From contig JBCBZT010000027.1 of NCBI GenBank assembly GCA_039815185.1, positions 32,001 through 96,000 on the forward strand: a stretch of DNA of 64,000 nucleotides. Reading direction: 5' to 3'. Both the position numbers and the translations under genes were made by a program. The notes under the pieces were generated by a model. That model searched no databases and was not told where the DNA came from. It worked only from the letters and a program-made list of their open reading frames with translations. This DNA is from Cyanobacteria bacterium P01_A01_bin.123. Lineage in GTDB: Bacteria > Cyanobacteriota > Cyanobacteriia > Phormidesmidales > Phormidesmidaceae. Shown one piece after another: positions 1 through 64,000 of this stretch; positions within the stretch are counted from its first letter, which is position 1, and each line of letters starts with the position of its first letter.

Positions 1-1251
1 TGCCTATTTCGAGAGCCCCTGGCACCCATTGCCCAAGCCTTTGAACTCGATTATCTCGCCCCTTTGCAGGACTGGCGAACCCGATTTACGCCCTATACCT
101 ACTATGGTAAATCAGCTGCGATACCCAGTGGATCAGAGATTGCAGCTCTCGCAGACATCCTCAACCAAAGTCAGCGAGGGCTACTAGTGGTGGGGCAATT
201 GGCAAATGAGGTGGAACAGCAGGCCATGCTAACCCTGGCGCGTCACCTGAACTGGCCTGTTTTTGCCGATGTACAGTCCGGTCTGCGGCTGAATGCCTCT
301 CTACCGACGATCATTCCTTATTTTGATCAGCTTTGGCCGCTAGAAGGCAATCCCCATTGGACGGTCGAAACTGTGGTGCAAATTGGCGTGCGGCTCGTAT
401 CTAAGCGATTCCTTCAGTGGCTAGAGGCTGATCCCCCGCGTCATCACATTGTGGTTGCGGATGATCCTTGTCGTCATGATCCAGTTCATACCGTTTCTCT
501 GCGACTGGAAGCTCGTTTGAGTGATCTGGTGTCTCCCCTGCTTCCCCAGCTTCAACCTCGTACCATTGGCCCCTGGGTGGCAGAACTAATTGACGCATCT
601 CAAAAAATTGATCAGGTGGTGGATACGGTACTCTGCCAACCCACCCTCAATGAACCCGGGATTGTGCGATCAGTGTCTCGCCAATTGCCCCCCGACCACG
701 GCCTGTATATCTCCAACAGTATGCCGATCCGCGATCTGGACATGTATGGTGCGCCGGAGGGCGGAGTGACTGCGATTGGTTGCGATCGTGGTACCAGTGG
801 CATTGAAGGCACGATTGCAGCAGCAGCCGGATTCGCCGTGGGGCGGCGATCGCCCGTGACGCTACTCGTGGGGGATTTGTCTCTGCTCCACGACTTGAAT
901 TCCCTGGCGATGCTCAAAGATCTGGCCCAGCCTGTGATTGTCGTGGTGATTAACAACAGTGGCGGTGGCATTTTCTCCTTCTTGCCCGTCGCCCAGTTTG
1001 AGGATGTCTTTGAACCCTATTTTGGCATTGCCCATGGTTTTGCCTTTAAGGCTGCGAGCCAGATGTTTGGCCTCGATTACTACCACCCCAATACACCAAC
1101 AGAATTCACTCAGGTTTACCAAACAGCTCTAAGCCATCAACAATCTGCCGTGATCGAAGTGGTCACCGATCGTAATCAGAACTTGGCTCTACACCAAGTC
1201 CTGCAAGAGCAGATCGTGAAAACCCTGCAACCGACTGCGGTTTTAGTTTGA
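1..1251 (+). CDS. menD: SEPHCHC synthase MenD (5'-truncated by window edge)
   Basis: Open frame from base 1 (CLFREPLAP...), SNSMPIRD, RGTSGIEG, ThDP motif GDLSLLHD...NNSGGGIF; followed by menB/menE. Confidence 0.95.
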   Translation, partial: CLFREPLAPIAQAFELDYLAPLQDWRTRFTPYTYYGKSAAIPSGSEIAALADILNQSQRGLLVVGQLANEVEQQAMLTLARHLNWPVFADVQSGLRLNASLPTIIPYFDQLWPLEGNPHWTVETVVQIGVRLVSKRFLQWLEADPPRHHIVVADDPCRHDPVHTVSLRLEARLSDLVSPLLPQLQPRTIGPWVAELIDASQKIDQVVDTVLCQPTLNEPGIVRSVSRQLPPDHGLYISNSMPIRDLDMYGAPEGGVTAIGCDRGTSGIEGTIAAAAGFAVGRRSPVTLLVGDLSLLHDLNSLAMLKDLAQPVIVVVINNSGGGIFSFLPVAQFEDVFEPYFGIAHGFAFKAASQMFGLDYYHPNTPTEFTQVYQTALSHQQSAVIEVVTDRNQNLALHQVLQEQIVKTLQPTAVLV

Positions 1252-1278
1252 GTTTGATCCATCTTCAATAGGAAACCG

Positions 1279-2157
1279 ATGATGATTACATCCCCACCTG
1301 CCGCTACAACACCCCCCGCCTTTGCCTCCAGGCCATGGCAATCCGTCAAAACGTACGAAGATATCCTTTATCACAAAGCCGAAGGCATCGCCAAAATTAC
1401 GATCAACCGCCCCCACAAACGTAATGCGTTTCGGCCCCAAACCGTGTTTGAACTGTACGATGCTTTCCTCGATGCCCGCGAAGATAACCATATTGGCGTC
1501 GTGTTGTTGACCGGGGCAGGCCCTCACAGCGATGGGAAGTATGCCTTTTGTGCCGGGGGCGATGTCAGTGTCCGGGGGCATGGAGGTTATGTCGGTGCCG
1601 ATGGCGTGCCTCGATTGAATGTGTTGGATCTGCAACGGCTGATCCGCTCAATGCCTAAAGTCGTGATTGCCCTGGTGGCGGGTTATGCCATTGGTGGGGG
1701 GCATGTGCTGCATGTCGTTTGCGATCTCACCATCGCTGCCGATAATGCCATATTTGGTCAGACTGGCCCCAAGGTTGGTAGCTTTGATGGCGGCTTTGGC
1801 GCTAGCTATTTGGCGCGCATTGTGGGGCAAAAGAAAGCCCGAGAGATTTGGTACCTCTGCCGCCAATACAACAGCACCGAAGCTTTGGAAATGGGCCTAG
1901 TGAACCATGTTGTCCCCGTGGCGCAACTGGAAGCCGAAGGCATTCAATGGGCTCAGGAGATTTTGGCCAAAAGTCCCCTGGCGATTCGCTGCCTTAAAGC
2001 GGCCTTCAATGCAGACTGCGATGGTCAAGCTGGTATTCAAGAACTGGCAGGCAATGCAACCCTGTTGTACTACATGACCGAGGAAGGCAAAGAGGGAAAA
2101 GACGCCTTCTTAGAAAAACGACCCCCTGATTTTGGCCCCTATCCTTGGCTGCCCTAA
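1279..2157 (+). CDS. menB: 1,4-dihydroxy-2-naphthoyl-CoA synthase
   Basis: Crotonase-fold motifs [31 protein letters not shown]; men cluster context. Confidence 0.97.
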
Positions 2158-2264
2158 GCCAATCCATGTTGGATTTTAGCTTTGGGATGGCGAAACCCTG
2201 CCTATCCAGCAAGTTTGAACTGGCGATGGGTAACCAGACTGACCCCAAACCGTAACCTCAATCG

Positions 2265-3722
2265 ATGAATACGCTGCAATTGCTCAAACAACGAACCCAG
2301 GACAACTGGCTCATTGGTCAAGACAGTCAGGCTTTCTTGGCGTTGACAGAGGCCCTGACCCAAGAATTTGCCGCTGCCAATGCGGCAATGCGGGGGCAAT
2401 CTATTCTGATTGCAGAATCTGACCCGATCCGGTTTCTGGCTGGATTTCTAGCAGCTCAGGTCACCACTCAGCGCGTTTTTCTGGGAAATCCCCACTGGGG
2501 AGCAACGGAGTGGCAGCAGGCCATGGCGATCGCCCAGCCCGATCGAGTCTGGGGCAATGGGGCTGACCTCAAGCAGTGTGATTGCCCCCCCAATTGCCAC
2601 AATCACGACGTAGACTCGGTCTCCCATGACCTGCTTATGCCTTCCACTCAGCCACTGATCCTGATTCCGACGGGTGGCTCCTCCGGCACAATCCAATTTG
2701 CCATGCATAGTTGGGAAACCCTTGCAGCCGCAGTGACTGGCTTTCAAGCTTACTTTCAATTAGCCGCGATCAATTCCATCTGTACGTTGCCGCTACATCA
2801 CGTCAGTGGCCTCATGCAGTTCATCCGGTCTTTCCTCTCGGGGGGAAGATTCTGGTTAGTGCCCTTTAAAGCCCTCAAAACAGGACAGGCTCCTACCATT
2901 GCTCCCTTGGATGACCCCTCGGATTGGTTCATCTCGCTGGTGCCGACCCAACTACAAGTACTGCTAGAACAACCCGCTGTGGCTCAATGGTTGGCTCGGT
3001 GCAAGACGGTTTTTATCGGCGGCGCACCCAGTTGGCCAGAACTGCTCAGTCGAGCGCGTGCTCAGCGCATTCCCCTGGCTCCCTGCTATGGCATGACAGA
3101 AACCGCTGCTCAGATTGCCACGCTGAATCCAGCAGATTTTTTAAGCGGAAATCAGAGTGTCGGACAGATTCTGCCCCATGCCCAGGTCACCATTGTGAAT
3201 GATCAAGGGCAATCAGTCGCCTCTGGCACCCTGGGTCAGGTTCAGATTGCGGCGGAGTCCTTAGCATTGGGCTACTACCCCACGGAGTCGTTTGATGCAA
3301 AGACTGGTGAAAGTTCCCAACCACCAACAATCTTCCCAACCGATGATGTGGGTTATCTGGATAACCAGGGCTATCTGACGCTAGTGGGTCGCCTCAGCAG
3401 CAAAATTATTACTGGTGGTGAAAATGTTTTTCCAAGTGAGGTGGAAGCTGCCATTTGGGCGACCGATCTGGTAGCCGATGTGGCGGTATTGGGCATGCCC
3501 GATGCCTATTGGGGCCAATGTGTGACGGCGGTTTATGTGCCCCGTGACTCAGCCCCACTATCCCCAGCTCTGGTCACCACGCTACAGGACAACATTGCTC
3601 GTTTTAAGTGCCCCAAGCTCTGGGTGCCCGTTGACTCGTTGCCTCGAAATGCCCAAGGCAAGCTCAACCGACAAACTCTAGAAGCGATCGCCAGCCAGTG
3701 GAGACAAGACCATGGTGTATAA
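2265..3722 (+). CDS. menE: o-succinylbenzoate-CoA ligase
   Basis: AMP-binding motifs IPTGGSSG, YGMTETAAQ, TGGENVFP, PRNAQGK; cyanobacterial MenE-like; context. Confidence 0.9.
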   Translation: MNTLQLLKQRTQDNWLIGQDSQAFLALTEALTQEFAAANAAMRGQSILIAESDPIRFLAGFLAAQVTTQRVFLGNPHWGATEWQQAMAIAQPDRVWGNGADLKQCDCPPNCHNHDVDSVSHDLLMPSTQPLILIPTGGSSGTIQFAMHSWETLAAAVTGFQAYFQLAAINSICTLPLHHVSGLMQFIRSFLSGGRFWLVPFKALKTGQAPTIAPLDDPSDWFISLVPTQLQVLLEQPAVAQWLARCKTVFIGGAPSWPELLSRARAQRIPLAPCYGMTETAAQIATLNPADFLSGNQSVGQILPHAQVTIVNDQGQSVASGTLGQVQIAAESLALGYYPTESFDAKTGESSQPPTIFPTDDVGYLDNQGYLTLVGRLSSKIITGGENVFPSEVEAAIWATDLVADVAVLGMPDAYWGQCVTAVYVPRDSAPLSPALVTTLQDNIARFKCPKLWVPVDSLPRNAQGKLNRQTLEAIASQWRQDHGV

Positions 3723-4326
3723 GCTCTATGGCTATCCTGAATCCGGGAATTGCTACAAGGTTCAACTGTTATTGCAACAGTTAGCGATTACGGTTGAGTG
3801 GGTCACTATTGATCTGCTCAAGCAAGAAAATCGTAGCCCAAATTATCTCTCCAAAAATCCCAGTGGCAAGGTGCCGCTGTTGGAAATTCAACCCGGTATT
3901 TTTCTAGCTGAATCCAATGCCATTTTGCAGTACCTCAGTCGAGGTACCCCGTTGTGGCCGTCAGACCCCCTGGCGCAGGCGCAAACATTGCAATGGCTCT
4001 TTTTTGAGCAATACAGCCATGCCCCCAATATTGCGATCGCGCGTTACATGGTGCGATTTCTAGACATTCCTGCAAACGATCAATCCAGTCTGGCAATCAA
4101 ACATGCATCAGGCTATGCCGCCCTTAATCTTATGGAACAGCATTTGACGACAAGTGCTTTTTTGGTGGGCGATCGCTACACGATTGCAGATATCAGCCTT
4201 TATGCCTATACCCATGTCGCGCATGAAGGGGCATTCGACTTAAGCCCTTATCCCGCCATTAATACGTGGTTGAGTCGAGTCAAAGCTCAACCGAACTATA
4301 TGCCGATGGGTGGCTGTTTTTCGTAA
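3712..4326 (+). CDS. Glutathione S-transferase family protein
   Basis: SGNCYKV, NPSGKVP, ESNAILQYL, FFEQYSH, TIADISLYAYTH. Confidence 0.92.
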   Translation: MVYKLYGYPESGNCYKVQLLLQQLAITVEWVTIDLLKQENRSPNYLSKNPSGKVPLLEIQPGIFLAESNAILQYLSRGTPLWPSDPLAQAQTLQWLFFEQYSHAPNIAIARYMVRFLDIPANDQSSLAIKHASGYAALNLMEQHLTTSAFLVGDRYTIADISLYAYTHVAHEGAFDLSPYPAINTWLSRVKAQPNYMPMGGCFS

Positions 4327-4395
4327 ATTTCAGCTGAAATTTTCAGCTTCCGTTATCACACTATCCCCACGCTTGTCATTCAGGAGCCAACCCCC

Positions 4396-5343
4396 ATGCA
4401 GATCTCAAACTCACCTTCAGAAATTATTCAGGAGCAAGGAATCATCCAGGATGTTTCCACCGCTCAACTCTGGCGACAGGCGATCAAACTGCCGCTATAC
4501 AGTGTGGTGCTCATTCCCGTTGGGGTTGCCACTGCAACCGTCTATGCCGATACGGGTACTGTGAATTGGGTTAACTTTTTCCTGTTCTTCTTATCTATTT
4601 TGTTGATTCAGATTTGGATCAACCTCAGCAACGATGTCTTCGATGCCGAAACTGGTGTTGATGTGCATAAATTCCACTCTATTGTGAAACTCACCGGCCA
4701 AAAGAACACGATTTTTTGGATTGCCAATGCCTTTTTAGCAAGTGGACTTTTAGCCCTAGCCTATCTTGCCTGGCAGCAACAAGATATCACCCTGCTGGTG
4801 TTGATGAGTTTAGGCTGTCTGCTGGGCTATAGCTACCAAGGCCCACCCTTCCGTTTGAGCTACCAGGGTATCGGCGAGATCATCTGCTTTATTGCCTACG
4901 GCCCCCTGCTAATGGGCACCGCCTATTATGCGCAAACCCAAGACTGGTCTGTGACCTGTCTGGCTGTTTCCACAATCATCGGTCTCGCCACCAGCTTGAT
5001 TCTATTTTGTGCCCACTTTCATCAGGTAGAAGATGACCTAGCGGGGGGTAAACTCTCCCCTGTTGTTCGGCTGGGTACAGCTCGCTCGGCCCAACTGCTG
5101 CCCTGGTGGCAGGCAAGCATCTATGGTCTGGTGTGTCTGTTTGTCGGGCTGGCGGTACTCTCGCCGTTGACACTACTCAGCTTGCTGAGTCTGGGTTATG
5201 CCGTCAAACTGTCTCTCCATGTTCAGCGCTATCACGATCAGCCCGAACGAGTGCGCAACTGTAAATTCATTGCGATCGCCCTGTATTGCTCTTTGGGTTT
5301 ACTACTCACCCTTGGGTTGTTATTACCGCAAGCATTGCTCTGA
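4396..5343 (+). CDS. menA: DHNA phytyl/prenyltransferase (UbiA family)
   Basis: AIKLPLYSV, NLSNDVFDAETGVD, YQGPPFRL, HFHQVEDD; multiple TM segments. Confidence 0.93.
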   Translation: MQISNSPSEIIQEQGIIQDVSTAQLWRQAIKLPLYSVVLIPVGVATATVYADTGTVNWVNFFLFFLSILLIQIWINLSNDVFDAETGVDVHKFHSIVKLTGQKNTIFWIANAFLASGLLALAYLAWQQQDITLLVLMSLGCLLGYSYQGPPFRLSYQGIGEIICFIAYGPLLMGTAYYAQTQDWSVTCLAVSTIIGLATSLILFCAHFHQVEDDLAGGKLSPVVRLGTARSAQLLPWWQASIYGLVCLFVGLAVLSPLTLLSLLSLGYAVKLSLHVQRYHDQPERVRNCKFIAIALYCSLGLLLTLGLLLPQALL

Positions 5344-5417
5344 TTGCAGCCTTAGCTTTGCTAACACGCGTTTGATCTGCTCTATTTTGCCTACCCCAAC
5401 CTACCTGTGAATGCACC

Positions 5418-6620
5418 ATGGAGACACAATCTCTGACAGAACAGTTTCGGCATTCAACCTTAGCCCGCCGAAAATATTTTGGTCTGAATAACCCCAGACG
5501 CACCGATTACTATCTCGCCTATTGGCAAAAACATCCTGAAATCACTTGGGCGCTTCTGGCCAATCTTGTGTCTCGCAACACGGGTTGGATGATGTCGGAT
5601 TTGGTCAGAGCCTCAAAATTTACGCCCCATAGCCCTAAAATTCCTGGTTTTCCACCTGCTCACTATCAAGCTTTTTTTGCTTTCTTAGAAACAGGTAACT
5701 TCTTAATCTTTAGAGATGTCTTTCCTCAATTGGAGGCCTATGACTGGGCCAAGCGCCATCCAGGCCAAAGCGATGATTTTTTTAACGCTTTACAGGCCGA
5801 TTCAGAATTTGAAGCAGATCCCTTCATGATTAAACATTGGCAGGTATTTTTCAATCAGGCCAAAAATAATCACTGGTTTCCAGAAAATTGGCAAGAACCG
5901 GCTGTGCAGCGACTCGCCTTTGCTCAAGTGGCTAATGAACAAAATCAAATTCATGATCGACTGGTTCATGATCCACAGCATCGATACTTAGGCTGCTTAT
6001 TCTCCTGGATTACGCAGAAGATTTTCATTGCCACGACCCAACTCGACTTGATGAAAATTTGCTTCCCTGTAGCCAGATCTGAAACAGATCCCACGACCGA
6101 CCATGTCTTGACCTATACGCTCTACGATTTTAATCCCTATGCAAACCGGGTCAACTTTGGGCGTGATCTCTATGTGGAATTATTTGGAGATGCAACCCGA
6201 CGGAAACGAGTGATTGCCTCAGCCCTTGCCCATCCCCGTTTTCGAGGCAGCCGGGCCCAGTATAATCCCCAAAACTATTGCCTCCATCCACGGCAGGCTC
6301 ATGCTGAGATCAAGTACAGTCCCCCTCTGGTTCCCTGGCGAGGGTATGCCCCGGCTTGGCCTTTTAATCCCACCCATGTGCGGCCTTATTCCCATTTGCA
6401 AGATACGCCTGTATCGCTAGCTATGAGTGCTAACCAAAGGGAAGGCATTAACGATCTACTAGCACCTCTAACGTTGGCCAGTCGTCCGCTGAAGCAACAC
6501 GCGCTCTCTGATTTGGCTGAGCTTGTCATTGGCAAATCTTCAGCAATGCAACTTTCCATTCTCCTGCAGAAAATGTTAGGTCAGGGAGATCCAGATCCAG
6601 TATTTTCCTTGAGAAGTTAA
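5418..6620 (+). CDS. DUF2515-like hypothetical protein
   Basis: N-terminus RRTDYYLAYWQKHPEITWALLANLVSRNTGWMMSDL and LETGNFLIFRDVFPQL, NEQN resemble DUF2515 from memory. Confidence 0.6.
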   Translation: METQSLTEQFRHSTLARRKYFGLNNPRRTDYYLAYWQKHPEITWALLANLVSRNTGWMMSDLVRASKFTPHSPKIPGFPPAHYQAFFAFLETGNFLIFRDVFPQLEAYDWAKRHPGQSDDFFNALQADSEFEADPFMIKHWQVFFNQAKNNHWFPENWQEPAVQRLAFAQVANEQNQIHDRLVHDPQHRYLGCLFSWITQKIFIATTQLDLMKICFPVARSETDPTTDHVLTYTLYDFNPYANRVNFGRDLYVELFGDATRRKRVIASALAHPRFRGSRAQYNPQNYCLHPRQAHAEIKYSPPLVPWRGYAPAWPFNPTHVRPYSHLQDTPVSLAMSANQREGINDLLAPLTLASRPLKQHALSDLAELVIGKSSAMQLSILLQKMLGQGDPDPVFSLRS

Positions 6621-6650
6621 GTTTCAAACCTGAGTCATATCCAGATGCAT

Positions 6651-6926
6651 TTATTCGAGTGAACGGGGCGTGGTGCTATCTCTAGCGGGACTCTGACAAT
6701 TTAGTTGAAGTTTTTCAAGCTGAGAAGTCTTTACGGTGTTGACTACTGTTTCATTGTGGTTAGTACCACACATCCAAGAAGGACAACCGCCATCATAATT
6801 AACACCGCCCGCGATTCTCTGTAGGAGAGGCTCCGCCAGCGGCTTCAAATCTTTCTCACTCAGTTCAATAATCTGAACAGGCTTGGAAGCTGTCGGTTTT
6901 GGATTCCGTTTAGAATTTTTCTGCAT
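6651..6926 (-). CDS. RiPP precursor A (double-Gly leader, core VNYDGGCPSWMCGT, NHNET motif)
   Basis: AAGGAG RBS before ATG at 6926; IIELSEKDL...IAGG leader; NHNET shared with the precursors at 7520 and 8861. Confidence 0.8.
   Translation of the reverse strand: MQKNSKRNPKPTASKPVQIIELSEKDLKPLAEPLLQRIAGGVNYDGGCPSWMCGTNHNETVVNTVKTSQLEKLQLNCQSPARDSTTPRSLE
6816..6839 (+). repeat. 24-nt in-frame insertion in a HIP1-like site (SDR-like mini element)
   Basis: GCGAT|tctctgtaggagaggctccgccag|CGG; removal restores leader spacing DLKPIAGG like the paralogous leaders. Confidence 0.65.
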
Positions 6927-6956
6927 AGTTTTTCTCCTTAATTGAGACGTTAATTG

Positions 6957-7149
6957 GGTGTTGCTGAATCGAGAGATGAATTTGCCAAAGTGGTGCACTC
7001 TGCTTTGTCCCTTTTCATATATTCCTGGGGGGCTTTAAGCCCCCTTTCTGGTATGCCCCTTGGGCTATATTCTGGGGGACTTTGAAAGGTTTATTCCCCC
7101 AGAATGGGGGGGCTAGGGGGGTTAAGTCATACCGCTATTCAGCAACGCC
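6957..7149. mobile_element. MITE-like element with 13-bp terminal inverted repeats
   Basis: GGTGTTGCTGAAT at 6957-6969 and ATTCAGCAACGCC at 7137-7149 (12/13 complementary); internal G/C-run hairpin repeats; no transposase. Confidence 0.6.
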
Positions 7150-7159
7150 AGAAGTTGAA

Positions 7160-7399
7160 TCATCCCTCAAGACATCGTGGGCTACCAGACCAGCCCCCTG
7201 ATATTGCCAAAAGATCTGTTTCGCTTAGCGGCTCTAACTGGTTTTGCAGTAGTTGGTAGAGGCAATCATTAGAGAACTGATAGCCCTTTTCAGCGCCAGC
7301 GCTTTTAATCAGCGCGATCACTTCTAGTAGACTATTCGTTTCCTTGATTTTCTGTCGCAATTGCGCGTCACTGAGCAACGCTTTGATTTGGCTTAGCAT
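7160..7399 (-). CDS. Nif11-family RiPP precursor (core WSGSPRCLEG)
   Basis: AAGGAG RBS, ATG 7399; SDAQLRQKIK...AEKGYQFS...LSETDLLAISGG leader; Ser/Cys-containing 10-aa core. Confidence 0.85.
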   Translation of the reverse strand: MLSQIKALLSDAQLRQKIKETNSLLEVIALIKSAGAEKGYQFSNDCLYQLLQNQLEPLSETDLLAISGGWSGSPRCLEG

Positions 7400-7519
7400 A
7401 ATGCTTATCTCCTTTTGCAATGAAGGTAAAATTGTACAAATCTTGATTGATTTTGTGAGGCGCGATCGTGTGCTAAAGGCAGCGCGCGATCGCCCGCTCT
7501 GCTCTAGCCAAGACGCGAA

Positions 7520-7762
7520 TTATTCTTCACCAATGGGGTCATCATCCTCTTTGGATTTCCCACCACAGATGAGGGCTAAGTCATCTTCTGAGAGTTCTTG
7601 AATGGACTTGTTGTTGATAGCTTTACTCGCCATCGTTTCATTGTGGTTTGCCAAGTCAACACCTGCACCGACGATCGCTTCTAAATCCTTCTCCATCAAT
7701 TCAACAATTTCAGGGGATTTAGGGGGCGTTTTTTGAGGCTTTTGCTTTGATTTCTTCTTCAT
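7520..7762 (-). CDS. RiPP precursor B (two double-Gly leaders; cores VDLA-NHNET and KSKEDDDPIGEE)
   Basis: AAGGAG RBS; ELMEKDLEAIVGAG and ELSEDDLALICGG repeats; 5' region paralogous to precursor A. Confidence 0.8.
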   Translation of the reverse strand: MKKKSKQKPQKTPPKSPEIVELMEKDLEAIVGAGVDLANHNETMASKAINNKSIQELSEDDLALICGGKSKEDDDPIGEE

Positions 7763-7902
7763 GATTTTTTCTCCTTAATAGAAGGTTTTTTTCTAAGTCT
7801 AAGAATTGCCTTCTTGACTTGGTTTTACTGTATTAAATAATCGGGAATAAGTAGGGAAGAAAAATGCTTTTAGAGCAGGTTTTTTGAGCTATTTTTCCAT
7901 AT

Positions 7903-7944
7903 AAAAAGCGATCGCATTTAGCAAATCAATAATGCGATTGCTTT
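7903..7944 (-). terminator. Probable intrinsic terminator after the HDO-like gene
   Basis: AAAGCGATCGCATT...AATGCGATTGCTTT inverted repeat followed by a T-run on the minus strand. Confidence 0.5.
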
Positions 7945-8023
7945 CGTTATTTATGACAATGATTAATGATGATTGACCTGGCCACCAGCCATTGTCAATC
8001 CGAAATCCTTAACCTTATGCCGC

Positions 8024-8812
8024 CTAAAAAACCTTGCAACTAAGTGCAAGCATCTCATCTAGAAAACTGTCATAGGCATCCCAAACGGCCTGCATCTTTA
8101 AGTTGATTAGATCGTGGGGCGCACTCAGTTGTTCTAATCGGCGCGTTAACTGCATCACATCGCCAGCATGATCAGCCTCAACTGCGATATATCGCCTCAG
8201 CCAAGCTAAATCATAGGCAGAAATTGCCTGGGTTCGTTCGATTTGGGCTTGAATTGCTAATGCTAATTGATAGGCACAAATCTTGCCCGCGAGTAACGCC
8301 CCCAGGGCTAAGAACGGCTCTTGATCGGTGTAGTAACCTTCAAGTTGTTGCTTTAGATTTGTCCCTGGACTCTTAATCGCAACGGTATCAAACTGACTAG
8401 CTGGAACAGGTTGCAATCGCCGCCAGGGATTGAGGGCGTAATAAAGCCGATCAAACAACACGCGATGAATTCGTTCAGGCTTGCCATGGCCCAGCTCATC
8501 GTAGAGCTGCCGGACCAAAACACAGCTAATGATTTCATCGTCAATGTGGCAGAGCATCGTTGAGAGCCACTGGGCCATATTGCTGTGGACCTGCCGCAGA
8601 TTATGGAAAAGCAACCATAGGCTGGTGAGATCCAGCGGTTTGGCCTGGAGCCACTCAAAGTAAGGATGGGTGGCAACCTCCCTGTGCTCGAAGGACTTGA
8701 TCAGGATTTCTAAACTTTGGGGGTAATCCATAGACGGGTGCCCATTCATGAGCTGGCCTGTCACAACACCGGAGGGCTGGGGTTCAATTAGGGTTAAGGT
8801 TTGATGGGCCAT
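8024..8812 (-). CDS. Iron-containing redox enzyme family protein (heme-oxygenase-like / TenA-PqqC fold)
   Basis: HPYFEW, QLYDELGHGKPERIHRVLF, VEADH; AGGA RBS before ATG 8812 (track ORF extends to 8860). Confidence 0.75.
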   Translation of the reverse strand: MAHQTLTLIEPQPSGVVTGQLMNGHPSMDYPQSLEILIKSFEHREVATHPYFEWLQAKPLDLTSLWLLFHNLRQVHSNMAQWLSTMLCHIDDEIISCVLVRQLYDELGHGKPERIHRVLFDRLYYALNPWRRLQPVPASQFDTVAIKSPGTNLKQQLEGYYTDQEPFLALGALLAGKICAYQLALAIQAQIERTQAISAYDLAWLRRYIAVEADHAGDVMQLTRRLEQLSAPHDLINLKMQAVWDAYDSFLDEMLALSCKVF

Positions 8813-8860
8813 CTTGTTTTCCTGATGTGCAGATACGCGATTGATCTTTGGAGGGCACAA

Positions 8861-9319
8861 CTATTGCTCAATTCTGCTCATCATCGTTTCATTGTGGTTT
8901 AGGCCGCAGTTGTCAATCTCGCCACACTCATCTCCGCAACCACCACCTGCGATCTTTTCTAGATCTTCTTCACCTAGTTCAGCGATCTGAGCTGACCCGG
9001 ATTGAATAGATGCTGTTGTATTGACTATCGTTTCGTTATGATTAGCTCCTAACTCAGGGTCTGTACTATGACCAGAACCACTTGCGATCGCCGCTAAGTC
9101 TTCCTCACTTAGTTCAATGATTTGGACTGACTTAGATTGAGTGGTGGCTTGCAAATTTTTAACCGCATTAACCATCGTTTCATTATGGTTATAGCCTAAA
9201 GCACCTCCTGCAATTCCCTCTAGATCTTCTTCTGCTAATTCAATTAGTTTTTGTGGTGAGATTTGAGCAGCAGAGGGCTGTTTTTTAGGCTTGGTTTGAT
9301 GTTGTTTAAGAATTGTCAT
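8861..9319 (-). CDS. RiPP precursor C with three leader-core-NHNET cassettes
   Basis: ELAEEDLEGIAGG|ALGYNHNET, ELSEEDLAAIASG|SGHSTDPELGANHNET, ELGEEDLEKIAGG|GCGDECGEIDNCGLNHNET; start uncertain (9319, 9343 or 9376). Confidence 0.85.
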   Translation of the reverse strand: MTILKQHQTKPKKQPSAAQISPQKLIELAEEDLEGIAGGALGYNHNETMVNAVKNLQATTQSKSVQIIELSEEDLAAIASGSGHSTDPELGANHNETIVNTTASIQSGSAQIAELGEEDLEKIAGGGCGDECGEIDNCGLNHNETMMSRIEQ

Positions 9320-9393
9320 GGGTTTGTCTCTGTAGGGTTTCATAGATGTGTCGGCTGTGTGACACTCATGTCTCAAGCCTATTGAATTAGATG

Positions 9394-9407
9394 GTATTTG
9401 TCGCTAC
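9394..9407. promoter_or_regulatory. NtcA-type site GTA-N8-TAC
   Basis: GTATTTGTCGCTAC in the divergent promoter between precursor C and the STAND gene; no canonical -10 at 22 nt. Confidence 0.35.
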
Positions 9408-9641
9408 AAAAAAGTCACGGATTTAGTCATGTGACCTCATAAGCTATCCTGAGCTGGACCTTATTGATGGGAGATAACCCTGACAGAATCTGGCATCTAG
9501 ACATGCCTCAATCACAAAGAAAATTGAAAAAAAAATCAAGCAGAGCCCTGTTGGACAACTGCAACCTCATGTCATCTCATACAATCCTAGGGACGACTAG
9601 TGTTAGCCGTCTTCCTCCCGCTGTACCTCCGTTGCCCTAGA

Positions 9642-12600
9642 ATGGACCTTGAAACCATTCTCACCCTTGTGAATGATGCGATGTCTGCAAAGATTGGTAG
9701 ACCGCTGAATGATGCCGAGCGGGTGCTGTTCAAGGGGGCCTGGTACGGGCAAACCTATGGGGTCATTGCGGCTGAATCCGGCTATGCGTCCAGCTATCTC
9801 ACCCGAGTGGTGGGGCCAAAGTTCTGGAAAGATCTCAGTCAGACGCTGGATGAAAATGTCAGCAAGACCAGCTTTCGGCCTGTTATTGAGCAACGCTATG
9901 CCCAGATGGCAAGCAGGTCATCCCATGACACATTGCCTTTGCCGTCGATTTCGCCAACCGCTTCTCCGACCGCGATCGCTGCCTTTAGATCCAGCCAATT
10001 CCCCCAAATTGATTGGGGAGAAGCTCCCAATGTCTCTCACTTTTATGGTCGACAGACCGAACTTGAGACATTGATCCAATGGGTTGTAAACGATGGCTGC
10101 CACCTGGCGGCGATCTTAGGCATGGGGGGCATTGGCAAAACCGCCCTGACCGCTAAGTTCGTAGAAACGTTGGCAGAACAGACAGACTGTCCGTTCGCAC
10201 ACATTATTTGGCGATCGCTACGCAATGCCCCCTCTCTGGAGTCGTTGTTGGCAGAACTGGTGCCGTTTCTGTCCCATCAGCAGGCAACTGAACCCACGAT
10301 TCGGCAACTCCTGCAATGCTTGCAGGAGTCCCGCTGCTTGCTGATTCTTGATAACACGGAAACGATTTTGCAGTCAGGCAGTCAAGCCGGATATTATCGT
10401 TCGGGCTACGAGGACTATGGTGAACTGCTGCGAGTGATGGGTGAATTGCGTCATCAAAGCTGCCTGATTCTGACCAGCCGCGAGAAACCAGCTGAAATTG
10501 CGATGTTTGGAGGGTTGGAGTTGTCTGTGCGATCGCTCACCCTTAGCGGTTCGCTAGAGACAGCTTTGGCACTGGTTGACGCCACGGACTTAGTGGGCAC
10601 CGCCGAGCAAAAACAGGACCTCTGTAAACACTACGGATGCAGTCCGCTGGCCTTGAAGATTGTCGTCAGTTCGATTCAAGACTTATTTGAGGGCCATATT
10701 TCGCCGTTTTTAGCCGAAGAAACGATCGTCTTTAATGGCGTGCGTCGTTTGCTTGACCAACAATTTGAACGTCTTTCTGAGCTAGAACAGACCATCATGT
10801 ATTGGCTAGCCATTAATCGCGATTGGACCTCAATTTCAGAGTTCGCCACTGATATCCTGCCTAAGGTCGCCCGGTCTCAGTTATTGGCCTCTTTGGAATC
10901 GCTCAGTTGGCGATGTCTCCTTGAGACGGCTTCGCCAACGCTGATCGAAAAACAATCCGGCAAATATACACAACAACCTGTCGTCATGGAGTACTTCACC
11001 GAATCCCTGACGCAGCAGATTGCTCAAGAACTGAGCAATCAAGAGTTCTCACTATTGACCCACCATGCACTACTCAAAACCACGGCAAAAGACTTCGTCC
11101 GTGACAGTCAATGCCGATTGATACTAGAGCCCATCCTGGATAATTTGCAAACCCGGCTGCGATCGCCCTCAGCGTTAGCGGGTCACATCCAGGAAATTTT
11201 AGAAACCCTCCGCACCAAAGACGCTTATCGCCTGAGCTATGCAGGGGGGAACTTACTCAACCTGTGCCGCCAACGTCAACTTGATATCACTGGCTATGAC
11301 TTCTCTAGACTGGCTATCTGGCACGCTTGTCTTCAAGATGTTAACCTGCGCCAGGTCAATTTTGCCCAGGCAGAATTTGCCCAAACTGCCTTTGCCCAAA
11401 CCTTTAGCAGTATTTTAGCGATCGCTTTTAGCCCCGATGGTGAGCTAATAGCGACAGGAGATAACAATCTTGAAATTCGCCTATGGCGGGTAGTCGATGG
11501 TCAACTCCTGTTAACGTTGCAAGGACATATGGACTGGGTGCGGACTGTCGCGTTTAGTCCCGATGGGCAGACGCTGGCCAGTGGCAGTGATGACAACACG
11601 ATACGCCTATGGGATGTGCAAACCGGGAAATCTCTTAAAACCCTGGAAGCCCATACAGGCCGAGTCTGTGCCGTCATGTTTAGTCCGAATGGCCTTACCC
11701 TAGCCAGCAGCAGCGAAGATCAAACCCTGCGCTTGTGGGATATCCGTAGCGGTGAGTGCCTGAATGTGTTGACAGGCCATACTCAACAGATCTGGTCTGT
11801 TCAGTTTGACGCTGAAGGCAAACGACTGGTCAGCGCAGGGGAAGATAATACTATCAAGCTCTGGGATGTGCAGACTGGCCATGGTCTCAAAACCCTGAAA
11901 GGGCATACCAATTGGATCGGGTCGGTTGCTTTTAGCCCGGATGGGCAACTGGTAGCAAGCGGCAGTCATGATCAAACAGTGCGTCTTTGGGATGTTGGGA
12001 CTGGGCAATGCCTTAAAACCTTGAGCGGTCACACCAACTGGATTTGGACTGTAGCTTTCAGCCCAGATGGGCAGATCCTCGCTAGTGGCAGTGAAGATCG
12101 TGCAGTGCGGCTGTGGGATGTTGATACGGGCCAATGTCTCAAGATTCTAGAAGGGCATACCCATCGAGTATGGGCCATTGCTTTCAGTCCTAATAATGCA
12201 ATGCTGGCCAGTGGTGGCGGCGATCAGACCGTGCGCTTTTGGGAGATATCTCAATTAGGGGCGGTGCTGTCCTATCCAGGAGTTGGTTCAGATAGCGGTT
12301 CAACTAAGCCACAACTCATTTCTGGTCAGTGCTTGAGAACACTGCAAGGCTATACCCGTCAGGTGTGGACGGTGACCTTTAGTCCCGATGGGCAGTCTCT
12401 TGCCAGTGGCGGTGACGAAACGTTTATTCGGCTCTGGCAGGTTGATAACAGCCAATGCTACAAAACCTTAACCGGTCATACCCATCGCGTCACTGCCGTT
12501 GCCTGGAGCCCCGATGGTACGATGCTGGCTAGTTGTGGGGAAGATCAAACCATTCGACTCTGGAATGCGCACACCGGGCAATGCCTTAAAACCTTGAGCG

Positions 12601-13376
12601 GGCATACCAAGCAACTCTGGTCCGTGGCCTTTAGCCCCGATGGTGCCCTCCTGGCCAGTGGGGGGGAAGATCAAACAATCAAATTGTGGCAGGTTGAAAC
12701 AGGAGACTGCTTAAGAACCATTGAAGGGCATACCAACTGGATCTGGACCCTCGAATTCAGTCCTACTGCCCCATTGTTGGTCAGCAGTAGTTTTGACCAC
12801 ACCGTGAAACTCTGGGATATCCAAACCGGCGATTGTGTCAGAATCCTGGCAGGTCACCAGGGCTCGGTAATGGGCGTGGCTTTTAGCCCCGATGGCACCC
12901 GCCTGGCCAGTGGCAGCATGTACGATCAGACCGTCCGAATGTGGGATGTGCAGACAGGAGATTGCTTAAACGTTTTGACGGATCAGCTGGTTATGTGTCT
13001 TGCCTTCTCTCCACCAAACAGCGCATCATCCTCAACGCAAGCCTCCATTCTCGCCGTAGGGGGGGTGGATCAGAGCTTAAAGTTTTTGCATCCTGACACT
13101 GGCAAAGGGATCAGCCTGCCGCAAGCCCACCAGCGTTGGCTCTTTGACCTGGGATTTAGTCCAGATGGTCAAACCCTGGCCAGTAGTAGTGCCGATGAGA
13201 CAATTAAGTTGTGGGATGTGAATACAGGAGAGTGCCTGAAAACCCTCAGACCCGATCGCCCCTACGAAGGTATGAACATCACTGGGGCAATTGGTTTAAC
13301 CCAAGCCCAAAAGGCGGCTTTACAAAGCTTGGGAGCAATCGATCAAGACGAAAATGCAGGTGCTGTCCTCCAATAA
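9642..13376 (+). CDS. HTH - NB-ARC (STAND NTPase) - pentapeptide - WD40 repeat protein
   Basis: N-terminal HTH-like region ([12 protein letters not shown]...GPKFWKDLS), P-loop GMGGIGKT, Walker B LLILDN, many GH...SPDG..LASGS.D.T.RLWD repeats. Confidence 0.92.
10915..10938 (+). repeat. 24-nt in-frame insertion in a HIP1 site (SDR-like mini element)
   Basis: GCGAT|gtctccttgagacggcttcgccaa|CGC; removal restores perfect GCGATCGC and protein WRSLIEK. Confidence 0.75.
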
Positions 13377-13424
13377 TCTTGTTAAAGAAACAATCTTTCA
13401 GCGACCACTTATGCTTGCTTTTGT

Positions 13425-16400
13425 TTACTCCCAAAGCAACACGGAAGGCAGTTCATCCTGGGCTAACCGCAACAGTTCATAACCAATCCCAGTGGTGCCT
13501 TGGAAAAAGCCAGGGTTAAAGACAGAATTGGGCAGGTTAGCAAACAATTGGTATGCGCCGGATTGGTTGGCGCGGGCAACCACGGCAGCAGCTTTTTGTG
13601 AAGCAGCTTGTCGCCAATCTGGGCGATTGCAGCGTTGGGCTCCTACTAAAAGGACTTCAGCCACACCCAAATTACCGCAACAGAGATGATCAATGCCTTT
13701 TAGGCCTTGTTGTTGGGTAGTTTCTAGGGCAATTTGCAGGTCTTGCACCAGGGCTTCTGTCGGCCAAACATCCAGGCTACCCAGGCGTCCTAAGCCAATG
13801 CCAGCCGCGCCGTGGCACCATTGCACCGGAAAGGTAGGGCGACTTTCTGGATTGAGGTCGCGCAGGTCAGGCCAGTTTGCCTGAGTAGGAGAAAACACAC
13901 TGCGTTCGTAGGCCATCCCCTCTAGGGCGGCTTCTCGATAGTCTGGGTCATCGGTAATGGCGTAGAGGCGCAAGAGGGCGTAGGCAATCCCAGTGGCCCC
14001 ATGGGAGAAACCCGTCAGGGGTTTTTCGGCCAAGTTTTTCCAGGCTTTGGGGCCTGACGCTGGGTGGGTTTGTTGGCTGAGCAGGTGTTGTCCACAGGCG
14101 ATGGCTTTTTCTAAAACGGTGATCTCTCCTGTCACCTGATAGAGCGACAGCGATCCTAAAATGCTGCCCGCCGCACCGCTGATGATGTCCAAGGCTTGGT
14201 CAGCGGCAATCATCTCTGGTGTGATCATGGTTGCCAGGGTTTGCGCCTCCGTCAGGAAGGTTTCATCTTCTAAAAACTGACCCACCTTCACAAAGGTATA
14301 GATCATCGCAGTGATGCCAGTGGCAATGCCGATGCCCATCCGTCGCGCAAAGCGTTGGCGCGCGTCTGAAGTCATGCTGTTCAACTGTCGCCGTAGGGGG
14401 TGCAACACTCGCAGGGTCAGATCGCGGTAATGGGGCTCCTGGGTAACGTGGTACAGCCCCGCCAGGAACAGCGCTACGCCACAGCGCCCATCGTAGAGAC
14501 TGTCATTGAGGAGCTGGAGTTGATAGCGATTAGCTTGGGGGACAAACCCCAGGCTGATCCAGTTGAGGCTGCCGTCGGTATCTTGCAAGGCTCTGACCTC
14601 AAGGTCGGCTGCGATCGCACGGGCAGCCTGGATGAGTTGTTCGCGACTGAGCAGGGGCAGCTCGTTTGCCTGCCAGGGCCGGGCCTCATCGACGGACGGT
14701 TGGGCCACCCTGGCATAAAAGGCTCCCTGGATAATAGCCACCTGCTGGGCCAGGTTGGTTTCATTCAGGGCCTGGATTTGTGAGATGACATAGTCATAGC
14801 TGGGGCGCTTAAAATACTGAGAAATGGTCTGGATGTTTCTCAAAATCAAAGCATCGTTGCTGGTATTGGCGGTAAAAAAAGGAATATCCAGCTGCTCCAT
14901 AGCCCGCAGCTCAGCCTGGACAATGGGCCAGGCATTGGGCTGTTGTTGAGCTAACACAAAAGCCCGACTGAGGTAGTCCAACTCAATGCTATAGTCCACC
15001 CCATGCTTGAGATGATCTGGTGTCCAGGCTTTATTTAACAGAATGTAGTAGATGCGAGTGGCGCGCATAATAAACCGCACCTGCTGATTTTGTAACCCTG
15101 CCAATGGCCCCCCGGCGGCCAGCAGCAGACTTTGCTGCTGCATCAGGAACCGATACATGCACTCAAACCCGGTCACAATATGGACTTGATAGTCGTTGGG
15201 TGACAGGGGCGTATCGCCCAAATGGGGCACATTCTTGGCAATGGGTGCGGTGACTGTCTCGGCGCGCAAATGCATGTCGTCGGTATTCACCGCCTGCCAG
15301 CGGAGCACCTTGCAGGGGGCGGGTTGTGGGTCAGTACTGCCCAGGCCACTGATGTCAAAGGCAAGCCGCTGATCGGGGCTAAAATCCCACTGGGGCAGCA
15401 ACCCTGTACGCAAGACAGAGTCGCCAAACAGCTGGGTAGATTCTGTCTCTAGGGCCAGGGCATCCGGTGAATTTTCGATCAGGTGGACATCGTGTTGCAG
15501 CAGAGATTCTATATCAATCAGCACTAAATGCTCACCGCTGGCGATCAGGTTTTCATGGTGGCAGTCGGTGCCCCGCAACACATAGATTAAGCACGACAAC
15601 ATGCCTGCCCGTTGGTAAAAGCGCTCAACGGCGGCTTCATCATGGCAGGGCAACTGTTCAACATATTCGACCCAGCCATATCCATCGCGATTAAGCACCT
15701 GGATGACTTTGAAATCGAGCAGTTGATTGTGTTGATTACACCAGGTCAGTAGATGATTCCAGGCCACCTCTAAACCGGAATCTTTGGGTTTGTAGACCAG
15801 TGTGAGGCCCGACTCAAAGGTGAGCAGCAGCACCGTACGCCCCTGGTTGTGCGGGTCAGACAGGGATGCCTGGAGGTCAGTCACTTTGCCCAGGGGCGCA
15901 TTCTGACACTCAGAGTTAGATGCTTGAGCCCCCCCTACCCCCCAATATGGGGTGTTGTTGAGGCTAAAATCTCCTGAGCTTGGAGAAAATCGCTGCTGAA
16001 TGTCAGTTTGGTCTTGGGCCAGCCGCTGGATGAATTCAGCCGTGGCATCGACCCACAGATCAACCGCCACCGCAATCAGCCGCCCCAGGACAGGATAGGT
16101 TTGCAAGAAACTGAGCAATCCATCTGCCAGTAAGTCCGTCACAAATTGATGGTACTGGGTTTGGCTATGACCTGTTTCAGCCTCTTCGATACCCAAAAGA
16201 TTCAGTAAGTTTTGCCCCAGAGATCGTCCTTTAGAAAACTCAAAATCGAGGGTTTTGTTAGAAATTTGGGTGAGCCGTTGCAACAGGCTACGTTCTAGCG
16301 TGGTGTAAGCTTTCTCTGAAAGCAGAGAAAGCGACAGGATCTTGCCAGTGAGTTGGGTCACTCCCAGGCGCGTGAGCAAGTTTTGTCTGGCGACTTGCAG

Positions 16401-16817
16401 GGTGGGGAGCCAGATGTCTTCAAAGGGAGTGGGATGGTCAGGATCGCTCAGCCAGACCAGATCAGGGTTGGGGGTGAACCCTGCGCCAGTTTGGATCATT
16501 TGTCGCAGGGTCTCGGCCCAGGCGGGTAATGGCTGCCCCGCTGCAAACTTCACGGTACCCAGATAAGGCCGAACTTCGTCCAGGCTGAGTCCGTCCCATT
16601 CTAAGCGTTTCTGCAAAATCTCTAGCCTGTTTTCATGGGCGACGGTTTGACACCACCGCTCGCAGCGGCGATCCATGGCTGATGGGTTGCTCTGGTGGGG
16701 AGCAACCGTAAAGCGATCAGCATCGAGTCGCTCCCACAGGAAGCTAGCCTCGGCAACGATCGTGGCTAAATCGCCGTCGGTGAGTTGAGGGGATTTTGCA
16801 ATTAGGGTTGTAGACAT
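13425..16817 (-). CDS. lanM: Class II lanthipeptide synthetase (ProcM-like, CCG motif)
   Basis: Dehydratase motifs SDPHNQG, VYKPK, TDCHHENLIA, SVLRTGLLP; LanC cyclase GFSHGATG, WCHGAAG, HLCCGNLG. Confidence 0.95.
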   Translation of the reverse strand: MSTTLIAKSPQLTDGDLATIVAEASFLWERLDADRFTVAPHQSNPSAMDRRCERWCQTVAHENRLEILQKRLEWDGLSLDEVRPYLGTVKFAAGQPLPAWAETLRQMIQTGAGFTPNPDLVWLSDPDHPTPFEDIWLPTLQVARQNLLTRLGVTQLTGKILSLSLLSEKAYTTLERSLLQRLTQISNKTLDFEFSKGRSLGQNLLNLLGIEEAETGHSQTQYHQFVTDLLADGLLSFLQTYPVLGRLIAVAVDLWVDATAEFIQRLAQDQTDIQQRFSPSSGDFSLNNTPYWGVGGAQASNSECQNAPLGKVTDLQASLSDPHNQGRTVLLLTFESGLTLVYKPKDSGLEVAWNHLLTWCNQHNQLLDFKVIQVLNRDGYGWVEYVEQLPCHDEAAVERFYQRAGMLSCLIYVLRGTDCHHENLIASGEHLVLIDIESLLQHDVHLIENSPDALALETESTQLFGDSVLRTGLLPQWDFSPDQRLAFDISGLGSTDPQPAPCKVLRWQAVNTDDMHLRAETVTAPIAKNVPHLGDTPLSPNDYQVHIVTGFECMYRFLMQQQSLLLAAGGPLAGLQNQQVRFIMRATRIYYILLNKAWTPDHLKHGVDYSIELDYLSRAFVLAQQQPNAWPIVQAELRAMEQLDIPFFTANTSNDALILRNIQTISQYFKRPSYDYVISQIQALNETNLAQQVAIIQGAFYARVAQPSVDEARPWQANELPLLSREQLIQAARAIAADLEVRALQDTDGSLNWISLGFVPQANRYQLQLLNDSLYDGRCGVALFLAGLYHVTQEPHYRDLTLRVLHPLRRQLNSMTSDARQRFARRMGIGIATGITAMIYTFVKVGQFLEDETFLTEAQTLATMITPEMIAADQALDIISGAAGSILGSLSLYQVTGEITVLEKAIACGQHLLSQQTHPASGPKAWKNLAEKPLTGFSHGATGIAYALLRLYAITDDPDYREAALEGMAYERSVFSPTQANWPDLRDLNPESRPTFPVQWCHGAAGIGLGRLGSLDVWPTEALVQDLQIALETTQQQGLKGIDHLCCGNLGVAEVLLVGAQRCNRPDWRQAASQKAAAVVARANQSGAYQLFANLPNSVFNPGFFQGTTGIGYELLRLAQDELPSVLLWE

Positions 16818-17866
16818 GGGGGCGACGCTGAAGGTGTTGGGGGCGGTTGATTCTGGAGGGGAGGGGGCGACAGAGGTCGCTTCTGTCCTCGGTAAAGTCG
16901 CTGTAGTCGTTTGCGATATTCCACTAGAATTTGGTCAAAACGGCCAAGGCACATGCCAGTCAAATCCACCCGCAGATCGGCAATTTTTTCCAGCATTTGC
17001 TTGTCGCGTTTCACCTCATGATCGAGTACCCATCGCAAAATATGCTTCTGCACTAGATGGAAGATCAAACGCCCCCAGCGAGGGTTGGCTAGGTAATGCA
17101 ACGAGATGCACTGGGTTTGATGGTCATTGATCGGGTTGAAGAAAAAGACTGAGCGTAACCGTTCCTGACGAGGTTGACCGGTTTTGGAATTTTCCCAATA
17201 CATTTCGTAGGTGTGGTAAACCGGGGAGAAGTGCATGGTCAGGTGATTGAAAAAGCGATCGCCGCCGTACATCCCAAATAACTTTTCTAGGAGCCAAGGG
17301 AGGGGGCGTTGGGGCACAATCGACAATAGCTGGATACGATCCTCATGGCTAAAGTCAAAGATCGGCTCGACTACAGCCGTGTCGGCCAGGTTATACCCAA
17401 AGAAGGTATGGCTGGTGGGGGCATGCTCCATCTCGGCAAAGATATCCACCACCAGCTCCAGGGGCACATCAATCCGATGCTCTAGGGTGCAGCTAAACTC
17501 ATATTCAGGAAAATTTAGCTCGGGGAGTTGGGCCTTGCTGTCTGATGCTTTAACCCAGATCCACCTATACTGCTCTGTTGTTTCCAGGCTATGGGCACAA
17601 GGCCTGAGGTTAGGGGTACTCAGACTCTGGCCCTGACCATTGGGGGCATAGCACCAGCCATGGAAAGGACACACTAAGCGATCGCCCTCGACCCAGCCTT
17701 GACTCAGGCGCATCCGACGGTGGGGGCAGCTATCCTTGAGGGCACCAATCTCACCAGTCTGGGTGCGAAACAGAACAAATTCTTGTCCGCAGAGCTGGAT
17801 GGCAACCGGCTGCTGCGTTAACGCCTGACTTTGCAGGACAGGATGCCAGTGATCGAGTTCAGTCAT
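16802..17866 (-). CDS. Rieske non-heme iron oxygenase
   Basis: CPHRR...CPFHGW [2Fe-2S] motif; mononuclear-iron-like E-x2-H-x4-H (EMEHAPTSH); overlaps lanM start. Confidence 0.9.
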   Translation of the reverse strand: MTELDHWHPVLQSQALTQQPVAIQLCGQEFVLFRTQTGEIGALKDSCPHRRMRLSQGWVEGDRLVCPFHGWCYAPNGQGQSLSTPNLRPCAHSLETTEQYRWIWVKASDSKAQLPELNFPEYEFSCTLEHRIDVPLELVVDIFAEMEHAPTSHTFFGYNLADTAVVEPIFDFSHEDRIQLLSIVPQRPLPWLLEKLFGMYGGDRFFNHLTMHFSPVYHTYEMYWENSKTGQPRQERLRSVFFFNPINDHQTQCISLHYLANPRWGRLIFHLVQKHILRWVLDHEVKRDKQMLEKIADLRVDLTGMCLGRFDQILVEYRKRLQRLYRGQKRPLSPPPLQNQPPPTPSASPPCLQP

Positions 17867-19539
17867 GAGATCCCTCCTAGGGTTAAATACTGGGAGTTGG
17901 AACGGTCTGGGGTGGTTTGGTATAGATCATCAATCGCGGTCTGAAAATAAGCCTGAATTGCAGTACGGCGCAGCTTGCCATTGGCGGTGAGCAAGCCATT
18001 GGCCTGACTGAAGGGCTCACGGGTGAGGTAGAATTTGCGAATTTTTTGATAGTGGGGAACGGTCTCGTTGAAGTGGTGAATGGCGATCGCTAACGTAGAC
18101 TCATCGACTGAACCCGTAAGAATGGCACAGAGAAAGGGTCGCCCATGACCCACCAGCACAGCTTGTTCCATGCCGTCACAAGCCTCGATCAGTCGTTGTT
18201 CTAAGGGTTCTGGGGCAATGTTGTGGCCTGAGGTCGGCACCAAGAGATGTTTGAGACGACCAATGATCCGCCAATGACCTGAGGCACTGACTTCGGCTTG
18301 ATCACCGGTATGGAACCAGCCCTCGCGGATGACTTGAGCCGTTGCTGCTGGATTGTTCCAGTACCCGGCAAAGATATTGGGCCCCCGGCAAACCAGTTCG
18401 CCTTGCGGCGTTAAGCGCACTTCACAGTCTTGAATAGCATGACCGACGTAGCCCGGTATGGGTGATTGAAGGGGATCGAGGGTAACCAGACCTGTGGTTT
18501 CAGTGAGGCCATAGCCCTGGTAGATCGGGATGCCAATCATGGCAAACCAGCGTTGGGTTTCGATCCGCAAGGGGGCCGAGCCACAGATAATCAGTTGGAG
18601 ATGGGGGGCGATCGCCCGTTTGATTTGGGCCAATAGGGTTAGGCTCACGCCTTTAAAGATCAAGGCGTCAACCCAGCGGTGTCCTGTCAGCGAGCGGTCA
18701 TAAGCCTGCTGGCCAACTGTAAACAGCCATTGGGCAATACGCCCCTGCTGTTTTAAGGCTTGCTCAATGCCACTGCGGAACCGCTCCAGCACCATGGGCA
18801 CGGTCAAAAAGAACGCCGGATCGGCATAGCGGAGATCCGCTGCCAGATTGTCTAACTGGGTGCATAGGGTTAACGGACGCCCTTGATACAGCTGGGCCCA
18901 AAGGATGAGATGGGCGGGGGCAAAGCAAAAGGGTAAAAAGTGAAAGGCACCGCCTTTGTCGGTTGACGGCTGGGTTGCAGCTTCAAGCCGCTGGCTGATT
19001 AAGGGAATCATGTAGTCAAAGTTGGCGCGGGTGAGCATCACCCCCTTAGATGCCCCGCTAGTGCCCGAGGTATAGATCAAGGCGATCACTGCATCCGCTG
19101 GAATGGGGTAAGGCGCTGCCTGGGTGGGTTCAGCGTCAAATGCGTCATCGACTAAGGCGATCGCACCGGGAGTAAGCCAGATCTCCGTCATTGCTTCCCC
19201 AAGCGCTGAATCCCCGACCAGTAGCAATTTGGGTTGGCAGTCTGCCAGCATTTTGGCTAGTTCTGGCAGACTCTGGCGGCTATATAGCGGTACTACAATT
19301 GCCCCTTCTGCCAAAATCGCCAGCTCCAGGGCAACCCAGCGAGCTGAGTTGGGGGCCAGTAATGCCACGCGATCGCCGGGACATACCCCCTGATTTGCAA
19401 TAAAGGTACGGGCACGACGAATCTGCAGCGCTAACGCTGCCGCTGAGATATCGACCCATTGTTGATCATGGATTTCCCTGAGAATCGGTTGATTCTGCAG
19501 CTGATGTAAGTTTTGGACAATCGTTTCCAGAAAGTTCAT
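17863..19539 (-). CDS. Long-chain acyl-CoA synthetase-like AMP-binding protein
   Basis: IYTSGTSGASKG, QGYGLTET, WFHTGD, GHNIAPEPLE, LTANGKLRR; GGAG RBS before ATG 19539. Confidence 0.9.
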   Translation of the reverse strand: MNFLETIVQNLHQLQNQPILREIHDQQWVDISAAALALQIRRARTFIANQGVCPGDRVALLAPNSARWVALELAILAEGAIVVPLYSRQSLPELAKMLADCQPKLLLVGDSALGEAMTEIWLTPGAIALVDDAFDAEPTQAAPYPIPADAVIALIYTSGTSGASKGVMLTRANFDYMIPLISQRLEAATQPSTDKGGAFHFLPFCFAPAHLILWAQLYQGRPLTLCTQLDNLAADLRYADPAFFLTVPMVLERFRSGIEQALKQQGRIAQWLFTVGQQAYDRSLTGHRWVDALIFKGVSLTLLAQIKRAIAPHLQLIICGSAPLRIETQRWFAMIGIPIYQGYGLTETTGLVTLDPLQSPIPGYVGHAIQDCEVRLTPQGELVCRGPNIFAGYWNNPAATAQVIREGWFHTGDQAEVSASGHWRIIGRLKHLLVPTSGHNIAPEPLEQRLIEACDGMEQAVLVGHGRPFLCAILTGSVDESTLAIAIHHFNETVPHYQKIRKFYLTREPFSQANGLLTANGKLRRTAIQAYFQTAIDDLYQTTPDRSNSQYLTLGGIS

Positions 19540-19591
19540 GGGTTGTTCTCCGAGTAGGCGGTTCTCTGGGTCTCCAACCAAATAGAAAGAC

Positions 19592-21019
19592 CTAGGCATA
19601 TTGCATCAGCAACTGAGTCGTGGTTGCCGATAGTGGGGGCAAATAGGCGTACCAAGCAGGCGATCGCTCAATTTGAGGAAAATCTGGATACACACGAGCC
19701 ACTTCGCCCATAAAGTCGCGCCCCATTTGTCCCATCAACCGCAGTTGCCGAACCACGGTTTGGGCAATCCTTTGGGCAATCGCTTCCCGGTCTTGATCCA
19801 GGCGATGCAGCATAGGTAGCAATTTCTCTCCCAGACCGGGATCGTCAACCTCCAGCAGTAGGTCGAGATGGTGGCGATCGCTCATCAAATTGCGAATGCG
19901 TTCATCCATCGTCACGCCTACAGAGGGCACCAGCCCCGGCATAGAGGTAACAATCGCGTGGAAACGGGAACTCACAAGAAATGCGCTCTGGCGCAAAATA
20001 CCGACCAGTTCATGCAGGGTGTATTGATCACTGATGAAACAGGGCGCTGGTGATGAAAGCTGGGCATTGAGGTCATAGCAAGCCCGTCGATCCAGGCGCT
20101 CCATACCCACCACCACGGTGAAAATATCCCGCTGCTGGCTAAAGGCATTCACGGCCTGGGCCAACCCCTGAATATAGGTGCGATATTGACGATCCGCTGT
20201 GGCTGAATGGTGGTGAAAATAAAGGGATTTGTAATGCTGTTCCCGATATTTGCCAGTCAAACCCTGGTGAATAAACTTGCGCAGACTGGGCTTGATTGGC
20301 CACCAAAAGGGATTGATGGGACAAAGGGTTAGAACCGGACGAGTTCCATCCCAACCAGCCTGTTTGAGTAAATCGACGCCCCGTTGCGGCAAGTCGGGTT
20401 CAAACGTCCAGGCGGTGTCGGCTCCCGCCGTGCTGCGAATCCTTAACTGTTGACTGAGTAAGGTTTGAGAGGGCTGATTTCGGCAAAGGATGAGCGAATT
20501 TTGGCATTGGCGGCGAACGAAATGTTGCAAACTGGCATTCATCGCCCCTGCTTCGGCCCCGTAACCAACGCTGAGTTTTTCCTCAATGGCAGCCAACCCC
20601 AAGGCGGCTGACATCATTGTGGACAAACTATCGGCAAATTTTGATTTAAACATCGAGCCCTCACAAGCAATCACCCCATGGTGTTGAGGGCACTCGCGAG
20701 CAAGAAACTGCGGAAAAATATGGGGCAATCGCACCTGCTTGGCACCCTGAAAATAGTCTGCCGTTAGAGTCGGATCAAGGGTTGTCACCGTTAGGTCTGT
20801 GGATTGACCCAGGAGGTGCTGGAGTTGCCGCACAATCTCACTAACCCGCACATCAGCCCCGGTATTACGAGCCCCGTTGTAACCTGCTAGCAAGAGTTTG
20901 AGTGGTTTTCCCGGTCGCCATTGTTCTTGGGGCCATCCCAGGGTGCGCTTGATGCGAGTCGCTTGGGTATAGCCTGTGCAGAGGAGTTGTAGGGTTTGGT
21001 CAAGGTCAAGGGGGTTCAT
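19592..21019 (-). CDS. Polysaccharide pyruvyltransferase-like protein
   Basis: LLAGYNGARNTGAD N-terminal motif, GADTAW, VSSRFHAIV; probable ATG at 21019. Confidence 0.7.
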   Translation of the reverse strand: MNPLDLDQTLQLLCTGYTQATRIKRTLGWPQEQWRPGKPLKLLLAGYNGARNTGADVRVSEIVRQLQHLLGQSTDLTVTTLDPTLTADYFQGAKQVRLPHIFPQFLARECPQHHGVIACEGSMFKSKFADSLSTMMSAALGLAAIEEKLSVGYGAEAGAMNASLQHFVRRQCQNSLILCRNQPSQTLLSQQLRIRSTAGADTAWTFEPDLPQRGVDLLKQAGWDGTRPVLTLCPINPFWWPIKPSLRKFIHQGLTGKYREQHYKSLYFHHHSATADRQYRTYIQGLAQAVNAFSQQRDIFTVVVGMERLDRRACYDLNAQLSSPAPCFISDQYTLHELVGILRQSAFLVSSRFHAIVTSMPGLVPSVGVTMDERIRNLMSDRHHLDLLLEVDDPGLGEKLLPMLHRLDQDREAIAQRIAQTVVRQLRLMGQMGRDFMGEVARVYPDFPQIERSPAWYAYLPPLSATTTQLLMQYA

Positions 21020-21138
21020 TGTGGGGGAGGGGGGGATGGAGATGAGGGGGAGCAATAGTGGCAGGAGGGACGGGGGAGCGAGTCGTAAACGGCAACAAAG
21101 ATAGCTTGCTCCCCCGCTCCCCTTGCCCAAAAACACGC

Positions 21139-22281
21139 TCAATCGACCAAAGCATAACCAGTGTCAGTTTCAGGCCAGGGCTGATAAGGGAACTGGCAGT
21201 TGTGTTCTACTAAAAAGCGATGGAGGGGGGCTGCGTAGGTAATGAAGGGGGATGGAGCGGTTCCGAGTTCTTGGGTAATGCGGGTGTTGTCAAAAACGGT
21301 ATTGAACGTCAAGTAGGGCATAAATACTTTGAGTCGGGTGGCTGATCGGGCGATTCCCCACTGACGGGGAGTGGCGGCTAAGGCTTGGAGTAACCATGTC
21401 AAAGGCGATCGTAGTGGTGGCAAAAATAGGGGGGATACCCCTTGGGTGGCCGTGGCTAGACATTGGACAATCTGTTGGTAGGTGGGAGAGTGTATGCCTG
21501 CACTCAGGTGATAAATGGTGTGGGAGAGTTGTGCTTTTTGATGCAGGGTGGCGATCGCTTGGCCGACATAATCGGCAGGCACAATGTCAATTTGCCAGTC
21601 TGGCTGTAGCGGTATCACCCCAACTTGGTTGAGTAGGGCAAAGGCTCTGGCTGTGTCGAACTGAGTTGTTTGGGGAAAGCGGCTATCCCCGAGGACTGTA
21701 CTAGGGCGAAAGATGACATGGGGAACATCTGGCAATAATTCTTGGATGAGGTGCTCACAGAGTTTTTTGGTGGCGCCGTAGGGGTCGTAGTCTGGTCTGT
21801 CCCATTGAATCGCGTCAGTCTCGGTCACGACTTCGTTTTGGCGAATTCCAGCAACGGAGGTAGTGGAGATAGCACTGAAGCGGCGGAGGCCATGATCGCA
21901 GTGAGCGGCGCGGGCCAATTTCAAGACGGCAAGCGTACCGCGCACATTTACGTTGTGACACGCTTGAAGTGATTTGCGATTCAAGATCGCGGCGGCATGA
22001 ATCACAGACTCTGTGGAACCGACTAGTCGATCCCAGTTCTGCAGGGACAATCCCAAGCGGGGTTGGGTCATGTCTCCTAAATAGAGATCTATACGGTTGA
22101 GTGCCTGATGAAATTGCGTCGGGGTCATGTGCAATTGGAAGGCCTGCCACAACCGCGATCGCGCTGCATCAGTAGAGGTTGCCCGGACTAATAGGGCCAG
22201 GCGATCGCAGGTCGTATTTAAGAGTTCATTGGCAACGTAGGCACCGATATAGCCCGTTGCACCGGTCAATACAATCGTCAT
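21139..22281 (-). CDS. Extended SDR / fatty acyl reductase-like oxidoreductase
   Basis: LTGATGYIG, HAAA, NVRGT, YGATK, FRPSTVLGDS, DIVPADYV. Confidence 0.88.
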   Translation of the reverse strand: MTIVLTGATGYIGAYVANELLNTTCDRLALLVRATSTDAARSRLWQAFQLHMTPTQFHQALNRIDLYLGDMTQPRLGLSLQNWDRLVGSTESVIHAAAILNRKSLQACHNVNVRGTLAVLKLARAAHCDHGLRRFSAISTTSVAGIRQNEVVTETDAIQWDRPDYDPYGATKKLCEHLIQELLPDVPHVIFRPSTVLGDSRFPQTTQFDTARAFALLNQVGVIPLQPDWQIDIVPADYVGQAIATLHQKAQLSHTIYHLSAGIHSPTYQQIVQCLATATQGVSPLFLPPLRSPLTWLLQALAATPRQWGIARSATRLKVFMPYLTFNTVFDNTRITQELGTAPSPFITYAAPLHRFLVEHNCQFPYQPWPETDTGYALVD

Positions 22282-22294
22282 GGGATGCTCACAT

Positions 22295-23752
22295 CTATAG
22301 CTCAGGCTGTAAGGCGTTCAATAAAGTCCGTTTGGGCAAGGTGCATTTGAGCTGCTGCCGAGTATCAACCAAAAACCCTGTCCGCAGAAAATACGCGAAA
22401 TAGGTGTGTAGGAGCTGCTCATTAACGCTGGGACAGTAGATAGCCGCTCTATCTAGGACGGTTTGGGTCTGTTGGCTATCGAATTTGGGGCGTCTAGCCT
22501 GCTGATATAACTCTGGTAAGGTCAGATCTGTGTCTGGCAGTTGCCGTCGAAAGAATGGCCGCAGCGGCACTAGGGGATTGTCCTGGGAATAGAGTTGGTG
22601 GAGCTGATCGAGCCAGTCATGGTAAGCAATTTGCTTCACAGCAAACCCAAAGGATTGTATCCAGCTAACCAACTGATGCCAGGGGTAGGGTTTGGGATTG
22701 GTGAGATGGAAGGTTTGACCGATGGCGTCTGGCTGCTGTGACAGATAAATAATGCTGCGGCTGACATAGTCTACCGGGGCTAAATCGAGCTGGTAATCCA
22801 GGTCAGGGGCAGTGCCCATCTGCAGACAACCCTTGATCAGGCGACAGATCAGATCATCGGTGTTGACGACCCCTGTTTGGCTGTGGCCAGAAATAAAAGG
22901 CGCTCGGTAAATGCAGACGGGCAAGCCGCGATCGCGGGCGCTGATCATTAGTTTTTCGGCGACCCACTTACTTTGGGAATAGCCCAGGCCAATGCCCTCG
23001 CTATGGATTAACGGGTCTGACTCCAGGATTTGTTTGTGGGCATAGGCCGGGGAGTCAAACACCGCAACGCTGGAAACATAGTGAACGGGTGCGTCCTGAC
23101 TGCAACTCGCCAACCGTAAGACTTCCTGGGTACCTTGAACATTCACTGATCGCAAGCGGGCGTAATCATAAACGTAGTTCAACAATGCGCCACTGTGGTA
23201 AATGCAGCCAATTTGATCCGCGAGGTGCTGAAATTGCTCGGGTGAGAGTCCGAAGTAGGGCTGACCTAAATCGCCAATGACGGGCATAATGCGATCGCAA
23301 TTAGTCTCATGCCAGAGACCATAGGCTTGGAGATTAGTCTGAATACGCTGCTTTCCTGAAGACACATCAGCAGCTCTCACCAGGCAGTAACAGTTAGCCT
23401 GAGTCCGCTGCAGCAGCTCTTGGAGGATAAAAGCCCCTAAGAACCCAGTAGCTCCGGTCAAGAAAATTGCCGATGGGCGGTGCTGCGAGTCTGGGGGCGT
23501 TGCTTTGGGTTGAATACTGGAATCCAGCACAACTTCTGAGGTTAAATCTCCCAGGAAAAAACCGTCTGATTCGGTTGCAATGGCAGACTGCTGTTGAACT
23601 AATGCCAAAAGTGTGGGTTTATGTTGGCGTAGCGTCTGTTGCAGCTTTGGGGTTAAAACCCCTTTGGGGGCTTTAATGTGGAGCTGATCCTGCTTAGCCC
23701 AGAGCGTTGCCCCCCGTTGGCGGAGAGCACTTAGCAATTGATCAGGGGTCAT
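22295..23752 (-). CDS. Stand-alone thioester reductase with TubC-N-type docking domain
   Basis: N-terminal LRQRGATLWAKQDQLHIKAPKGVLT...HKPTLLALV; R-domain FLTGATGFLG, GYSQSKWVAE, PVDYV. Confidence 0.88.
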   Translation of the reverse strand: MTPDQLLSALRQRGATLWAKQDQLHIKAPKGVLTPKLQQTLRQHKPTLLALVQQQSAIATESDGFFLGDLTSEVVLDSSIQPKATPPDSQHRPSAIFLTGATGFLGAFILQELLQRTQANCYCLVRAADVSSGKQRIQTNLQAYGLWHETNCDRIMPVIGDLGQPYFGLSPEQFQHLADQIGCIYHSGALLNYVYDYARLRSVNVQGTQEVLRLASCSQDAPVHYVSSVAVFDSPAYAHKQILESDPLIHSEGIGLGYSQSKWVAEKLMISARDRGLPVCIYRAPFISGHSQTGVVNTDDLICRLIKGCLQMGTAPDLDYQLDLAPVDYVSRSIIYLSQQPDAIGQTFHLTNPKPYPWHQLVSWIQSFGFAVKQIAYHDWLDQLHQLYSQDNPLVPLRPFFRRQLPDTDLTLPELYQQARRPKFDSQQTQTVLDRAAIYCPSVNEQLLHTYFAYFLRTGFLVDTRQQLKCTLPKRTLLNALQPEL

Positions 23753-24087
23753 AGGACGATTTCCTCCTCCTCCATTTCCCTAGCGTTGCCACAATATTGT
23801 GCTAGGGCCGCGATCGTGGGATAGGTGTAGGGTAGGGTGGGCTCTAGTTTATGGCCTAGCCAGTTTTCTAAATCTCCGGCCATACCAAAAACCACGACTG
23901 AATCCAAGCCATAACTGTCAAAGGTGGCATGACTGTCGATGTCATCGTTGGTCACCTCCAAAAGTTCAGCCAGGTAGGCAACTAACCACTTCTGAATGTC
24001 ATCGGGTGTTTGAGACGGGAGACTAGCACGATGGTTGTTAGCCAGCGGAGAAACCTGTTGAGGACTTTGAAGTTGTAAGCGATTCAT
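23749..24087 (-). CDS. Acyl carrier protein
   Basis: FDSYGLDSV Ppant motif, YPTIAALA; acidic C-terminal tail EMEEEEIVL; ATG 24087. Confidence 0.9.
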   Translation of the reverse strand: MNRLQLQSPQQVSPLANNHRASLPSQTPDDIQKWLVAYLAELLEVTNDDIDSHATFDSYGLDSVVVFGMAGDLENWLGHKLEPTLPYTYPTIAALAQYCGNAREMEEEEIVL

Positions 24088-24157
24088 GATCTTAATGTTT
24101 GGAGCATTGGGTCTAGACAATGAAAATTGGGTATTGTGGTTGCGAATTCGTTGGTTA

Positions 24158-26827
24158 TCAGACTCGGCATTTCGCAGTTTCCACGGTTGCCGCCGAAGGC
24201 ACTTTGACATCCCACACCAGACCTAACCGAGTTAATGCCCGAATCAGCCAACCGCCAATGTCAATTTGCCACCATGCCAGTCCGAAAAGTGCTGAATAGG
24301 CAAAGGCGTGATGATTGTTGTGCCATGCTTCTCCCAGCGTAGGGATTGCCAGCCAGACATTGTTAGTACTCTGCTCTCGGGTCACAAAAGGACGTTGACC
24401 GAAGCAATGACAAATAGAATTGATGCTGAACGTGGATTGTTGCACAAGCCAGATACGAACTAGCCCACCCCATAAAAATCCTTCCCATGCCCCCGACCAT
24501 GAGACACTGAGTCCACCCCCGAGGAGGGTAGGGATAATCAGCCCTAATGCCGTCCAGAGATAGTATCTGCTACTCAGCCAATTGACTAAGGCATCTTGCA
24601 TCAGATCCTTAGCAAAGGCATGAGTATTGGTGATTTCTGGAATTAGAATCCACCCACTATGCGCATGCCATAAACCCTGGATCAATCCTCGCAATCCTGG
24701 CCCACTGAGATGGGGAGAATGGGGATCACCAGGACTATCCGTATAGCTATGGTGCCGCCGATGCTGCGCAACCCAATAAATCAAAGGGGCTTGGGCTGCC
24801 ATTGATCCGAGAATGGCCAAGCTGGTTTTGACCGACCGATGGGCTTTGAACGCTCTGTGGGCAAAGTATCGGTGGAAACCTACCGTGATGCCAACCATGG
24901 TGGCCAGATACATGCTGCCTAAAAGACTCAGGTCTAAACCGCTAACGCCCCACTTCCAGCTCCACGCCAATGCCACGATGCAGCCCAGTAAGGGCAGCAA
25001 ATTCGTAACCATGAGGTGATGCCGCTGGCGCTGTACGAGATGGCTATGCTTAAACGTGAGGGGTGCTTTTTTGGGTGATGTCTGTAAAGCGCCTGGTGCT
25101 CCAGCAATGCTCCGTAAGTCATTGGTCAAGAAGGCGGCCCGACAAGCCCGTCGCTGAATTTTGCCGCTCGATGTCTTGGGAATACTGCCGGGTCGCACCA
25201 AGACAGCACGGTGCAAATCTAGGGCATGGTGAGTTGCGATCGCCTGCCGGATTGCAACCATCACTGCCTTGACATCCAGTTTCCTCAAGTGGCTACGTTC
25301 TATTTCTTGGACAACCACTAACCGCTCTGCCCCCTCAACATCAATGGCAAAGGCTGCACCTGCATTGGCTTGCAAAGCTGGATGACTGGCCGCTACTGTG
25401 TGCTCAATATCCTGGGGATAGTGGTTTTGCCCCCGGATGATGATCAAATCTTTGAGTCGCCCCGTTACGAAGAGTTGGCCATTGAGCTCAAACCCTAAAT
25501 CGCCGGTGCGGAGGAAGGGGCCAACGCCCGTATCCGCGAGATCAGCCTGGAAGGTTTGGGCCGTGGCTTCAGGCTGTTGCCAATACCCCTGAGCCACACT
25601 CGGCCCTGAAATCCAGATCTCACCGACTTGGCCGATAGAACATGGGGTTAGGGTTTCGGGATGCACAATGTAAAGTTGATGGTCAGGGGTAGTTTGGCCA
25701 CAGCTAACAATGGTGCGATCGCTAGCGGATACTTCAACCGCCGGCACCACCTGATGCTGCTCTAAGGCAGCTCCATCAACCGGTTGCACAATCGGCTGGG
25801 TGCCCTTGTGGCCACCAGCTATCAGCAGCGTAGCCTCCGCCATGCCATAACACGGATAAAAAGCCGTCTGTCGAAAACCATAGGGGGCAAAGGTTTGACT
25901 AAATTGCGATAACGTCTCTGGCCGAATGAGCTCGGCTCCCGTAAAGGCAATATCCCAATTACTCAAATCGAGATCGGCCATCTGGTCAGGTCGAATTTTA
26001 CGGACGCAGAGGTCATAGGCAAAATTAGGCCCACCACTGATGGTGGCTCGATGCTGAGAAATTGCATGCAGCCAGCGCATCGGTTTTTGCAAAAACATTA
26101 CTGGCGACATTAGCGTTATCGGGAAACCCGCGTAGAGGGGTTGGAGCACGCCGCCAATCAGCCCCATGTCGTGATACGGTGGCAACCAAATGACACCCCG
26201 GCTTTCCGAGGTATGTCCAAAGGCTTGCTGAATTCCCTGCAAGTTGTTGAGCAAATTGCCATGACTCACCATAACGCCCTTGGGTTTGCCAGTGGACCCA
26301 GAGGTATACTGCAGAAACGCTAAGGTGTCGCTGGTGATCGGCGGCGCTTGCCAATTAATTGCTTGCTCAAGGGCCAGCTGATCCGTGGAGAACCATGCCA
26401 GGGTGGCAAGATCAGGAACCTGAGCGGCTTGGTGACTCATGGTGGCCCAGGCTGCGGTAGTCGTCAAGGCCACTGCCGCTTCAGCGTCGGCTGCGATCGC
26501 CCTAAGTCTTTCCAGGGTTTGATTGCGGCGTGGAGGATAGGCTGGCACCGGGATCAGGTTGGCGTATAAGCAGCCAAAGAAGGCGGCAATGAATGCTAAC
26601 CCTGGCGGATAAATCAACAATGCCCGAGTCCCGGCTGGGTATTGAGATTGGAGTTGAGCTGCGATCGTTCGGGCTTGCAGATCCAGTGCTTGATAGGTCA
26701 AAGATTCAGACTTTGCTTCCCCATCTGTCAAAAAGGTATAGGCAATTTGATCGGGTTGGTGCAAAGCGCGATCGCTCAAAAGTTCAATTAAGGTTGAGTA
26801 ATGCATAAGATCAAACTCGCTATCCAA
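24158..26827 (-). CDS. Fatty acyl-AMP ligase fused to a membrane acyl desaturase
   Basis: FAAL motifs FLQYTSGSTG, WLPPYHDMGLIG, YGMAEATL, PKTSSGKIQR; C-terminal His boxes GFHRYFAH, HRRHH, HNNHH; possible ATG at 26806. Confidence 0.92.
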   Translation of the reverse strand: MDSEFDLMHYSTLIELLSDRALHQPDQIAYTFLTDGEAKSESLTYQALDLQARTIAAQLQSQYPAGTRALLIYPPGLAFIAAFFGCLYANLIPVPAYPPRRNQTLERLRAIAADAEAAVALTTTAAWATMSHQAAQVPDLATLAWFSTDQLALEQAINWQAPPITSDTLAFLQYTSGSTGKPKGVMVSHGNLLNNLQGIQQAFGHTSESRGVIWLPPYHDMGLIGGVLQPLYAGFPITLMSPVMFLQKPMRWLHAISQHRATISGGPNFAYDLCVRKIRPDQMADLDLSNWDIAFTGAELIRPETLSQFSQTFAPYGFRQTAFYPCYGMAEATLLIAGGHKGTQPIVQPVDGAALEQHQVVPAVEVSASDRTIVSCGQTTPDHQLYIVHPETLTPCSIGQVGEIWISGPSVAQGYWQQPEATAQTFQADLADTGVGPFLRTGDLGFELNGQLFVTGRLKDLIIIRGQNHYPQDIEHTVAASHPALQANAGAAFAIDVEGAERLVVVQEIERSHLRKLDVKAVMVAIRQAIATHHALDLHRAVLVRPGSIPKTSSGKIQRRACRAAFLTNDLRSIAGAPGALQTSPKKAPLTFKHSHLVQRQRHHLMVTNLLPLLGCIVALAWSWKWGVSGLDLSLLGSMYLATMVGITVGFHRYFAHRAFKAHRSVKTSLAILGSMAAQAPLIYWVAQHRRHHSYTDSPGDPHSPHLSGPGLRGLIQGLWHAHSGWILIPEITNTHAFAKDLMQDALVNWLSSRYYLWTALGLIIPTLLGGGLSVSWSGAWEGFLWGGLVRIWLVQQSTFSINSICHCFGQRPFVTREQSTNNVWLAIPTLGEAWHNNHHAFAYSALFGLAWWQIDIGGWLIRALTRLGLVWDVKVPSAATVETAKCRV

Positions 26828-27099
26828 AATCTGGCAGTTATCTCATCATCAAATTCAATCCAGCCAGCAAAATTGTGTTGCTAAAGATATGCACTATGAG
26901 GCTAGGGTCGAAAGATTTGTAGTCGCAAAAATCATAAAGAAGATGGCGTTGTATAGCTGTTAATGTATGAGGAAATCGAGAAGAAGTCGGGAAGGATATA
27001 GATTCCTATCTTCTCAGCTCTATCATTTATTTGAATCTTGAAAGGGGGGTGACATTTAAGCCAGGAAACCTGTTAATTAAAAGAGATTAGAATGATACT

Positions 27100-27351
27100 T
27101 TCTCTGTGAATGACGTCATCAATCTCTGGTTCGCCTGGGGAAAACTCATGTATTGTAGCTGCTTGATCGTACTCACGATACGACTGGACGTAAGCTGCCC
27201 GCCCGCGAATACGTCCATCGAAGTCAGGCGGCGCGATCACAGCCTGCTCGGAGACCCCGATATCATCATCCTATTGACTTAACCAGAGTTCATTGATCCG
27301 CCGAACCATACGCCGAATAACCGCTTCATCGGACGCTTCTTGATGACGCAT
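27100..27351 (-). pseudogene. NTF2/SnoaL (DUF4440)-like gene remnant
   Basis: GGAG RBS, ATG 27351; MRHQ...INELWLSQ*DDDIG...APPDFDGRIRGRAAYVQSY; in-frame TAG at 27271-27273 and apparent 3' truncation. Confidence 0.5.
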
Positions 27352-27549
27352 GATGTTCTCCACGACCGACTAACTATGATTAGATTGAATCTGTCTGCCT
27401 AGTATCCCCAACGGGCCAAGCATTCAACGCGATCACCTTGGACTGTTTGCAGAAATCGCAACTATGCAGGGGTATGAGACTACCCAAACTATGCAAAGAC
27501 ATAAGGTTACTCAGGACTCATAAAGGTGATTCTGAGACGATCCCTAAAA

Positions 27550-27600
27550 TGCCAGGAGGCGGACTTGAATCGCCGACACGAGGATTTTCAGTCCCCCTGC
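27550..27600 (-). other. 3' half of tRNA-Phe(GAA), att-site remnant
   Basis: Minus strand reads GCAGGGGGACTGAAAATCCTCGTGTCGGCGATTCAAGTCCGCCTCCTGGCA (anticodon arm, T arm, 3' acceptor); the 5' half and D arm are absent. Confidence 0.8.
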
Positions 27601-27632
27601 GCAGAAGATTTTGAATCGTAATTAATGGATCG

Positions 27633-27947
27633 CTAAGCCACTTGCAGCGCCAAAGTCTCTGAGAAGTCTGGCTCGGGAAGCTCAGGATGAGAAAGCAGGT
27701 GAATCGCGAGGGGCGTTTTTAAATTTACCCAGGCAACGTAGCGATGCTTAGAGGCTGTGATCACCATATCTGATGCACTCGAATTAAATCGATCAAATTG
27801 TTCGAAGAACCCTGCCCTTTCCTCCGCTGGAGAGACTAGCACCTGCACGAATAGTTCATTGCGGAAACGCATCCCGGTGGTAATTTGGCTATCGTGCCAA
27901 AAACTAAAGGGTTTGATGAAAGCTTCTGTAATGACTAAGGTATCCAT
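27633..27947 (-). CDS. Small cyanobacterial hypothetical protein
   Basis: 104-aa ATG ORF, IKPFSFWH...GMRFRNELF...VITASKHRYVAWV. Confidence 0.6.
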   Translation of the reverse strand: MDTLVITEAFIKPFSFWHDSQITTGMRFRNELFVQVLVSPAEERAGFFEQFDRFNSSASDMVITASKHRYVAWVNLKTPLAIHLLSHPELPEPDFSETLALQVA

Positions 27948-28355
27948 CTGTATCTATATCTCGCTGTTCACATCGGACTGGGTAAACGCGGCTGTTAAAA
28001 CAGCTCCCCTTACTTGATATAACTCATGTGAGCAAAGCTCTTATGCCTTAAAGTTAAGGTTGTTCAGAAGCTTAAAAAATAATGCGTTCTTAGCACCAAT
28101 GACTTTATAAGGCTAGGTGATCTTACAGGTTTTCTGGACTAGGTTTCTATCTGTAATTGTCTACGCTTGGTCGTTAACGCGTAGTTGCAGAGGTGAATCC
28201 AGCGCCTATTGATACTTTGTACCGAGTGCTGCGGATTAATTGCTTAGTTGATTGTGCAGGGAGTCGGTATTGAAATTAGATGCGTTATTTACCCTGGCTG
28301 CATTTTCAAGCAAGCGACTCAGTAAAAGACTGAGAATCACTAGCAGAAATAGCTG

Positions 28356-28535
28356 ATGGATACGAGCGGGCTCTGTTGCAAAAACAGGGTATCGATCGTT
28401 ATCAAAGACGAGCAGCGCGGCCCTGACTTTCGGTGGTGCAACATTCCCCAACTCAAAGCGATCGCGTCGCTGTACCGAGTGCCAAAGTACAACCGCCTGC
28501 GTAAGGCCGAACTGGTGGCAGCACTGAGCGGGTGA
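28356..28535 (+). CDS. Short Rho-N/HeH-like domain ORF (probably a fragment)
   Basis: Translated by hand: ...WCNIPQLKAIASLYRVPKYNRLRKAELVAALSG*. Confidence 0.4.
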   Translation: MDTSGLCCKNRVSIVIKDEQRGPDFRWCNIPQLKAIASLYRVPKYNRLRKAELVAALSG

Positions 28536-28865
28536 GTCTACCGGGGTGGGCAAGTGGCGCAGTTAAACCCCGTGACCGATGCCAGTACATCCAATCGTGA
28601 CCGATACCAGTACATCTAATAACGAGGACTAGAAATGACTTCAACAACCCACAAGCAACCTACATAATCCAGGGGCAACCACAGCACTGAGCTGAGGACC
28701 ATGACGGTTCAGAGTTACTGCGGCTCTACCACGTGCATCGAATTCGAGGGGCGTCTTATCAGTATCGATTAAGGGCCAAGCCGAAGCCTAACCCCATTTG
28801 AAAACGGCGATCGCGCCACGCGACCAAACGAACGCGATCGCCATCACGCACTAAGGATTCTAGCC

Positions 28866-29465
28866 ATGATTTCCATTCAACAGAAACCATCCCCTCTGCA
28901 TCTAGCAAAGGTTGAGGTAGCTCAGTTACGGAGAGAGTTACAGCTAGTTAGGCTGAGAAACAAGGAATTAGAGGAACAAGCAGGGTTAGACCCCCTCACC
29001 CAAATTGCTAACCGGGGCACCTTCGATCGGTTTTTAAGTCGGGAATGGTCACGGGCAATGCGAGATGGTCACCCCATCTCGATATTGATGATCGACATTG
29101 ACCATTTCAAACGGTTTAACGACACCCACGGTCATATCGAAGGCGATCGTTTGCTCAAGAGACTAGCTAAGGCGTGGTCGTCGGTACCAGAGCGGGCGTG
29201 TGACTTGGTAGCTCGGTATGGCGTTGAAGAGTTCGCAGTCATCCTCCCTGGGACAACTAGCCGGGGTGGCCGCAAAGTTGCCAGGGACATCCTGGCGGTT
29301 ACAAGGCGCATCATTGACCCCATGGGCCAATCCCTCACCTGTTCGATTGGCGTGGCTGCGTGCGTACCCATTAAAGAGATTCAGCCAAAATCCCTCGTTA
29401 GCCTTGCAGACCAACGCTTGCACCGGGCAAAGGCAAAAGGGCGCGATCGCGTGTGGGCCAACTAA
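28866..29465 (+). CDS. GGDEF-domain protein with degenerate active site (GVEEF)
   Basis: DPLTQIANR, DIDHFKRFNDTHGH, RACD I-site, RYGVEEF, AKAKGRDR. Confidence 0.88.
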   Translation: MISIQQKPSPLHLAKVEVAQLRRELQLVRLRNKELEEQAGLDPLTQIANRGTFDRFLSREWSRAMRDGHPISILMIDIDHFKRFNDTHGHIEGDRLLKRLAKAWSSVPERACDLVARYGVEEFAVILPGTTSRGGRKVARDILAVTRRIIDPMGQSLTCSIGVAACVPIKEIQPKSLVSLADQRLHRAKAKGRDRVWAN

Positions 29466-29487
29466 ACAATTCCCTGGGTGCCTCTAT
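29441..29487 (+). repeat. 47-bp direct repeat, copy 1
   Basis: gcgcgatcgcgtgtgggccaactaaacaattccctgggtgcctctat, identical to 30277-30323. Confidence 0.95.
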
Positions 29488-29640
29488 TTAATAGTTATTA
29501 ATAGTTAGCCCTCCAATTCTCGGTTAGGGCAGTGCATCAAGTTTTCCTTTTCGATTTTGAACTCATTGGGTCGCAAAGTTATCTCTAGCACGCAGTTTGC
29601 CTCAAGTCGAAAGTAGTCAGAATTCATATTTGTTCCTGAT

Positions 29641-29667
29641 AGTATGTACAGGCGTGCATACTATAAT
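29641..29667 (+). promoter_or_regulatory. TA operator palindrome plus -10 box (likely leaderless promoter)
   Basis: AGTATGTAC-aggc-GTGCATACT inverted repeat abutting TATAAT at 29662-29667, 4 nt before the brnT ATG. Confidence 0.55.
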
Positions 29668-29671
29668 TGAG

Positions 29672-29938
29672 ATGGTCTACCAATGGAATAGTGATAAGGC
29701 AGTCGCTAACCTGCGTAAACATGGTGTTGACTTCGCTGATGCGGTGTCAGTTTTCTCAGATGACCTGGCAATTACCATTCCAGATGAGCGATTTGATGAA
29801 GAGCGGTTTGTCACTATCGGTCTTGATGTTTTTGGCAGGGCCTTGGTGGTTGTCTACACGCTACGTGGGGACGAAATTCGAGTCATCTCAGCTCGCAAAG
29901 CAACTCGACAAGAGCGCCGACAATACGAGGAGGGGTAG
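29672..29938 (+). CDS. brnT: BrnT family toxin
   Basis: YQWNSDKAVANLRKHGVDF...EERFVTIG...IRVISARKA. Confidence 0.92.
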   Translation: MVYQWNSDKAVANLRKHGVDFADAVSVFSDDLAITIPDERFDEERFVTIGLDVFGRALVVVYTLRGDEIRVISARKATRQERRQYEEG

Positions 29939-29940
29939 TT

Positions 29941-30198
29941 ATGGAAGCAGAATATGATTTCAGCCAAGGCAGGCGAGGAGCAATCGATTCAACGCCATCA
30001 GGTAAAACCCGCATCACTATTCGGCTAGATGATGAAGTTCTGGCGTGGTTTCGTGAGCAAGTTCATATTGCTGGCGGAGGAAACTACCAGACCTTGATCA
30101 ATGAAGCCCTGCGCCAGCATATTCAGGCAAGTCGTGAACCCCTTGAGGAAATCCTACGAAAAGTTGTTCGTGAAGAGCTTGAACGTATTGAAAGGTAA
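29941..30198 (+). CDS. brnA: BrnA family antitoxin
   Basis: EYDFSQG...KTRITIRLDDEVLAWF...GNYQTLINEAL; directly after brnT. Confidence 0.92.
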   Translation: MEAEYDFSQGRRGAIDSTPSGKTRITIRLDDEVLAWFREQVHIAGGGNYQTLINEALRQHIQASREPLEEILRKVVREELERIER

Positions 30199-30276
30199 GG
30201 CGTTTGCTAAGGGCTATGAAATGTCAAGCGTTTAGCGTGACGCGACAGCTAGATAGTCGAGTTGCCATCTTTGTGA

Positions 30277-30323
30277 GCGCGATCGCGTGTGGGCCAACTA
30301 AACAATTCCCTGGGTGCCTCTAT
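30277..30323 (+). repeat. 47-bp direct repeat, copy 2
   Basis: Identical to 29441-29487. Confidence 0.95.
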
Positions 30324-30539
30324 CGTTCCGAAAATCAATCACTAAGGTAAACGCTATGACGATTCTGAGTAGACGCGGCGACATGCACCTTAACCGCAAG
30401 ATGGGGAGAAATGTCTCAATTTCTAGAACTCCCATCTCATTGGGATGACGCTTGTTATGAAAAGACCACCAGCAAGGATGATAAACAAACCGTAAGCAAT
30501 TCCAGGCGTGCAACGGCGGGATGATTATACTGATCTCGT

Positions 30540-30682
30540 CTACCTAATCACCCATATAGGGGTATTAGGCTGACGTATTTCCACCTAAACGCCCAAATCA
30601 GGGAATTAGGCTGAAAAGTTTCTACCTAAACACCTATTTAAGGGAGTTATATGGGACAGTTCTATCTAATTAATAGTTAGGC
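30540..30682 (+). repeat. Three tandem ~41-bp imperfect hairpin units ending in GTTAGGC
   Basis: Units start at 30540, 30581 and 30622 (C[T/C]ACCTAA...GGG..TTA); GTTAGGC at 30676-30682. Confidence 0.7.
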
Positions 30683-30752
30683 GCACGCCCTGCGATACTT
30701 TTTGGCTGAGTTAGAATGCTGATAATTATCCGTTTTAGTCTGATAATTTCAA

Positions 30753-32048
30753 ATGTCTAGAGAAAACTCCAAAAATACAGAAAAGTCTGACTCTGAATGC
30801 AAACGTGAAATCTTTAATGAGCTTGATGCTACCATTGGTATTCAAAGTATCTGGGGAGTTTATGGATATACCTATGGTGGGAATGACATGGTCAGCAGTC
30901 ACTTTGAAGCATTAGGTATTTTTTTGAATAGGGTTCTAGATAGTGGGTTAGCGACTTCAAAGTTTCATCGTGAAGAAATAGATGTACATTCTATCCTTAA
31001 CACCGAGCAAGAGATTAGAAATATAATTCAAGCGAATAAGAAGGCAGATGAGCTATTTCTTGCTGCCCTGAGGCAGGAAATGTTATTTGTCGATCACATA
31101 TATGTGCCAGATATAGAATACTCGACTTTACTCAATGAAGGGATAGAAGAACTTTCTACCCTCCATGATGAGGGAATTATAAAATTAGCAACACTTGGGG
31201 ATGTCGATCAATCAGAATACTCTTTGCAGGATGATGGAATACTAAGAGTAACCAGCACTTTCTCTATGGACGGCCATGAATTATATGAGGCTGTCCAAAA
31301 AGCTGATGATGAGATGATGGATTATCAGTATTGCTTGATGATGCTCCTTTTAGGTCTGAGCGAAGAAAATATTAGAACAGAATATAGAAATGAAAGGAAA
31401 AAGGAAATATTCCGAAACATGAAATCCTGGGGTATTCCAAGAGCAACCAAAGAGTATCTCAATGCTGGCAGTCTTATGCATGATCTTCAAACAAGATTAT
31501 GGTGCCAACTAGCGTTTGATCGATATGGAGTAATGCCTATTCCGCTCGTCAATACATTTTCACAATATGACAAGCTCCCTAAAAAGATTAAAGGTAAACA
31601 GGTAGGATATCAAGATGTTGTTCACTTAGTCTTAAAACAGATTCCAATGCCTAGTCTTGAGATGCCTCTTGATGAGTTCATTGACTTTCGAAGATCTGCT
31701 GAGCATAGAAATAGTTTTTATTCCTTGAAAAGATGGATGCGAAAAATCGGGAAAAGTAACATTACTCTTATTGAGTTGGAAGAAGAGTTAGAATACCTAA
31801 TTTCAGAATATGAATCTTTTATGAGGCTTCAGAAACTAAAAATAGAAACTGGAGCTTTTCAGACGATCCTTACGACCGGAGGAGATATCGTTGAGAATAT
31901 AATTAAGCTCAACTTTAGTAAAGCAGCAAAAGGCGCCTTTGATCTGAAAAGAAGAAAAATTGCACTAATGGAAGTAGAAAAAGAAGCGCCGGGAAGAGAA
32001 GTTTCCTACATTGTTAATTCTCAGGAAAAGTTAATAGATGACTTGTGA
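30753..32048 (+). CDS. Hypothetical protein (AT-rich, cassette-borne)
   Basis: 431-aa ORF followed by an attC-like site; no family confidently recognised. Confidence 0.75.
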   Translation: MSRENSKNTEKSDSECKREIFNELDATIGIQSIWGVYGYTYGGNDMVSSHFEALGIFLNRVLDSGLATSKFHREEIDVHSILNTEQEIRNIIQANKKADELFLAALRQEMLFVDHIYVPDIEYSTLLNEGIEELSTLHDEGIIKLATLGDVDQSEYSLQDDGILRVTSTFSMDGHELYEAVQKADDEMMDYQYCLMMLLLGLSEENIRTEYRNERKKEIFRNMKSWGIPRATKEYLNAGSLMHDLQTRLWCQLAFDRYGVMPIPLVNTFSQYDKLPKKIKGKQVGYQDVVHLVLKQIPMPSLEMPLDEFIDFRRSAEHRNSFYSLKRWMRKIGKSNITLIELEEELEYLISEYESFMRLQKLKIETGAFQTILTTGGDIVENIIKLNFSKAAKGAFDLKRRKIALMEVEKEAPGREVSYIVNSQEKLIDDL

Positions 32049-32129
32049 AAATGAATGAGTGAAACCTTTTGGAAATGCGATTATGCTGATCTTTTAGGTG
32101 TGAATTTTTGAGGTTTAGCTTGGTAGCGT

Positions 32130-32214
32130 GCCTAACATAACGCAGGAGCAGACGGAATTTATGATCTAGACATTGATGCAAAAATATCGACCGCCGCTCA
32201 GCTCTACGTTAGGC
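32130..32214 (+). other. attC-like integron recombination site
   Basis: GCCTAAC (32130) ... GTTAGGC (32208); inner boxes GCAGGAGC / GCTCAGC at 5-nt spacing. Confidence 0.7.
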
Positions 32215-32249
32215 TGCTTGCTACCTAGGACTTTAACTCTTTAGCTACT

Positions 32250-32909
32250 ATGATTACCTCTCCTAGCATTTTCATAAGTTATGCAAAAGAAGATGCAATT
32301 GTGGCTAGACGGTTGGCTAATACTCTAAGCACTAAAAATGTGAAATTGTGGATTGATACGGATAGCCTTCTTCCAGGAGAAGAGTGGGACAGAGAAATTC
32401 GAAAAGCAATACGTAGTAGTGATTTTTTTATTGCACTCCTTTCTAAAAAATCCGTTAATAAGAAAGGCTATGTACAAAAAGAAATTCGAGAGGCAATTGA
32501 AGTGCGCAACGAACTACCTGAAGGGAAACGTTTTATCCTCCCTGCACGTGTTGATGATTGCCAAACTCCCTTTGAAATCCTCAAAAAATTGCATTGGGTA
32601 GATTTATTTCCTGAATGGGATGTGGGGGTAAATAAACTACTTTTAGCCATTGGTGTGCAGCAGAGTATTAACGACACAGTAACTAGTAATGCTGCAAAAT
32701 GTGAGAAGCAGAAGCGGCCAAAGCTAAAAGTTAATCTTTCTAACGATTCAGTTGATTTGCTTAAGAAACTTCATGATGAATCTGGGATTTCACAAGCAGA
32801 AGCTGTCAGGAGATCGCTTGCATTGCTAGAATTTTCATCCTCGAAATCAACATCAGACTTGGAGATAGTGGATGATGATGGGGAAATATCCCGAATTATT
32901 TTTATTTAA
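32250..32909 (+). CDS. TIR domain protein with C-terminal ribbon-helix-helix
   Basis: IFISYAKED, LWIDTDSLLPGEEW, YVQKEIREA; C-terminus LKVNLSNDSVDLLKKL...SQAEAVRRSL. Confidence 0.85.
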   Translation: MITSPSIFISYAKEDAIVARRLANTLSTKNVKLWIDTDSLLPGEEWDREIRKAIRSSDFFIALLSKKSVNKKGYVQKEIREAIEVRNELPEGKRFILPARVDDCQTPFEILKKLHWVDLFPEWDVGVNKLLLAIGVQQSINDTVTSNAAKCEKQKRPKLKVNLSNDSVDLLKKLHDESGISQAEAVRRSLALLEFSSSKSTSDLEIVDDDGEISRIIFI

Positions 32910-33123
32910 TTATTTAGCTATATCTTTATATATGCAAGGAGTATTATACATTAGCTAAACCTCGATTCCAAATGCAAATAATTTGCATGTAACGCCAAAG
33001 TTTGAGTAGTACATTTTTATTTCGGTTTTTTCTTGCTTCATTTCTAACTTATATTGCAAGGGATGTTCAGTTCACACATTATCTATTTTAATTTTAGATG
33101 ACCTTTCGCGCTCTTGAGCAAAT

Positions 33124-33870
33124 ATGCCAGAAGTTTTTATCAGCTATGCTAGCGAGGATAGATCAAAGTGTGAGCAGCTCTATCGTGATCTGAGAGCTGA
33201 AGGATACGACGTATGGCTCGATTCCCAAGACCTTGTGGCTGGCTCAAATTGGTCAATTGAGATAAGAAAAGCCATTCGAGGAGCTCAATACTTTATTATT
33301 GTGCTCTCCTCAAATAGTGTTTCGAAGCGAGGGTATGTTCAAAAGGAAATAAGAGAAGCCTTAGATGTCTTAGACGAGTTTCCTGAATCCGAAACTTTTA
33401 TTGTTCCTATTAGACTGGAGCCATGTAATGAAGGATTTGAGCGCCTTAAAACAATTCAGCGAGTTGATATGTTCCCAAACTGGGATGATGGAGTGGCTCG
33501 TATAATCCGAGCATTGAAGAGAAGAAATCTCAACCCTGGTGAGCTAGTCAATCTTGTACAAAATACTAATCCAACTGCGAGGTTAAGGGGAGATACAATT
33601 CGCCTTCCACATAGAGAGACAAATCCAGTAGCTTTCGTAGCATTCAGTCGAGATTTTATTTGCGAGATGGCCAGAAAGCTTATAGAAAAAGATATAAATG
33701 GATTCTTTGAGATTATTAAAAACGAATATGGGACACTGGTTCCTGCAGGTACTCTTGTTGAGGTTATTGAATGGCAAGACTATAAGAATTTCAAGATTGT
33801 GAGAATAAAATGCCTTGAAGGTGAACTCATTGATAAAATTCTCTGGACAGTTTCATTGTGTATCCCGTAA
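33124..33870 (+). CDS. TIR domain protein with unknown C-terminal domain
   Basis: VFISYASED, VWLDSQDLVAGSNW, YVQKEIREA, IVPIRLEPC. Confidence 0.87.
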   Translation: MPEVFISYASEDRSKCEQLYRDLRAEGYDVWLDSQDLVAGSNWSIEIRKAIRGAQYFIIVLSSNSVSKRGYVQKEIREALDVLDEFPESETFIVPIRLEPCNEGFERLKTIQRVDMFPNWDDGVARIIRALKRRNLNPGELVNLVQNTNPTARLRGDTIRLPHRETNPVAFVAFSRDFICEMARKLIEKDINGFFEIIKNEYGTLVPAGTLVEVIEWQDYKNFKIVRIKCLEGELIDKILWTVSLCIP

Positions 33871-33987
33871 TATAATCGATCATCGCTGTAGTGCAGTCAC
33901 TTATCGTCGTAGGCTAGGTTGACTTAAGGGAGTACTTTGCATTTTCAAATAATCAGGATTGTAATCATTGTGGTCGTGTTGAGCTAA

Positions 33988-34072
33988 GCCTAACTATCCG
34001 GTTGCACCCAACTGTAGTAAGAGCATCAGATAGCTTGAGAAATTCTGCAGCGGGTGAACCAAATCGTTAGAC
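33988..34072 (+). other. attC integron recombination site
   Basis: GCCTAAC-N5-GGTTGCAC ... GTGAACC-N5-GTTAGAC; L boxes pair perfectly with one extrahelical G. Confidence 0.8.
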
Positions 34073-34136
34073 CTCATGGATTAAGGCTTTAGCTATAAAT
34101 ACTGCTGCGGTTAGACACTCTGCTGTAGAGTCTGAG

Positions 34137-35123
34137 GTGTGGGTTATTTATGAATCGTTGATGGCTTCTCTGCAAATCTTCCTCGATGATCTCTACGACC
34201 GCTATCGCGACCTCGATGAGGGCCATGTTGCCAGCTACATCCCAGAATTAGCTAAAGCTGACCCCAACTGGTTTGGCATCAGCATTATTACCACCGATGG
34301 CGAAGTCTTTGAAGTCGGGGATGTAGCGCAAAATTTCACCATCCAATCGATTTCTAAAGTCTTTGCCTATGGCTTAGCCCTTGAAGACCATGGTCAAGAT
34401 GAACTGTTTGAGAAAGTCGGCGTAGAACCCACGGGCGACCCCTTTAACTCCCTCATTCGCCTGGACGAAGACTCTAAGCGGCCCTACAACCCGATGATCA
34501 ATGCCGGGGCGATCGCGACCAGCAGCCTAATCAACGGTACCGATCCCACCGACAAACTCAACCGCCTACTGGCCATGTTTGAACGTTACCTGGGCCATGA
34601 GGTTTTCATCGACATGTCTACATTTATGTCTGAATACTCTACGGGGCATCGCAATCGGGCCATGGCTCACTTGATGCTCAACTTCGGCATGATCGATCAA
34701 AATATCGACGCTGCCCTCACCCTCTATTTTCAGCAGTGTGCCGCCATGGTGACCTGTCACGATTTGGCGGTGATGGCCGCTACCCTGGCCAATCAAGGCA
34801 AGCAGCCTATCACGCACAAACAGGCTGTGAATCCTGACTATGTGCGCGATATTCTCAGCATCATGTACACCTGCGGCATGTATAACCGAGCGGGAGAGTG
34901 GGCTTACCGCGTCGGCATCCCCGCCAAAAGCGGCGTCTCCGGCGGCATCATCGCCGTTGTTCCCGGTAAAGCCGGGATCGCCACCTTCTCTCCCCCGATT
35001 GACGCCAACGGCAACAGCGTCAGGGGCCTCAAAGTGTTTGAAGAACTCTCCCGCAAATACGGCCTCCACCTATTCGATCTCTCCATGGGCCGCTGCGTCT
35101 TCACCGAAGCCCTCAAATCATAG
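34137..35123 (+). CDS. glsA: Glutaminase A
   Basis: [41 protein letters not shown]; start may be ATG 34161. Confidence 0.95.
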
Positions 35124-35153
35124 GTGATTCCTAAAGCCTGAGTCCCCTCCTGA

Positions 35154-35310
35154 ATTTTAGATTTTGGATTTTAGATTTTGGGTTGTCAAAGATCCGCGCC
35201 TACCTCCCCATCTCCCCATCTCCCTACCTCCCCATCTGTATCACACGCTAATACCCATCCTCCCCAACCTGATTACAATCAAACCCATTCCCCAATCCAA
35301 AATCCAAAAT
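35154..35310. repeat. Short tandem repeats (ATTTT[A/G]G x4; CCCCATCT-type; inverted CCAAAAT copies)
   Basis: Read directly from the sequence; typical cyanobacterial STRR-like intergenic repeats. Confidence 0.7.
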
Positions 35311-36574
35311 GGTCTCCCAGCTCACTAGCCCTGCCGGAACACCTGCTTTATCTAGCTGGCGCATCAATCGCGATCGCCTCTTGAGTTGCCTCGATCAGCT
35401 CGCTCAAATCGGTGCCATTGACGGCGGCGGTGTTTGTCGACTCGCCCTGAGTGACGAAGACAAAGCCGGACGTGACTGGGTCGTGAGCTGGATGAAAGAT
35501 CTGGGGCTAGCCATCACCATTGATCAACTGGGCAACGTTGTCGCTACCCGACCTGGCCTAGAAGATGGCCCCCCAGTCATGACGGGATCACATATCGATA
35601 CAGTGGCCACTGGGGGCCGCTATGACGGCAACCTAGGCGTACTAGCCGGGTTAGAGGTGATCGAAATCCTCAATGAGAACAACATCCAGACCCGCCATCC
35701 GGTAGCCGTAGCGTTTTTCACCAATGAAGAAGGGGCCAGGTTTCACCCGGATATGATGGGCAGTTGGGTGTTTCGTGGGGACTTTCCGGTGGAGGAGGCA
35801 CTAGCAACCGTTGGCATCGACGGCACCACCGTGGGCGAAAACCTAGAACGCATTGGCTATGCCGGAACCGTGCCCTGCGGCAGTCAGCCCGTCAAAGCGT
35901 TTGTCGAGTTGCACGTTGAACAAGGCCCTGTACTAGAGCTGGAAGGCATTCAAATTGGTGCGGTGACTGGAGTTCAAGGCATGTCTTGGAAGGAGTATAC
36001 CGTCAAAGGAGTATCGAACCATGCGGGGACTACGCCGATGCATTTGCGTAGAGATGCGGGGTACGGTTCTAGCGCGATCGCAGTGGCCGCCCGCAACTTA
36101 GCCCTAGAGATGGGTGGTAATCAGGTGGCCACCATCGGATCCATTCAGCTCAAACCCAGTCTAGTCAACGTGATTGCTAAGGAAGCGCGGCTTACGGTCG
36201 ATCTACGCAACACCGACGAAGCCCTATTACAGCAGGCTGAAGCGCAGATGAGTGCCAAAATCGACGCGATCGCAGCGGCGGAAAATCTTGAGATTAACAG
36301 TCGTTCCCTGGCCCGTTTTGAACCCGTTGAGTTTGACTCAAAGCTTGTGAATCAGGTGGCGCAAACGGCCCAGGAACTTGGATTGTCAGTCAAGCGGATG
36401 CCCAGCGGTGCAGGTCATGATGCCGGATTGATTGCTCCCATGGCGCCTACGGCAATGATTTTTGTCCCCAGCGTCAACGGCATTAGCCACAACGTCAAGG
36501 AATACACGGCCCCCGAAGATTTAGAAAATGGGGCAAATGTGCTGCTACAGGTGTTATTACAACTCGCAATGTAG
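35309..36574 (+). CDS. M20 Zn amidohydrolase (allantoate / N-carbamoyl-amino-acid hydrolase family)
   Basis: GSHIDTV, DGNLGV, NEEGARF, ELHVEQGP, HAGTTPM, SGAGHDA, GISH. Confidence 0.93.
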   Translation: MVSQLTSPAGTPALSSWRINRDRLLSCLDQLAQIGAIDGGGVCRLALSDEDKAGRDWVVSWMKDLGLAITIDQLGNVVATRPGLEDGPPVMTGSHIDTVATGGRYDGNLGVLAGLEVIEILNENNIQTRHPVAVAFFTNEEGARFHPDMMGSWVFRGDFPVEEALATVGIDGTTVGENLERIGYAGTVPCGSQPVKAFVELHVEQGPVLELEGIQIGAVTGVQGMSWKEYTVKGVSNHAGTTPMHLRRDAGYGSSAIAVAARNLALEMGGNQVATIGSIQLKPSLVNVIAKEARLTVDLRNTDEALLQQAEAQMSAKIDAIAAAENLEINSRSLARFEPVEFDSKLVNQVAQTAQELGLSVKRMPSGAGHDAGLIAPMAPTAMIFVPSVNGISHNVKEYTAPEDLENGANVLLQVLLQLAM

Positions 36575-36590
36575 CCACCATCCCTCATCC

Positions 36591-38063
36591 ATGACAGAGA
36601 TTCACTCCCCGCCCCAACTGCCCAAAGACTTTGCACCCGAAGATTTTTGGGCAATGCCACCCCTGCTGCCTGATGCAGAAGAGCGGCTGCATCACCTCGC
36701 CCAAGCTGTCTACGCTGACCTGGAAGTGTTGAGCTATCCCAGTCGAACTTGGGACTACAGTCGCAACCCTGACATCCTCGAAGTGGCGATTCTAGGGGCC
36801 GGACACGGCGGTAAGTCTGCGGCGTTTGGCCTCCGACGGCATGGGATTAGCAATGTTCGCATCTTTGACCGCCGCCCTGCGGGCAAAGAAGGCCCGTGGT
36901 ACACCTTTGCCCGCAACGCCACCCTGAGGACCCCAAAGGAAGTGACTGGCGGACTGGACTGGGAGATCGCCAATCTGAATTTTCGCCGCTGGTGTGCCGC
37001 TCGCCACGGGGATGACTATTGGCAACGCATTCACTACATTCCCCGATTGCTTTGGGCCACCTATTTGGACTGGTACGGTCAAGTGCTGGACTTACCGATC
37101 CAAAACGATACGGACATTCAAGACATTACTTGGAACACAGCGGAACGGTGTTTTGAGTTGCAGGCCTACTATCAGGGCAAGCCAGAACGCTACAAAACCC
37201 GCTTCATTATTTTTGCTACGGGGATGGAGTGTGCGGGCGGTAAAAACGTACCAGATATTGTGCGCGATCGCCTGCCTGCCCACTGCTACCATCACACGAT
37301 GGACGACCTCGATTTCCCCAGCTTTGCCGATCAGCGGGTGATGATCATTGGCGGTGGGGCGAGCGCTTTCGACAATGCCATTTTGCTGTTGAAGGCCGGG
37401 GCACAATCGGTGGACATTGCCATCCGCCGCCCCAAGCTGCCTAACCTCAACCGTATTCGCTGGAGTGAGTGGAACGGCTACCATCGCCACTTCATTGACC
37501 TGCCGGATGCCATGAAATGGACTTACAGCTTGGCAGAATTTCGCCTGGGGCAACTGCCGCCGCCCCACACCTATTACCAGGCTATCAGCCACCCCCGCTT
37601 AACCCTCTACACCAACGCACCCGTCAAACAGCTTGACTATAAACAGGGTGAAATTGTCGGGCTGTATGGCGATCGCACTCTCCACCACGACACCCTGATC
37701 TGCGGCACTGGCTTCATCACCAACCTCGATCACCAAAACGAACTGGGGACTCTAGCACCCCAGATTGCTCGCTGGCGCGATCGCTTTAACCCACTCCCTG
37801 GTGATGAACAGGCCGAAATGGCTAACTATCCCTACCTCAACACAACCCTGGGGTTTACCCCCAAGTCTCCCGACCATGGGTATCTGAGCCGCTGCTACTA
37901 CCTCTCGTCAGGGGCTGCCCTGCTCAGCGGCTTCCGCGCTAATCTCTCCGGCTTACAGTTTGCCCTACCCCGAATCGCCTATGACATTGGACGACAGCTC
38001 TTTATTGAGCACCAAGACGAGATTCGAGCCGCCTTTGACGCCTACGATGTCAAAGAGTATTGA
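36591..38063 (+). CDS. FAD-dependent monooxygenase, HpyO (urate hydroxylase)-like
   Basis: VAILGAGHGG, EGPWYTFARNATLRTPK, IGGGASAFDNA, ICGTGF; probable ATG 36591. Confidence 0.7.
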   Translation: MTEIHSPPQLPKDFAPEDFWAMPPLLPDAEERLHHLAQAVYADLEVLSYPSRTWDYSRNPDILEVAILGAGHGGKSAAFGLRRHGISNVRIFDRRPAGKEGPWYTFARNATLRTPKEVTGGLDWEIANLNFRRWCAARHGDDYWQRIHYIPRLLWATYLDWYGQVLDLPIQNDTDIQDITWNTAERCFELQAYYQGKPERYKTRFIIFATGMECAGGKNVPDIVRDRLPAHCYHHTMDDLDFPSFADQRVMIIGGGASAFDNAILLLKAGAQSVDIAIRRPKLPNLNRIRWSEWNGYHRHFIDLPDAMKWTYSLAEFRLGQLPPPHTYYQAISHPRLTLYTNAPVKQLDYKQGEIVGLYGDRTLHHDTLICGTGFITNLDHQNELGTLAPQIARWRDRFNPLPGDEQAEMANYPYLNTTLGFTPKSPDHGYLSRCYYLSSGAALLSGFRANLSGLQFALPRIAYDIGRQLFIEHQDEIRAAFDAYDVKEY

Positions 38064-38068
38064 ATGCT

Positions 38069-39151
38069 ATGAAAATTGACGTTTTCAAGATCCCCCAAAG
38101 TGGCCCTGATGATTTGACCGGGTTGGTCGATCTGATTGAACAGCAAAAGCTAGCGCCTCAAAATATTGTCGCCATCATGGGTAAAACCGAAGGTAATGGT
38201 TGCGTCAATGATTTCACTCGGGGGTTTGCCGTTGCAACGCTGAAGGGATACTTACAATCTCGCATCGGTGAAGTCTTAACTAGCCAGATTGTATTTGTCA
38301 TGTCAGGCGGCACTGAGGGAGTGTTGAGTCCCCATTTAACGGTCTTCACACGACAACTGGAAGACTTGGCAGGGCCGACTCATCTAGGTTTAGCATTGGG
38401 GATTTGCCACACCCGAGATTTCTCTGTAGACGAAATCGGCACCCTGACGATGGTGCAAGTGGTGGCGAATGGGGTGAAGACTGCGATCGCCACCGCTGGC
38501 CTAACGCCCGAGAATGTTCACTTTGTGCAAATCAAATGTCCCCTAATTACTGCCGCCCGTAATTTTCAAAGTGAGGTAGTTACTCAAAATAAAACAGCTA
38601 TCACCCAGGACAGCTACAAATCTATGGCCTATTCCCGAGGGGCTTCTGCCCTGGGAGTAGCGTTAGCGCTAGGGGAACTCCAACCGGATCAGCTCACCGC
38701 TGACGATATCTGCTCAAATTACACCCTGTATTCATCTGTCGCTTCGACCTCTGCGGGCGTTGAACTTCAAAACTGCGAGATTCTAGTGTTGGGCAATACG
38801 CCTCATTCCCACAGCAACTATCGCATCGGTCATAGCGTGATGGAACATGCCCTGGATACTGCGGCGGTGCAGCAAGCGATCGCGAGTGCCCAAGGTTCCC
38901 TCAATCCATCCCGCATTATTAATGTCTTTGCCAAAGCGGAAGCTGATCCCACGGGTCAGGTGCTGGGCTGTCGCCATACCATGCTGGATGACTCCGATAT
39001 TAATCACACTCGCATGGCGAGAGCGGTTGTCGGGGCAATGGTTGCGTCTGTCGTACAAGACCCGATGATTTATGTGTCAGGGGGTAGTGAACATCAGGGC
39101 CCGGCGGGTGGCGGCCCCATCGCAGTGATTAGCCGTTGCGCTATGGGGTAA
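38069..39151 (+). CDS. atzD: Cyanuric acid hydrolase (AtzD/barbiturase family)
   Basis: GKTEGNGCVNDFTRG, MSGGTEG, VQIKCP, SMAYSRGASALG, STSAG, SGGSEHQGPAGGGP. Confidence 0.88.
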   Translation: MKIDVFKIPQSGPDDLTGLVDLIEQQKLAPQNIVAIMGKTEGNGCVNDFTRGFAVATLKGYLQSRIGEVLTSQIVFVMSGGTEGVLSPHLTVFTRQLEDLAGPTHLGLALGICHTRDFSVDEIGTLTMVQVVANGVKTAIATAGLTPENVHFVQIKCPLITAARNFQSEVVTQNKTAITQDSYKSMAYSRGASALGVALALGELQPDQLTADDICSNYTLYSSVASTSAGVELQNCEILVLGNTPHSHSNYRIGHSVMEHALDTAAVQQAIASAQGSLNPSRIINVFAKAEADPTGQVLGCRHTMLDDSDINHTRMARAVVGAMVASVVQDPMIYVSGGSEHQGPAGGGPIAVISRCAMG

Positions 39152-39378
39152 CCCACACATGTTGATACACCGGGCTTTTGACTGGGGTTGAGGGATAGCG
39201 ATCGCGTTAATGCCACACTTCACCAGGTCTTGATAAACTCGGCAACTTTTTGGCACCTTTTTCATACAGTGGGGTCTATTGTTTATATGGCTACTTTCTT
39301 TAAGCCAAATTAGGCAATCTATTAGGGACATTCCCGGTTACGATCTGACACAGCTAGCGATATGCACTAAACAAATCC

Positions 39379-41028
39379 ATGGTTGAGATGGCCCCCCGCT
39401 TCCCTGGCCCAAACCCCTTCCAGTTTGATTTCCTTTCTAATCGTCCGAAACGCGATCGCATTTTGGCAGCTATCGACGTCGGCACCAATTCTATTCACAT
39501 GGTGGTGGCTAAAATTCAGCCCGCGATCCCCGCGTTTTCGATTATCGATAAAGAAAAGGATACGGTACGCCTGGGCAACTTTAGCGCCAGCGATAGCCTG
39601 ACCGAAGATGCCATGGAACGGGCGATCGCAGCCCTGAAACGCTGCCAAAAAATTGCCCATAGCCTCGATGCCGAAGATATTGTCGCCGTGGCCACCAGCG
39701 CCGTTCGCGAAGCCAGAAACGGCAATGAGTTTCTCGAACGGGTTGAACGAGAAACTGGCTTAGCGATCAATCTAATCTCGGGTACAGAAGAAGCTCGTCG
39801 GATTTATTTGGGTGTGCTTTCTGGCATGGAACTGCACGGGCAACCCCACACCATTATTGACATTGGTGGCGGTTCCACCGAGCTGATTTTAGGCACCGGA
39901 CAACCCCATCGCTTCCTCAGCAGCACCAAGGTTGGGGCAGTGAGGCTAACGGCTCAGTTCATCACGACCAATCCTGTGAGCGACGAAGAGTTCACCTACT
40001 TAAAAGCCTATGTGCGGGGTAGGTTAGAGCGTACCGTAGACGAACTCAAAACTCATGTGAAACCGGGTGAATCCCTGAACTTGATTGGCACCTCAGGTAC
40101 GATCGAATGTTTGGCAGAGCTAGACGCCATCGATCGCCTGGGCTTAGTGCCAGATCCCCTCAATGGCTATGAAATGCAGTTGGAAGATTTGCGCACCCTG
40201 GTAGAGCGTTTGCGCAAGTCGAGCTACAGTGAGCGTCTAGCAATGCCCGGTATGTTGGCCCGTCGGGCTGAAATCATTGTCGCCGGGGCGGTGATTTTGC
40301 AAGAAGCCATGGAACTGCTAGGGATAGACCAACTCACCATCTGCGAACGCGCCCTGCGGGAAGGGGTCGTGGTGAACTGGATGTTGACCCATGGGTTAAT
40401 TGAAGACCGGATGCAGTTTCAAGAGTCCGTGCGGCAACGCAGTGTCATGCGGACGGCCCAAAAATATCAAGTGGATATCCCCCACAGCGATCGCACGGCT
40501 CGCTTCGCCCTGGCCCTATTTGATCAAACCCATGACCATCTGCACGAGTGGGGTGCCCAAGAGCGACAGTTACTTTGGGCCGCTGCCATGCTCCACAATA
40601 GTGGCCATTATGTCAGCCACACGTCCCATCACAAACATTCTTACTATTTGATTCGTAATGGTGAGCTGTTGGGCTATACCGAAGCTGAAATAGAAACGAT
40701 TGCCAATATCGCCCGCTATCACCGCAAAAGTGCCCCTAAGAAAAAGCACGACACCTATCGCAACTTACCCAGCAAGTATCACCGCCAACTGGTCGATCAA
40801 CTGAGTGCGGTTTTACGGTTGGCAGCCGCCCTCGATCGGCGACAAATCGGCGCGATCGCAGGGCTAAGCTGTCACTACGATGCAGAAAACCGCAAACTTT
40901 TGCTCAATCTGACCCCTGCCAATACCCAAGACGACTGCTCGATTGAATTGTGGAACCTCGACTACAAAAAAGATTGCTTTGAAGCCGAGTTTGACGTCAA
41001 ACTTCTGGTCAATCTAGTTCGGAGTTGA
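39379..41028 (+). CDS. ppx: Exopolyphosphatase Ppx/GppA
   Basis: AAIDVGTNS, ATSAVREA, DIGGGSTE, LREG, C-terminal HD-like domain. Confidence 0.95.
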   Translation: MVEMAPRFPGPNPFQFDFLSNRPKRDRILAAIDVGTNSIHMVVAKIQPAIPAFSIIDKEKDTVRLGNFSASDSLTEDAMERAIAALKRCQKIAHSLDAEDIVAVATSAVREARNGNEFLERVERETGLAINLISGTEEARRIYLGVLSGMELHGQPHTIIDIGGGSTELILGTGQPHRFLSSTKVGAVRLTAQFITTNPVSDEEFTYLKAYVRGRLERTVDELKTHVKPGESLNLIGTSGTIECLAELDAIDRLGLVPDPLNGYEMQLEDLRTLVERLRKSSYSERLAMPGMLARRAEIIVAGAVILQEAMELLGIDQLTICERALREGVVVNWMLTHGLIEDRMQFQESVRQRSVMRTAQKYQVDIPHSDRTARFALALFDQTHDHLHEWGAQERQLLWAAAMLHNSGHYVSHTSHHKHSYYLIRNGELLGYTEAEIETIANIARYHRKSAPKKKHDTYRNLPSKYHRQLVDQLSAVLRLAAALDRRQIGAIAGLSCHYDAENRKLLLNLTPANTQDDCSIELWNLDYKKDCFEAEFDVKLLVNLVRS

Positions 41029-41292
41029 GGGAAATTCTGAGCGAATGGAAGGCTTACTTGTCTCACTAACCAAGTTAGTCTCATATTATTTAGGCTCAGA
41101 TCCAGATCATCACACTATTTGGGGTGTTATACGGCATTTGAGTCGTCTAATCACTGGATTAGTGGGTATAGGCAGGTTTGGACTCGGATAAGATCCTGTT
41201 TAGGGGTGTTACACAGCATTTTTGCAGCCTATCTCCCCTCCATGGGGTTGATATACAACAAGCGATCTGCCTAATCACCCTTATTTAGAAGC

Positions 41293-41466
41293 TTAGCTGG
41301 ATTAGAGGGGATAAATGCAGATCAAATAATAAGTAGGAAGGTCCAATTAAATATAAGAAAGCGTAGGTTGTGGTTGAGGAACAAAACCCAACTATTGCCT
41401 CTGAGCAATCACTAATAATTTGGGGGTTTAGCCGGATTAGAGGAGATAAATGCAGATCAAATAATA
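41293..41466 (+). repeat. 39-bp direct repeat pair (41293-41331, 41428-41466)
   Basis: ttagc[t/c]ggattagagg[g/a]gataaatgcagatcaaataata, 2 mismatches. Confidence 0.85.
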
Positions 41467-41482
41467 GTTTGCAGATGGATCT

Positions 41483-41917
41483 ATGCCTAAGGACAACCGC
41501 ATCATAATCCACCATCAGGACGGAACCTGTCCGTTTAATGTCGCCAACATCAAACTCAGCGTCAAGGACGGCAAACTCGATCTGGAAATCGAGACGCACG
41601 AAAACGAAGACTGCGTGCTCGGCTTTTTGCCGTCGCCGACGCTATATGTTGAAAATACTGAAGTCACGGCAAGAACGCTCGCCGAGCTAACCCGCGAAGA
41701 ATTGGATGTGCCAATTGGCTGGAACACCGATGACAACATCTTCCGAATCTACATCGGACAACATCAAGCTTTAGATCACAACAAGGTGACAATTCGCCGT
41801 CGGAATCCGACCGAGATTGAAATCGACTGGAAATCAGACGCCGTCGATTTCAATTACTACGACGAAAGAGCCAGGCGCAACGTTATTGAGGCGCATTGCG
41901 TATACATCGTCGAATGA
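41483..41917 (+). CDS. Hypothetical protein (probable gene cassette)
   Basis: 144-aa ORF immediately followed by an attC-like site. Confidence 0.7.
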   Translation: MPKDNRIIIHHQDGTCPFNVANIKLSVKDGKLDLEIETHENEDCVLGFLPSPTLYVENTEVTARTLAELTREELDVPIGWNTDDNIFRIYIGQHQALDHNKVTIRRRNPTEIEIDWKSDAVDFNYYDERARRNVIEAHCVYIVE

Positions 41918-41940
41918 CACTGAGCGTTGCCGCAGCATCT

Positions 41941-42026
41941 GCATAACAAATCGATGCACCGGAACGGATAAGGTTGGTTCGCTCGGTACAATTTGTTATC
42001 TGTCCAGTGGTCTCTAATCGTTAAAC
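41941..42026 (+). other. Degenerate attC-like site
   Basis: GCATAAC-aaatc-GATGCACCGGAACGG ... CTGTCCAGTGGTC-tctaatc-GTTAAAC. Confidence 0.55.
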
Positions 42027-42084
42027 GCTTGTGACTGCATGCCAAAACTAAATGAATAGATGTCCCGCGTAACTCTCAACCCGG

Positions 42085-42746
42085 CTATTTGAGAACTGTT
42101 ATCAAGGGTTTGTGGTCTGAGCCTCCAGTCATACCAGTCCAGGTTTTCAGAGACTTAAATCCCCGGGTCATAATGTGGTCGATTGGAATTTTGATATAGC
42201 GGGTCTTCAGGGTCTGATTAAAGTACCAGGTGGCCCAAATCCACTGGCCTCGACCAGTATTTTGTAACTGGCTTTGCCGTTCAAACCGTTCAAAATAGGG
42301 CGACCATGGCGCGGTGTTAAAGTCTCCGAGGACGATTAATTTGCCATCCAACTTGCGACTGGTACGGATCAGGGTATCAAGTTGGTGATTGCGGATATGG
42401 AAAAAATTCCGCCGAATCGGGACGGGTGGGTGAAAATCCAAAGATTGTAGGTCATGACTCGGATACCCTCAGAGGGTGTGCCCAGGTTCGGTAGCCCCAC
42501 CCAGCTAAGAATTGGTGCCCAACATAATACTGATAGCACCGTTGCCAGAACCAATCGAACACGTTGCTTGCGTAGAATAGGCAACAGCAACACTAACAAG
42601 AATCCAAGCAGTGCTATGCTGCTGAAATAGGGTAAAAGCTCAAGCGAAACAGAAAAGATCCAACGATATTTCGGATAGGGACTATAGTAAAGCAGCACGA
42701 TTAGTGTGCTGAGCAGTAATGTGATGTTAGAGATTAATCGCAGCAT
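42085..42746 (-). pseudogene. Endonuclease/exonuclease/phosphatase family membrane protein, internally deleted and frameshifted
   Basis: 5' frame with TM segments and VMTYNLW; 3' frame HPPVP...LGDFNTAPWS...PIDH...GSDHKP; central part missing. Confidence 0.75.
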
Positions 42747-42994
42747 CGGCTTACTGTTAAATCTACGAATGTATCACCGACTAAGCACTCCTTTAAGAGG
42801 AGTTTATGGTTTAGGAGCAAAGGCTGCTTTGCTGATGTCTTCTACCAGCTGAACAATTTTTATTCCGTAAGTTACTGGCGATTGCCTGAAGGTGCGATCG
42901 CGGGGGAGCGTGTCACCTATGAGCCCTCACCCTAAATCCCTCACCCAAGCTTGGGAGAGGGACTTTGAACCACTTACCCCCCTTCTCCCAATGT

Positions 42995-44490
42995 CTATCC
43001 ATTAGACAGAAAAAGCTAGGATGCTTTCAGGGGGTAGCTTTTGGAGGCGAGGTGTGCTCCTTCAAGCAAGTGATGGAGCACACCTAAGCCGCGCCACAGC
43101 GTTTTCAAACCCGGTTCACCATCACCCTTACGGGCTAAGAATCCTCCCAATTGGGCAATCCAGCGGACTGCTTGACGGATAGTAGGTGGCTTTTTGGAGC
43201 GGTTCTTGGGTTCAAACTTGCGCCGCAACAACCGCCATTCCCCAGGTTGTAAAATCATCTCACACGAGTCATTGGGAGCCAGTCTGGCATGGTAGGTCAT
43301 CCACATCAGCCGCCAAGCCACAATCGAGTAAGTGGCCAGCGATTGAGCAAACGCTGGGCCGTTTCAAGTTGCAACTGCTCAATCCGACAGCCGCTCTTCA
43401 GGGTGAAATGAAATCGCTCAATCAACCACCGAAGACTATACCAGCGAACACATTGACAGGCTTGTTCGAACGTCTCAATCGGTAATGTGGTCAGCAACAA
43501 CCAGCGGATGGGTTCGCCCCCATCGACTGGGGCTTCTTCACTCACCAGCAAAGCATTCATGGGTACTGGTTGGGCCGTCTTGGGATGTTGACCATTGCGG
43601 GGCACGGCAATGGTCACGCTGATGGCGCGGATGCTCAAGGTGGCCTGACGAGCAGGGCGCTTCGGATTCCTTTGCACCTCAAGGCTCAGGTGTCCCAGGA
43701 TGGGCGCTTGCTCAAGGGTGGGAATCAAATAGCCCAATTCACCGTCAACTTTGCGATTGTGTTCAGCCCGAATCAACAGCTCGCTGGAAACCCGACGAGG
43801 CTGAACAAATAGGTCATAGATGTCGGCTTCGCGGTCACCCACATGGATCAGGCAAACCGCATCATCGACACCAACCTCAGCCGCCGTCAACGTATCGAGC
43901 CATCGTTGACTTTCTTTTTCACGGGTTGGCTTCTGGCGACGCTGTCCTCGTTTGCCAGCCCGTTCTTTGCGACTCCAGGTGTATTGATGCAACAAACCTA
44001 ACGGTTCACCCTCACCACTGACAGCCAAACAGCTATGCACTTTGATGCCCTGTTGATTCGTCTGACAGAAAAAGCCTAAGCCCGTTGTCTGCTTTAAGCT
44101 GCTGAAATCTAAATCGGTGGTGTCCTGGATGGCCAACACCACGCTTTGGTCGCTTATCCGCTTGAGGACACTGGGGCGATGACTGTCCAAAATCTGACCG
44201 GCTCGAATCCGTTTGTTTGACCAGAAGCGATAAACGCTTTGACTCTCGGAGGCAGCTTGAGTCGCTTGTGGGACACTTTCGTTGGGATGCTCACTCAACA
44301 CCCGCAATAGCTCACGCAGTCGCTTGCCATGGCGAAAGTCACGAAATGGGGCACTCCTGATTTCTTAGTTAGCCCAATCGCGCATTAGAGGTTCCTCTCA
44401 AAAGCTATATATGGACTTAGTAAGATCCCACAGTTGATGCCTGAAATCTATATCTCGTAATACTTCTATGTATTTGTGCCTAATGGATAG
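42995..44490 (-). mobile_element. IS4-family (IS50/Tn5-like) insertion sequence
   Basis: Terminal IR CTATCCATTAG[A/G]CA; 10-bp target duplication CTCCCAATGT at 42985-42994 and 44491-44500. Confidence 0.92.
43016..44385 (-). pseudogene. IS4-family transposase, inactivated
   Basis: QDTT, DREAD, YSLRWLIERFHFTLKSG, LGGFLARKGDGEPG; early TAA (MRDWAN*) and a frameshift near 43350. Confidence 0.88.
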
Positions 44491-44628
44491 CTCCCAATGT
44501 TGGGAGAAGGGGCTGGGGGATGTAGAGCTTTGCTCTTCCCAAAGGGTGGGCAATGCAGGATATTTGCAAATATGGCATGCTTCCCGATCGCGGTGGCATA
44601 ACAATCCGGGCTTGAAAAATTAATAGGC

Positions 44629-44814
44629 TTAGCGAGGTACCTTGTTAGCTTGCTGACGAGGTTCTTTGATAAATACTCGTTGAAATACAAGCCGAATAGA
44701 CGATGGGAGAGTTTTCCAATAACGTTTCCACAGCCGTTGCTGCGCTTGGCATAACTGATAAACCCATTCTAAGCCACTCTCTCGAATCCATCTCGGGGCT
44801 GCTTTATTAGTCAT
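44629..44814 (-). pseudogene. WecB/TagA/CpsF glycosyltransferase C-terminal fragment
   Basis: APRWIRESGLEWVYQL...RLWKRY only. Confidence 0.7.
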
Positions 44815-45187
44815 GATGTTTTCCTTGAATGGGCATCAACTAGAACTGCACTCAGATGACCGTCTTAATGCAGACAACCATAAAGAACCCGCCAAAAGGC
44901 CTAAATCAGTTGGATGGGTTCAGACTAATAGTCCCGTTATTGTTGACTAAGTTCAGTGACTGCTAGCGCTCCCGACTCGTGAGCTCTCTGGCGTTGAGGT
45001 GTGACTGGAGTGGGCAATTAAAGTGAGAGAGATCACGCCGGATAGCCCATATAATCCGGTTGAACAAAGTCATCGACGATTCAAGTCTCAATACCATCCC
45101 AGCCTGGGGTATACAGCGTTTGCAGCAGCCCAGCACTTTTATCAGGCGGTTAGGATACCTTAAACTGAAAACCTGATTGATCAGCAC

Positions 45188-45607
45188 TTACTTGCAAATA
45201 TATTTCTGTTCCATATCAGCAACCACCTTAGCCATGAAATTTTCTAGCTTGTTTAAGTCAATTTTAGACAAACTTGTGATGTATAAACACGATTTAGCGG
45301 TTTTAACCTTGCCTAATGATTTGAGTTCCTCTGAATAGTTTTCAAACCCCTGCATCACATAGATCGTTGAGTTTTGCCGCCTTGGTGAGAACCCTGTCAT
45401 CATCCACGAATAGGTTCCTTTTGTATTCGTGTACTCATAACTACCAAAACCTACGATTGAATCACCCCACATCACAGCCTGACGTTGAGTGACTCGCTCA
45501 AATAGGTCTAAAAGCTTGTAAGCATCATCTCTACGTTTTTCATTGTCGATACTTTCCAAAAAATCAAGGACGCTTTTTTCATTCGGTTGAGTTTTGATTT
45601 CAGCCAT
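45188..45607 (-). CDS. DUF1801 domain protein
   Basis: MAEIKTQP, MWGDSIVGFGSY, TGFSPR, LGKVKTAKSCLYI. Confidence 0.88.
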   Translation of the reverse strand: MAEIKTQPNEKSVLDFLESIDNEKRRDDAYKLLDLFERVTQRQAVMWGDSIVGFGSYEYTNTKGTYSWMMTGFSPRRQNSTIYVMQGFENYSEELKSLGKVKTAKSCLYITSLSKIDLNKLENFMAKVVADMEQKYICK

Positions 45608-45838
45608 TTTTGCTTAGTTTTAATGAGTGCGCTGAGGCGATCGCCCGTCTGTCTGCTGCACAAGCGCTTCAATTAATCCGCCACACCAGAGTTGCTAAAC
45701 GGCTCCAGAATAAGGGACTCACTTAGCTGTCAGGAGCAGACCAACGCCACAGTACTGTAAAGATATCCAATTAAACTTGCAGCTGAGCTTGACTAATCCC
45801 GTATTCTTCAAACAGCGTCCGCTTTTAGAGGATTCAAC

Positions 45839-46633
45839 ATGATCTGGGATTTTCAACGACTACGGGTTGCGAGTGCAGGTCAATTTTTGATCAGCACTGC
45901 ACTGACTGTCTCATTAACAGCGATCGCGACCTCTGTACAAGCTGTTACCTTTGTCAGTAATCGGGACGCTCTCAATGAAACCGATCGGGTGGATTGGTCA
46001 TCAGTAGGCGCTATATTCAATTCGTTTGGGCCACCCGATCCCGCTGTTTTTTTGCCGAGTACTTTTGGAATTGGCTCTGATGCCGGTTTGGGTGTGCAAG
46101 TCTTCATTCCTGAAGACACTACCCCTGGTCTGACACCGCCCTTCGTTTTTCAAACCACCCCCGCCCCCGGCATTGAAACGAACTTCGACAATGGTGATTT
46201 TATTTTGTTCACAGGGTTTATTCCAGGGCCAGCCCCTACGACTGGCAATCCAGGGCCGATCACCTTAACCTTTGATCGCCCTATTTTGGGGGCAGGCGTA
46301 CAGCTTGCAACAGATGATACCTCTAGCTTTACGGGCACGCTCTCTGCTTTTGATGAGAACGATAATCTACTCGGCACGTTCTCCACACCAGGGACATCTT
46401 CATTAGCACTAGATAATACAGCTCAGTTCTTTGGGGTGCTGGATGAGCGCCCTACTATCTCCAAACTAGAATTTAAGGCCTTGGTGCCGGGGCGAGCGAT
46501 TGGGATTAACCAGCTGAGTATTGTAACCGCGACAACCTCAGTACCCGAACCATCGATGGGTTTTGCACTAGCTTTCTTTGCGGGTCTAGGACTATTGGGG
46601 TGTCAATATCAGCGAGAGAATCATCATGCTTAA
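45839..46633 (+). CDS. PEP-CTERM surface protein
   Basis: Signal peptide ending VQA; C-terminal VPEPS plus TM helix. Confidence 0.85.
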   Translation: MIWDFQRLRVASAGQFLISTALTVSLTAIATSVQAVTFVSNRDALNETDRVDWSSVGAIFNSFGPPDPAVFLPSTFGIGSDAGLGVQVFIPEDTTPGLTPPFVFQTTPAPGIETNFDNGDFILFTGFIPGPAPTTGNPGPITLTFDRPILGAGVQLATDDTSSFTGTLSAFDENDNLLGTFSTPGTSSLALDNTAQFFGVLDERPTISKLEFKALVPGRAIGINQLSIVTATTSVPEPSMGFALAFFAGLGLLGCQYQRENHHA

Positions 46634-47195
46634 TACCCACAACCTGACGGCAACCATCGGCACTACGCTGGGGGTTGCTTTAGTCACCATGTCTCCCTCA
46701 ATGGCAGCCACCTTTCGATATACAACGCTCACCACCCAAACGGTTTATACAGAAGGCCCGACTGTCATTGCAGGCACACCCTACGACGGTACTTTTGTGA
46801 ACAATATCTTCAATCCGTTTTCTGGGCTGGCGCAAACATTTTCGGGTTTCTACCGGATACAAACTGGAACATTAGGAGAAGCTGTTTCCCTGAGCGCGGT
46901 TCAGCAACGCCCCACTGATCGCACCGACCTTGGAGATATCGGCATTACCCGCATCGAATACTTCGCAACCCCGCAACCAGTAGCAGCTATCCCTGGTGCA
47001 TTTACAGTCCCGCCTGGGTTGACTGAATTTGACTTTCAATTTGTCCCAGCCGCTGTTGCCGGTGCGCCAGTGGTTTTGTCTCAAGGATGGTCTGCTGAAG
47101 CGGTGCCCGAGTCGAGCAGTCCTCTAATGTGGGCGGGATTCGTAGGACTGGGCTTAGGGCTGAAGGGGTTATTGTTCAATGCCACAAAGCCTTGA
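46626..47195 (+). CDS. PEP-CTERM-like surface protein
   Basis: Signal peptide; C-terminal VPESSS plus TM helix. Confidence 0.8.
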   Translation: MLNTHNLTATIGTTLGVALVTMSPSMAATFRYTTLTTQTVYTEGPTVIAGTPYDGTFVNNIFNPFSGLAQTFSGFYRIQTGTLGEAVSLSAVQQRPTDRTDLGDIGITRIEYFATPQPVAAIPGAFTVPPGLTEFDFQFVPAAVAGAPVVLSQGWSAEAVPESSSPLMWAGFVGLGLGLKGLLFNATKP

Positions 47196-47289
47196 AAGGC
47201 GATCCATTGATTGTCTCTGATACTTTTCCGTCTTTGGCTATGCGTGCGAATTCGATTTTGAATTCGTAGCGTAATTTGACAGCCGTTGA

Positions 47290-48741
47290 TCATCCAGAGG
47301 TTAGGCTAACCCCCAATCCATCGCTAAGTTCCTGGGCCAGCCATTTGAATTCTGCTACCGTTAGCCCCAACTTCTGACGGTTTAAGCGGTAGCTAAGCTG
47401 AACGCCAAAAATTTTCAGGGAATTTTGGTCTGGGCTGAATTCTAAACGATCAATCTCTTCCCGCTTAGCCTTGAACAAAACCTGGCGGACACGCGTGAGA
47501 ATTGTTGATTCTCGATAAAGGGTCAATCCATGGTCATCGAGATACAGATGGAGCTGACGCAGCAGGGTGTTGCTAGCAGGTGTTGGGATCAGCGTAACGG
47601 CCACGAATCCAGCAGTAACGCTAACGACGCTAGATGCTAGCCATAAGATGGGGATAGCCACCACCCAAGCGGTCATATACCCTAAAAGCGCGATCGGCAA
47701 CCACATAATCGTGCCGCCAAGAGTTGAGGCAATGCTGAAAATAATGCCCAGCACTAGCAGATTCAACCAAGAGCTGACTTGCTTAGATCGGAAGCCCTTC
47801 GGTGGCACAATGATATCCAATGTGTCTTCTCGCCGATTGACTAGGATGCGACTTTGGTCAAGGTGATGGTTTGGTAAACCACTCAAGGTTCCAGCATCCA
47901 ATAAGGTGTTTAACCCCTTGATTGCTTCCATAGCAGAGGTTGGGCGCTGGGTAATGTCTGGAGTTATGAGCCAACGTAACCACTGACGCAGCGGTTGGCT
48001 GATGTGAGTAGCCTTGGCCTCAAACCGAATGCGGAGATTCTGCTGGGGTAGATCTGCTGGGTGATGCCCTGTTACGAGATAAATGAGCGTTGCGCCTAAG
48101 CTGTAGAGATCTGAAGCCGCTTCGGCCCGCCCGCCAAACTGCTCTGGCGGCATGTAGCCGTAAGTGCCGACGATGGTTAACGTTCCGGTGGGATGGAGAA
48201 ACGGAGCCTGTACTGAACCAAAGTCTACGAGGTAAAGCTGGCCTTGACTATGGGCACTGCGATCGCTGAGTAGAATATTGCTGGGTTTCAGATCACGGTG
48301 AATAATCGGTGGCGTTTGGTGATGGAGATATTGCAAGATTTCTAACAACCGTTGAGCAATGTCGATCACATCGGCTTCGGTAAAGGTGCGCCCCGCTTGT
48401 AGGTGCTCTTGTAGCGATCGCCCCTCAACGTAACTTTGCACTAGGGCGTAGCCTTTGGTCTGGGGTAAATCAATTTCAAAATAGTCCAGATAGCCAGGAA
48501 TCGCCTCATGCGCCAAGGATTTCAGCACTTCCCCTTCCCGTTCGAATAGGCGCAGATCGGCCCACTCAACATCACTGCCAAAGGTCACTATTTTAATCAC
48601 AACGGCGCATTGCGCCTGGAGATCGTCGGCCAGCAATGTTCTGCGGCCAATGGCTTTGCCTAGCTCCTGGCGAATTTCGTAGCGATCGCGGAGCCGCTTC
48701 CCTAACCAATCTGAAGTGGGCTGATCTGTCATCTGAGGCAC
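47290..48741 (-). CDS. Ser/Thr protein kinase with C-terminal membrane segments
   Basis: VVIK, HRDLKPSN, DFG, GTYGYMPPEQ, SDLYSLG. Confidence 0.93.
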   Translation of the reverse strand: MPQMTDQPTSDWLGKRLRDRYEIRQELGKAIGRRTLLADDLQAQCAVVIKIVTFGSDVEWADLRLFEREGEVLKSLAHEAIPGYLDYFEIDLPQTKGYALVQSYVEGRSLQEHLQAGRTFTEADVIDIAQRLLEILQYLHHQTPPIIHRDLKPSNILLSDRSAHSQGQLYLVDFGSVQAPFLHPTGTLTIVGTYGYMPPEQFGGRAEAASDLYSLGATLIYLVTGHHPADLPQQNLRIRFEAKATHISQPLRQWLRWLITPDITQRPTSAMEAIKGLNTLLDAGTLSGLPNHHLDQSRILVNRREDTLDIIVPPKGFRSKQVSSWLNLLVLGIIFSIASTLGGTIMWLPIALLGYMTAWVVAIPILWLASSVVSVTAGFVAVTLIPTPASNTLLRQLHLYLDDHGLTLYRESTILTRVRQVLFKAKREEIDRLEFSPDQNSLKIFGVQLSYRLNRQKLGLTVAEFKWLAQELSDGLGVSLTSG

Positions 48742-49151
48742 CTCCCAGAGGGGTTATCAATCTTGACTACATCCAGATCGATGGCTTTCCGTAAGGTGTA
48801 GCCGTAGCCACCAAGCTTTGTGCGCTGCTGTGAGCCAGATTGCTTACTGCACCGAGTACCGCTGGGATGCTCAGCATACAAGCAATCTGGCCAGCACTAT
48901 AAAACTCAAGCCTGCCAATCAGATGTGGTTTAGCTTCTCCAGACTAATCAATTATTTTGAGGAGTTGGTGCGCTTAAGCAACGGCTCTAGCGTGCCGAAG
49001 GCTTAGGTTGGGGAGTTATGCCAATGACATTCCCAAATTGTGGCCCAAATTTTGGAAAGTATAAGTTATTTCATCCCAGGTTGTAATTATACGGAATTTG
49101 ACTATCTGGCCTGAAGAAAACCATTAGCAATTCAACACAACACATAAGCTA

Positions 49152-49889
49152 ATGACAAAACAGCTGCTGACTGCTCTGCTCACGGCTAACATAGTTGTCG
49201 GCGGGCTCGCCTCTCCCTTAGTCGCCCAAGACACTGCCCAAGACAGTGTTAGTTCCCTTATACAAATGCTGGAATCTCTGGGGCAGCGCTGTAACCGAGC
49301 GACAGAAGTAAGCTACCAATCCGAGCAACTCAGCACTACAGACGGCGGCACTGAAGTTTATGTGGAAGGACTACTGCGAAAAATTGTTGCCCCTAACAGT
49401 CCATTGCGGCAAGGTGATTCGGCTGAATATTGCTACCCCGATGTGCGCGAGACGGTGATCCGAGAATTGGTGATCAACAACAACGGCGAGACACGTCGGA
49501 TTACCATGGATGCTTACGATCAGGGATATTTGATCTATTCCCCCCGCTCCTTTTCGGCTGATGGTCGCTACCTTGTAGCAGACTTACAAATTGCTTACAC
49601 CGGGGGCGATCCAGGGGCACAGATTGTGCTTTTTGATCTAGATAATAGTGAAGTCGTCTCGACCTCGGAAGTTTGTCAAAACTTTGACTTTGAAAACTAC
49701 ATTGGCTTTATCTCACCCACCGAATTTGCGGTTCACTGCATGGCTTATGGCGACATGATTGAGGGATTTGAGGTGATTGACGTGCAATCTGGTGAAGTTC
49801 GTCAGCTTTCGGCACGACCGACTTCTGTGACCGACTACGGCGTTGTTGAGGGTGAGCTTGAAGTCACCAAAACTCAGATTTTCCATTAG
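49152..49889 (+). CDS. Secreted hypothetical protein
   Basis: Signal peptide ending LVA-Q; 245 aa. Confidence 0.75.
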   Translation: MTKQLLTALLTANIVVGGLASPLVAQDTAQDSVSSLIQMLESLGQRCNRATEVSYQSEQLSTTDGGTEVYVEGLLRKIVAPNSPLRQGDSAEYCYPDVRETVIRELVINNNGETRRITMDAYDQGYLIYSPRSFSADGRYLVADLQIAYTGGDPGAQIVLFDLDNSEVVSTSEVCQNFDFENYIGFISPTEFAVHCMAYGDMIEGFEVIDVQSGEVRQLSARPTSVTDYGVVEGELEVTKTQIFH

Positions 49890-49985
49890 ATTAGGCAACA
49901 AAAGGTCTGCTAAGAGGCTGTATTCATGATGGCGGCTGGTTGATCATCGAGACGCTAACAATACGGCATGATTGTTGCTAAGTTT

Positions 49986-50198
49986 CTAAGTCCCAGATCC
50001 ACACAGCATCAATCGATCGAAGCCAATTGCAAATCCTATCCCCTGTTTATAACGCCCACCACCAACGACTTGCTTTTGCGCACCAAGACTCGGCACCAGT
50101 ATTTCAAAACCATCTTCCACATAGTAAGATAAGCCTCTCTTGACACTTCTTTCAACGGTGTAGTCATTCGTTTGATATGAAACCATTTGTTCTGCCAT
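49986..50198 (-). pseudogene. HisRS/HisZ-like C-terminal fragment
   Basis: RGLSYY, GGGRY, GIGFAIGFDRL; in-frame stop shortly upstream. Confidence 0.6.
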
Positions 50199-50278
50199 GT
50201 TGATGAGCTGATCACATATCTTTCATAGCGCTCCAATTAGGTTACAACAGGGATAGTTTTACGAAAGTCTGTACTGCC

Positions 50279-53200
50279 ATGCGCGATCGCCAGTCACGAC
50301 CCTTTGCCACCTTCGAAGCCCGGTGGGAAAGACTCAATCACTACTACTGTCAGATTCAAACCGTGATTTTGAGTCGGCAAAACCCGGTCACCGGGTTGCT
50401 GCCAGCCAGTACGGCGATTAGCGTCCATGGCGACTACACTGACGCCTGGGTGCGCGATAACGTCTACAGCATCTTGGCCGTGTGGGGCTTAGCCCTGGGC
50501 TATCGCAAGCTCGACGAAAACCAAGGCCGCACCTACGAACTCGAACAAAGCGTCGTTAAGCTGATGCGGGGGTTGCTGTTCGCCATGATGCAACAGTCGC
50601 CTAAGGTTGAACGGTTCAAGGAAACCCAAGACCCCCTTGATGCCCTCCATGCCAAGTACAACACTCGCACCGGCAACACTGTGGTGGGAGATGCGGAGTG
50701 GGGTCACCTACAGCTCGACGCGACGGCTTTATTTTTGCTGATGCTGGCCCAGATGACGGCTTCGGGGTTGCAAATCATCTTCACCCAGGATGAAGTCAAC
50801 TTTGTGCAAAATCTGGTGTACTACATTGGCCGCGCTTATCGCACACCAGACTATGGCATTTGGGAACGAGGCAACAAAATTAACCACGGCAAACCCGAGC
50901 TCAATGCCAGTTCTGTGGGCATGGCCAAAGCGGCTTTGGAGGCTTTGGATGGGTTGAATTTATTCGGCGTGCGCGGCGGCCAGACCTCGGTGGTGCATGT
51001 ATTGCGTGATGAAATTGCCCGTTCGCGCATTACCTTAGAATCGCTGCTCCCTCGGGAATCTGGTTCAAAAGAAGTGGACGCAGCGGTGCTCAGCGTCATT
51101 GGCTATCCAGCCTTTGCTGTGGACGATGCGGAACTCGCTGAACGAACCCGGCAAAAAATCATCGATAAGCTCCAGGGGAGCTATGGCTGTAAGCGATTTT
51201 TGCGCGATGGTCATCAAACGATGATTGAAGATACCGATCGGCTGCACTATGAACCCCAAGAACTGAAGCAGTTTGAACACATCGAGTGTGAATGGCCGCT
51301 GTTCTTTACCTACCTATATTTAGATAGCCTGTTTAAGGGCAATAGCCACCAGGGGTCAGTCTCTGATCATCGCGATCAGATCCAGTTTTACCAAACGCGC
51401 CTCCAAGCCGTGACTGTCGAACAAGCGGGCATGCCGCTACTGCCCGAACTCTACATTGTGCCAAAGGAGGCGATCGACGCCGAACGGCAAACCCCCCATA
51501 GCCAAACCCGCATCCCCAATCACAATGTGCCCCTGGTGTGGGCACAGAGTCTTTACTATTTAGGGCTGTTCTTGCAAGAAGGGCTGGTTACCCCTGGCGA
51601 CCTTGATCCGTTGGGTCGCCATCTACGCGTTGGCCAACACCGCCGCCCGATCGTGCAGGTAACGCTGTTGGCCGAAGACCATACCCTGCAAACCCAATTG
51701 GCAACCTATGGTGTTTCGACCCAAACCTTAGAGCAGCTAGAGCCCCTGCAAGTGCATCAGTCGATTGAACTATCCTCGGTCTATGCTCAAATTGGCTGTA
51801 ACCCTAAGCTTGCGCTCAGTGGTCGGCCCGTGCGGCGACTGCGGAGTCTAACCACGGCTCGGATCTTTCGCATCCACGGCGAAACCAGGGTGTTTCTCCC
51901 TTCTCACCTAGACCAGCAGCAGTTTTATCTCACTTTGGACTACCACTTCCTAGTGGCCCAAATTCGTGGAGAACTGGCCTACATCTTTGAGCACTGGAAT
52001 GAACCGGGACGGCCCACGGTTACCCTGTTGCTGACCCACGCCATGTTTGAAATTGACGATCAACCGATCCATGAATCCCCCTTGTTAGAGTTGCTCAAAG
52101 CGCTGATTGACGGTGCCTGTGGTGATATTCCGGTGAAAGTGGGGCCACTCTATCAGCTGATGCTGACGGCTGCTAGCGAACGCATTGACGATATGCACAG
52201 CTTGCAGTTTGATCCTTCCTTAACCCGATATATCCAGCCGGTATCGGCCTATCTCACCCTCAATCCAGAACACACCCGCCCCCTGACGGTGATTCAAGAG
52301 TTTGATTTAGAGCGAGAAAACAATGTGGACTTGCTGCTGCAAAAGCTGCACCAATCTGACAACCTGTATGAGCAAATTGAACTGCTTAGCACCCTGCGAC
52401 GGTTACAGGACTTAAGGTTTGAAACTGATTTTGATGGCGATCAGGGAATCATTAGCGTCGGCGATTTGCTCAACGAGATTTACATTAAGGCGGGCAAGCT
52501 TAAACTCTGGACGATCGTGCGGCGGGCTGCTGGACTGTTGGAAAAAAGTGATGTCAGCCTCACCGATGCCTTGACTGAAATCTTAGTGCGGCAATTGCAA
52601 ATTTCTGTCGGCAAAGCCTACAGCGAGGCGTCGCTGATTACTGACCCCATGCCCCACGTGGAGATTGTGGAGAAAATCCGCACCTTTTGTGGTGAAGACG
52701 TGCGCGATCGCATGCTGACCCAAGAAATCTTGATTTACCTGAGCATACTCATTCAATCTGATCCGCAACTGTTTGACGGGGTACTCACCCTGCGCATTGG
52801 CTACTTAATTCTGTTGATCACCAGTGAGCTGGCGCGGGAACTCAACCTCACCCAAGACGAGGCCCACGAAGCCCTCATGACCCTCAGCCCCTTTGACATC
52901 AAATTGCGACTGCGTCAGGTTTTAGCTGGGTATGCAGGCCTAAATCGCAACCTTTTCCGTCAAGAATCGCTGCGGTTGCGACCCCAACAATCTGTCAATT
53001 GGGCGGTGTTGCCTTCAGGCCCAGAGTTTGACATTGAAGCTGCTCCCCAAGAAGACTGGTGGCGCAAGCGGCAAATCGACGGTGAACTCAATCGTCTCCC
53101 CGAAAAGTTTTACACCCAAGTTTGGGAGCTACTGCGCCACTGTCAGGGGATTGTCATTGGCGATAAGCTAGAACGCCGCAATCGCATCACCAGCGAGCTG

Positions 53201-53593
53201 GTGTTGTCGGAAATGACGCCAGGGGAGCAGAATTTTGCCCTGATGCTGAACCATTTACTCAGCAAAATTGAAGCCCCAGAGTATCGTCATCTGAATGTGG
53301 AAGCCTTAGCAGAACTGTCTGAACTCTTAATGACCAACCCCGAGCTCCACTTCGATGACTTGATTGTGATGGACGTGTTGATCGGCCATGCCGTGCGCAT
53401 TGCCTGGTTAGATGACCACAGCGATCGCCGCGATCGCTATGACGAAGATAAAGCCGCCGCCTGGCGCGCCTTCTATCAAAAATCCCCGCGCTACTGCGCC
53501 ACCTACATTGCCAAAGCCCTCCAGTTCTTGAGCGAGCTGGGTGATTCTGAAGGTGCTCATTTATCAGAAACGCCAGCGATGGAAGCAACGTGA
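50279..53593 (+). CDS. GH15 / phosphorylase kinase alpha-beta-like protein
   Basis: RQNPVTGLLPAST, DAWVRDNVY, PDYGIWERG, LPRESGSKEVD, ECEWPLF. Confidence 0.9.
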   Translation: MRDRQSRPFATFEARWERLNHYYCQIQTVILSRQNPVTGLLPASTAISVHGDYTDAWVRDNVYSILAVWGLALGYRKLDENQGRTYELEQSVVKLMRGLLFAMMQQSPKVERFKETQDPLDALHAKYNTRTGNTVVGDAEWGHLQLDATALFLLMLAQMTASGLQIIFTQDEVNFVQNLVYYIGRAYRTPDYGIWERGNKINHGKPELNASSVGMAKAALEALDGLNLFGVRGGQTSVVHVLRDEIARSRITLESLLPRESGSKEVDAAVLSVIGYPAFAVDDAELAERTRQKIIDKLQGSYGCKRFLRDGHQTMIEDTDRLHYEPQELKQFEHIECEWPLFFTYLYLDSLFKGNSHQGSVSDHRDQIQFYQTRLQAVTVEQAGMPLLPELYIVPKEAIDAERQTPHSQTRIPNHNVPLVWAQSLYYLGLFLQEGLVTPGDLDPLGRHLRVGQHRRPIVQVTLLAEDHTLQTQLATYGVSTQTLEQLEPLQVHQSIELSSVYAQIGCNPKLALSGRPVRRLRSLTTARIFRIHGETRVFLPSHLDQQQFYLTLDYHFLVAQIRGELAYIFEHWNEPGRPTVTLLLTHAMFEIDDQPIHESPLLELLKALIDGACGDIPVKVGPLYQLMLTAASERIDDMHSLQFDPSLTRYIQPVSAYLTLNPEHTRPLTVIQEFDLERENNVDLLLQKLHQSDNLYEQIELLSTLRRLQDLRFETDFDGDQGIISVGDLLNEIYIKAGKLKLWTIVRRAAGLLEKSDVSLTDALTEILVRQLQISVGKAYSEASLITDPMPHVEIVEKIRTFCGEDVRDRMLTQEILIYLSILIQSDPQLFDGVLTLRIGYLILLITSELARELNLTQDEAHEALMTLSPFDIKLRLRQVLAGYAGLNRNLFRQESLRLRPQQSVNWAVLPSGPEFDIEAAPQEDWWRKRQIDGELNRLPEKFYTQVWELLRHCQGIVIGDKLERRNRITSELVLSEMTPGEQNFALMLNHLLSKIEAPEYRHLNVEALAELSELLMTNPELHFDDLIVMDVLIGHAVRIAWLDDHSDRRDRYDEDKAAAWRAFYQKSPRYCATYIAKALQFLSELGDSEGAHLSETPAMEAT

Positions 53594-53641
53594 TCGCCGC
53601 ACTCAAATCCCCGGTGCTCAATCTTACAGATTATGGGCAGA

Positions 53642-54070
53642 TTATGGGGCACTTTCAGCCTTGTGCTTAAGACCCATGGCAAACTGCTCGAAGGCCGGGG
53701 TCAAGTCTGGGATCGAACGGGTGATCAAAGGAGCCATCAACCCTGTAAAGTCTTCTTGCATATGGAACTCAACTGACTCGCCGCGATCGCTTGACAAGGT
53801 GAATGTTCGAGTCCCCGTGAACAGCCCCAACGGCATACCGCCACGCCAAACCATTTTTTGACTGGGTACAAATTCCACAACTTTTACCGGAAAGGCTTGC
53901 TGACTGTTTTTTGCGTGAACCGTGATTTTTTCGTTGGGGCCGATATTACCGTCAATCTTTTCAACACTTTCATTCCATTCAGGGTATTTTGAGCCGTCAA
54001 TGAGTATTGACCAGATGGTATCTGCGTCGGCATTAATCGTTTGGGTGACACTGTAGGTTTTCACACCCAC
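53642..54070 (-). CDS. SRPBCC family protein
   Basis: INADADTIWSIL...YPEWN, MVWRGGMPLGLFTG, GLKHKAE. Confidence 0.85.
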   Translation of the reverse strand: MGVKTYSVTQTINADADTIWSILIDGSKYPEWNESVEKIDGNIGPNEKITVHAKNSQQAFPVKVVEFVPSQKMVWRGGMPLGLFTGTRTFTLSSDRGESVEFHMQEDFTGLMAPLITRSIPDLTPAFEQFAMGLKHKAESAP

Positions 54071-54250
54071 TCCTTCATGGTTTGATAGTTCGGTTAACCA
54101 ACGATAGCTTAGGGTTTGATCAGGCAGATCGCAAGTTGGCTGAGTCCAGGTTGATCATCAGACCGTTGTCGCGATACCAACTCAGCAAAAAGCTAGCTCG
54201 ATCGATACCGAGCAGTTGCGCAGCAAGCCCAGATAAAATACGCTTCATAT

Positions 54251-54264
54251 AGTTCTTTTGTACT
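54251..54264. promoter_or_regulatory. Possible cyanobacterial LexA box
   Basis: AGTTCTTTTGTACT, one mismatch to RGTAC-N3-DGTWCB, upstream of the topoisomerase. Confidence 0.35.
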
Positions 54265-54329
54265 AAAATAAGCTTACTTAGAAAGCTTGCCTGATATTTC
54301 TAAGCGACTTATATCAGTACAAGGGCATC

Positions 54330-56567
54330 GTGATGACCAATCTCCTGCTGATTGAAAGCCCCGGTAAATTGAAGAAGCTCAGCCAAATTCTTGGCCCTGG
54401 TTGGATCGTCAAAGCCAGTATGGGGCATATTCGGGAGCTGACGAATGATGGCGAAGATGCCCTGGGGTTTGACCTAGACGACAACCAAATCCACTGTCGC
54501 TATGCACCCAGGAACGATCGCGCCAAGCAGACCATTACATCCCTACGGAAAGCTGTCAAACAAGCCCATACCGTTTACATCGCCACCGACCCAGACCGCG
54601 AAGGCGAAACCATTGGCTGGCATTTACAGCAGGCCCTGCGGCTGAAAAATCCTCGGCGGGTCGTCTACAGCGAAATTACCCCTGTGGCTGTCCGGCAGGC
54701 GATCGCCCATCCCCGCACCCTCGATCAGACGCTGATCGCTGCTGGCCGGGCTCGTGATTGCCTAGACAAACTGGTGGGATACAAAGGCAGTCGTCATGTG
54801 GTGTGGCCCCTCAACAATGGTGCCAAGTCTATGGGCCGAGTTCAAAGCGCCACACTCCACCTGCTTTGCTTGCGAGAGCGGGAGATCCAAGCCTTTACAC
54901 CCCAAGATTATTGGAGTGTCTGGGTCAGCTATCAAGCAGGGTTTAAGGCCTTTTACCGGCGTAAACCAACGGCCAGTCGTCGCAATTCAGAGACCACAAA
55001 GGATGATGCCGCGGCTAAAAAGGACGCCCCTGAGTCCGATCGAGTCATCACCCAAGCCGAAGCCGACCGCCTAGTCGCGATCGCCCGCACCAACCCCCAC
55101 CAAGTGGTGACCGTCGAAGGCAAAATCAAACATCAGTCGCCCCCGCCCCCCTTCATCACCTCAACGCTGCAACAGTCAGCTGGTGCCAAACTGCGCTTCA
55201 ACCCAGATAAGACAATGAAGGTGGCCCAGTCCCTCTATGAGGCAGGCCACATCACCTACATGCGCACTGATTCGGTTGTGCTGTCAGCGCCCTTTCGAGC
55301 CGCAGTACAAGATTATCTCAGCCAACATGATCCCACTAATCTCCCCAAGCAAACGGCCAAGCATCGATCAGCCAAAGGTGCCCAAGCGGCCCATGAAGCG
55401 ATTCGTCCCACAGATGTCAACCGCACGCCACAAGAGCTTAAAGGCAGGCTCTCCGCAGATGCCGCCCAACTCTATGACCTGATTTGGAACCGGGCTGTCG
55501 CCTCTCAATGCTGCCCAGCCCGACTGCGAAAGACGCGAATTGTCACCCAATCTGGAGAAGCCTTTTGGGAAGCCCGAGGCCAGGTCGTGGCGTTTGCCGG
55601 CTATACCTGCTATTGGCATAACCTGAGTGCGGAGTCTCAACTACCGACCCTCCAGCAGGGTCAACCGCTGCAGTTGCAGCAGGCCCAAGCAGACCAAAAG
55701 CAGACCCAACCCCCACCCCGATACACCGAGCCCAAACTCGTGCAGTTGATGGAACGTCAGGGCATTGGTCGTCCGAGTACCTACGCGCCAACGATTAAGA
55801 CGCTGCGGGAACGAACCTATGTCCAGTTAGTCAAGGGCAAACTCCAGCCAACCGAATTGGGGCTAGCTTTAGATGCTGCTTTGGAAAAATTGCTGCCCGA
55901 TTTAATCCAGCCTGCGTTTACGGCACAAATGGAGGCGGAATTAGATGCGATCGCGACGGGTAAAAAAGACTGGCAAGCCTATCTCACCCATTGGTATCGG
56001 GAGTATTTTGCCCCAGCGTTAGATCAGGCCCGGACGCAACTCAGAACGAGTGAAATCAGCAAAGTTGCGATCGCCAGTTCTACGCAGACGCCACCCCAGA
56101 AAAGTGAATTCCTGATCGATCAGCAACCCTTAACCCCCGCTCGCCCCAATGCCAAATCAGCAACTCTGAAGGGTACAAGCCAAAAAAGTAACGTCACGTG
56201 TCCTAAATGCGAGCAGGCCATGGACAAAATCTCTTCGCGCTCTAAAAAACTCAAGGCAAACCACTTTCTCAAATGCAGCGATCTGAGCTGCGGCACCGTG
56301 ATGTTTTGGAACGCCAAAAAGAAAAGCTATGAACTGCCCTATAGCCAACAGTCTCAAGACCCAGACTCCTTCACTAATTATCCTTGCCCTAGCTGTGGCG
56401 CCTTACTAGAGCGTCATGCTTATCAAAAAGACGGCAAAGACAAAGTGATGCTGCGCTGCGCTCTGTTAGAAAATCGCCGAGGCAAATGTAAGGAGGTCGC
56501 CTTCTTTCAAAGTCGTGATGGTTTCTGGTCACCCAAGTTCGGCAACCTAAAAGTTCTAAAGACATAA
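54330..56567 (+). CDS. topA: Type IA DNA topoisomerase with C-terminal Zn ribbons
   Basis: IESPGK, ATDPDREGE, GRVQS, ITYMRTD, AHEAIRPT, GIGRPSTY; CPKC and CPSC ribbons. Confidence 0.93.
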   Translation: MMTNLLLIESPGKLKKLSQILGPGWIVKASMGHIRELTNDGEDALGFDLDDNQIHCRYAPRNDRAKQTITSLRKAVKQAHTVYIATDPDREGETIGWHLQQALRLKNPRRVVYSEITPVAVRQAIAHPRTLDQTLIAAGRARDCLDKLVGYKGSRHVVWPLNNGAKSMGRVQSATLHLLCLREREIQAFTPQDYWSVWVSYQAGFKAFYRRKPTASRRNSETTKDDAAAKKDAPESDRVITQAEADRLVAIARTNPHQVVTVEGKIKHQSPPPPFITSTLQQSAGAKLRFNPDKTMKVAQSLYEAGHITYMRTDSVVLSAPFRAAVQDYLSQHDPTNLPKQTAKHRSAKGAQAAHEAIRPTDVNRTPQELKGRLSADAAQLYDLIWNRAVASQCCPARLRKTRIVTQSGEAFWEARGQVVAFAGYTCYWHNLSAESQLPTLQQGQPLQLQQAQADQKQTQPPPRYTEPKLVQLMERQGIGRPSTYAPTIKTLRERTYVQLVKGKLQPTELGLALDAALEKLLPDLIQPAFTAQMEAELDAIATGKKDWQAYLTHWYREYFAPALDQARTQLRTSEISKVAIASSTQTPPQKSEFLIDQQPLTPARPNAKSATLKGTSQKSNVTCPKCEQAMDKISSRSKKLKANHFLKCSDLSCGTVMFWNAKKKSYELPYSQQSQDPDSFTNYPCPSCGALLERHAYQKDGKDKVMLRCALLENRRGKCKEVAFFQSRDGFWSPKFGNLKVLKT

Positions 56568-56617
56568 CACCTTTAGCCCGTAATTTTTATGCCCTGCCAA
56601 CCTGCGGAACGTTAGCT

Positions 56618-57838
56618 TTAGGGCCGGACAAGATGTTTTTGAATCATATCTAATAACGTTTGGGGCAGTGGCGGTTTCGCTAGGAACTCAGTGGCCCCTG
56701 CCATACGAGCCCGCGCCCGATCAATCGGAGTATTTTGTCCGGTCAGGATAATGATGGGTATTTTTTCAAATACAGGGGTATCGCGCAAAAATTTGCAAAC
56801 ACTGTAGCCGTCTGCATTAGGCAATAGCAAATCGAGCAAAATCAGGTTCGGTTTGTGCTCAATCAGCTGAGAAAAGCCCCGCATGGGCTCTTGAATCGTC
56901 AACACGCGATAGCCAGCTGAGACTAAAGTTTTTTTGAGGCTGTAGGCCAACACGGGGCTATCGTCAATGCAGGCGATTAGCGATTGAAGGGGAGATGTCG
57001 GGGGGCCTGGGGGCGGGGCCTGGGGGGTAGCCTGAGCAGCAGACTGGGGGGCAGCGGATCGAGGGGCAGTGGGTTGGGTGGCCTGAGTGCTAACCGGGGG
57101 GGCACCCGTTGGCGCGGGGGGCACCGACACAAGCGGGGACTTTAATACTAAATCAGGGATGGTTTTCAACACCAAGATTCCTTGCTCAGTCAATGGCATG
57201 AGGGATTGAGCGATGTCGGTGACGGATTTGTCGAGTTGTCCGGCAATATCCCAAAGCGTGAAGTCACCACTGAGGTATTGGCGATCAATGGGTAGCGAGT
57301 GGGCGGCGGCGGGGTTATTTAAGGTCGGTGCCAGCATTGGGCTGAGCTGTTCTAAGCCCGCATCTTGCCATTGCTGGCGGAGGTGATTAACCCGATTTAA
57401 GGTCATTTGGATTTCCCATCCAGAGAGCCCGACACTCTGATAGCTCAAGGAGATCGGCATGGGGCTGGGTTGCCAATTGTGTTTGAAGTTAGTGCAGGGG
57501 CTCAGCTCAAATAGACACTCTTGAGCAATCATCCGCACCACGAGTTTGACTCGGATCAAACTCAATTTCTGTTGATTAATACCCTGATCTAGCAAATGGA
57601 CTTGCCAAGACTGGAGATCGACAGTCTGGAGCGGATCGATCTGCCACTGCCAGTTTGGGAAATACTTTTTTAAGAGCCGATGCCAGCGTCGAACGGCATG
57701 GTGTTCATCCACGGCATACATGAGTTGACCCTGAACAAAGTTGAGCGTCCAAGTCGTTTGGTCGCCCTCAATCATAAGATGTCCATTAAAGCGTTTGTCG
57801 GGGGGTGCTAAGAGGTCGGTCAATTCTGTAAGTTTCAT
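56618..57838 (-). CDS. PatA-family response regulator
   Basis: N-terminal PATAN-like domain, Pro-rich linker, REC domain IACIDDS...LLDLLLP...FLAKP. Confidence 0.88.
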   Translation of the reverse strand: MKLTELTDLLAPPDKRFNGHLMIEGDQTTWTLNFVQGQLMYAVDEHHAVRRWHRLLKKYFPNWQWQIDPLQTVDLQSWQVHLLDQGINQQKLSLIRVKLVVRMIAQECLFELSPCTNFKHNWQPSPMPISLSYQSVGLSGWEIQMTLNRVNHLRQQWQDAGLEQLSPMLAPTLNNPAAAHSLPIDRQYLSGDFTLWDIAGQLDKSVTDIAQSLMPLTEQGILVLKTIPDLVLKSPLVSVPPAPTGAPPVSTQATQPTAPRSAAPQSAAQATPQAPPPGPPTSPLQSLIACIDDSPVLAYSLKKTLVSAGYRVLTIQEPMRGFSQLIEHKPNLILLDLLLPNADGYSVCKFLRDTPVFEKIPIIILTGQNTPIDRARARMAGATEFLAKPPLPQTLLDMIQKHLVRP

Positions 57839-59042
57839 CTTCGATAATTAAGATGTTTGGCAACTTTAAGGGATTTAAAAATTTTCGTTTTGGGTCAGTT
57901 TGAGCATCTGCTTTTGATCAAGCTTGCCAGACTTAAACCACATCCGATTTGCAACTTGAAGTTTTAGCTTAAAGAAAATCGTGGAGCTGGGTGTAGATGC
58001 GGTTTATAATTTGCCCGATTTATAAAATGAATGCACCGATCAAGCGGGGCGAATAAACTATCCCGTTATGTCCAACTTTCAGGTGCTTTCAGAGAGATCA
58101 GGATGTATTTTGGGTAGGGTTTGTGACTGGGGCTTGAGCGTAATCACCTCAGTGTTTGAGTACTAGCGGAAGCTTTCAATGATCATTTTGATACCAACAA
58201 CCTGGTTCGAGTGATTAATATAATTTGAGGCTTTAACGCTTGTCCTAGGATCGATACACCGATTTTGTCGTGAGCCCTATCCAAATTAATCGCGACCAAT
58301 GTTTAAACTAATAACCTTTAAACTAATAAACTAAACGTATTTTTCTAGACAGCGTGTCTACATGGAAGCAAGTTTAATGCTGATTACAACTTCTTTAAAG
58401 GTATTATGAAGTTGTGGTTAGATTGATTTTGTTCCCTGCGATCGCCCCTTAAGCTAGTGGATGATTTAGAAGCTGCCAATTAACTTCTGGCATTCTAGAG
58501 TGGCGGTGCATATTGTGAGGAGAAATCATGGAGATTCGCTGCATCTAGCCTTGATTTTTGTAAATCTGCCCTGATCCTCAACGAGCACCCAGGAAAGTGG
58601 TCTGGGTCATCTTGATTCCCTGGATGTTACTAATATTTTTTCATTGTGGAGCAAGGTTTTTGGGGTGACAACCCATGCTCAATTCTTTTGATGCTTCCCT
58701 CGTCTCATGGTCTGGTTTCATGGTTAGACTCGGCTGATTTGATTTGAGGCTTGGGAAAGCGCATACACTTCCAGACTTTTGTGATTTTTTTGTAAACGCA
58801 GTCATCAGCCAGCAACTTGCTTAAGTGGTATTTACCACTTTAGTGCGGTTTCGGTAGCTAAATTTTTTGTTGAATTGAGCACGTAGGATCTGAGGCTTAA
58901 CGTTTCAACCTGTGACTCAAATTTTGGCATAACCCCTGATACAAGGGCTCGGCTTTTATTGCTGTCTTTTTGTCTTTAAACCCACACTCTAACGTCGGTG
59001 AGGGATTCGGTCTAATATCTAATCTTAGAAAGGTGAATTTTC

Positions 59043-60932
59043 ATGGGTTTCAACTTATTCGGTGGTTTTCAGAAGCTCAAGATTCAGCATCAACTCATTC
59101 TGCTTGTTTTTTTGAGTGCGCTCATTCCTGCTTCAACAGTAGGTTTACTCGGTACAATTTCTGCGAGCAATTCCCTCTCAACCAACGCTGTTGATTCTCT
59201 TCAAAATAAAGCAGAACGTGGCATAAATGAAATCGATAATTTTCTAAGCGGCCTCAATGAGGATATTTTGTTTATTAGCAAAATGCCCCCGGTTCAGGGA
59301 ATAGTTCGAGCACAAGCCAATGGTGGAACGGATCCTGAAGATAATTCTTCCTATGACGAGTGGGTTGAGCGATTGGAAGTACTCTTTGTCAGCATGATTG
59401 AGGAAAAGTCCTACTACATGCAACTACGGTATTTGGATGAAGACGGTAATGAGCTGGTGCGGGTTGACTCAGATGGCAGCACGGTCGAAGTCATTCCAAC
59501 CTCCGAGCTGCAAAATAAAGGGGATCGCAGCTATTTTATTGAGACAGTGGCGTTATCTTCTGGGAGTGTCTATGTCTCCCCCATAGAACTTAACCAGGAA
59601 CAAGGGATGATTGAAGAACCCTATAACCCCGTTATGCGATACGCAACACCGATCGTAGATTCGGCGGGTCAGCAAAGGGGGATGGTCATCGCCAATATCT
59701 TTGCAGAGCAGATTTTAGGTGAATTGGCCAAAACCGCAGGTGAATTTCAAGGTGAGGAACTGCTGCTAGTTAATCAAGATGGATACTATCTTACCCACCC
59801 CAACCCAGACAAACTTTGGGGGTTTGATTTAGGCAAGGAAGAAACCCTGGCGAATGATTTTTCCTCAGCCATTGCTGATCAAATTCTCAATAATGAAGCG
59901 GGTACCATTGATACGGGTCACAATATTCTGGCGCATCAAAAGTTTGTGCCAAACTCAGAACAATCTCATGCTGTATTTGCGATTACCCAAGTGCCAAAAG
60001 GAAGCGTTTTTAGTTCAGTTAACGCATTCAAGCTCTTTGCTAGCCTAACGGTTTTAATCTCCTTGGGATTAGTGATTCCGGTTGCAATTTTGCGGGGACG
60101 ACAATTGATTGTGTTGCTGGAAAGACTTGCAGCTAACATTTCGACCTCCAGCCAAGAGATAGCCTCTGCAGTCGATGAACAGGAACACATTGCCAGCCAG
60201 CAGGCCGCTTCGGTAAACGAAACTACCACCACCATGAATGAGCTAGAAGCTTCATCTCGCCATGCGGCAGAACAGGCAGCAGCAGCAGTTGAAGCGGCTA
60301 AAAAAGCAGCAGCCTCATCAGACAAAGGCTCCCTAACCGTGGGTGAAAGCTTGGAGGGGATGTTTACCTTAGAGCAAAAGGTTGATTCAATTGCCGATCA
60401 AATTGTCACCCTCAGCGGCCAGGCCAATCAAATTGGCAGCATCTCGCAATTGGTGATTGACTTTGCTAACCAAACCAACATGCTGGCGCTCAACTCTTCA
60501 GTTGAGGCGGTGCGGGCTGGGGAACATGGTAAGGGTTTTGCGGTGGTGGCTAATGAGATTCGTAAATTGGCAGACCAAAGCCAACAGTCTGCCGACAAAA
60601 TCAACACCCTGGTATCTGAGATTCAAAAGGCCATCAATGAAACCGTGATGGTGACCGAAGAAGGCACCAAAACGGTAAAAGCAGGTGTGCAAGTTGCCAA
60701 ACGCACTGAGGAAGCTTTTGGTGAAGTCAAGGAGGCGGTCAATCAGGTGGTGCTGAACAATCAACAGGTCTCCCTCAATCTAAAACAACAGGTAAACGCC
60801 ATCGAACAGGTGGTGGTGGCGATGGAAGTGATCGACCGGGGGGCGAAGGAGACCGCCAGTGGTATGGGCCAAACTAAGGCAGGGACACAGCAACTGAATG
60901 AAGCGGCCCAGGGCTTACAGCAAATGGTATAG
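59043..60932 (+). CDS. Methyl-accepting chemotaxis protein with Cache-like sensor
   Basis: Two TM helices, [37 protein letters not shown]. Confidence 0.95.
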
Positions 60933-61070
60933 CGTTAGCCACAAGGTTTTGTGCGCTAACGAGAGCCAGATTGCTTGTGGACTCAGCATCCCAACGATAC
61001 TGGGTGCGTTCAGCAATCTGGCCAGCGCTACATAGGCCAACGGTAATCTCACCCCTGATGGTTCAACAGC

Positions 61071-64000
61071 ATGATCATTGAAGATGAAGCGCTGCGCAGC
61101 CTCTACCAGGCGACGGGCATAGAGCGACTGCAAAAGCTCCAAACCGGGCTGCTAAAGTTAGAACAAGATCCCCATAGTCCAGCCACGCTGGCGGATTTAC
61201 AGCGAGAATTGCACAGCCTCAAAGGCGACTCTAACAGCGTCGGGTTAGACGCCATTGCCCAACTCGCCCAGCAGCTTGAGGCAATTATCAACGCCGTTGA
61301 AGTACGAACAATTGCGTTTAGCTTAGAAGTCAGCGATCGCCTCTATCAAGGGCTGTACACGATCGAGCAGCTGGTGCATGCCGCCGTCTCGGGTGAAGCC
61401 GATGGGGTTGAGGTCGATCAAACGCTGGCGCTGCTGCAGGGCGTGCTGGATGGGGCCATACCGACTGCACCAACGGTGCCTTTGACGGCCTCGGCTCCCC
61501 TCTATATCGACGATGACGAACTGCGGGAGATCTATCGCACCACCAGCGAAAGTCGATTGCAAACCCTGGAGTTTAGTCTGACCCAACTCGAACAAGGGCC
61601 AGATGATGCCGCCACATTAGAAGTGCTGCGGCGAGAAACCCACAGTCTCAAAGGCGACTCTAGAGCCGTCGGTCTTGAATCCGTGGCGGGGCTGACCCAG
61701 TCGATTGAAACCCTGATTAAGGATCTCAAAAGTGAAGTAATGCCCTTCACGGCTGAGGTTAGCGATTGTCTAGCCCAGGGGGTGGGGGCAATTCGCCAAC
61801 TGGTGGCCGAAGCCGTCTCGGGGGAAGCCAGCGGCGTAGATATTGCCCAAGTCAGCGATCGCTTGTTTGCAGTCGCGGCGACAGCGACCCTGCCATCCTC
61901 TGTTGCCCCGGCATTGCCCCCAGATCTCCCGGTCAATCTCCCCGTCGCTCTCTCCGTATCCCCAACGGCAAAACCTGTCGTCAGCGACAGCGAAGATGCT
62001 GAGCTATTGGCGATCTATCGCACCACCAGCGAAGAACGGCTGCAGCGGTTGGAGGCCAGTTTGCTGCACCTGGAGAAACATCCCCATGACGAGGCAACCC
62101 TAGCCGCCCTAATGCGGGAGGCCCATAGCCTGAAGGGAGACGCCGGTAGTACAGGCATTAATGCAGTCAAATCACTGGCTCACGCGGTTGAAGATATTCT
62201 GATTGGCATTCAGCGACGGACGCTTGAGCTAGACTCAACCATCAGCGATCGCCTCTATCAAGGCCTAGATGCAATCGGGCAATTGGTGCAAGCCGCTACG
62301 ACTGGGGTAGCGGTTAACGTTGATACCGATCAGCACTTACAAGCCTTGAGGGAAATTGCCCCGACTCCGACTGAGGACGCCCCCCAGCCCGCCCCAATCG
62401 CTGCCGAAACCGTTGCTCAAGTCGCGCCTACCCCCGGACGCCAAGAAGTGGGCGGGTTGGAACGGGAGACGGTGCGGGTTGAAACCCGAGAGCTAGACGC
62501 GTTGATGGCGCAAGCCGAAGATTTGGCGGTCACCCGAATTCAAATTTCCCAGACCGCGACCCAAACCCAGCAGTTAACGGCCCTGTGGGAAGAGTGGCAG
62601 GCCAACAAGCATAAACCCCAAACCGCAGAGCCGCCAGATCCGCCCTACGAAGAACGGTTGGCCGATTTGCTGCTCAACCTGAGAGCAACCGTTCAAGACA
62701 ACAGCAGCAAACTCGAACGGGTGGCTGAAGACTTGAGGGAGCGCATTCGCAAACTCCAGCTTTTGCCCCTGTCTACGCTGTTTCAGCCCTTGCCGAGGGT
62801 GGTGCGCGATCTGGCCAAACAACAATCCAAGGCCGTCAACCTGATTCTCGAAGGCGAAGATACCCTGGCCGACAAGCGCATTCTCGAAGGCATTAAAGAC
62901 TCGCTGATGCACTTGGTTCGCAATGCGATCGACCACGGCATCGAAGGCCCAGATGAGCGGGAAGCCGCCGGTAAATCTCCCATTGCGACCCTGCGGGTGA
63001 GGGCCTACCAGACCGCCGTCAGCCTGACGATTGAAATTCAAGACGACGGCCAGGGCCTGGATATTGAAAAGATTAAGCGAACGGCACTTAAGCAGGGGCT
63101 CTATGCCCGCGAAGATCTGGCAACCATGTCCGTCAGCCAAATTCAGCGGCTAATCTTAGCACCGGGATTTTCGACCCGCAGCTTTATTACTGAGATTTCC
63201 GGTCGGGGGGTCGGGTTAGATGTGGTGCAAACCCAAGTCGAACGACTGAAGGGGAGTATCCAAATTGAATCGACGCCAGGGGCAGGATCGATATTCCGCC
63301 TACAGCTCAGCACCAGCCTGAGCACTGCCAATGTGGTGCTCGTCGAAGCGCAGGGAATGAAATTTGCCGTGCCGATCGAATTCCTGCAAATGACGTTACT
63401 GGTTGCCCCCGATCAAATTAATACCGTTGAAGGGCAAGACACCCTCACCCTAGATGGACAAACGATTCCGGTGACGAACTTGGTTGATGGTCTAGAGTTA
63501 GCCCAGTCTCCGACCTATAGCTGGGTGGCGCGATCGCATCAGCGCGTGGGCGATCGCCGGCCTTGTATCTTGCTCAAAGTGGGCAATGAACAGGCTGGGT
63601 TTTTCGTTGATCAACTGATTGATCAGCTAGAGGTGGTGAGTAAACCCCTGAGTCCTATGCTGAAGCGGGTCCGCAATGTCACCGGAGCCACCATTCTGGG
63701 TACGGGGGAGATCTGTATGATTCTCAACCCCCCAGATATGCTCAAGTCGCTGCAGCAGCGGCCCAACTCTGCCATCCCAACATCAGCCCAGCAAACTGCA
63801 CAACGCAAACCCATCATTCTTTTGGTAGAAGACTCGCCACCCGTGCGGATTCAGGAAAAACGTCTGTTTGAAGGGGCAGGGTATGAGGTTGTCACCGCCA
63901 CAAATGGGCTGGAGGGCTATAACACGCTTCAAACCCGCGCCTTTGACGCGGTCGTGTCTGATGTCGAAATGCCCTACCTGGATGGATTCTCCCTGGTGGC
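61071..64000 (+). CDS. cheA: Hybrid CheA kinase: three Hpt domains, HATPase, CheW, REC (3'-truncated)
   Basis: Not in the ORF track because it runs off the edge; ATG 61071, HSLKG three times in one frame, HLVRNAIDHGIE, GRGVGLDVV, ILLVEDS...SDVEMP. Confidence 0.93.
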   Translation, partial: MIIEDEALRSLYQATGIERLQKLQTGLLKLEQDPHSPATLADLQRELHSLKGDSNSVGLDAIAQLAQQLEAIINAVEVRTIAFSLEVSDRLYQGLYTIEQLVHAAVSGEADGVEVDQTLALLQGVLDGAIPTAPTVPLTASAPLYIDDDELREIYRTTSESRLQTLEFSLTQLEQGPDDAATLEVLRRETHSLKGDSRAVGLESVAGLTQSIETLIKDLKSEVMPFTAEVSDCLAQGVGAIRQLVAEAVSGEASGVDIAQVSDRLFAVAATATLPSSVAPALPPDLPVNLPVALSVSPTAKPVVSDSEDAELLAIYRTTSEERLQRLEASLLHLEKHPHDEATLAALMREAHSLKGDAGSTGINAVKSLAHAVEDILIGIQRRTLELDSTISDRLYQGLDAIGQLVQAATTGVAVNVDTDQHLQALREIAPTPTEDAPQPAPIAAETVAQVAPTPGRQEVGGLERETVRVETRELDALMAQAEDLAVTRIQISQTATQTQQLTALWEEWQANKHKPQTAEPPDPPYEERLADLLLNLRATVQDNSSKLERVAEDLRERIRKLQLLPLSTLFQPLPRVVRDLAKQQSKAVNLILEGEDTLADKRILEGIKDSLMHLVRNAIDHGIEGPDEREAAGKSPIATLRVRAYQTAVSLTIEIQDDGQGLDIEKIKRTALKQGLYAREDLATMSVSQIQRLILAPGFSTRSFITEISGRGVGLDVVQTQVERLKGSIQIESTPGAGSIFRLQLSTSLSTANVVLVEAQGMKFAVPIEFLQMTLLVAPDQINTVEGQDTLTLDGQTIPVTNLVDGLELAQSPTYSWVARSHQRVGDRRPCILLKVGNEQAGFFVDQLIDQLEVVSKPLSPMLKRVRNVTGATILGTGEICMILNPPDMLKSLQQRPNSAIPTSAQQTAQRKPIILLVEDSPPVRIQEKRLFEGAGYEVVTATNGLEGYNTLQTRAFDAVVSDVEMPYLDGFSLV

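Follow-up and report, generated by a model that had tools for sequence, protein, structure and literature searches.

Selidamides (KspN, PhaN and NpuN) are defined, in the available text of PMC8784127 and PMC13647313, by a GNAT that acylates Lys or Orn. In goadvionins, lipolanthines and lipoavitides, as far as the available part of bioRxiv 10.1101/2023.10.25.564083 describes them, a GNAT acylates the N terminus and the chain builders are PKS or FabH. The first-pass annotation of the locus analysed here had treated selidamides as YcaO-related, which is wrong; they use a GNAT. Given that the lipo-RiPP families in the cited papers are all GNAT-based, a ligase or GT-B route would represent a new peptide-lipidation tool. 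The CCG zinc motif of ProcM-type lanthipeptide synthetases (LanM) is described in the accessible portion of PMC10783134.

Here we analysed a 64,000-nucleotide stretch (the window) of a contig of Cyanobacteria bacterium P01_A01_bin.123 that carries a LanM, lipid genes and precursor genes. The window is only part of a larger island and includes 5 of the contig's 30 'GG-leader/core/NHNET' cassettes (counted as NHNE[T/M]). We assign a probability of roughly 55% to the reading that this is a mosaic biosynthetic island whose modules operate largely in parallel. Literature searches returned no description of the NHNET family or of the gene cluster.

Three modules in one gene run

Eight minus-strand genes form one run, as the first-pass annotation had proposed, and their families were borne out. 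The run consists of a fusion of a FAAL with a membrane fatty-acid desaturase (24158..26806, longest ORF start 26827; Pfam AMP-binding and FA_desaturase, with three His boxes in the desaturase part); an acyl carrier protein (23749..24087, likely start 24087; PP-binding, GLDS motif); a TubC_N docking domain joined to a thioester reductase (22295..23752; TIGR01746, 357 bits against a cut-off of 213); an extended SDR (21139..22281; NAD_binding_4); a pyruvyltransferase-like protein, PyrT, with a GT-B fold (19592..21019; Pfam PS_pyruv_trans and structure model); a FadD11-like acyl-adenylating ligase (17863..19539); a Rieske oxygenase (16802..17866); and a class II LanM (13425..16817; TIGR03897, 995 bits against a cut-off of 304). 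The FAAL, desaturase, ACP, reductase, SDR, Rieske enzyme and LanM all retain their catalytic motifs. The start/stop overlaps noted in the first pass were recovered at ACP/reductase (-4, ATGA), ligase/Rieske (-4, ATGA) and Rieske/LanM (-16), and the remaining junctions are gaps of 70, 13, 119 and 52 bp with homologue-supported starts.

Downstream, LanM converges with a plus-strand STAND (NB-ARC/NACHT)-WD40 regulator (9600..13376), so that the precursor genes, from which the regulator diverges, require their own promoter. Scans for promoters (7 found, 11.1 expected) and terminators (18 found, 15.0 expected) were at chance level. The whole island holds three STAND regulators, including this one. 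Beyond the regulator lie, as stated in the first pass, four precursor genes and an HDO-like gene, all on the minus strand: a three-cassette precursor, (GG leader - core - NHNET) x3 (8861..9319); the HDO-like protein (8024..8812; Pfam Haem_oxygenas_2); a precursor that combines one NHNET cassette with a GG-KSKEDDDP cassette at its C terminus (7520..7762); a Nif11-type precursor with the core WSGSPRCLEG (7160..7420; TIGR03798 E 2e-5, under the cut-off); and a precursor with a single CxxxxCGxNHNET cassette (6651..6926). A 2.36-kb segment of this region (6846..9195) is duplicated, the second copy, 92% identical, lying beyond the window at C70:20228-22579. A second men operon (menD part, menB, menE, GST, menA) with DUF2515 occupies 64..6620 on the plus strand.

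The eight-gene run is a mosaic of three modules, FAAL-desaturase/ACP, a reductase-to-Rieske block, and LanM with Nif11. The first is a common stand-alone cyanobacterial cassette: its relatives stand alone at 8 of 10 loci; at one locus (L311) a short ORF with a GG leader lies at a distance of some 1 kb. We take the fusion to be a JamA/JamB-like cassette. Both FAAL-desaturase and ACP are absent from the sister locus of the block in Leptothoe spongobia (L017/G001).

Among cyanobacteria, the second module was found only in this genome and in L. spongobia, where it shares an island with LanM and precursors, and where the precursor genes directly follow the Rieske gene in the direction of the block. 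The block is intact in both across about 35% protein divergence; the thioester reductases are 61% identical, the L. spongobia copy being without TubC_N. The SDR, GT-B protein and ligase of the block derive from a glycerolipid/ether-lipid-type (elb-like) operon of Myxococcota and Acidobacteriota. Orthologues of the SDR occur at 78 of 80 PyrT loci, where neighbours include HAD-FAR (66), enoyl-CoA hydratase (65), ACP (58), DAG kinase (48), acyltransferase (45) and CDP-alcohol transferase (29); within the locus DNA examined, LanM or HDO was present at none of the 80 and NHNE at one. In a quick tree of 41 of the 80 loci plus the query, the two cyanobacterial copies fall in one clade, and thus have a single origin. 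The lipid-acceptor genes of the parent operon have been lost from the cyanobacterial block, whose acceptor may therefore have changed. The PyrT-like protein has no sequence relative in PDB; its structure model (pLDDT 91) resembles GT-B glycosyltransferases and UDP-GlcNAc 2-epimerases at TM ~0.5, and it provides a way into a lipid operon that is widespread and uncharacterised. A close orthologue of the Rieske enzyme (70%) was found in 1 of 150 family genomes. Ten relatives at 42-46% were not accepted as orthologues; 8 of the ten lie beside a classical SDR and none beside LanM.

The third module centres on a full-length LanM with dehydratase and cyclase motifs, as aligned to LicM2, and the zinc-site sequence HLCCG. 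A search of 151 genomes gave orthologues (67-69%) in three besides this one; five LanMs at 40-44% were not counted as orthologous. LanM travels with Nif11 precursors: Nif11 genes precede it in all three orthologous loci, and Nif11 cores contain Cys and Ser/Thr in 12 of 12 cases across the four genomes. The Nif11-type precursor of the window is most likely the LanM substrate. The three orthologues share the upstream leader TTTAGAGGACAGCTAAA, which this genome has lost, and the Pro-rich Rieske tail that overlaps the LanM start here by 16 nt is non-homologous. Judged from these sequences, the Rieske/LanM overlap is a lineage-specific junction; the overlaps proposed to link LanM to the lipid genes are thus present in this genome but not conserved among orthologues.

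The proposed co-occurrence of lipid genes and LanM likewise holds in part, in L. spongobia, but two of the four genomes with LanM, G119 (100% complete) and G084 (97%), keep Nif11-LanM with no orthologue of PyrT, SDR or Rieske. The G084 contig stops 2 kb upstream of LanM. As RiPP clusters often include tailoring genes that are optional, the loss in G119 and G084 is no proof of independence.

NHNET repeat peptides and their TPR partner

The NHNET repeat peptides, a family of 156 clusters at 50% identity, have apparently not been described before. For the three-cassette precursor ESM Atlas gave no match of at least 0.9, and no names were obtained for five relatives of the precursors in a cluster look-up. 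The leaders of the cassettes are of the form ELxxEDL..GG; the cores share no conserved acyl acceptor, with Lys in 1 of 27 parsed cores (one wrap-around artefact row left out). Metagenomic NHNET loci were collected with a DNA motif scan; of its 80 loci, 49 were judged on visual inspection to be chance matches and 31 were kept, most of them short and only four reaching 10 kb. Lipid genes were found at none of the 31.

In the island, a 358-aa TPR gene directly follows a 65-aa NHNET gene. A TPR gene is present at 21 of the 31 metagenomic loci, whereas 150 bits were reached at 0 of the 49 chance loci; TPR orthologues in two genomes (G551, G555) have no NHNE cassette alongside. The conserved NHNET partner across distant lineages is this kinesin-light-chain-like protein, in which TPR families alone, and no output domain, were recognised, and which is predicted to grip NHNET. 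The complex prediction scored 0.73 against 0.02 for the best control; 116 of 157 solved pairs reach the mark applied, compared with 2 of 215 mismatched ones. At least 49% of contacts are shared between runs, the pLDDT of the partner is no lower than 39, and the predicted interface covers peptide residues 27-37, in the last cassette of the 8861..9319 precursor. As kinesin-light-chain TPR-peptide complexes have already been solved, the prediction may pass by likeness. We give about even odds that the TPR protein recognises the recurring follower motif and delivers each core to enzymes. NHNET-TPR is a small two-gene system, leader-core-follower repeats with a TPR protein conserved across distant lineages, and may represent a new mode of RiPP substrate recognition or of peptide signalling in Gram-negative bacteria.

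The likeliest tailoring enzymes for the NHNET precursors, going by recurring cassette-enzyme fusions, are HDO and the methyltransferase-like GRAS proteins. GRAS with LeuDH also occurs elsewhere in G119. The window HDO, which has no sequence relative in PDB, carries K and Y at positions that are E and H in its closest relative (P0076) and in the HDO-cupin of the island; of what we take to be the six iron-ligand positions of a heme-oxygenase-like diiron oxidase, assigned from CADD-type enzymes, two putative ligands are replaced, and the protein is probably degenerate.

Proposed working of the island and alternative readings

In a mosaic of parallel modules, LanM would dehydrate Ser/Thr and form thioether rings in the Nif11 precursors, yielding prochlorosin-type lanthipeptides. 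Multi-cassette precursors would be cut at double-glycine sites, probably by a C39 exporter from another contig, with the NHNET follower held in the groove of the TPR protein, as predicted for this gene pair. The lipid genes would have a separate product, a small lipid: FAAL would charge ACP with a fatty acid, the desaturase introduce an alkene or alkyne and the reductase free an aldehyde or alcohol, after which SDR, ligase and GT-B protein may couple the chain to a polar non-peptide acceptor, by analogy with the parent operon, and the Rieske enzyme may oxidise the product. LanM would have moved behind the Rieske gene through a rearrangement in this lineage.

Compatible with this explanation, although tentative, is the idea that LanM also modifies CxxxxCGxNHNET cores, for example through a Cys-to-Thr(NHNET) link, which would make NHNET peptides cyanobacterial lanthipeptides. 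LanM adjoins NHNET precursors in three places (G119, L139, L208), the cassettes have ELxxEDL..GG leaders, and ProcM-type enzymes are promiscuous in the available text of PMC10783134. However, G084 has LanM and no NHNET cassette, and LanM is present at just 2 of the 31 metagenomic loci. A signal-peptide group of NHNET loci also keeps CxxxxC with no LanM in view, which fits a disulfide.

It is unlikely that the lipid block has been co-opted to place an unsaturated acyl or alkyl group on the island's peptides, whether by amide formation with the ligase, by way of the GT-B protein or by reductively aminating a released aldehyde, and hence that a lipidated peptide is made. The hybrid proposed in the first pass is supported in part: the stated absence of a GNAT acyltransferase held (0 of 60 PF00583 matches on contig C70), the block sits inside a RiPP island in both cyanobacteria that carry it, co-directional with precursors in L. 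spongobia and with LanM here, and its native acceptor genes are missing. Yet both copies count as one origin, LanM lacks the block in two of four genomes and in L139 is preceded by an unrelated gene that runs divergently, the sole ACP and FAAL are missing from the L. spongobia locus, junctions are not conserved, and Lys is nearly absent from NHNET cores and absent from the Nif11 core of this genome. Lipid and peptide genes are side by side but mostly travel separately, which leaves a lipid-tagged peptide possible and unsupported; on these comparative data, ligase- or GT-B-based peptide lipidation appears the less likely reading.

We consider it improbable that the lipid block, the second men operon and DUF2515 cooperate to give a naphthoquinone-type small molecule that is alkylated or oxidised. 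The L. spongobia block directly follows menA-DUF2515 in the same direction, the two genomes with the block are also those in which the full men-DUF2515 set was seen, and this genome has separate menA, menB and menD copies elsewhere. Against this, the men genes here run in the opposite orientation to the block, neither menC nor menH was recognised in the cluster, and only one menA was found in G001 (75% complete, handle G149), where the men operon may thus be housekeeping. Equally improbable is the conjunction of an undescribed NHNET RiPP class, in which TPR presents cores to HDO, GRAS and LanM, with an ether-lipid fragment co-opted for non-GNAT unsaturated alkylation through the GT-B protein or ligase.

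Comparison with described systems

With selidamides, in the available text of PMC8784127 and PMC13647313, the island shares a cyanobacterial LanM and Nif11-type precursors; it differs in that the contig lacks a GNAT and the Nif11 core of this genome contains no Lys. Lys occurs in just 1 of the 27 parsed NHNET cores, and the arginase needed for an Arg-derived Orn acceptor is absent from the scanned ORFs. Goadvionins, lipolanthines and lipoavitides likewise cluster RiPP genes with acyl-chain biosynthesis genes, in the part of bioRxiv 10.1101/2023.10.25.564083 available, whereas the synthetase here belongs to class II and scanned ORFs include no GNAT, PKS or FabH.

The elb-like ether/glycerolipid clusters, as covered by the available text of bioRxiv 10.64898/2026.06.23.733905, match the SDR-PyrT-ligase parent operon, which also contains HAD, fatty acyl reductase, adenylating enzymes, ACP, acyltransferase, DAG kinase and CDP-alcohol transferase. 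The cyanobacterial block retains three genes, adds a Rieske oxygenase and has a thioester reductase in place of HAD-FAR. Reductase (not a FAR), adenylation enzyme and ACP are present as separate genes; acyltransferase and HAD phosphatase, both in the parent operon, are absent from the window run. JamABC-type starter cassettes, in the accessible part of PMC10088813, have FAAL, membrane desaturase and ACP in identical order; here the first two are fused, and the ACP is followed by a stand-alone reductase instead of PKS/NRPS.

RRNPP pairs, in the available text of PMC10075063, also place a peptide gene beside a 320-380 aa TPR protein with a short motif predicted to be bound, and the island's TPR gene, within the 250-500 aa range of such receptors, adjoins a peptide gene. 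In place of Sec-exported propeptides of 10-100 aa, the precursors are multi-cassette, up to ~500 aa (481 aa in this island), with GG leaders in cyanobacteria; the TPR proteins have kinesin-light-chain-type repeats and no recognised output domain, and those of a second group have a hydrophobic N terminus.

Prochlorosins and their ProcM/SyncM synthetases, in the accessible portion of PMC10783134, share with this locus a class II LanM with CCG, Nif11 leaders that end in GG, and Cys/Ser/Thr cores that are hypervariable. In contrast to those systems, this island has one Nif11 core only, in two near-identical genes, and its LanM is embedded among lipid, men and NHNET-TPR modules.

The gene run and the island around it

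The first-pass annotation described eight minus-strand genes as one run, and all eight are present where it placed them: a FAAL fused to a desaturase (catalytic motifs of both intact), an ACP, a TubC_N-thioester reductase and an extended SDR (catalytic motif intact in each), a pyruvyltransferase-like PS_pyruv_trans protein (PyrT; family match, with a GT-B fold predicted by modelling), an acyl-adenylating ligase (family match), a Rieske oxygenase (catalytic motifs intact), and a LanM (TIGR03897, 995 bits; both domains align with LicM2). The reported overlaps are also there, ATGA at ACP/reductase and ligase/Rieske and 16 nt at Rieske/LanM; measured with homologue-supported start codons, the remaining genes are separated by 13 to 119 bp. 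In the sequence itself, LanM and the STAND regulator gene converge head-on, which suggests that the precursors are transcribed apart from the run. A low-GC stretch (window 29597-33870), possibly a defence island, carries a BrnT toxin gene, followed by a small ORF that is a probable antitoxin, along with two TIR-domain genes and an orphan of 431 aa.

The window, G000:C70:32001-96000, covers only part of the locus, and the island continues upstream on contig C70. Its second half (G000:C70:2573-27117; loci L001 and L002) encodes an MvdD-like ATP-grasp enzyme, a TPR protein, an HDO-cupin (HDO, heme-oxygenase-like diiron oxidase), a 481-aa multi-cassette precursor, a Leu/Trp-dehydrogenase-like protein, GRAS, and two STAND regulators; numerous short peptides with GG leaders and a second men operon also lie upstream. 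Window 6846-9195 is present as a second copy with 92% identity. At the border of the island halves (G000:C70:27232-28650) lie a two-ORF transposase and a fragment 82% identical to the cupin part of HDO-cupin. The clustered second men operon, with GST and DUF2515, occupies window 64-6620 and G000:C70:29235-33251; a DUF2515 orthologue was detected in one of 401 cyanobacterial genomes (the source genome itself) and in the Leptothoe spongobia locus L017, and genome G119 retains only menD and menE of this operon. L001:16891-19572 and L099:15341-15748 encode short peptides with GG leaders and the endings (R/K)PKEDDDP or PINIVRNG; the (R/K)PKEDDDP type, conserved in L. spongobia, may serve as a substrate for the ATP-grasp enzyme.

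Lipid genes and LanM in other genomes

We put at about 55% the reading in which the locus holds parallel modules: LanM with Nif11, NHNET precursors with TPR, and a separate lipid product with a non-peptide acceptor. Under this scheme, LanM would cyclise the Nif11 cores; a C39 exporter (closest copies in the source genome on contig C92) would cut the NHNET precursors at GG, and TPR would handle them; and the lipid genes would make an unsaturated chain that is released reductively and joined to the acceptor.

The first-pass annotation proposed instead that the lipid enzymes modify an island peptide, which we consider unlikely. Its best support is the sister locus L017 in L. spongobia (G001; G149 shares its coordinates and was counted once), where exporter genes, GRAS, a dehydrogenase, a nine-cassette precursor, men genes with DXS, and DUF2515 are followed by reductase-SDR-PyrT-ligase-Rieske (61-70% identity to the window proteins), and then by precursors, a methyltransferase, nine Nif11 genes, LanM, an NRPS with a terminal reductase, and a TPR gene. 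The expected co-occurrence of lipid block, LanM and precursors holds in this genome, with about 9 kb separating the Rieske gene from LanM downstream and gaps of 294 bp (PyrT/ligase) and 131 bp (ligase/Rieske). However, FAAL-desaturase and ACP are absent from the sister locus, and the window query did not detect the fusion in that genome (75% complete under G149). The co-occurrence is not seen in G119 (100% complete; exporter-menD-menE-Nif11-LanM-NHNET precursor-TPR) and G084 (97%; Nif11-LanM-NRPS-graspetide genes, the contig stopping 2 kb upstream), which have orthologous LanM and in which window queries found no PyrT, SDR or Rieske orthologue anywhere; G084 also lacks an NHNET cassette. A joint product of the lipid block and the men genes is less probable still. 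An A-T-C-A-T-R NRPS directly follows LanM in G001 and G084 (L098:6370-12702; L270:13348-19650; 78% identical) and has no orthologue in the source island.

Of 151 family genomes, 9 gave a LanM match, and in three of these the identity is 67-69%. The three orthologues have a common upstream leader that is lost in the source genome, where a Pro-rich, non-homologous Rieske tail extends over the conserved LanM start; the overlap, which could couple translation, is not a conserved feature but a lineage-specific junction. The constant partner of orthologous LanM is a Nif11 gene, and all 12 Nif11 cores contain Cys plus Ser/Thr, as in prochlorosins (available text of PMC10783134). None of 60 GNAT matches falls on C70, whereas lipo-RiPPs in the accessible parts of the compared literature use GNAT. 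The statement in the first-pass annotation that selidamides use a YcaO-related enzyme is mistaken: GNATs acylate them (available text of PMC8784127 and PMC13647313), and YcaO is absent from the main text of the defining paper (PMC8784127).

Searching GTDB genomes with PyrT yielded 167 relatives, of which the best 80 were analysed, with up to 10 kb, often less, on each side. Among these 80, L. spongobia is the only cyanobacterium; LanM or HDO was near none of the loci, and NHNE near one. The commonest neighbours of PyrT in these 80 loci are SDR (78), ligases (66), HAD-fatty acyl reductase (66), enoyl-CoA hydratase (65), ACP (58), DAG kinase (48), acyltransferase (45), and CDP-alcohol transferase (29), a content matching elb-like ether-lipid clusters in the available part of bioRxiv 10.64898/2026.06.23.733905. 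The two cyanobacterial PyrTs group as a single clade (support 100) within a mostly Myxococcota group (support 94) in a quick tree built from the query and 41 of the 80 loci. Relatives of the desaturase occur in 14 of 400 other cyanobacterial genomes; eight of the ten such loci inspected contain FAAL/desaturase/ACP cassettes, and none of the ten contains LanM, reductase, SDR, PyrT, ligase or Rieske, with a small GG-leader ORF close by in one (L311). FAAL-desaturase fusions recur in other organisms. Four FAAL/ACP cassettes (L310, L314, L315, L316) carry two to four desaturases and are candidates for making polyyne or polyene lipids. A conserved pair of classical SDR and Rieske (42-46% to the window Rieske) is present in 8 of 10 family loci (L100-L108).

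NHNET precursors and their predicted TPR partner

Each cassette consists of the leader ELxEEDLxxIxGG, a variable core, and NHNET. Among 27 parsed cores (three cores unparsed, one artefact row left out), 12 have two or more Cys and one has Lys. NHNE[T/M] motifs number 30 on C70 versus 2 in the remaining genome. The cassette profile matched only the source genome among 401 cyanobacterial genomes, and 156 clusters in a 50%-identity library; of the 150 listed among these 156, NHNE is present in 143, and in two or more copies in 114. A metagenome motif scan returned at least 80 loci, of which 49 were set aside and 31 judged real by eye. The latter comprise a GG-leader group and a hydrophobic-N-terminus group adjoining ECF sigma and Ser/Thr kinase genes; of the 31, 21 have a TPR gene and 2 have LanM, none has lipid genes, and only four reach 10 kb. 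In the signal-peptide group (L132-L205), secreted multi-core CxxxxCGxNHNET precursors have a TPR gene downstream and a divergent ECF sigma and Ser/Thr kinase pair upstream.

Pfam accession PF28158 is precomputed on two NHNET precursors (P0001 and P0005) and absent from a Pfam search run on the precursor; given its assignment in one source, a family model may exist. No description of the cluster or the family was found in the main texts searched, among which subscription papers are thinly covered; the locus could appear among the clusters listed in the supplements of PMC8784127 or of surveys of lanthipeptides.

The TPR proteins, kinesin-light-chain-like and 35-66% identical to the source copy, are predicted to bind NHNET. 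The modelled complex of TPR residues 80-357 with the last cassette of the window scored 0.73 (best control, 0.02), passing a mark that 116 of 157 solved pairs reach, as do 2 of 215 mismatched ones; runs share at least 49% of contacts, with partner pLDDT at least 39, and the predicted interface is limited to CGLNHNETMMS. Invariant positions make up 18 of 42 at the interface versus 61 of 218 over the whole stretch. Because solved kinesin-light-chain complexes exist, the pass may reflect likeness to them. Five of 173 family genomes have a TPR orthologue; in two of them, G551 and G555, no NHNE cassette adjoins the TPR gene, which counts against strict pairing.

In the source genome and P0080, GRAS carries fused NHNET cassettes, as does P0076, an HDO relative; these fusions point to GRAS and HDO as tailoring enzymes; the GRAS of G119, on another contig without precursors, counts against this role for GRAS. 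At L001:15291-16703 and in P0080, from two organisms, the cassettes are at the N-terminus of the GRAS domain, an arrangement presumably comparable to precursor-methyltransferase fusions such as borosins. The window HDO, judged from its sequence, is probably degenerate, with K and Y where P0076 and HDO-cupin carry E and H, at positions that we take to be iron ligands.

The LanM/Nif11 and FAAL cassettes are of known kinds, and the main interest of the locus lies in the NHNET-TPR family. Compared with RRNPP systems as covered by the available text of PMC10075063, the peptide-TPR pair departs from the small Sec-propeptide and shares part of the RRNPP signature.
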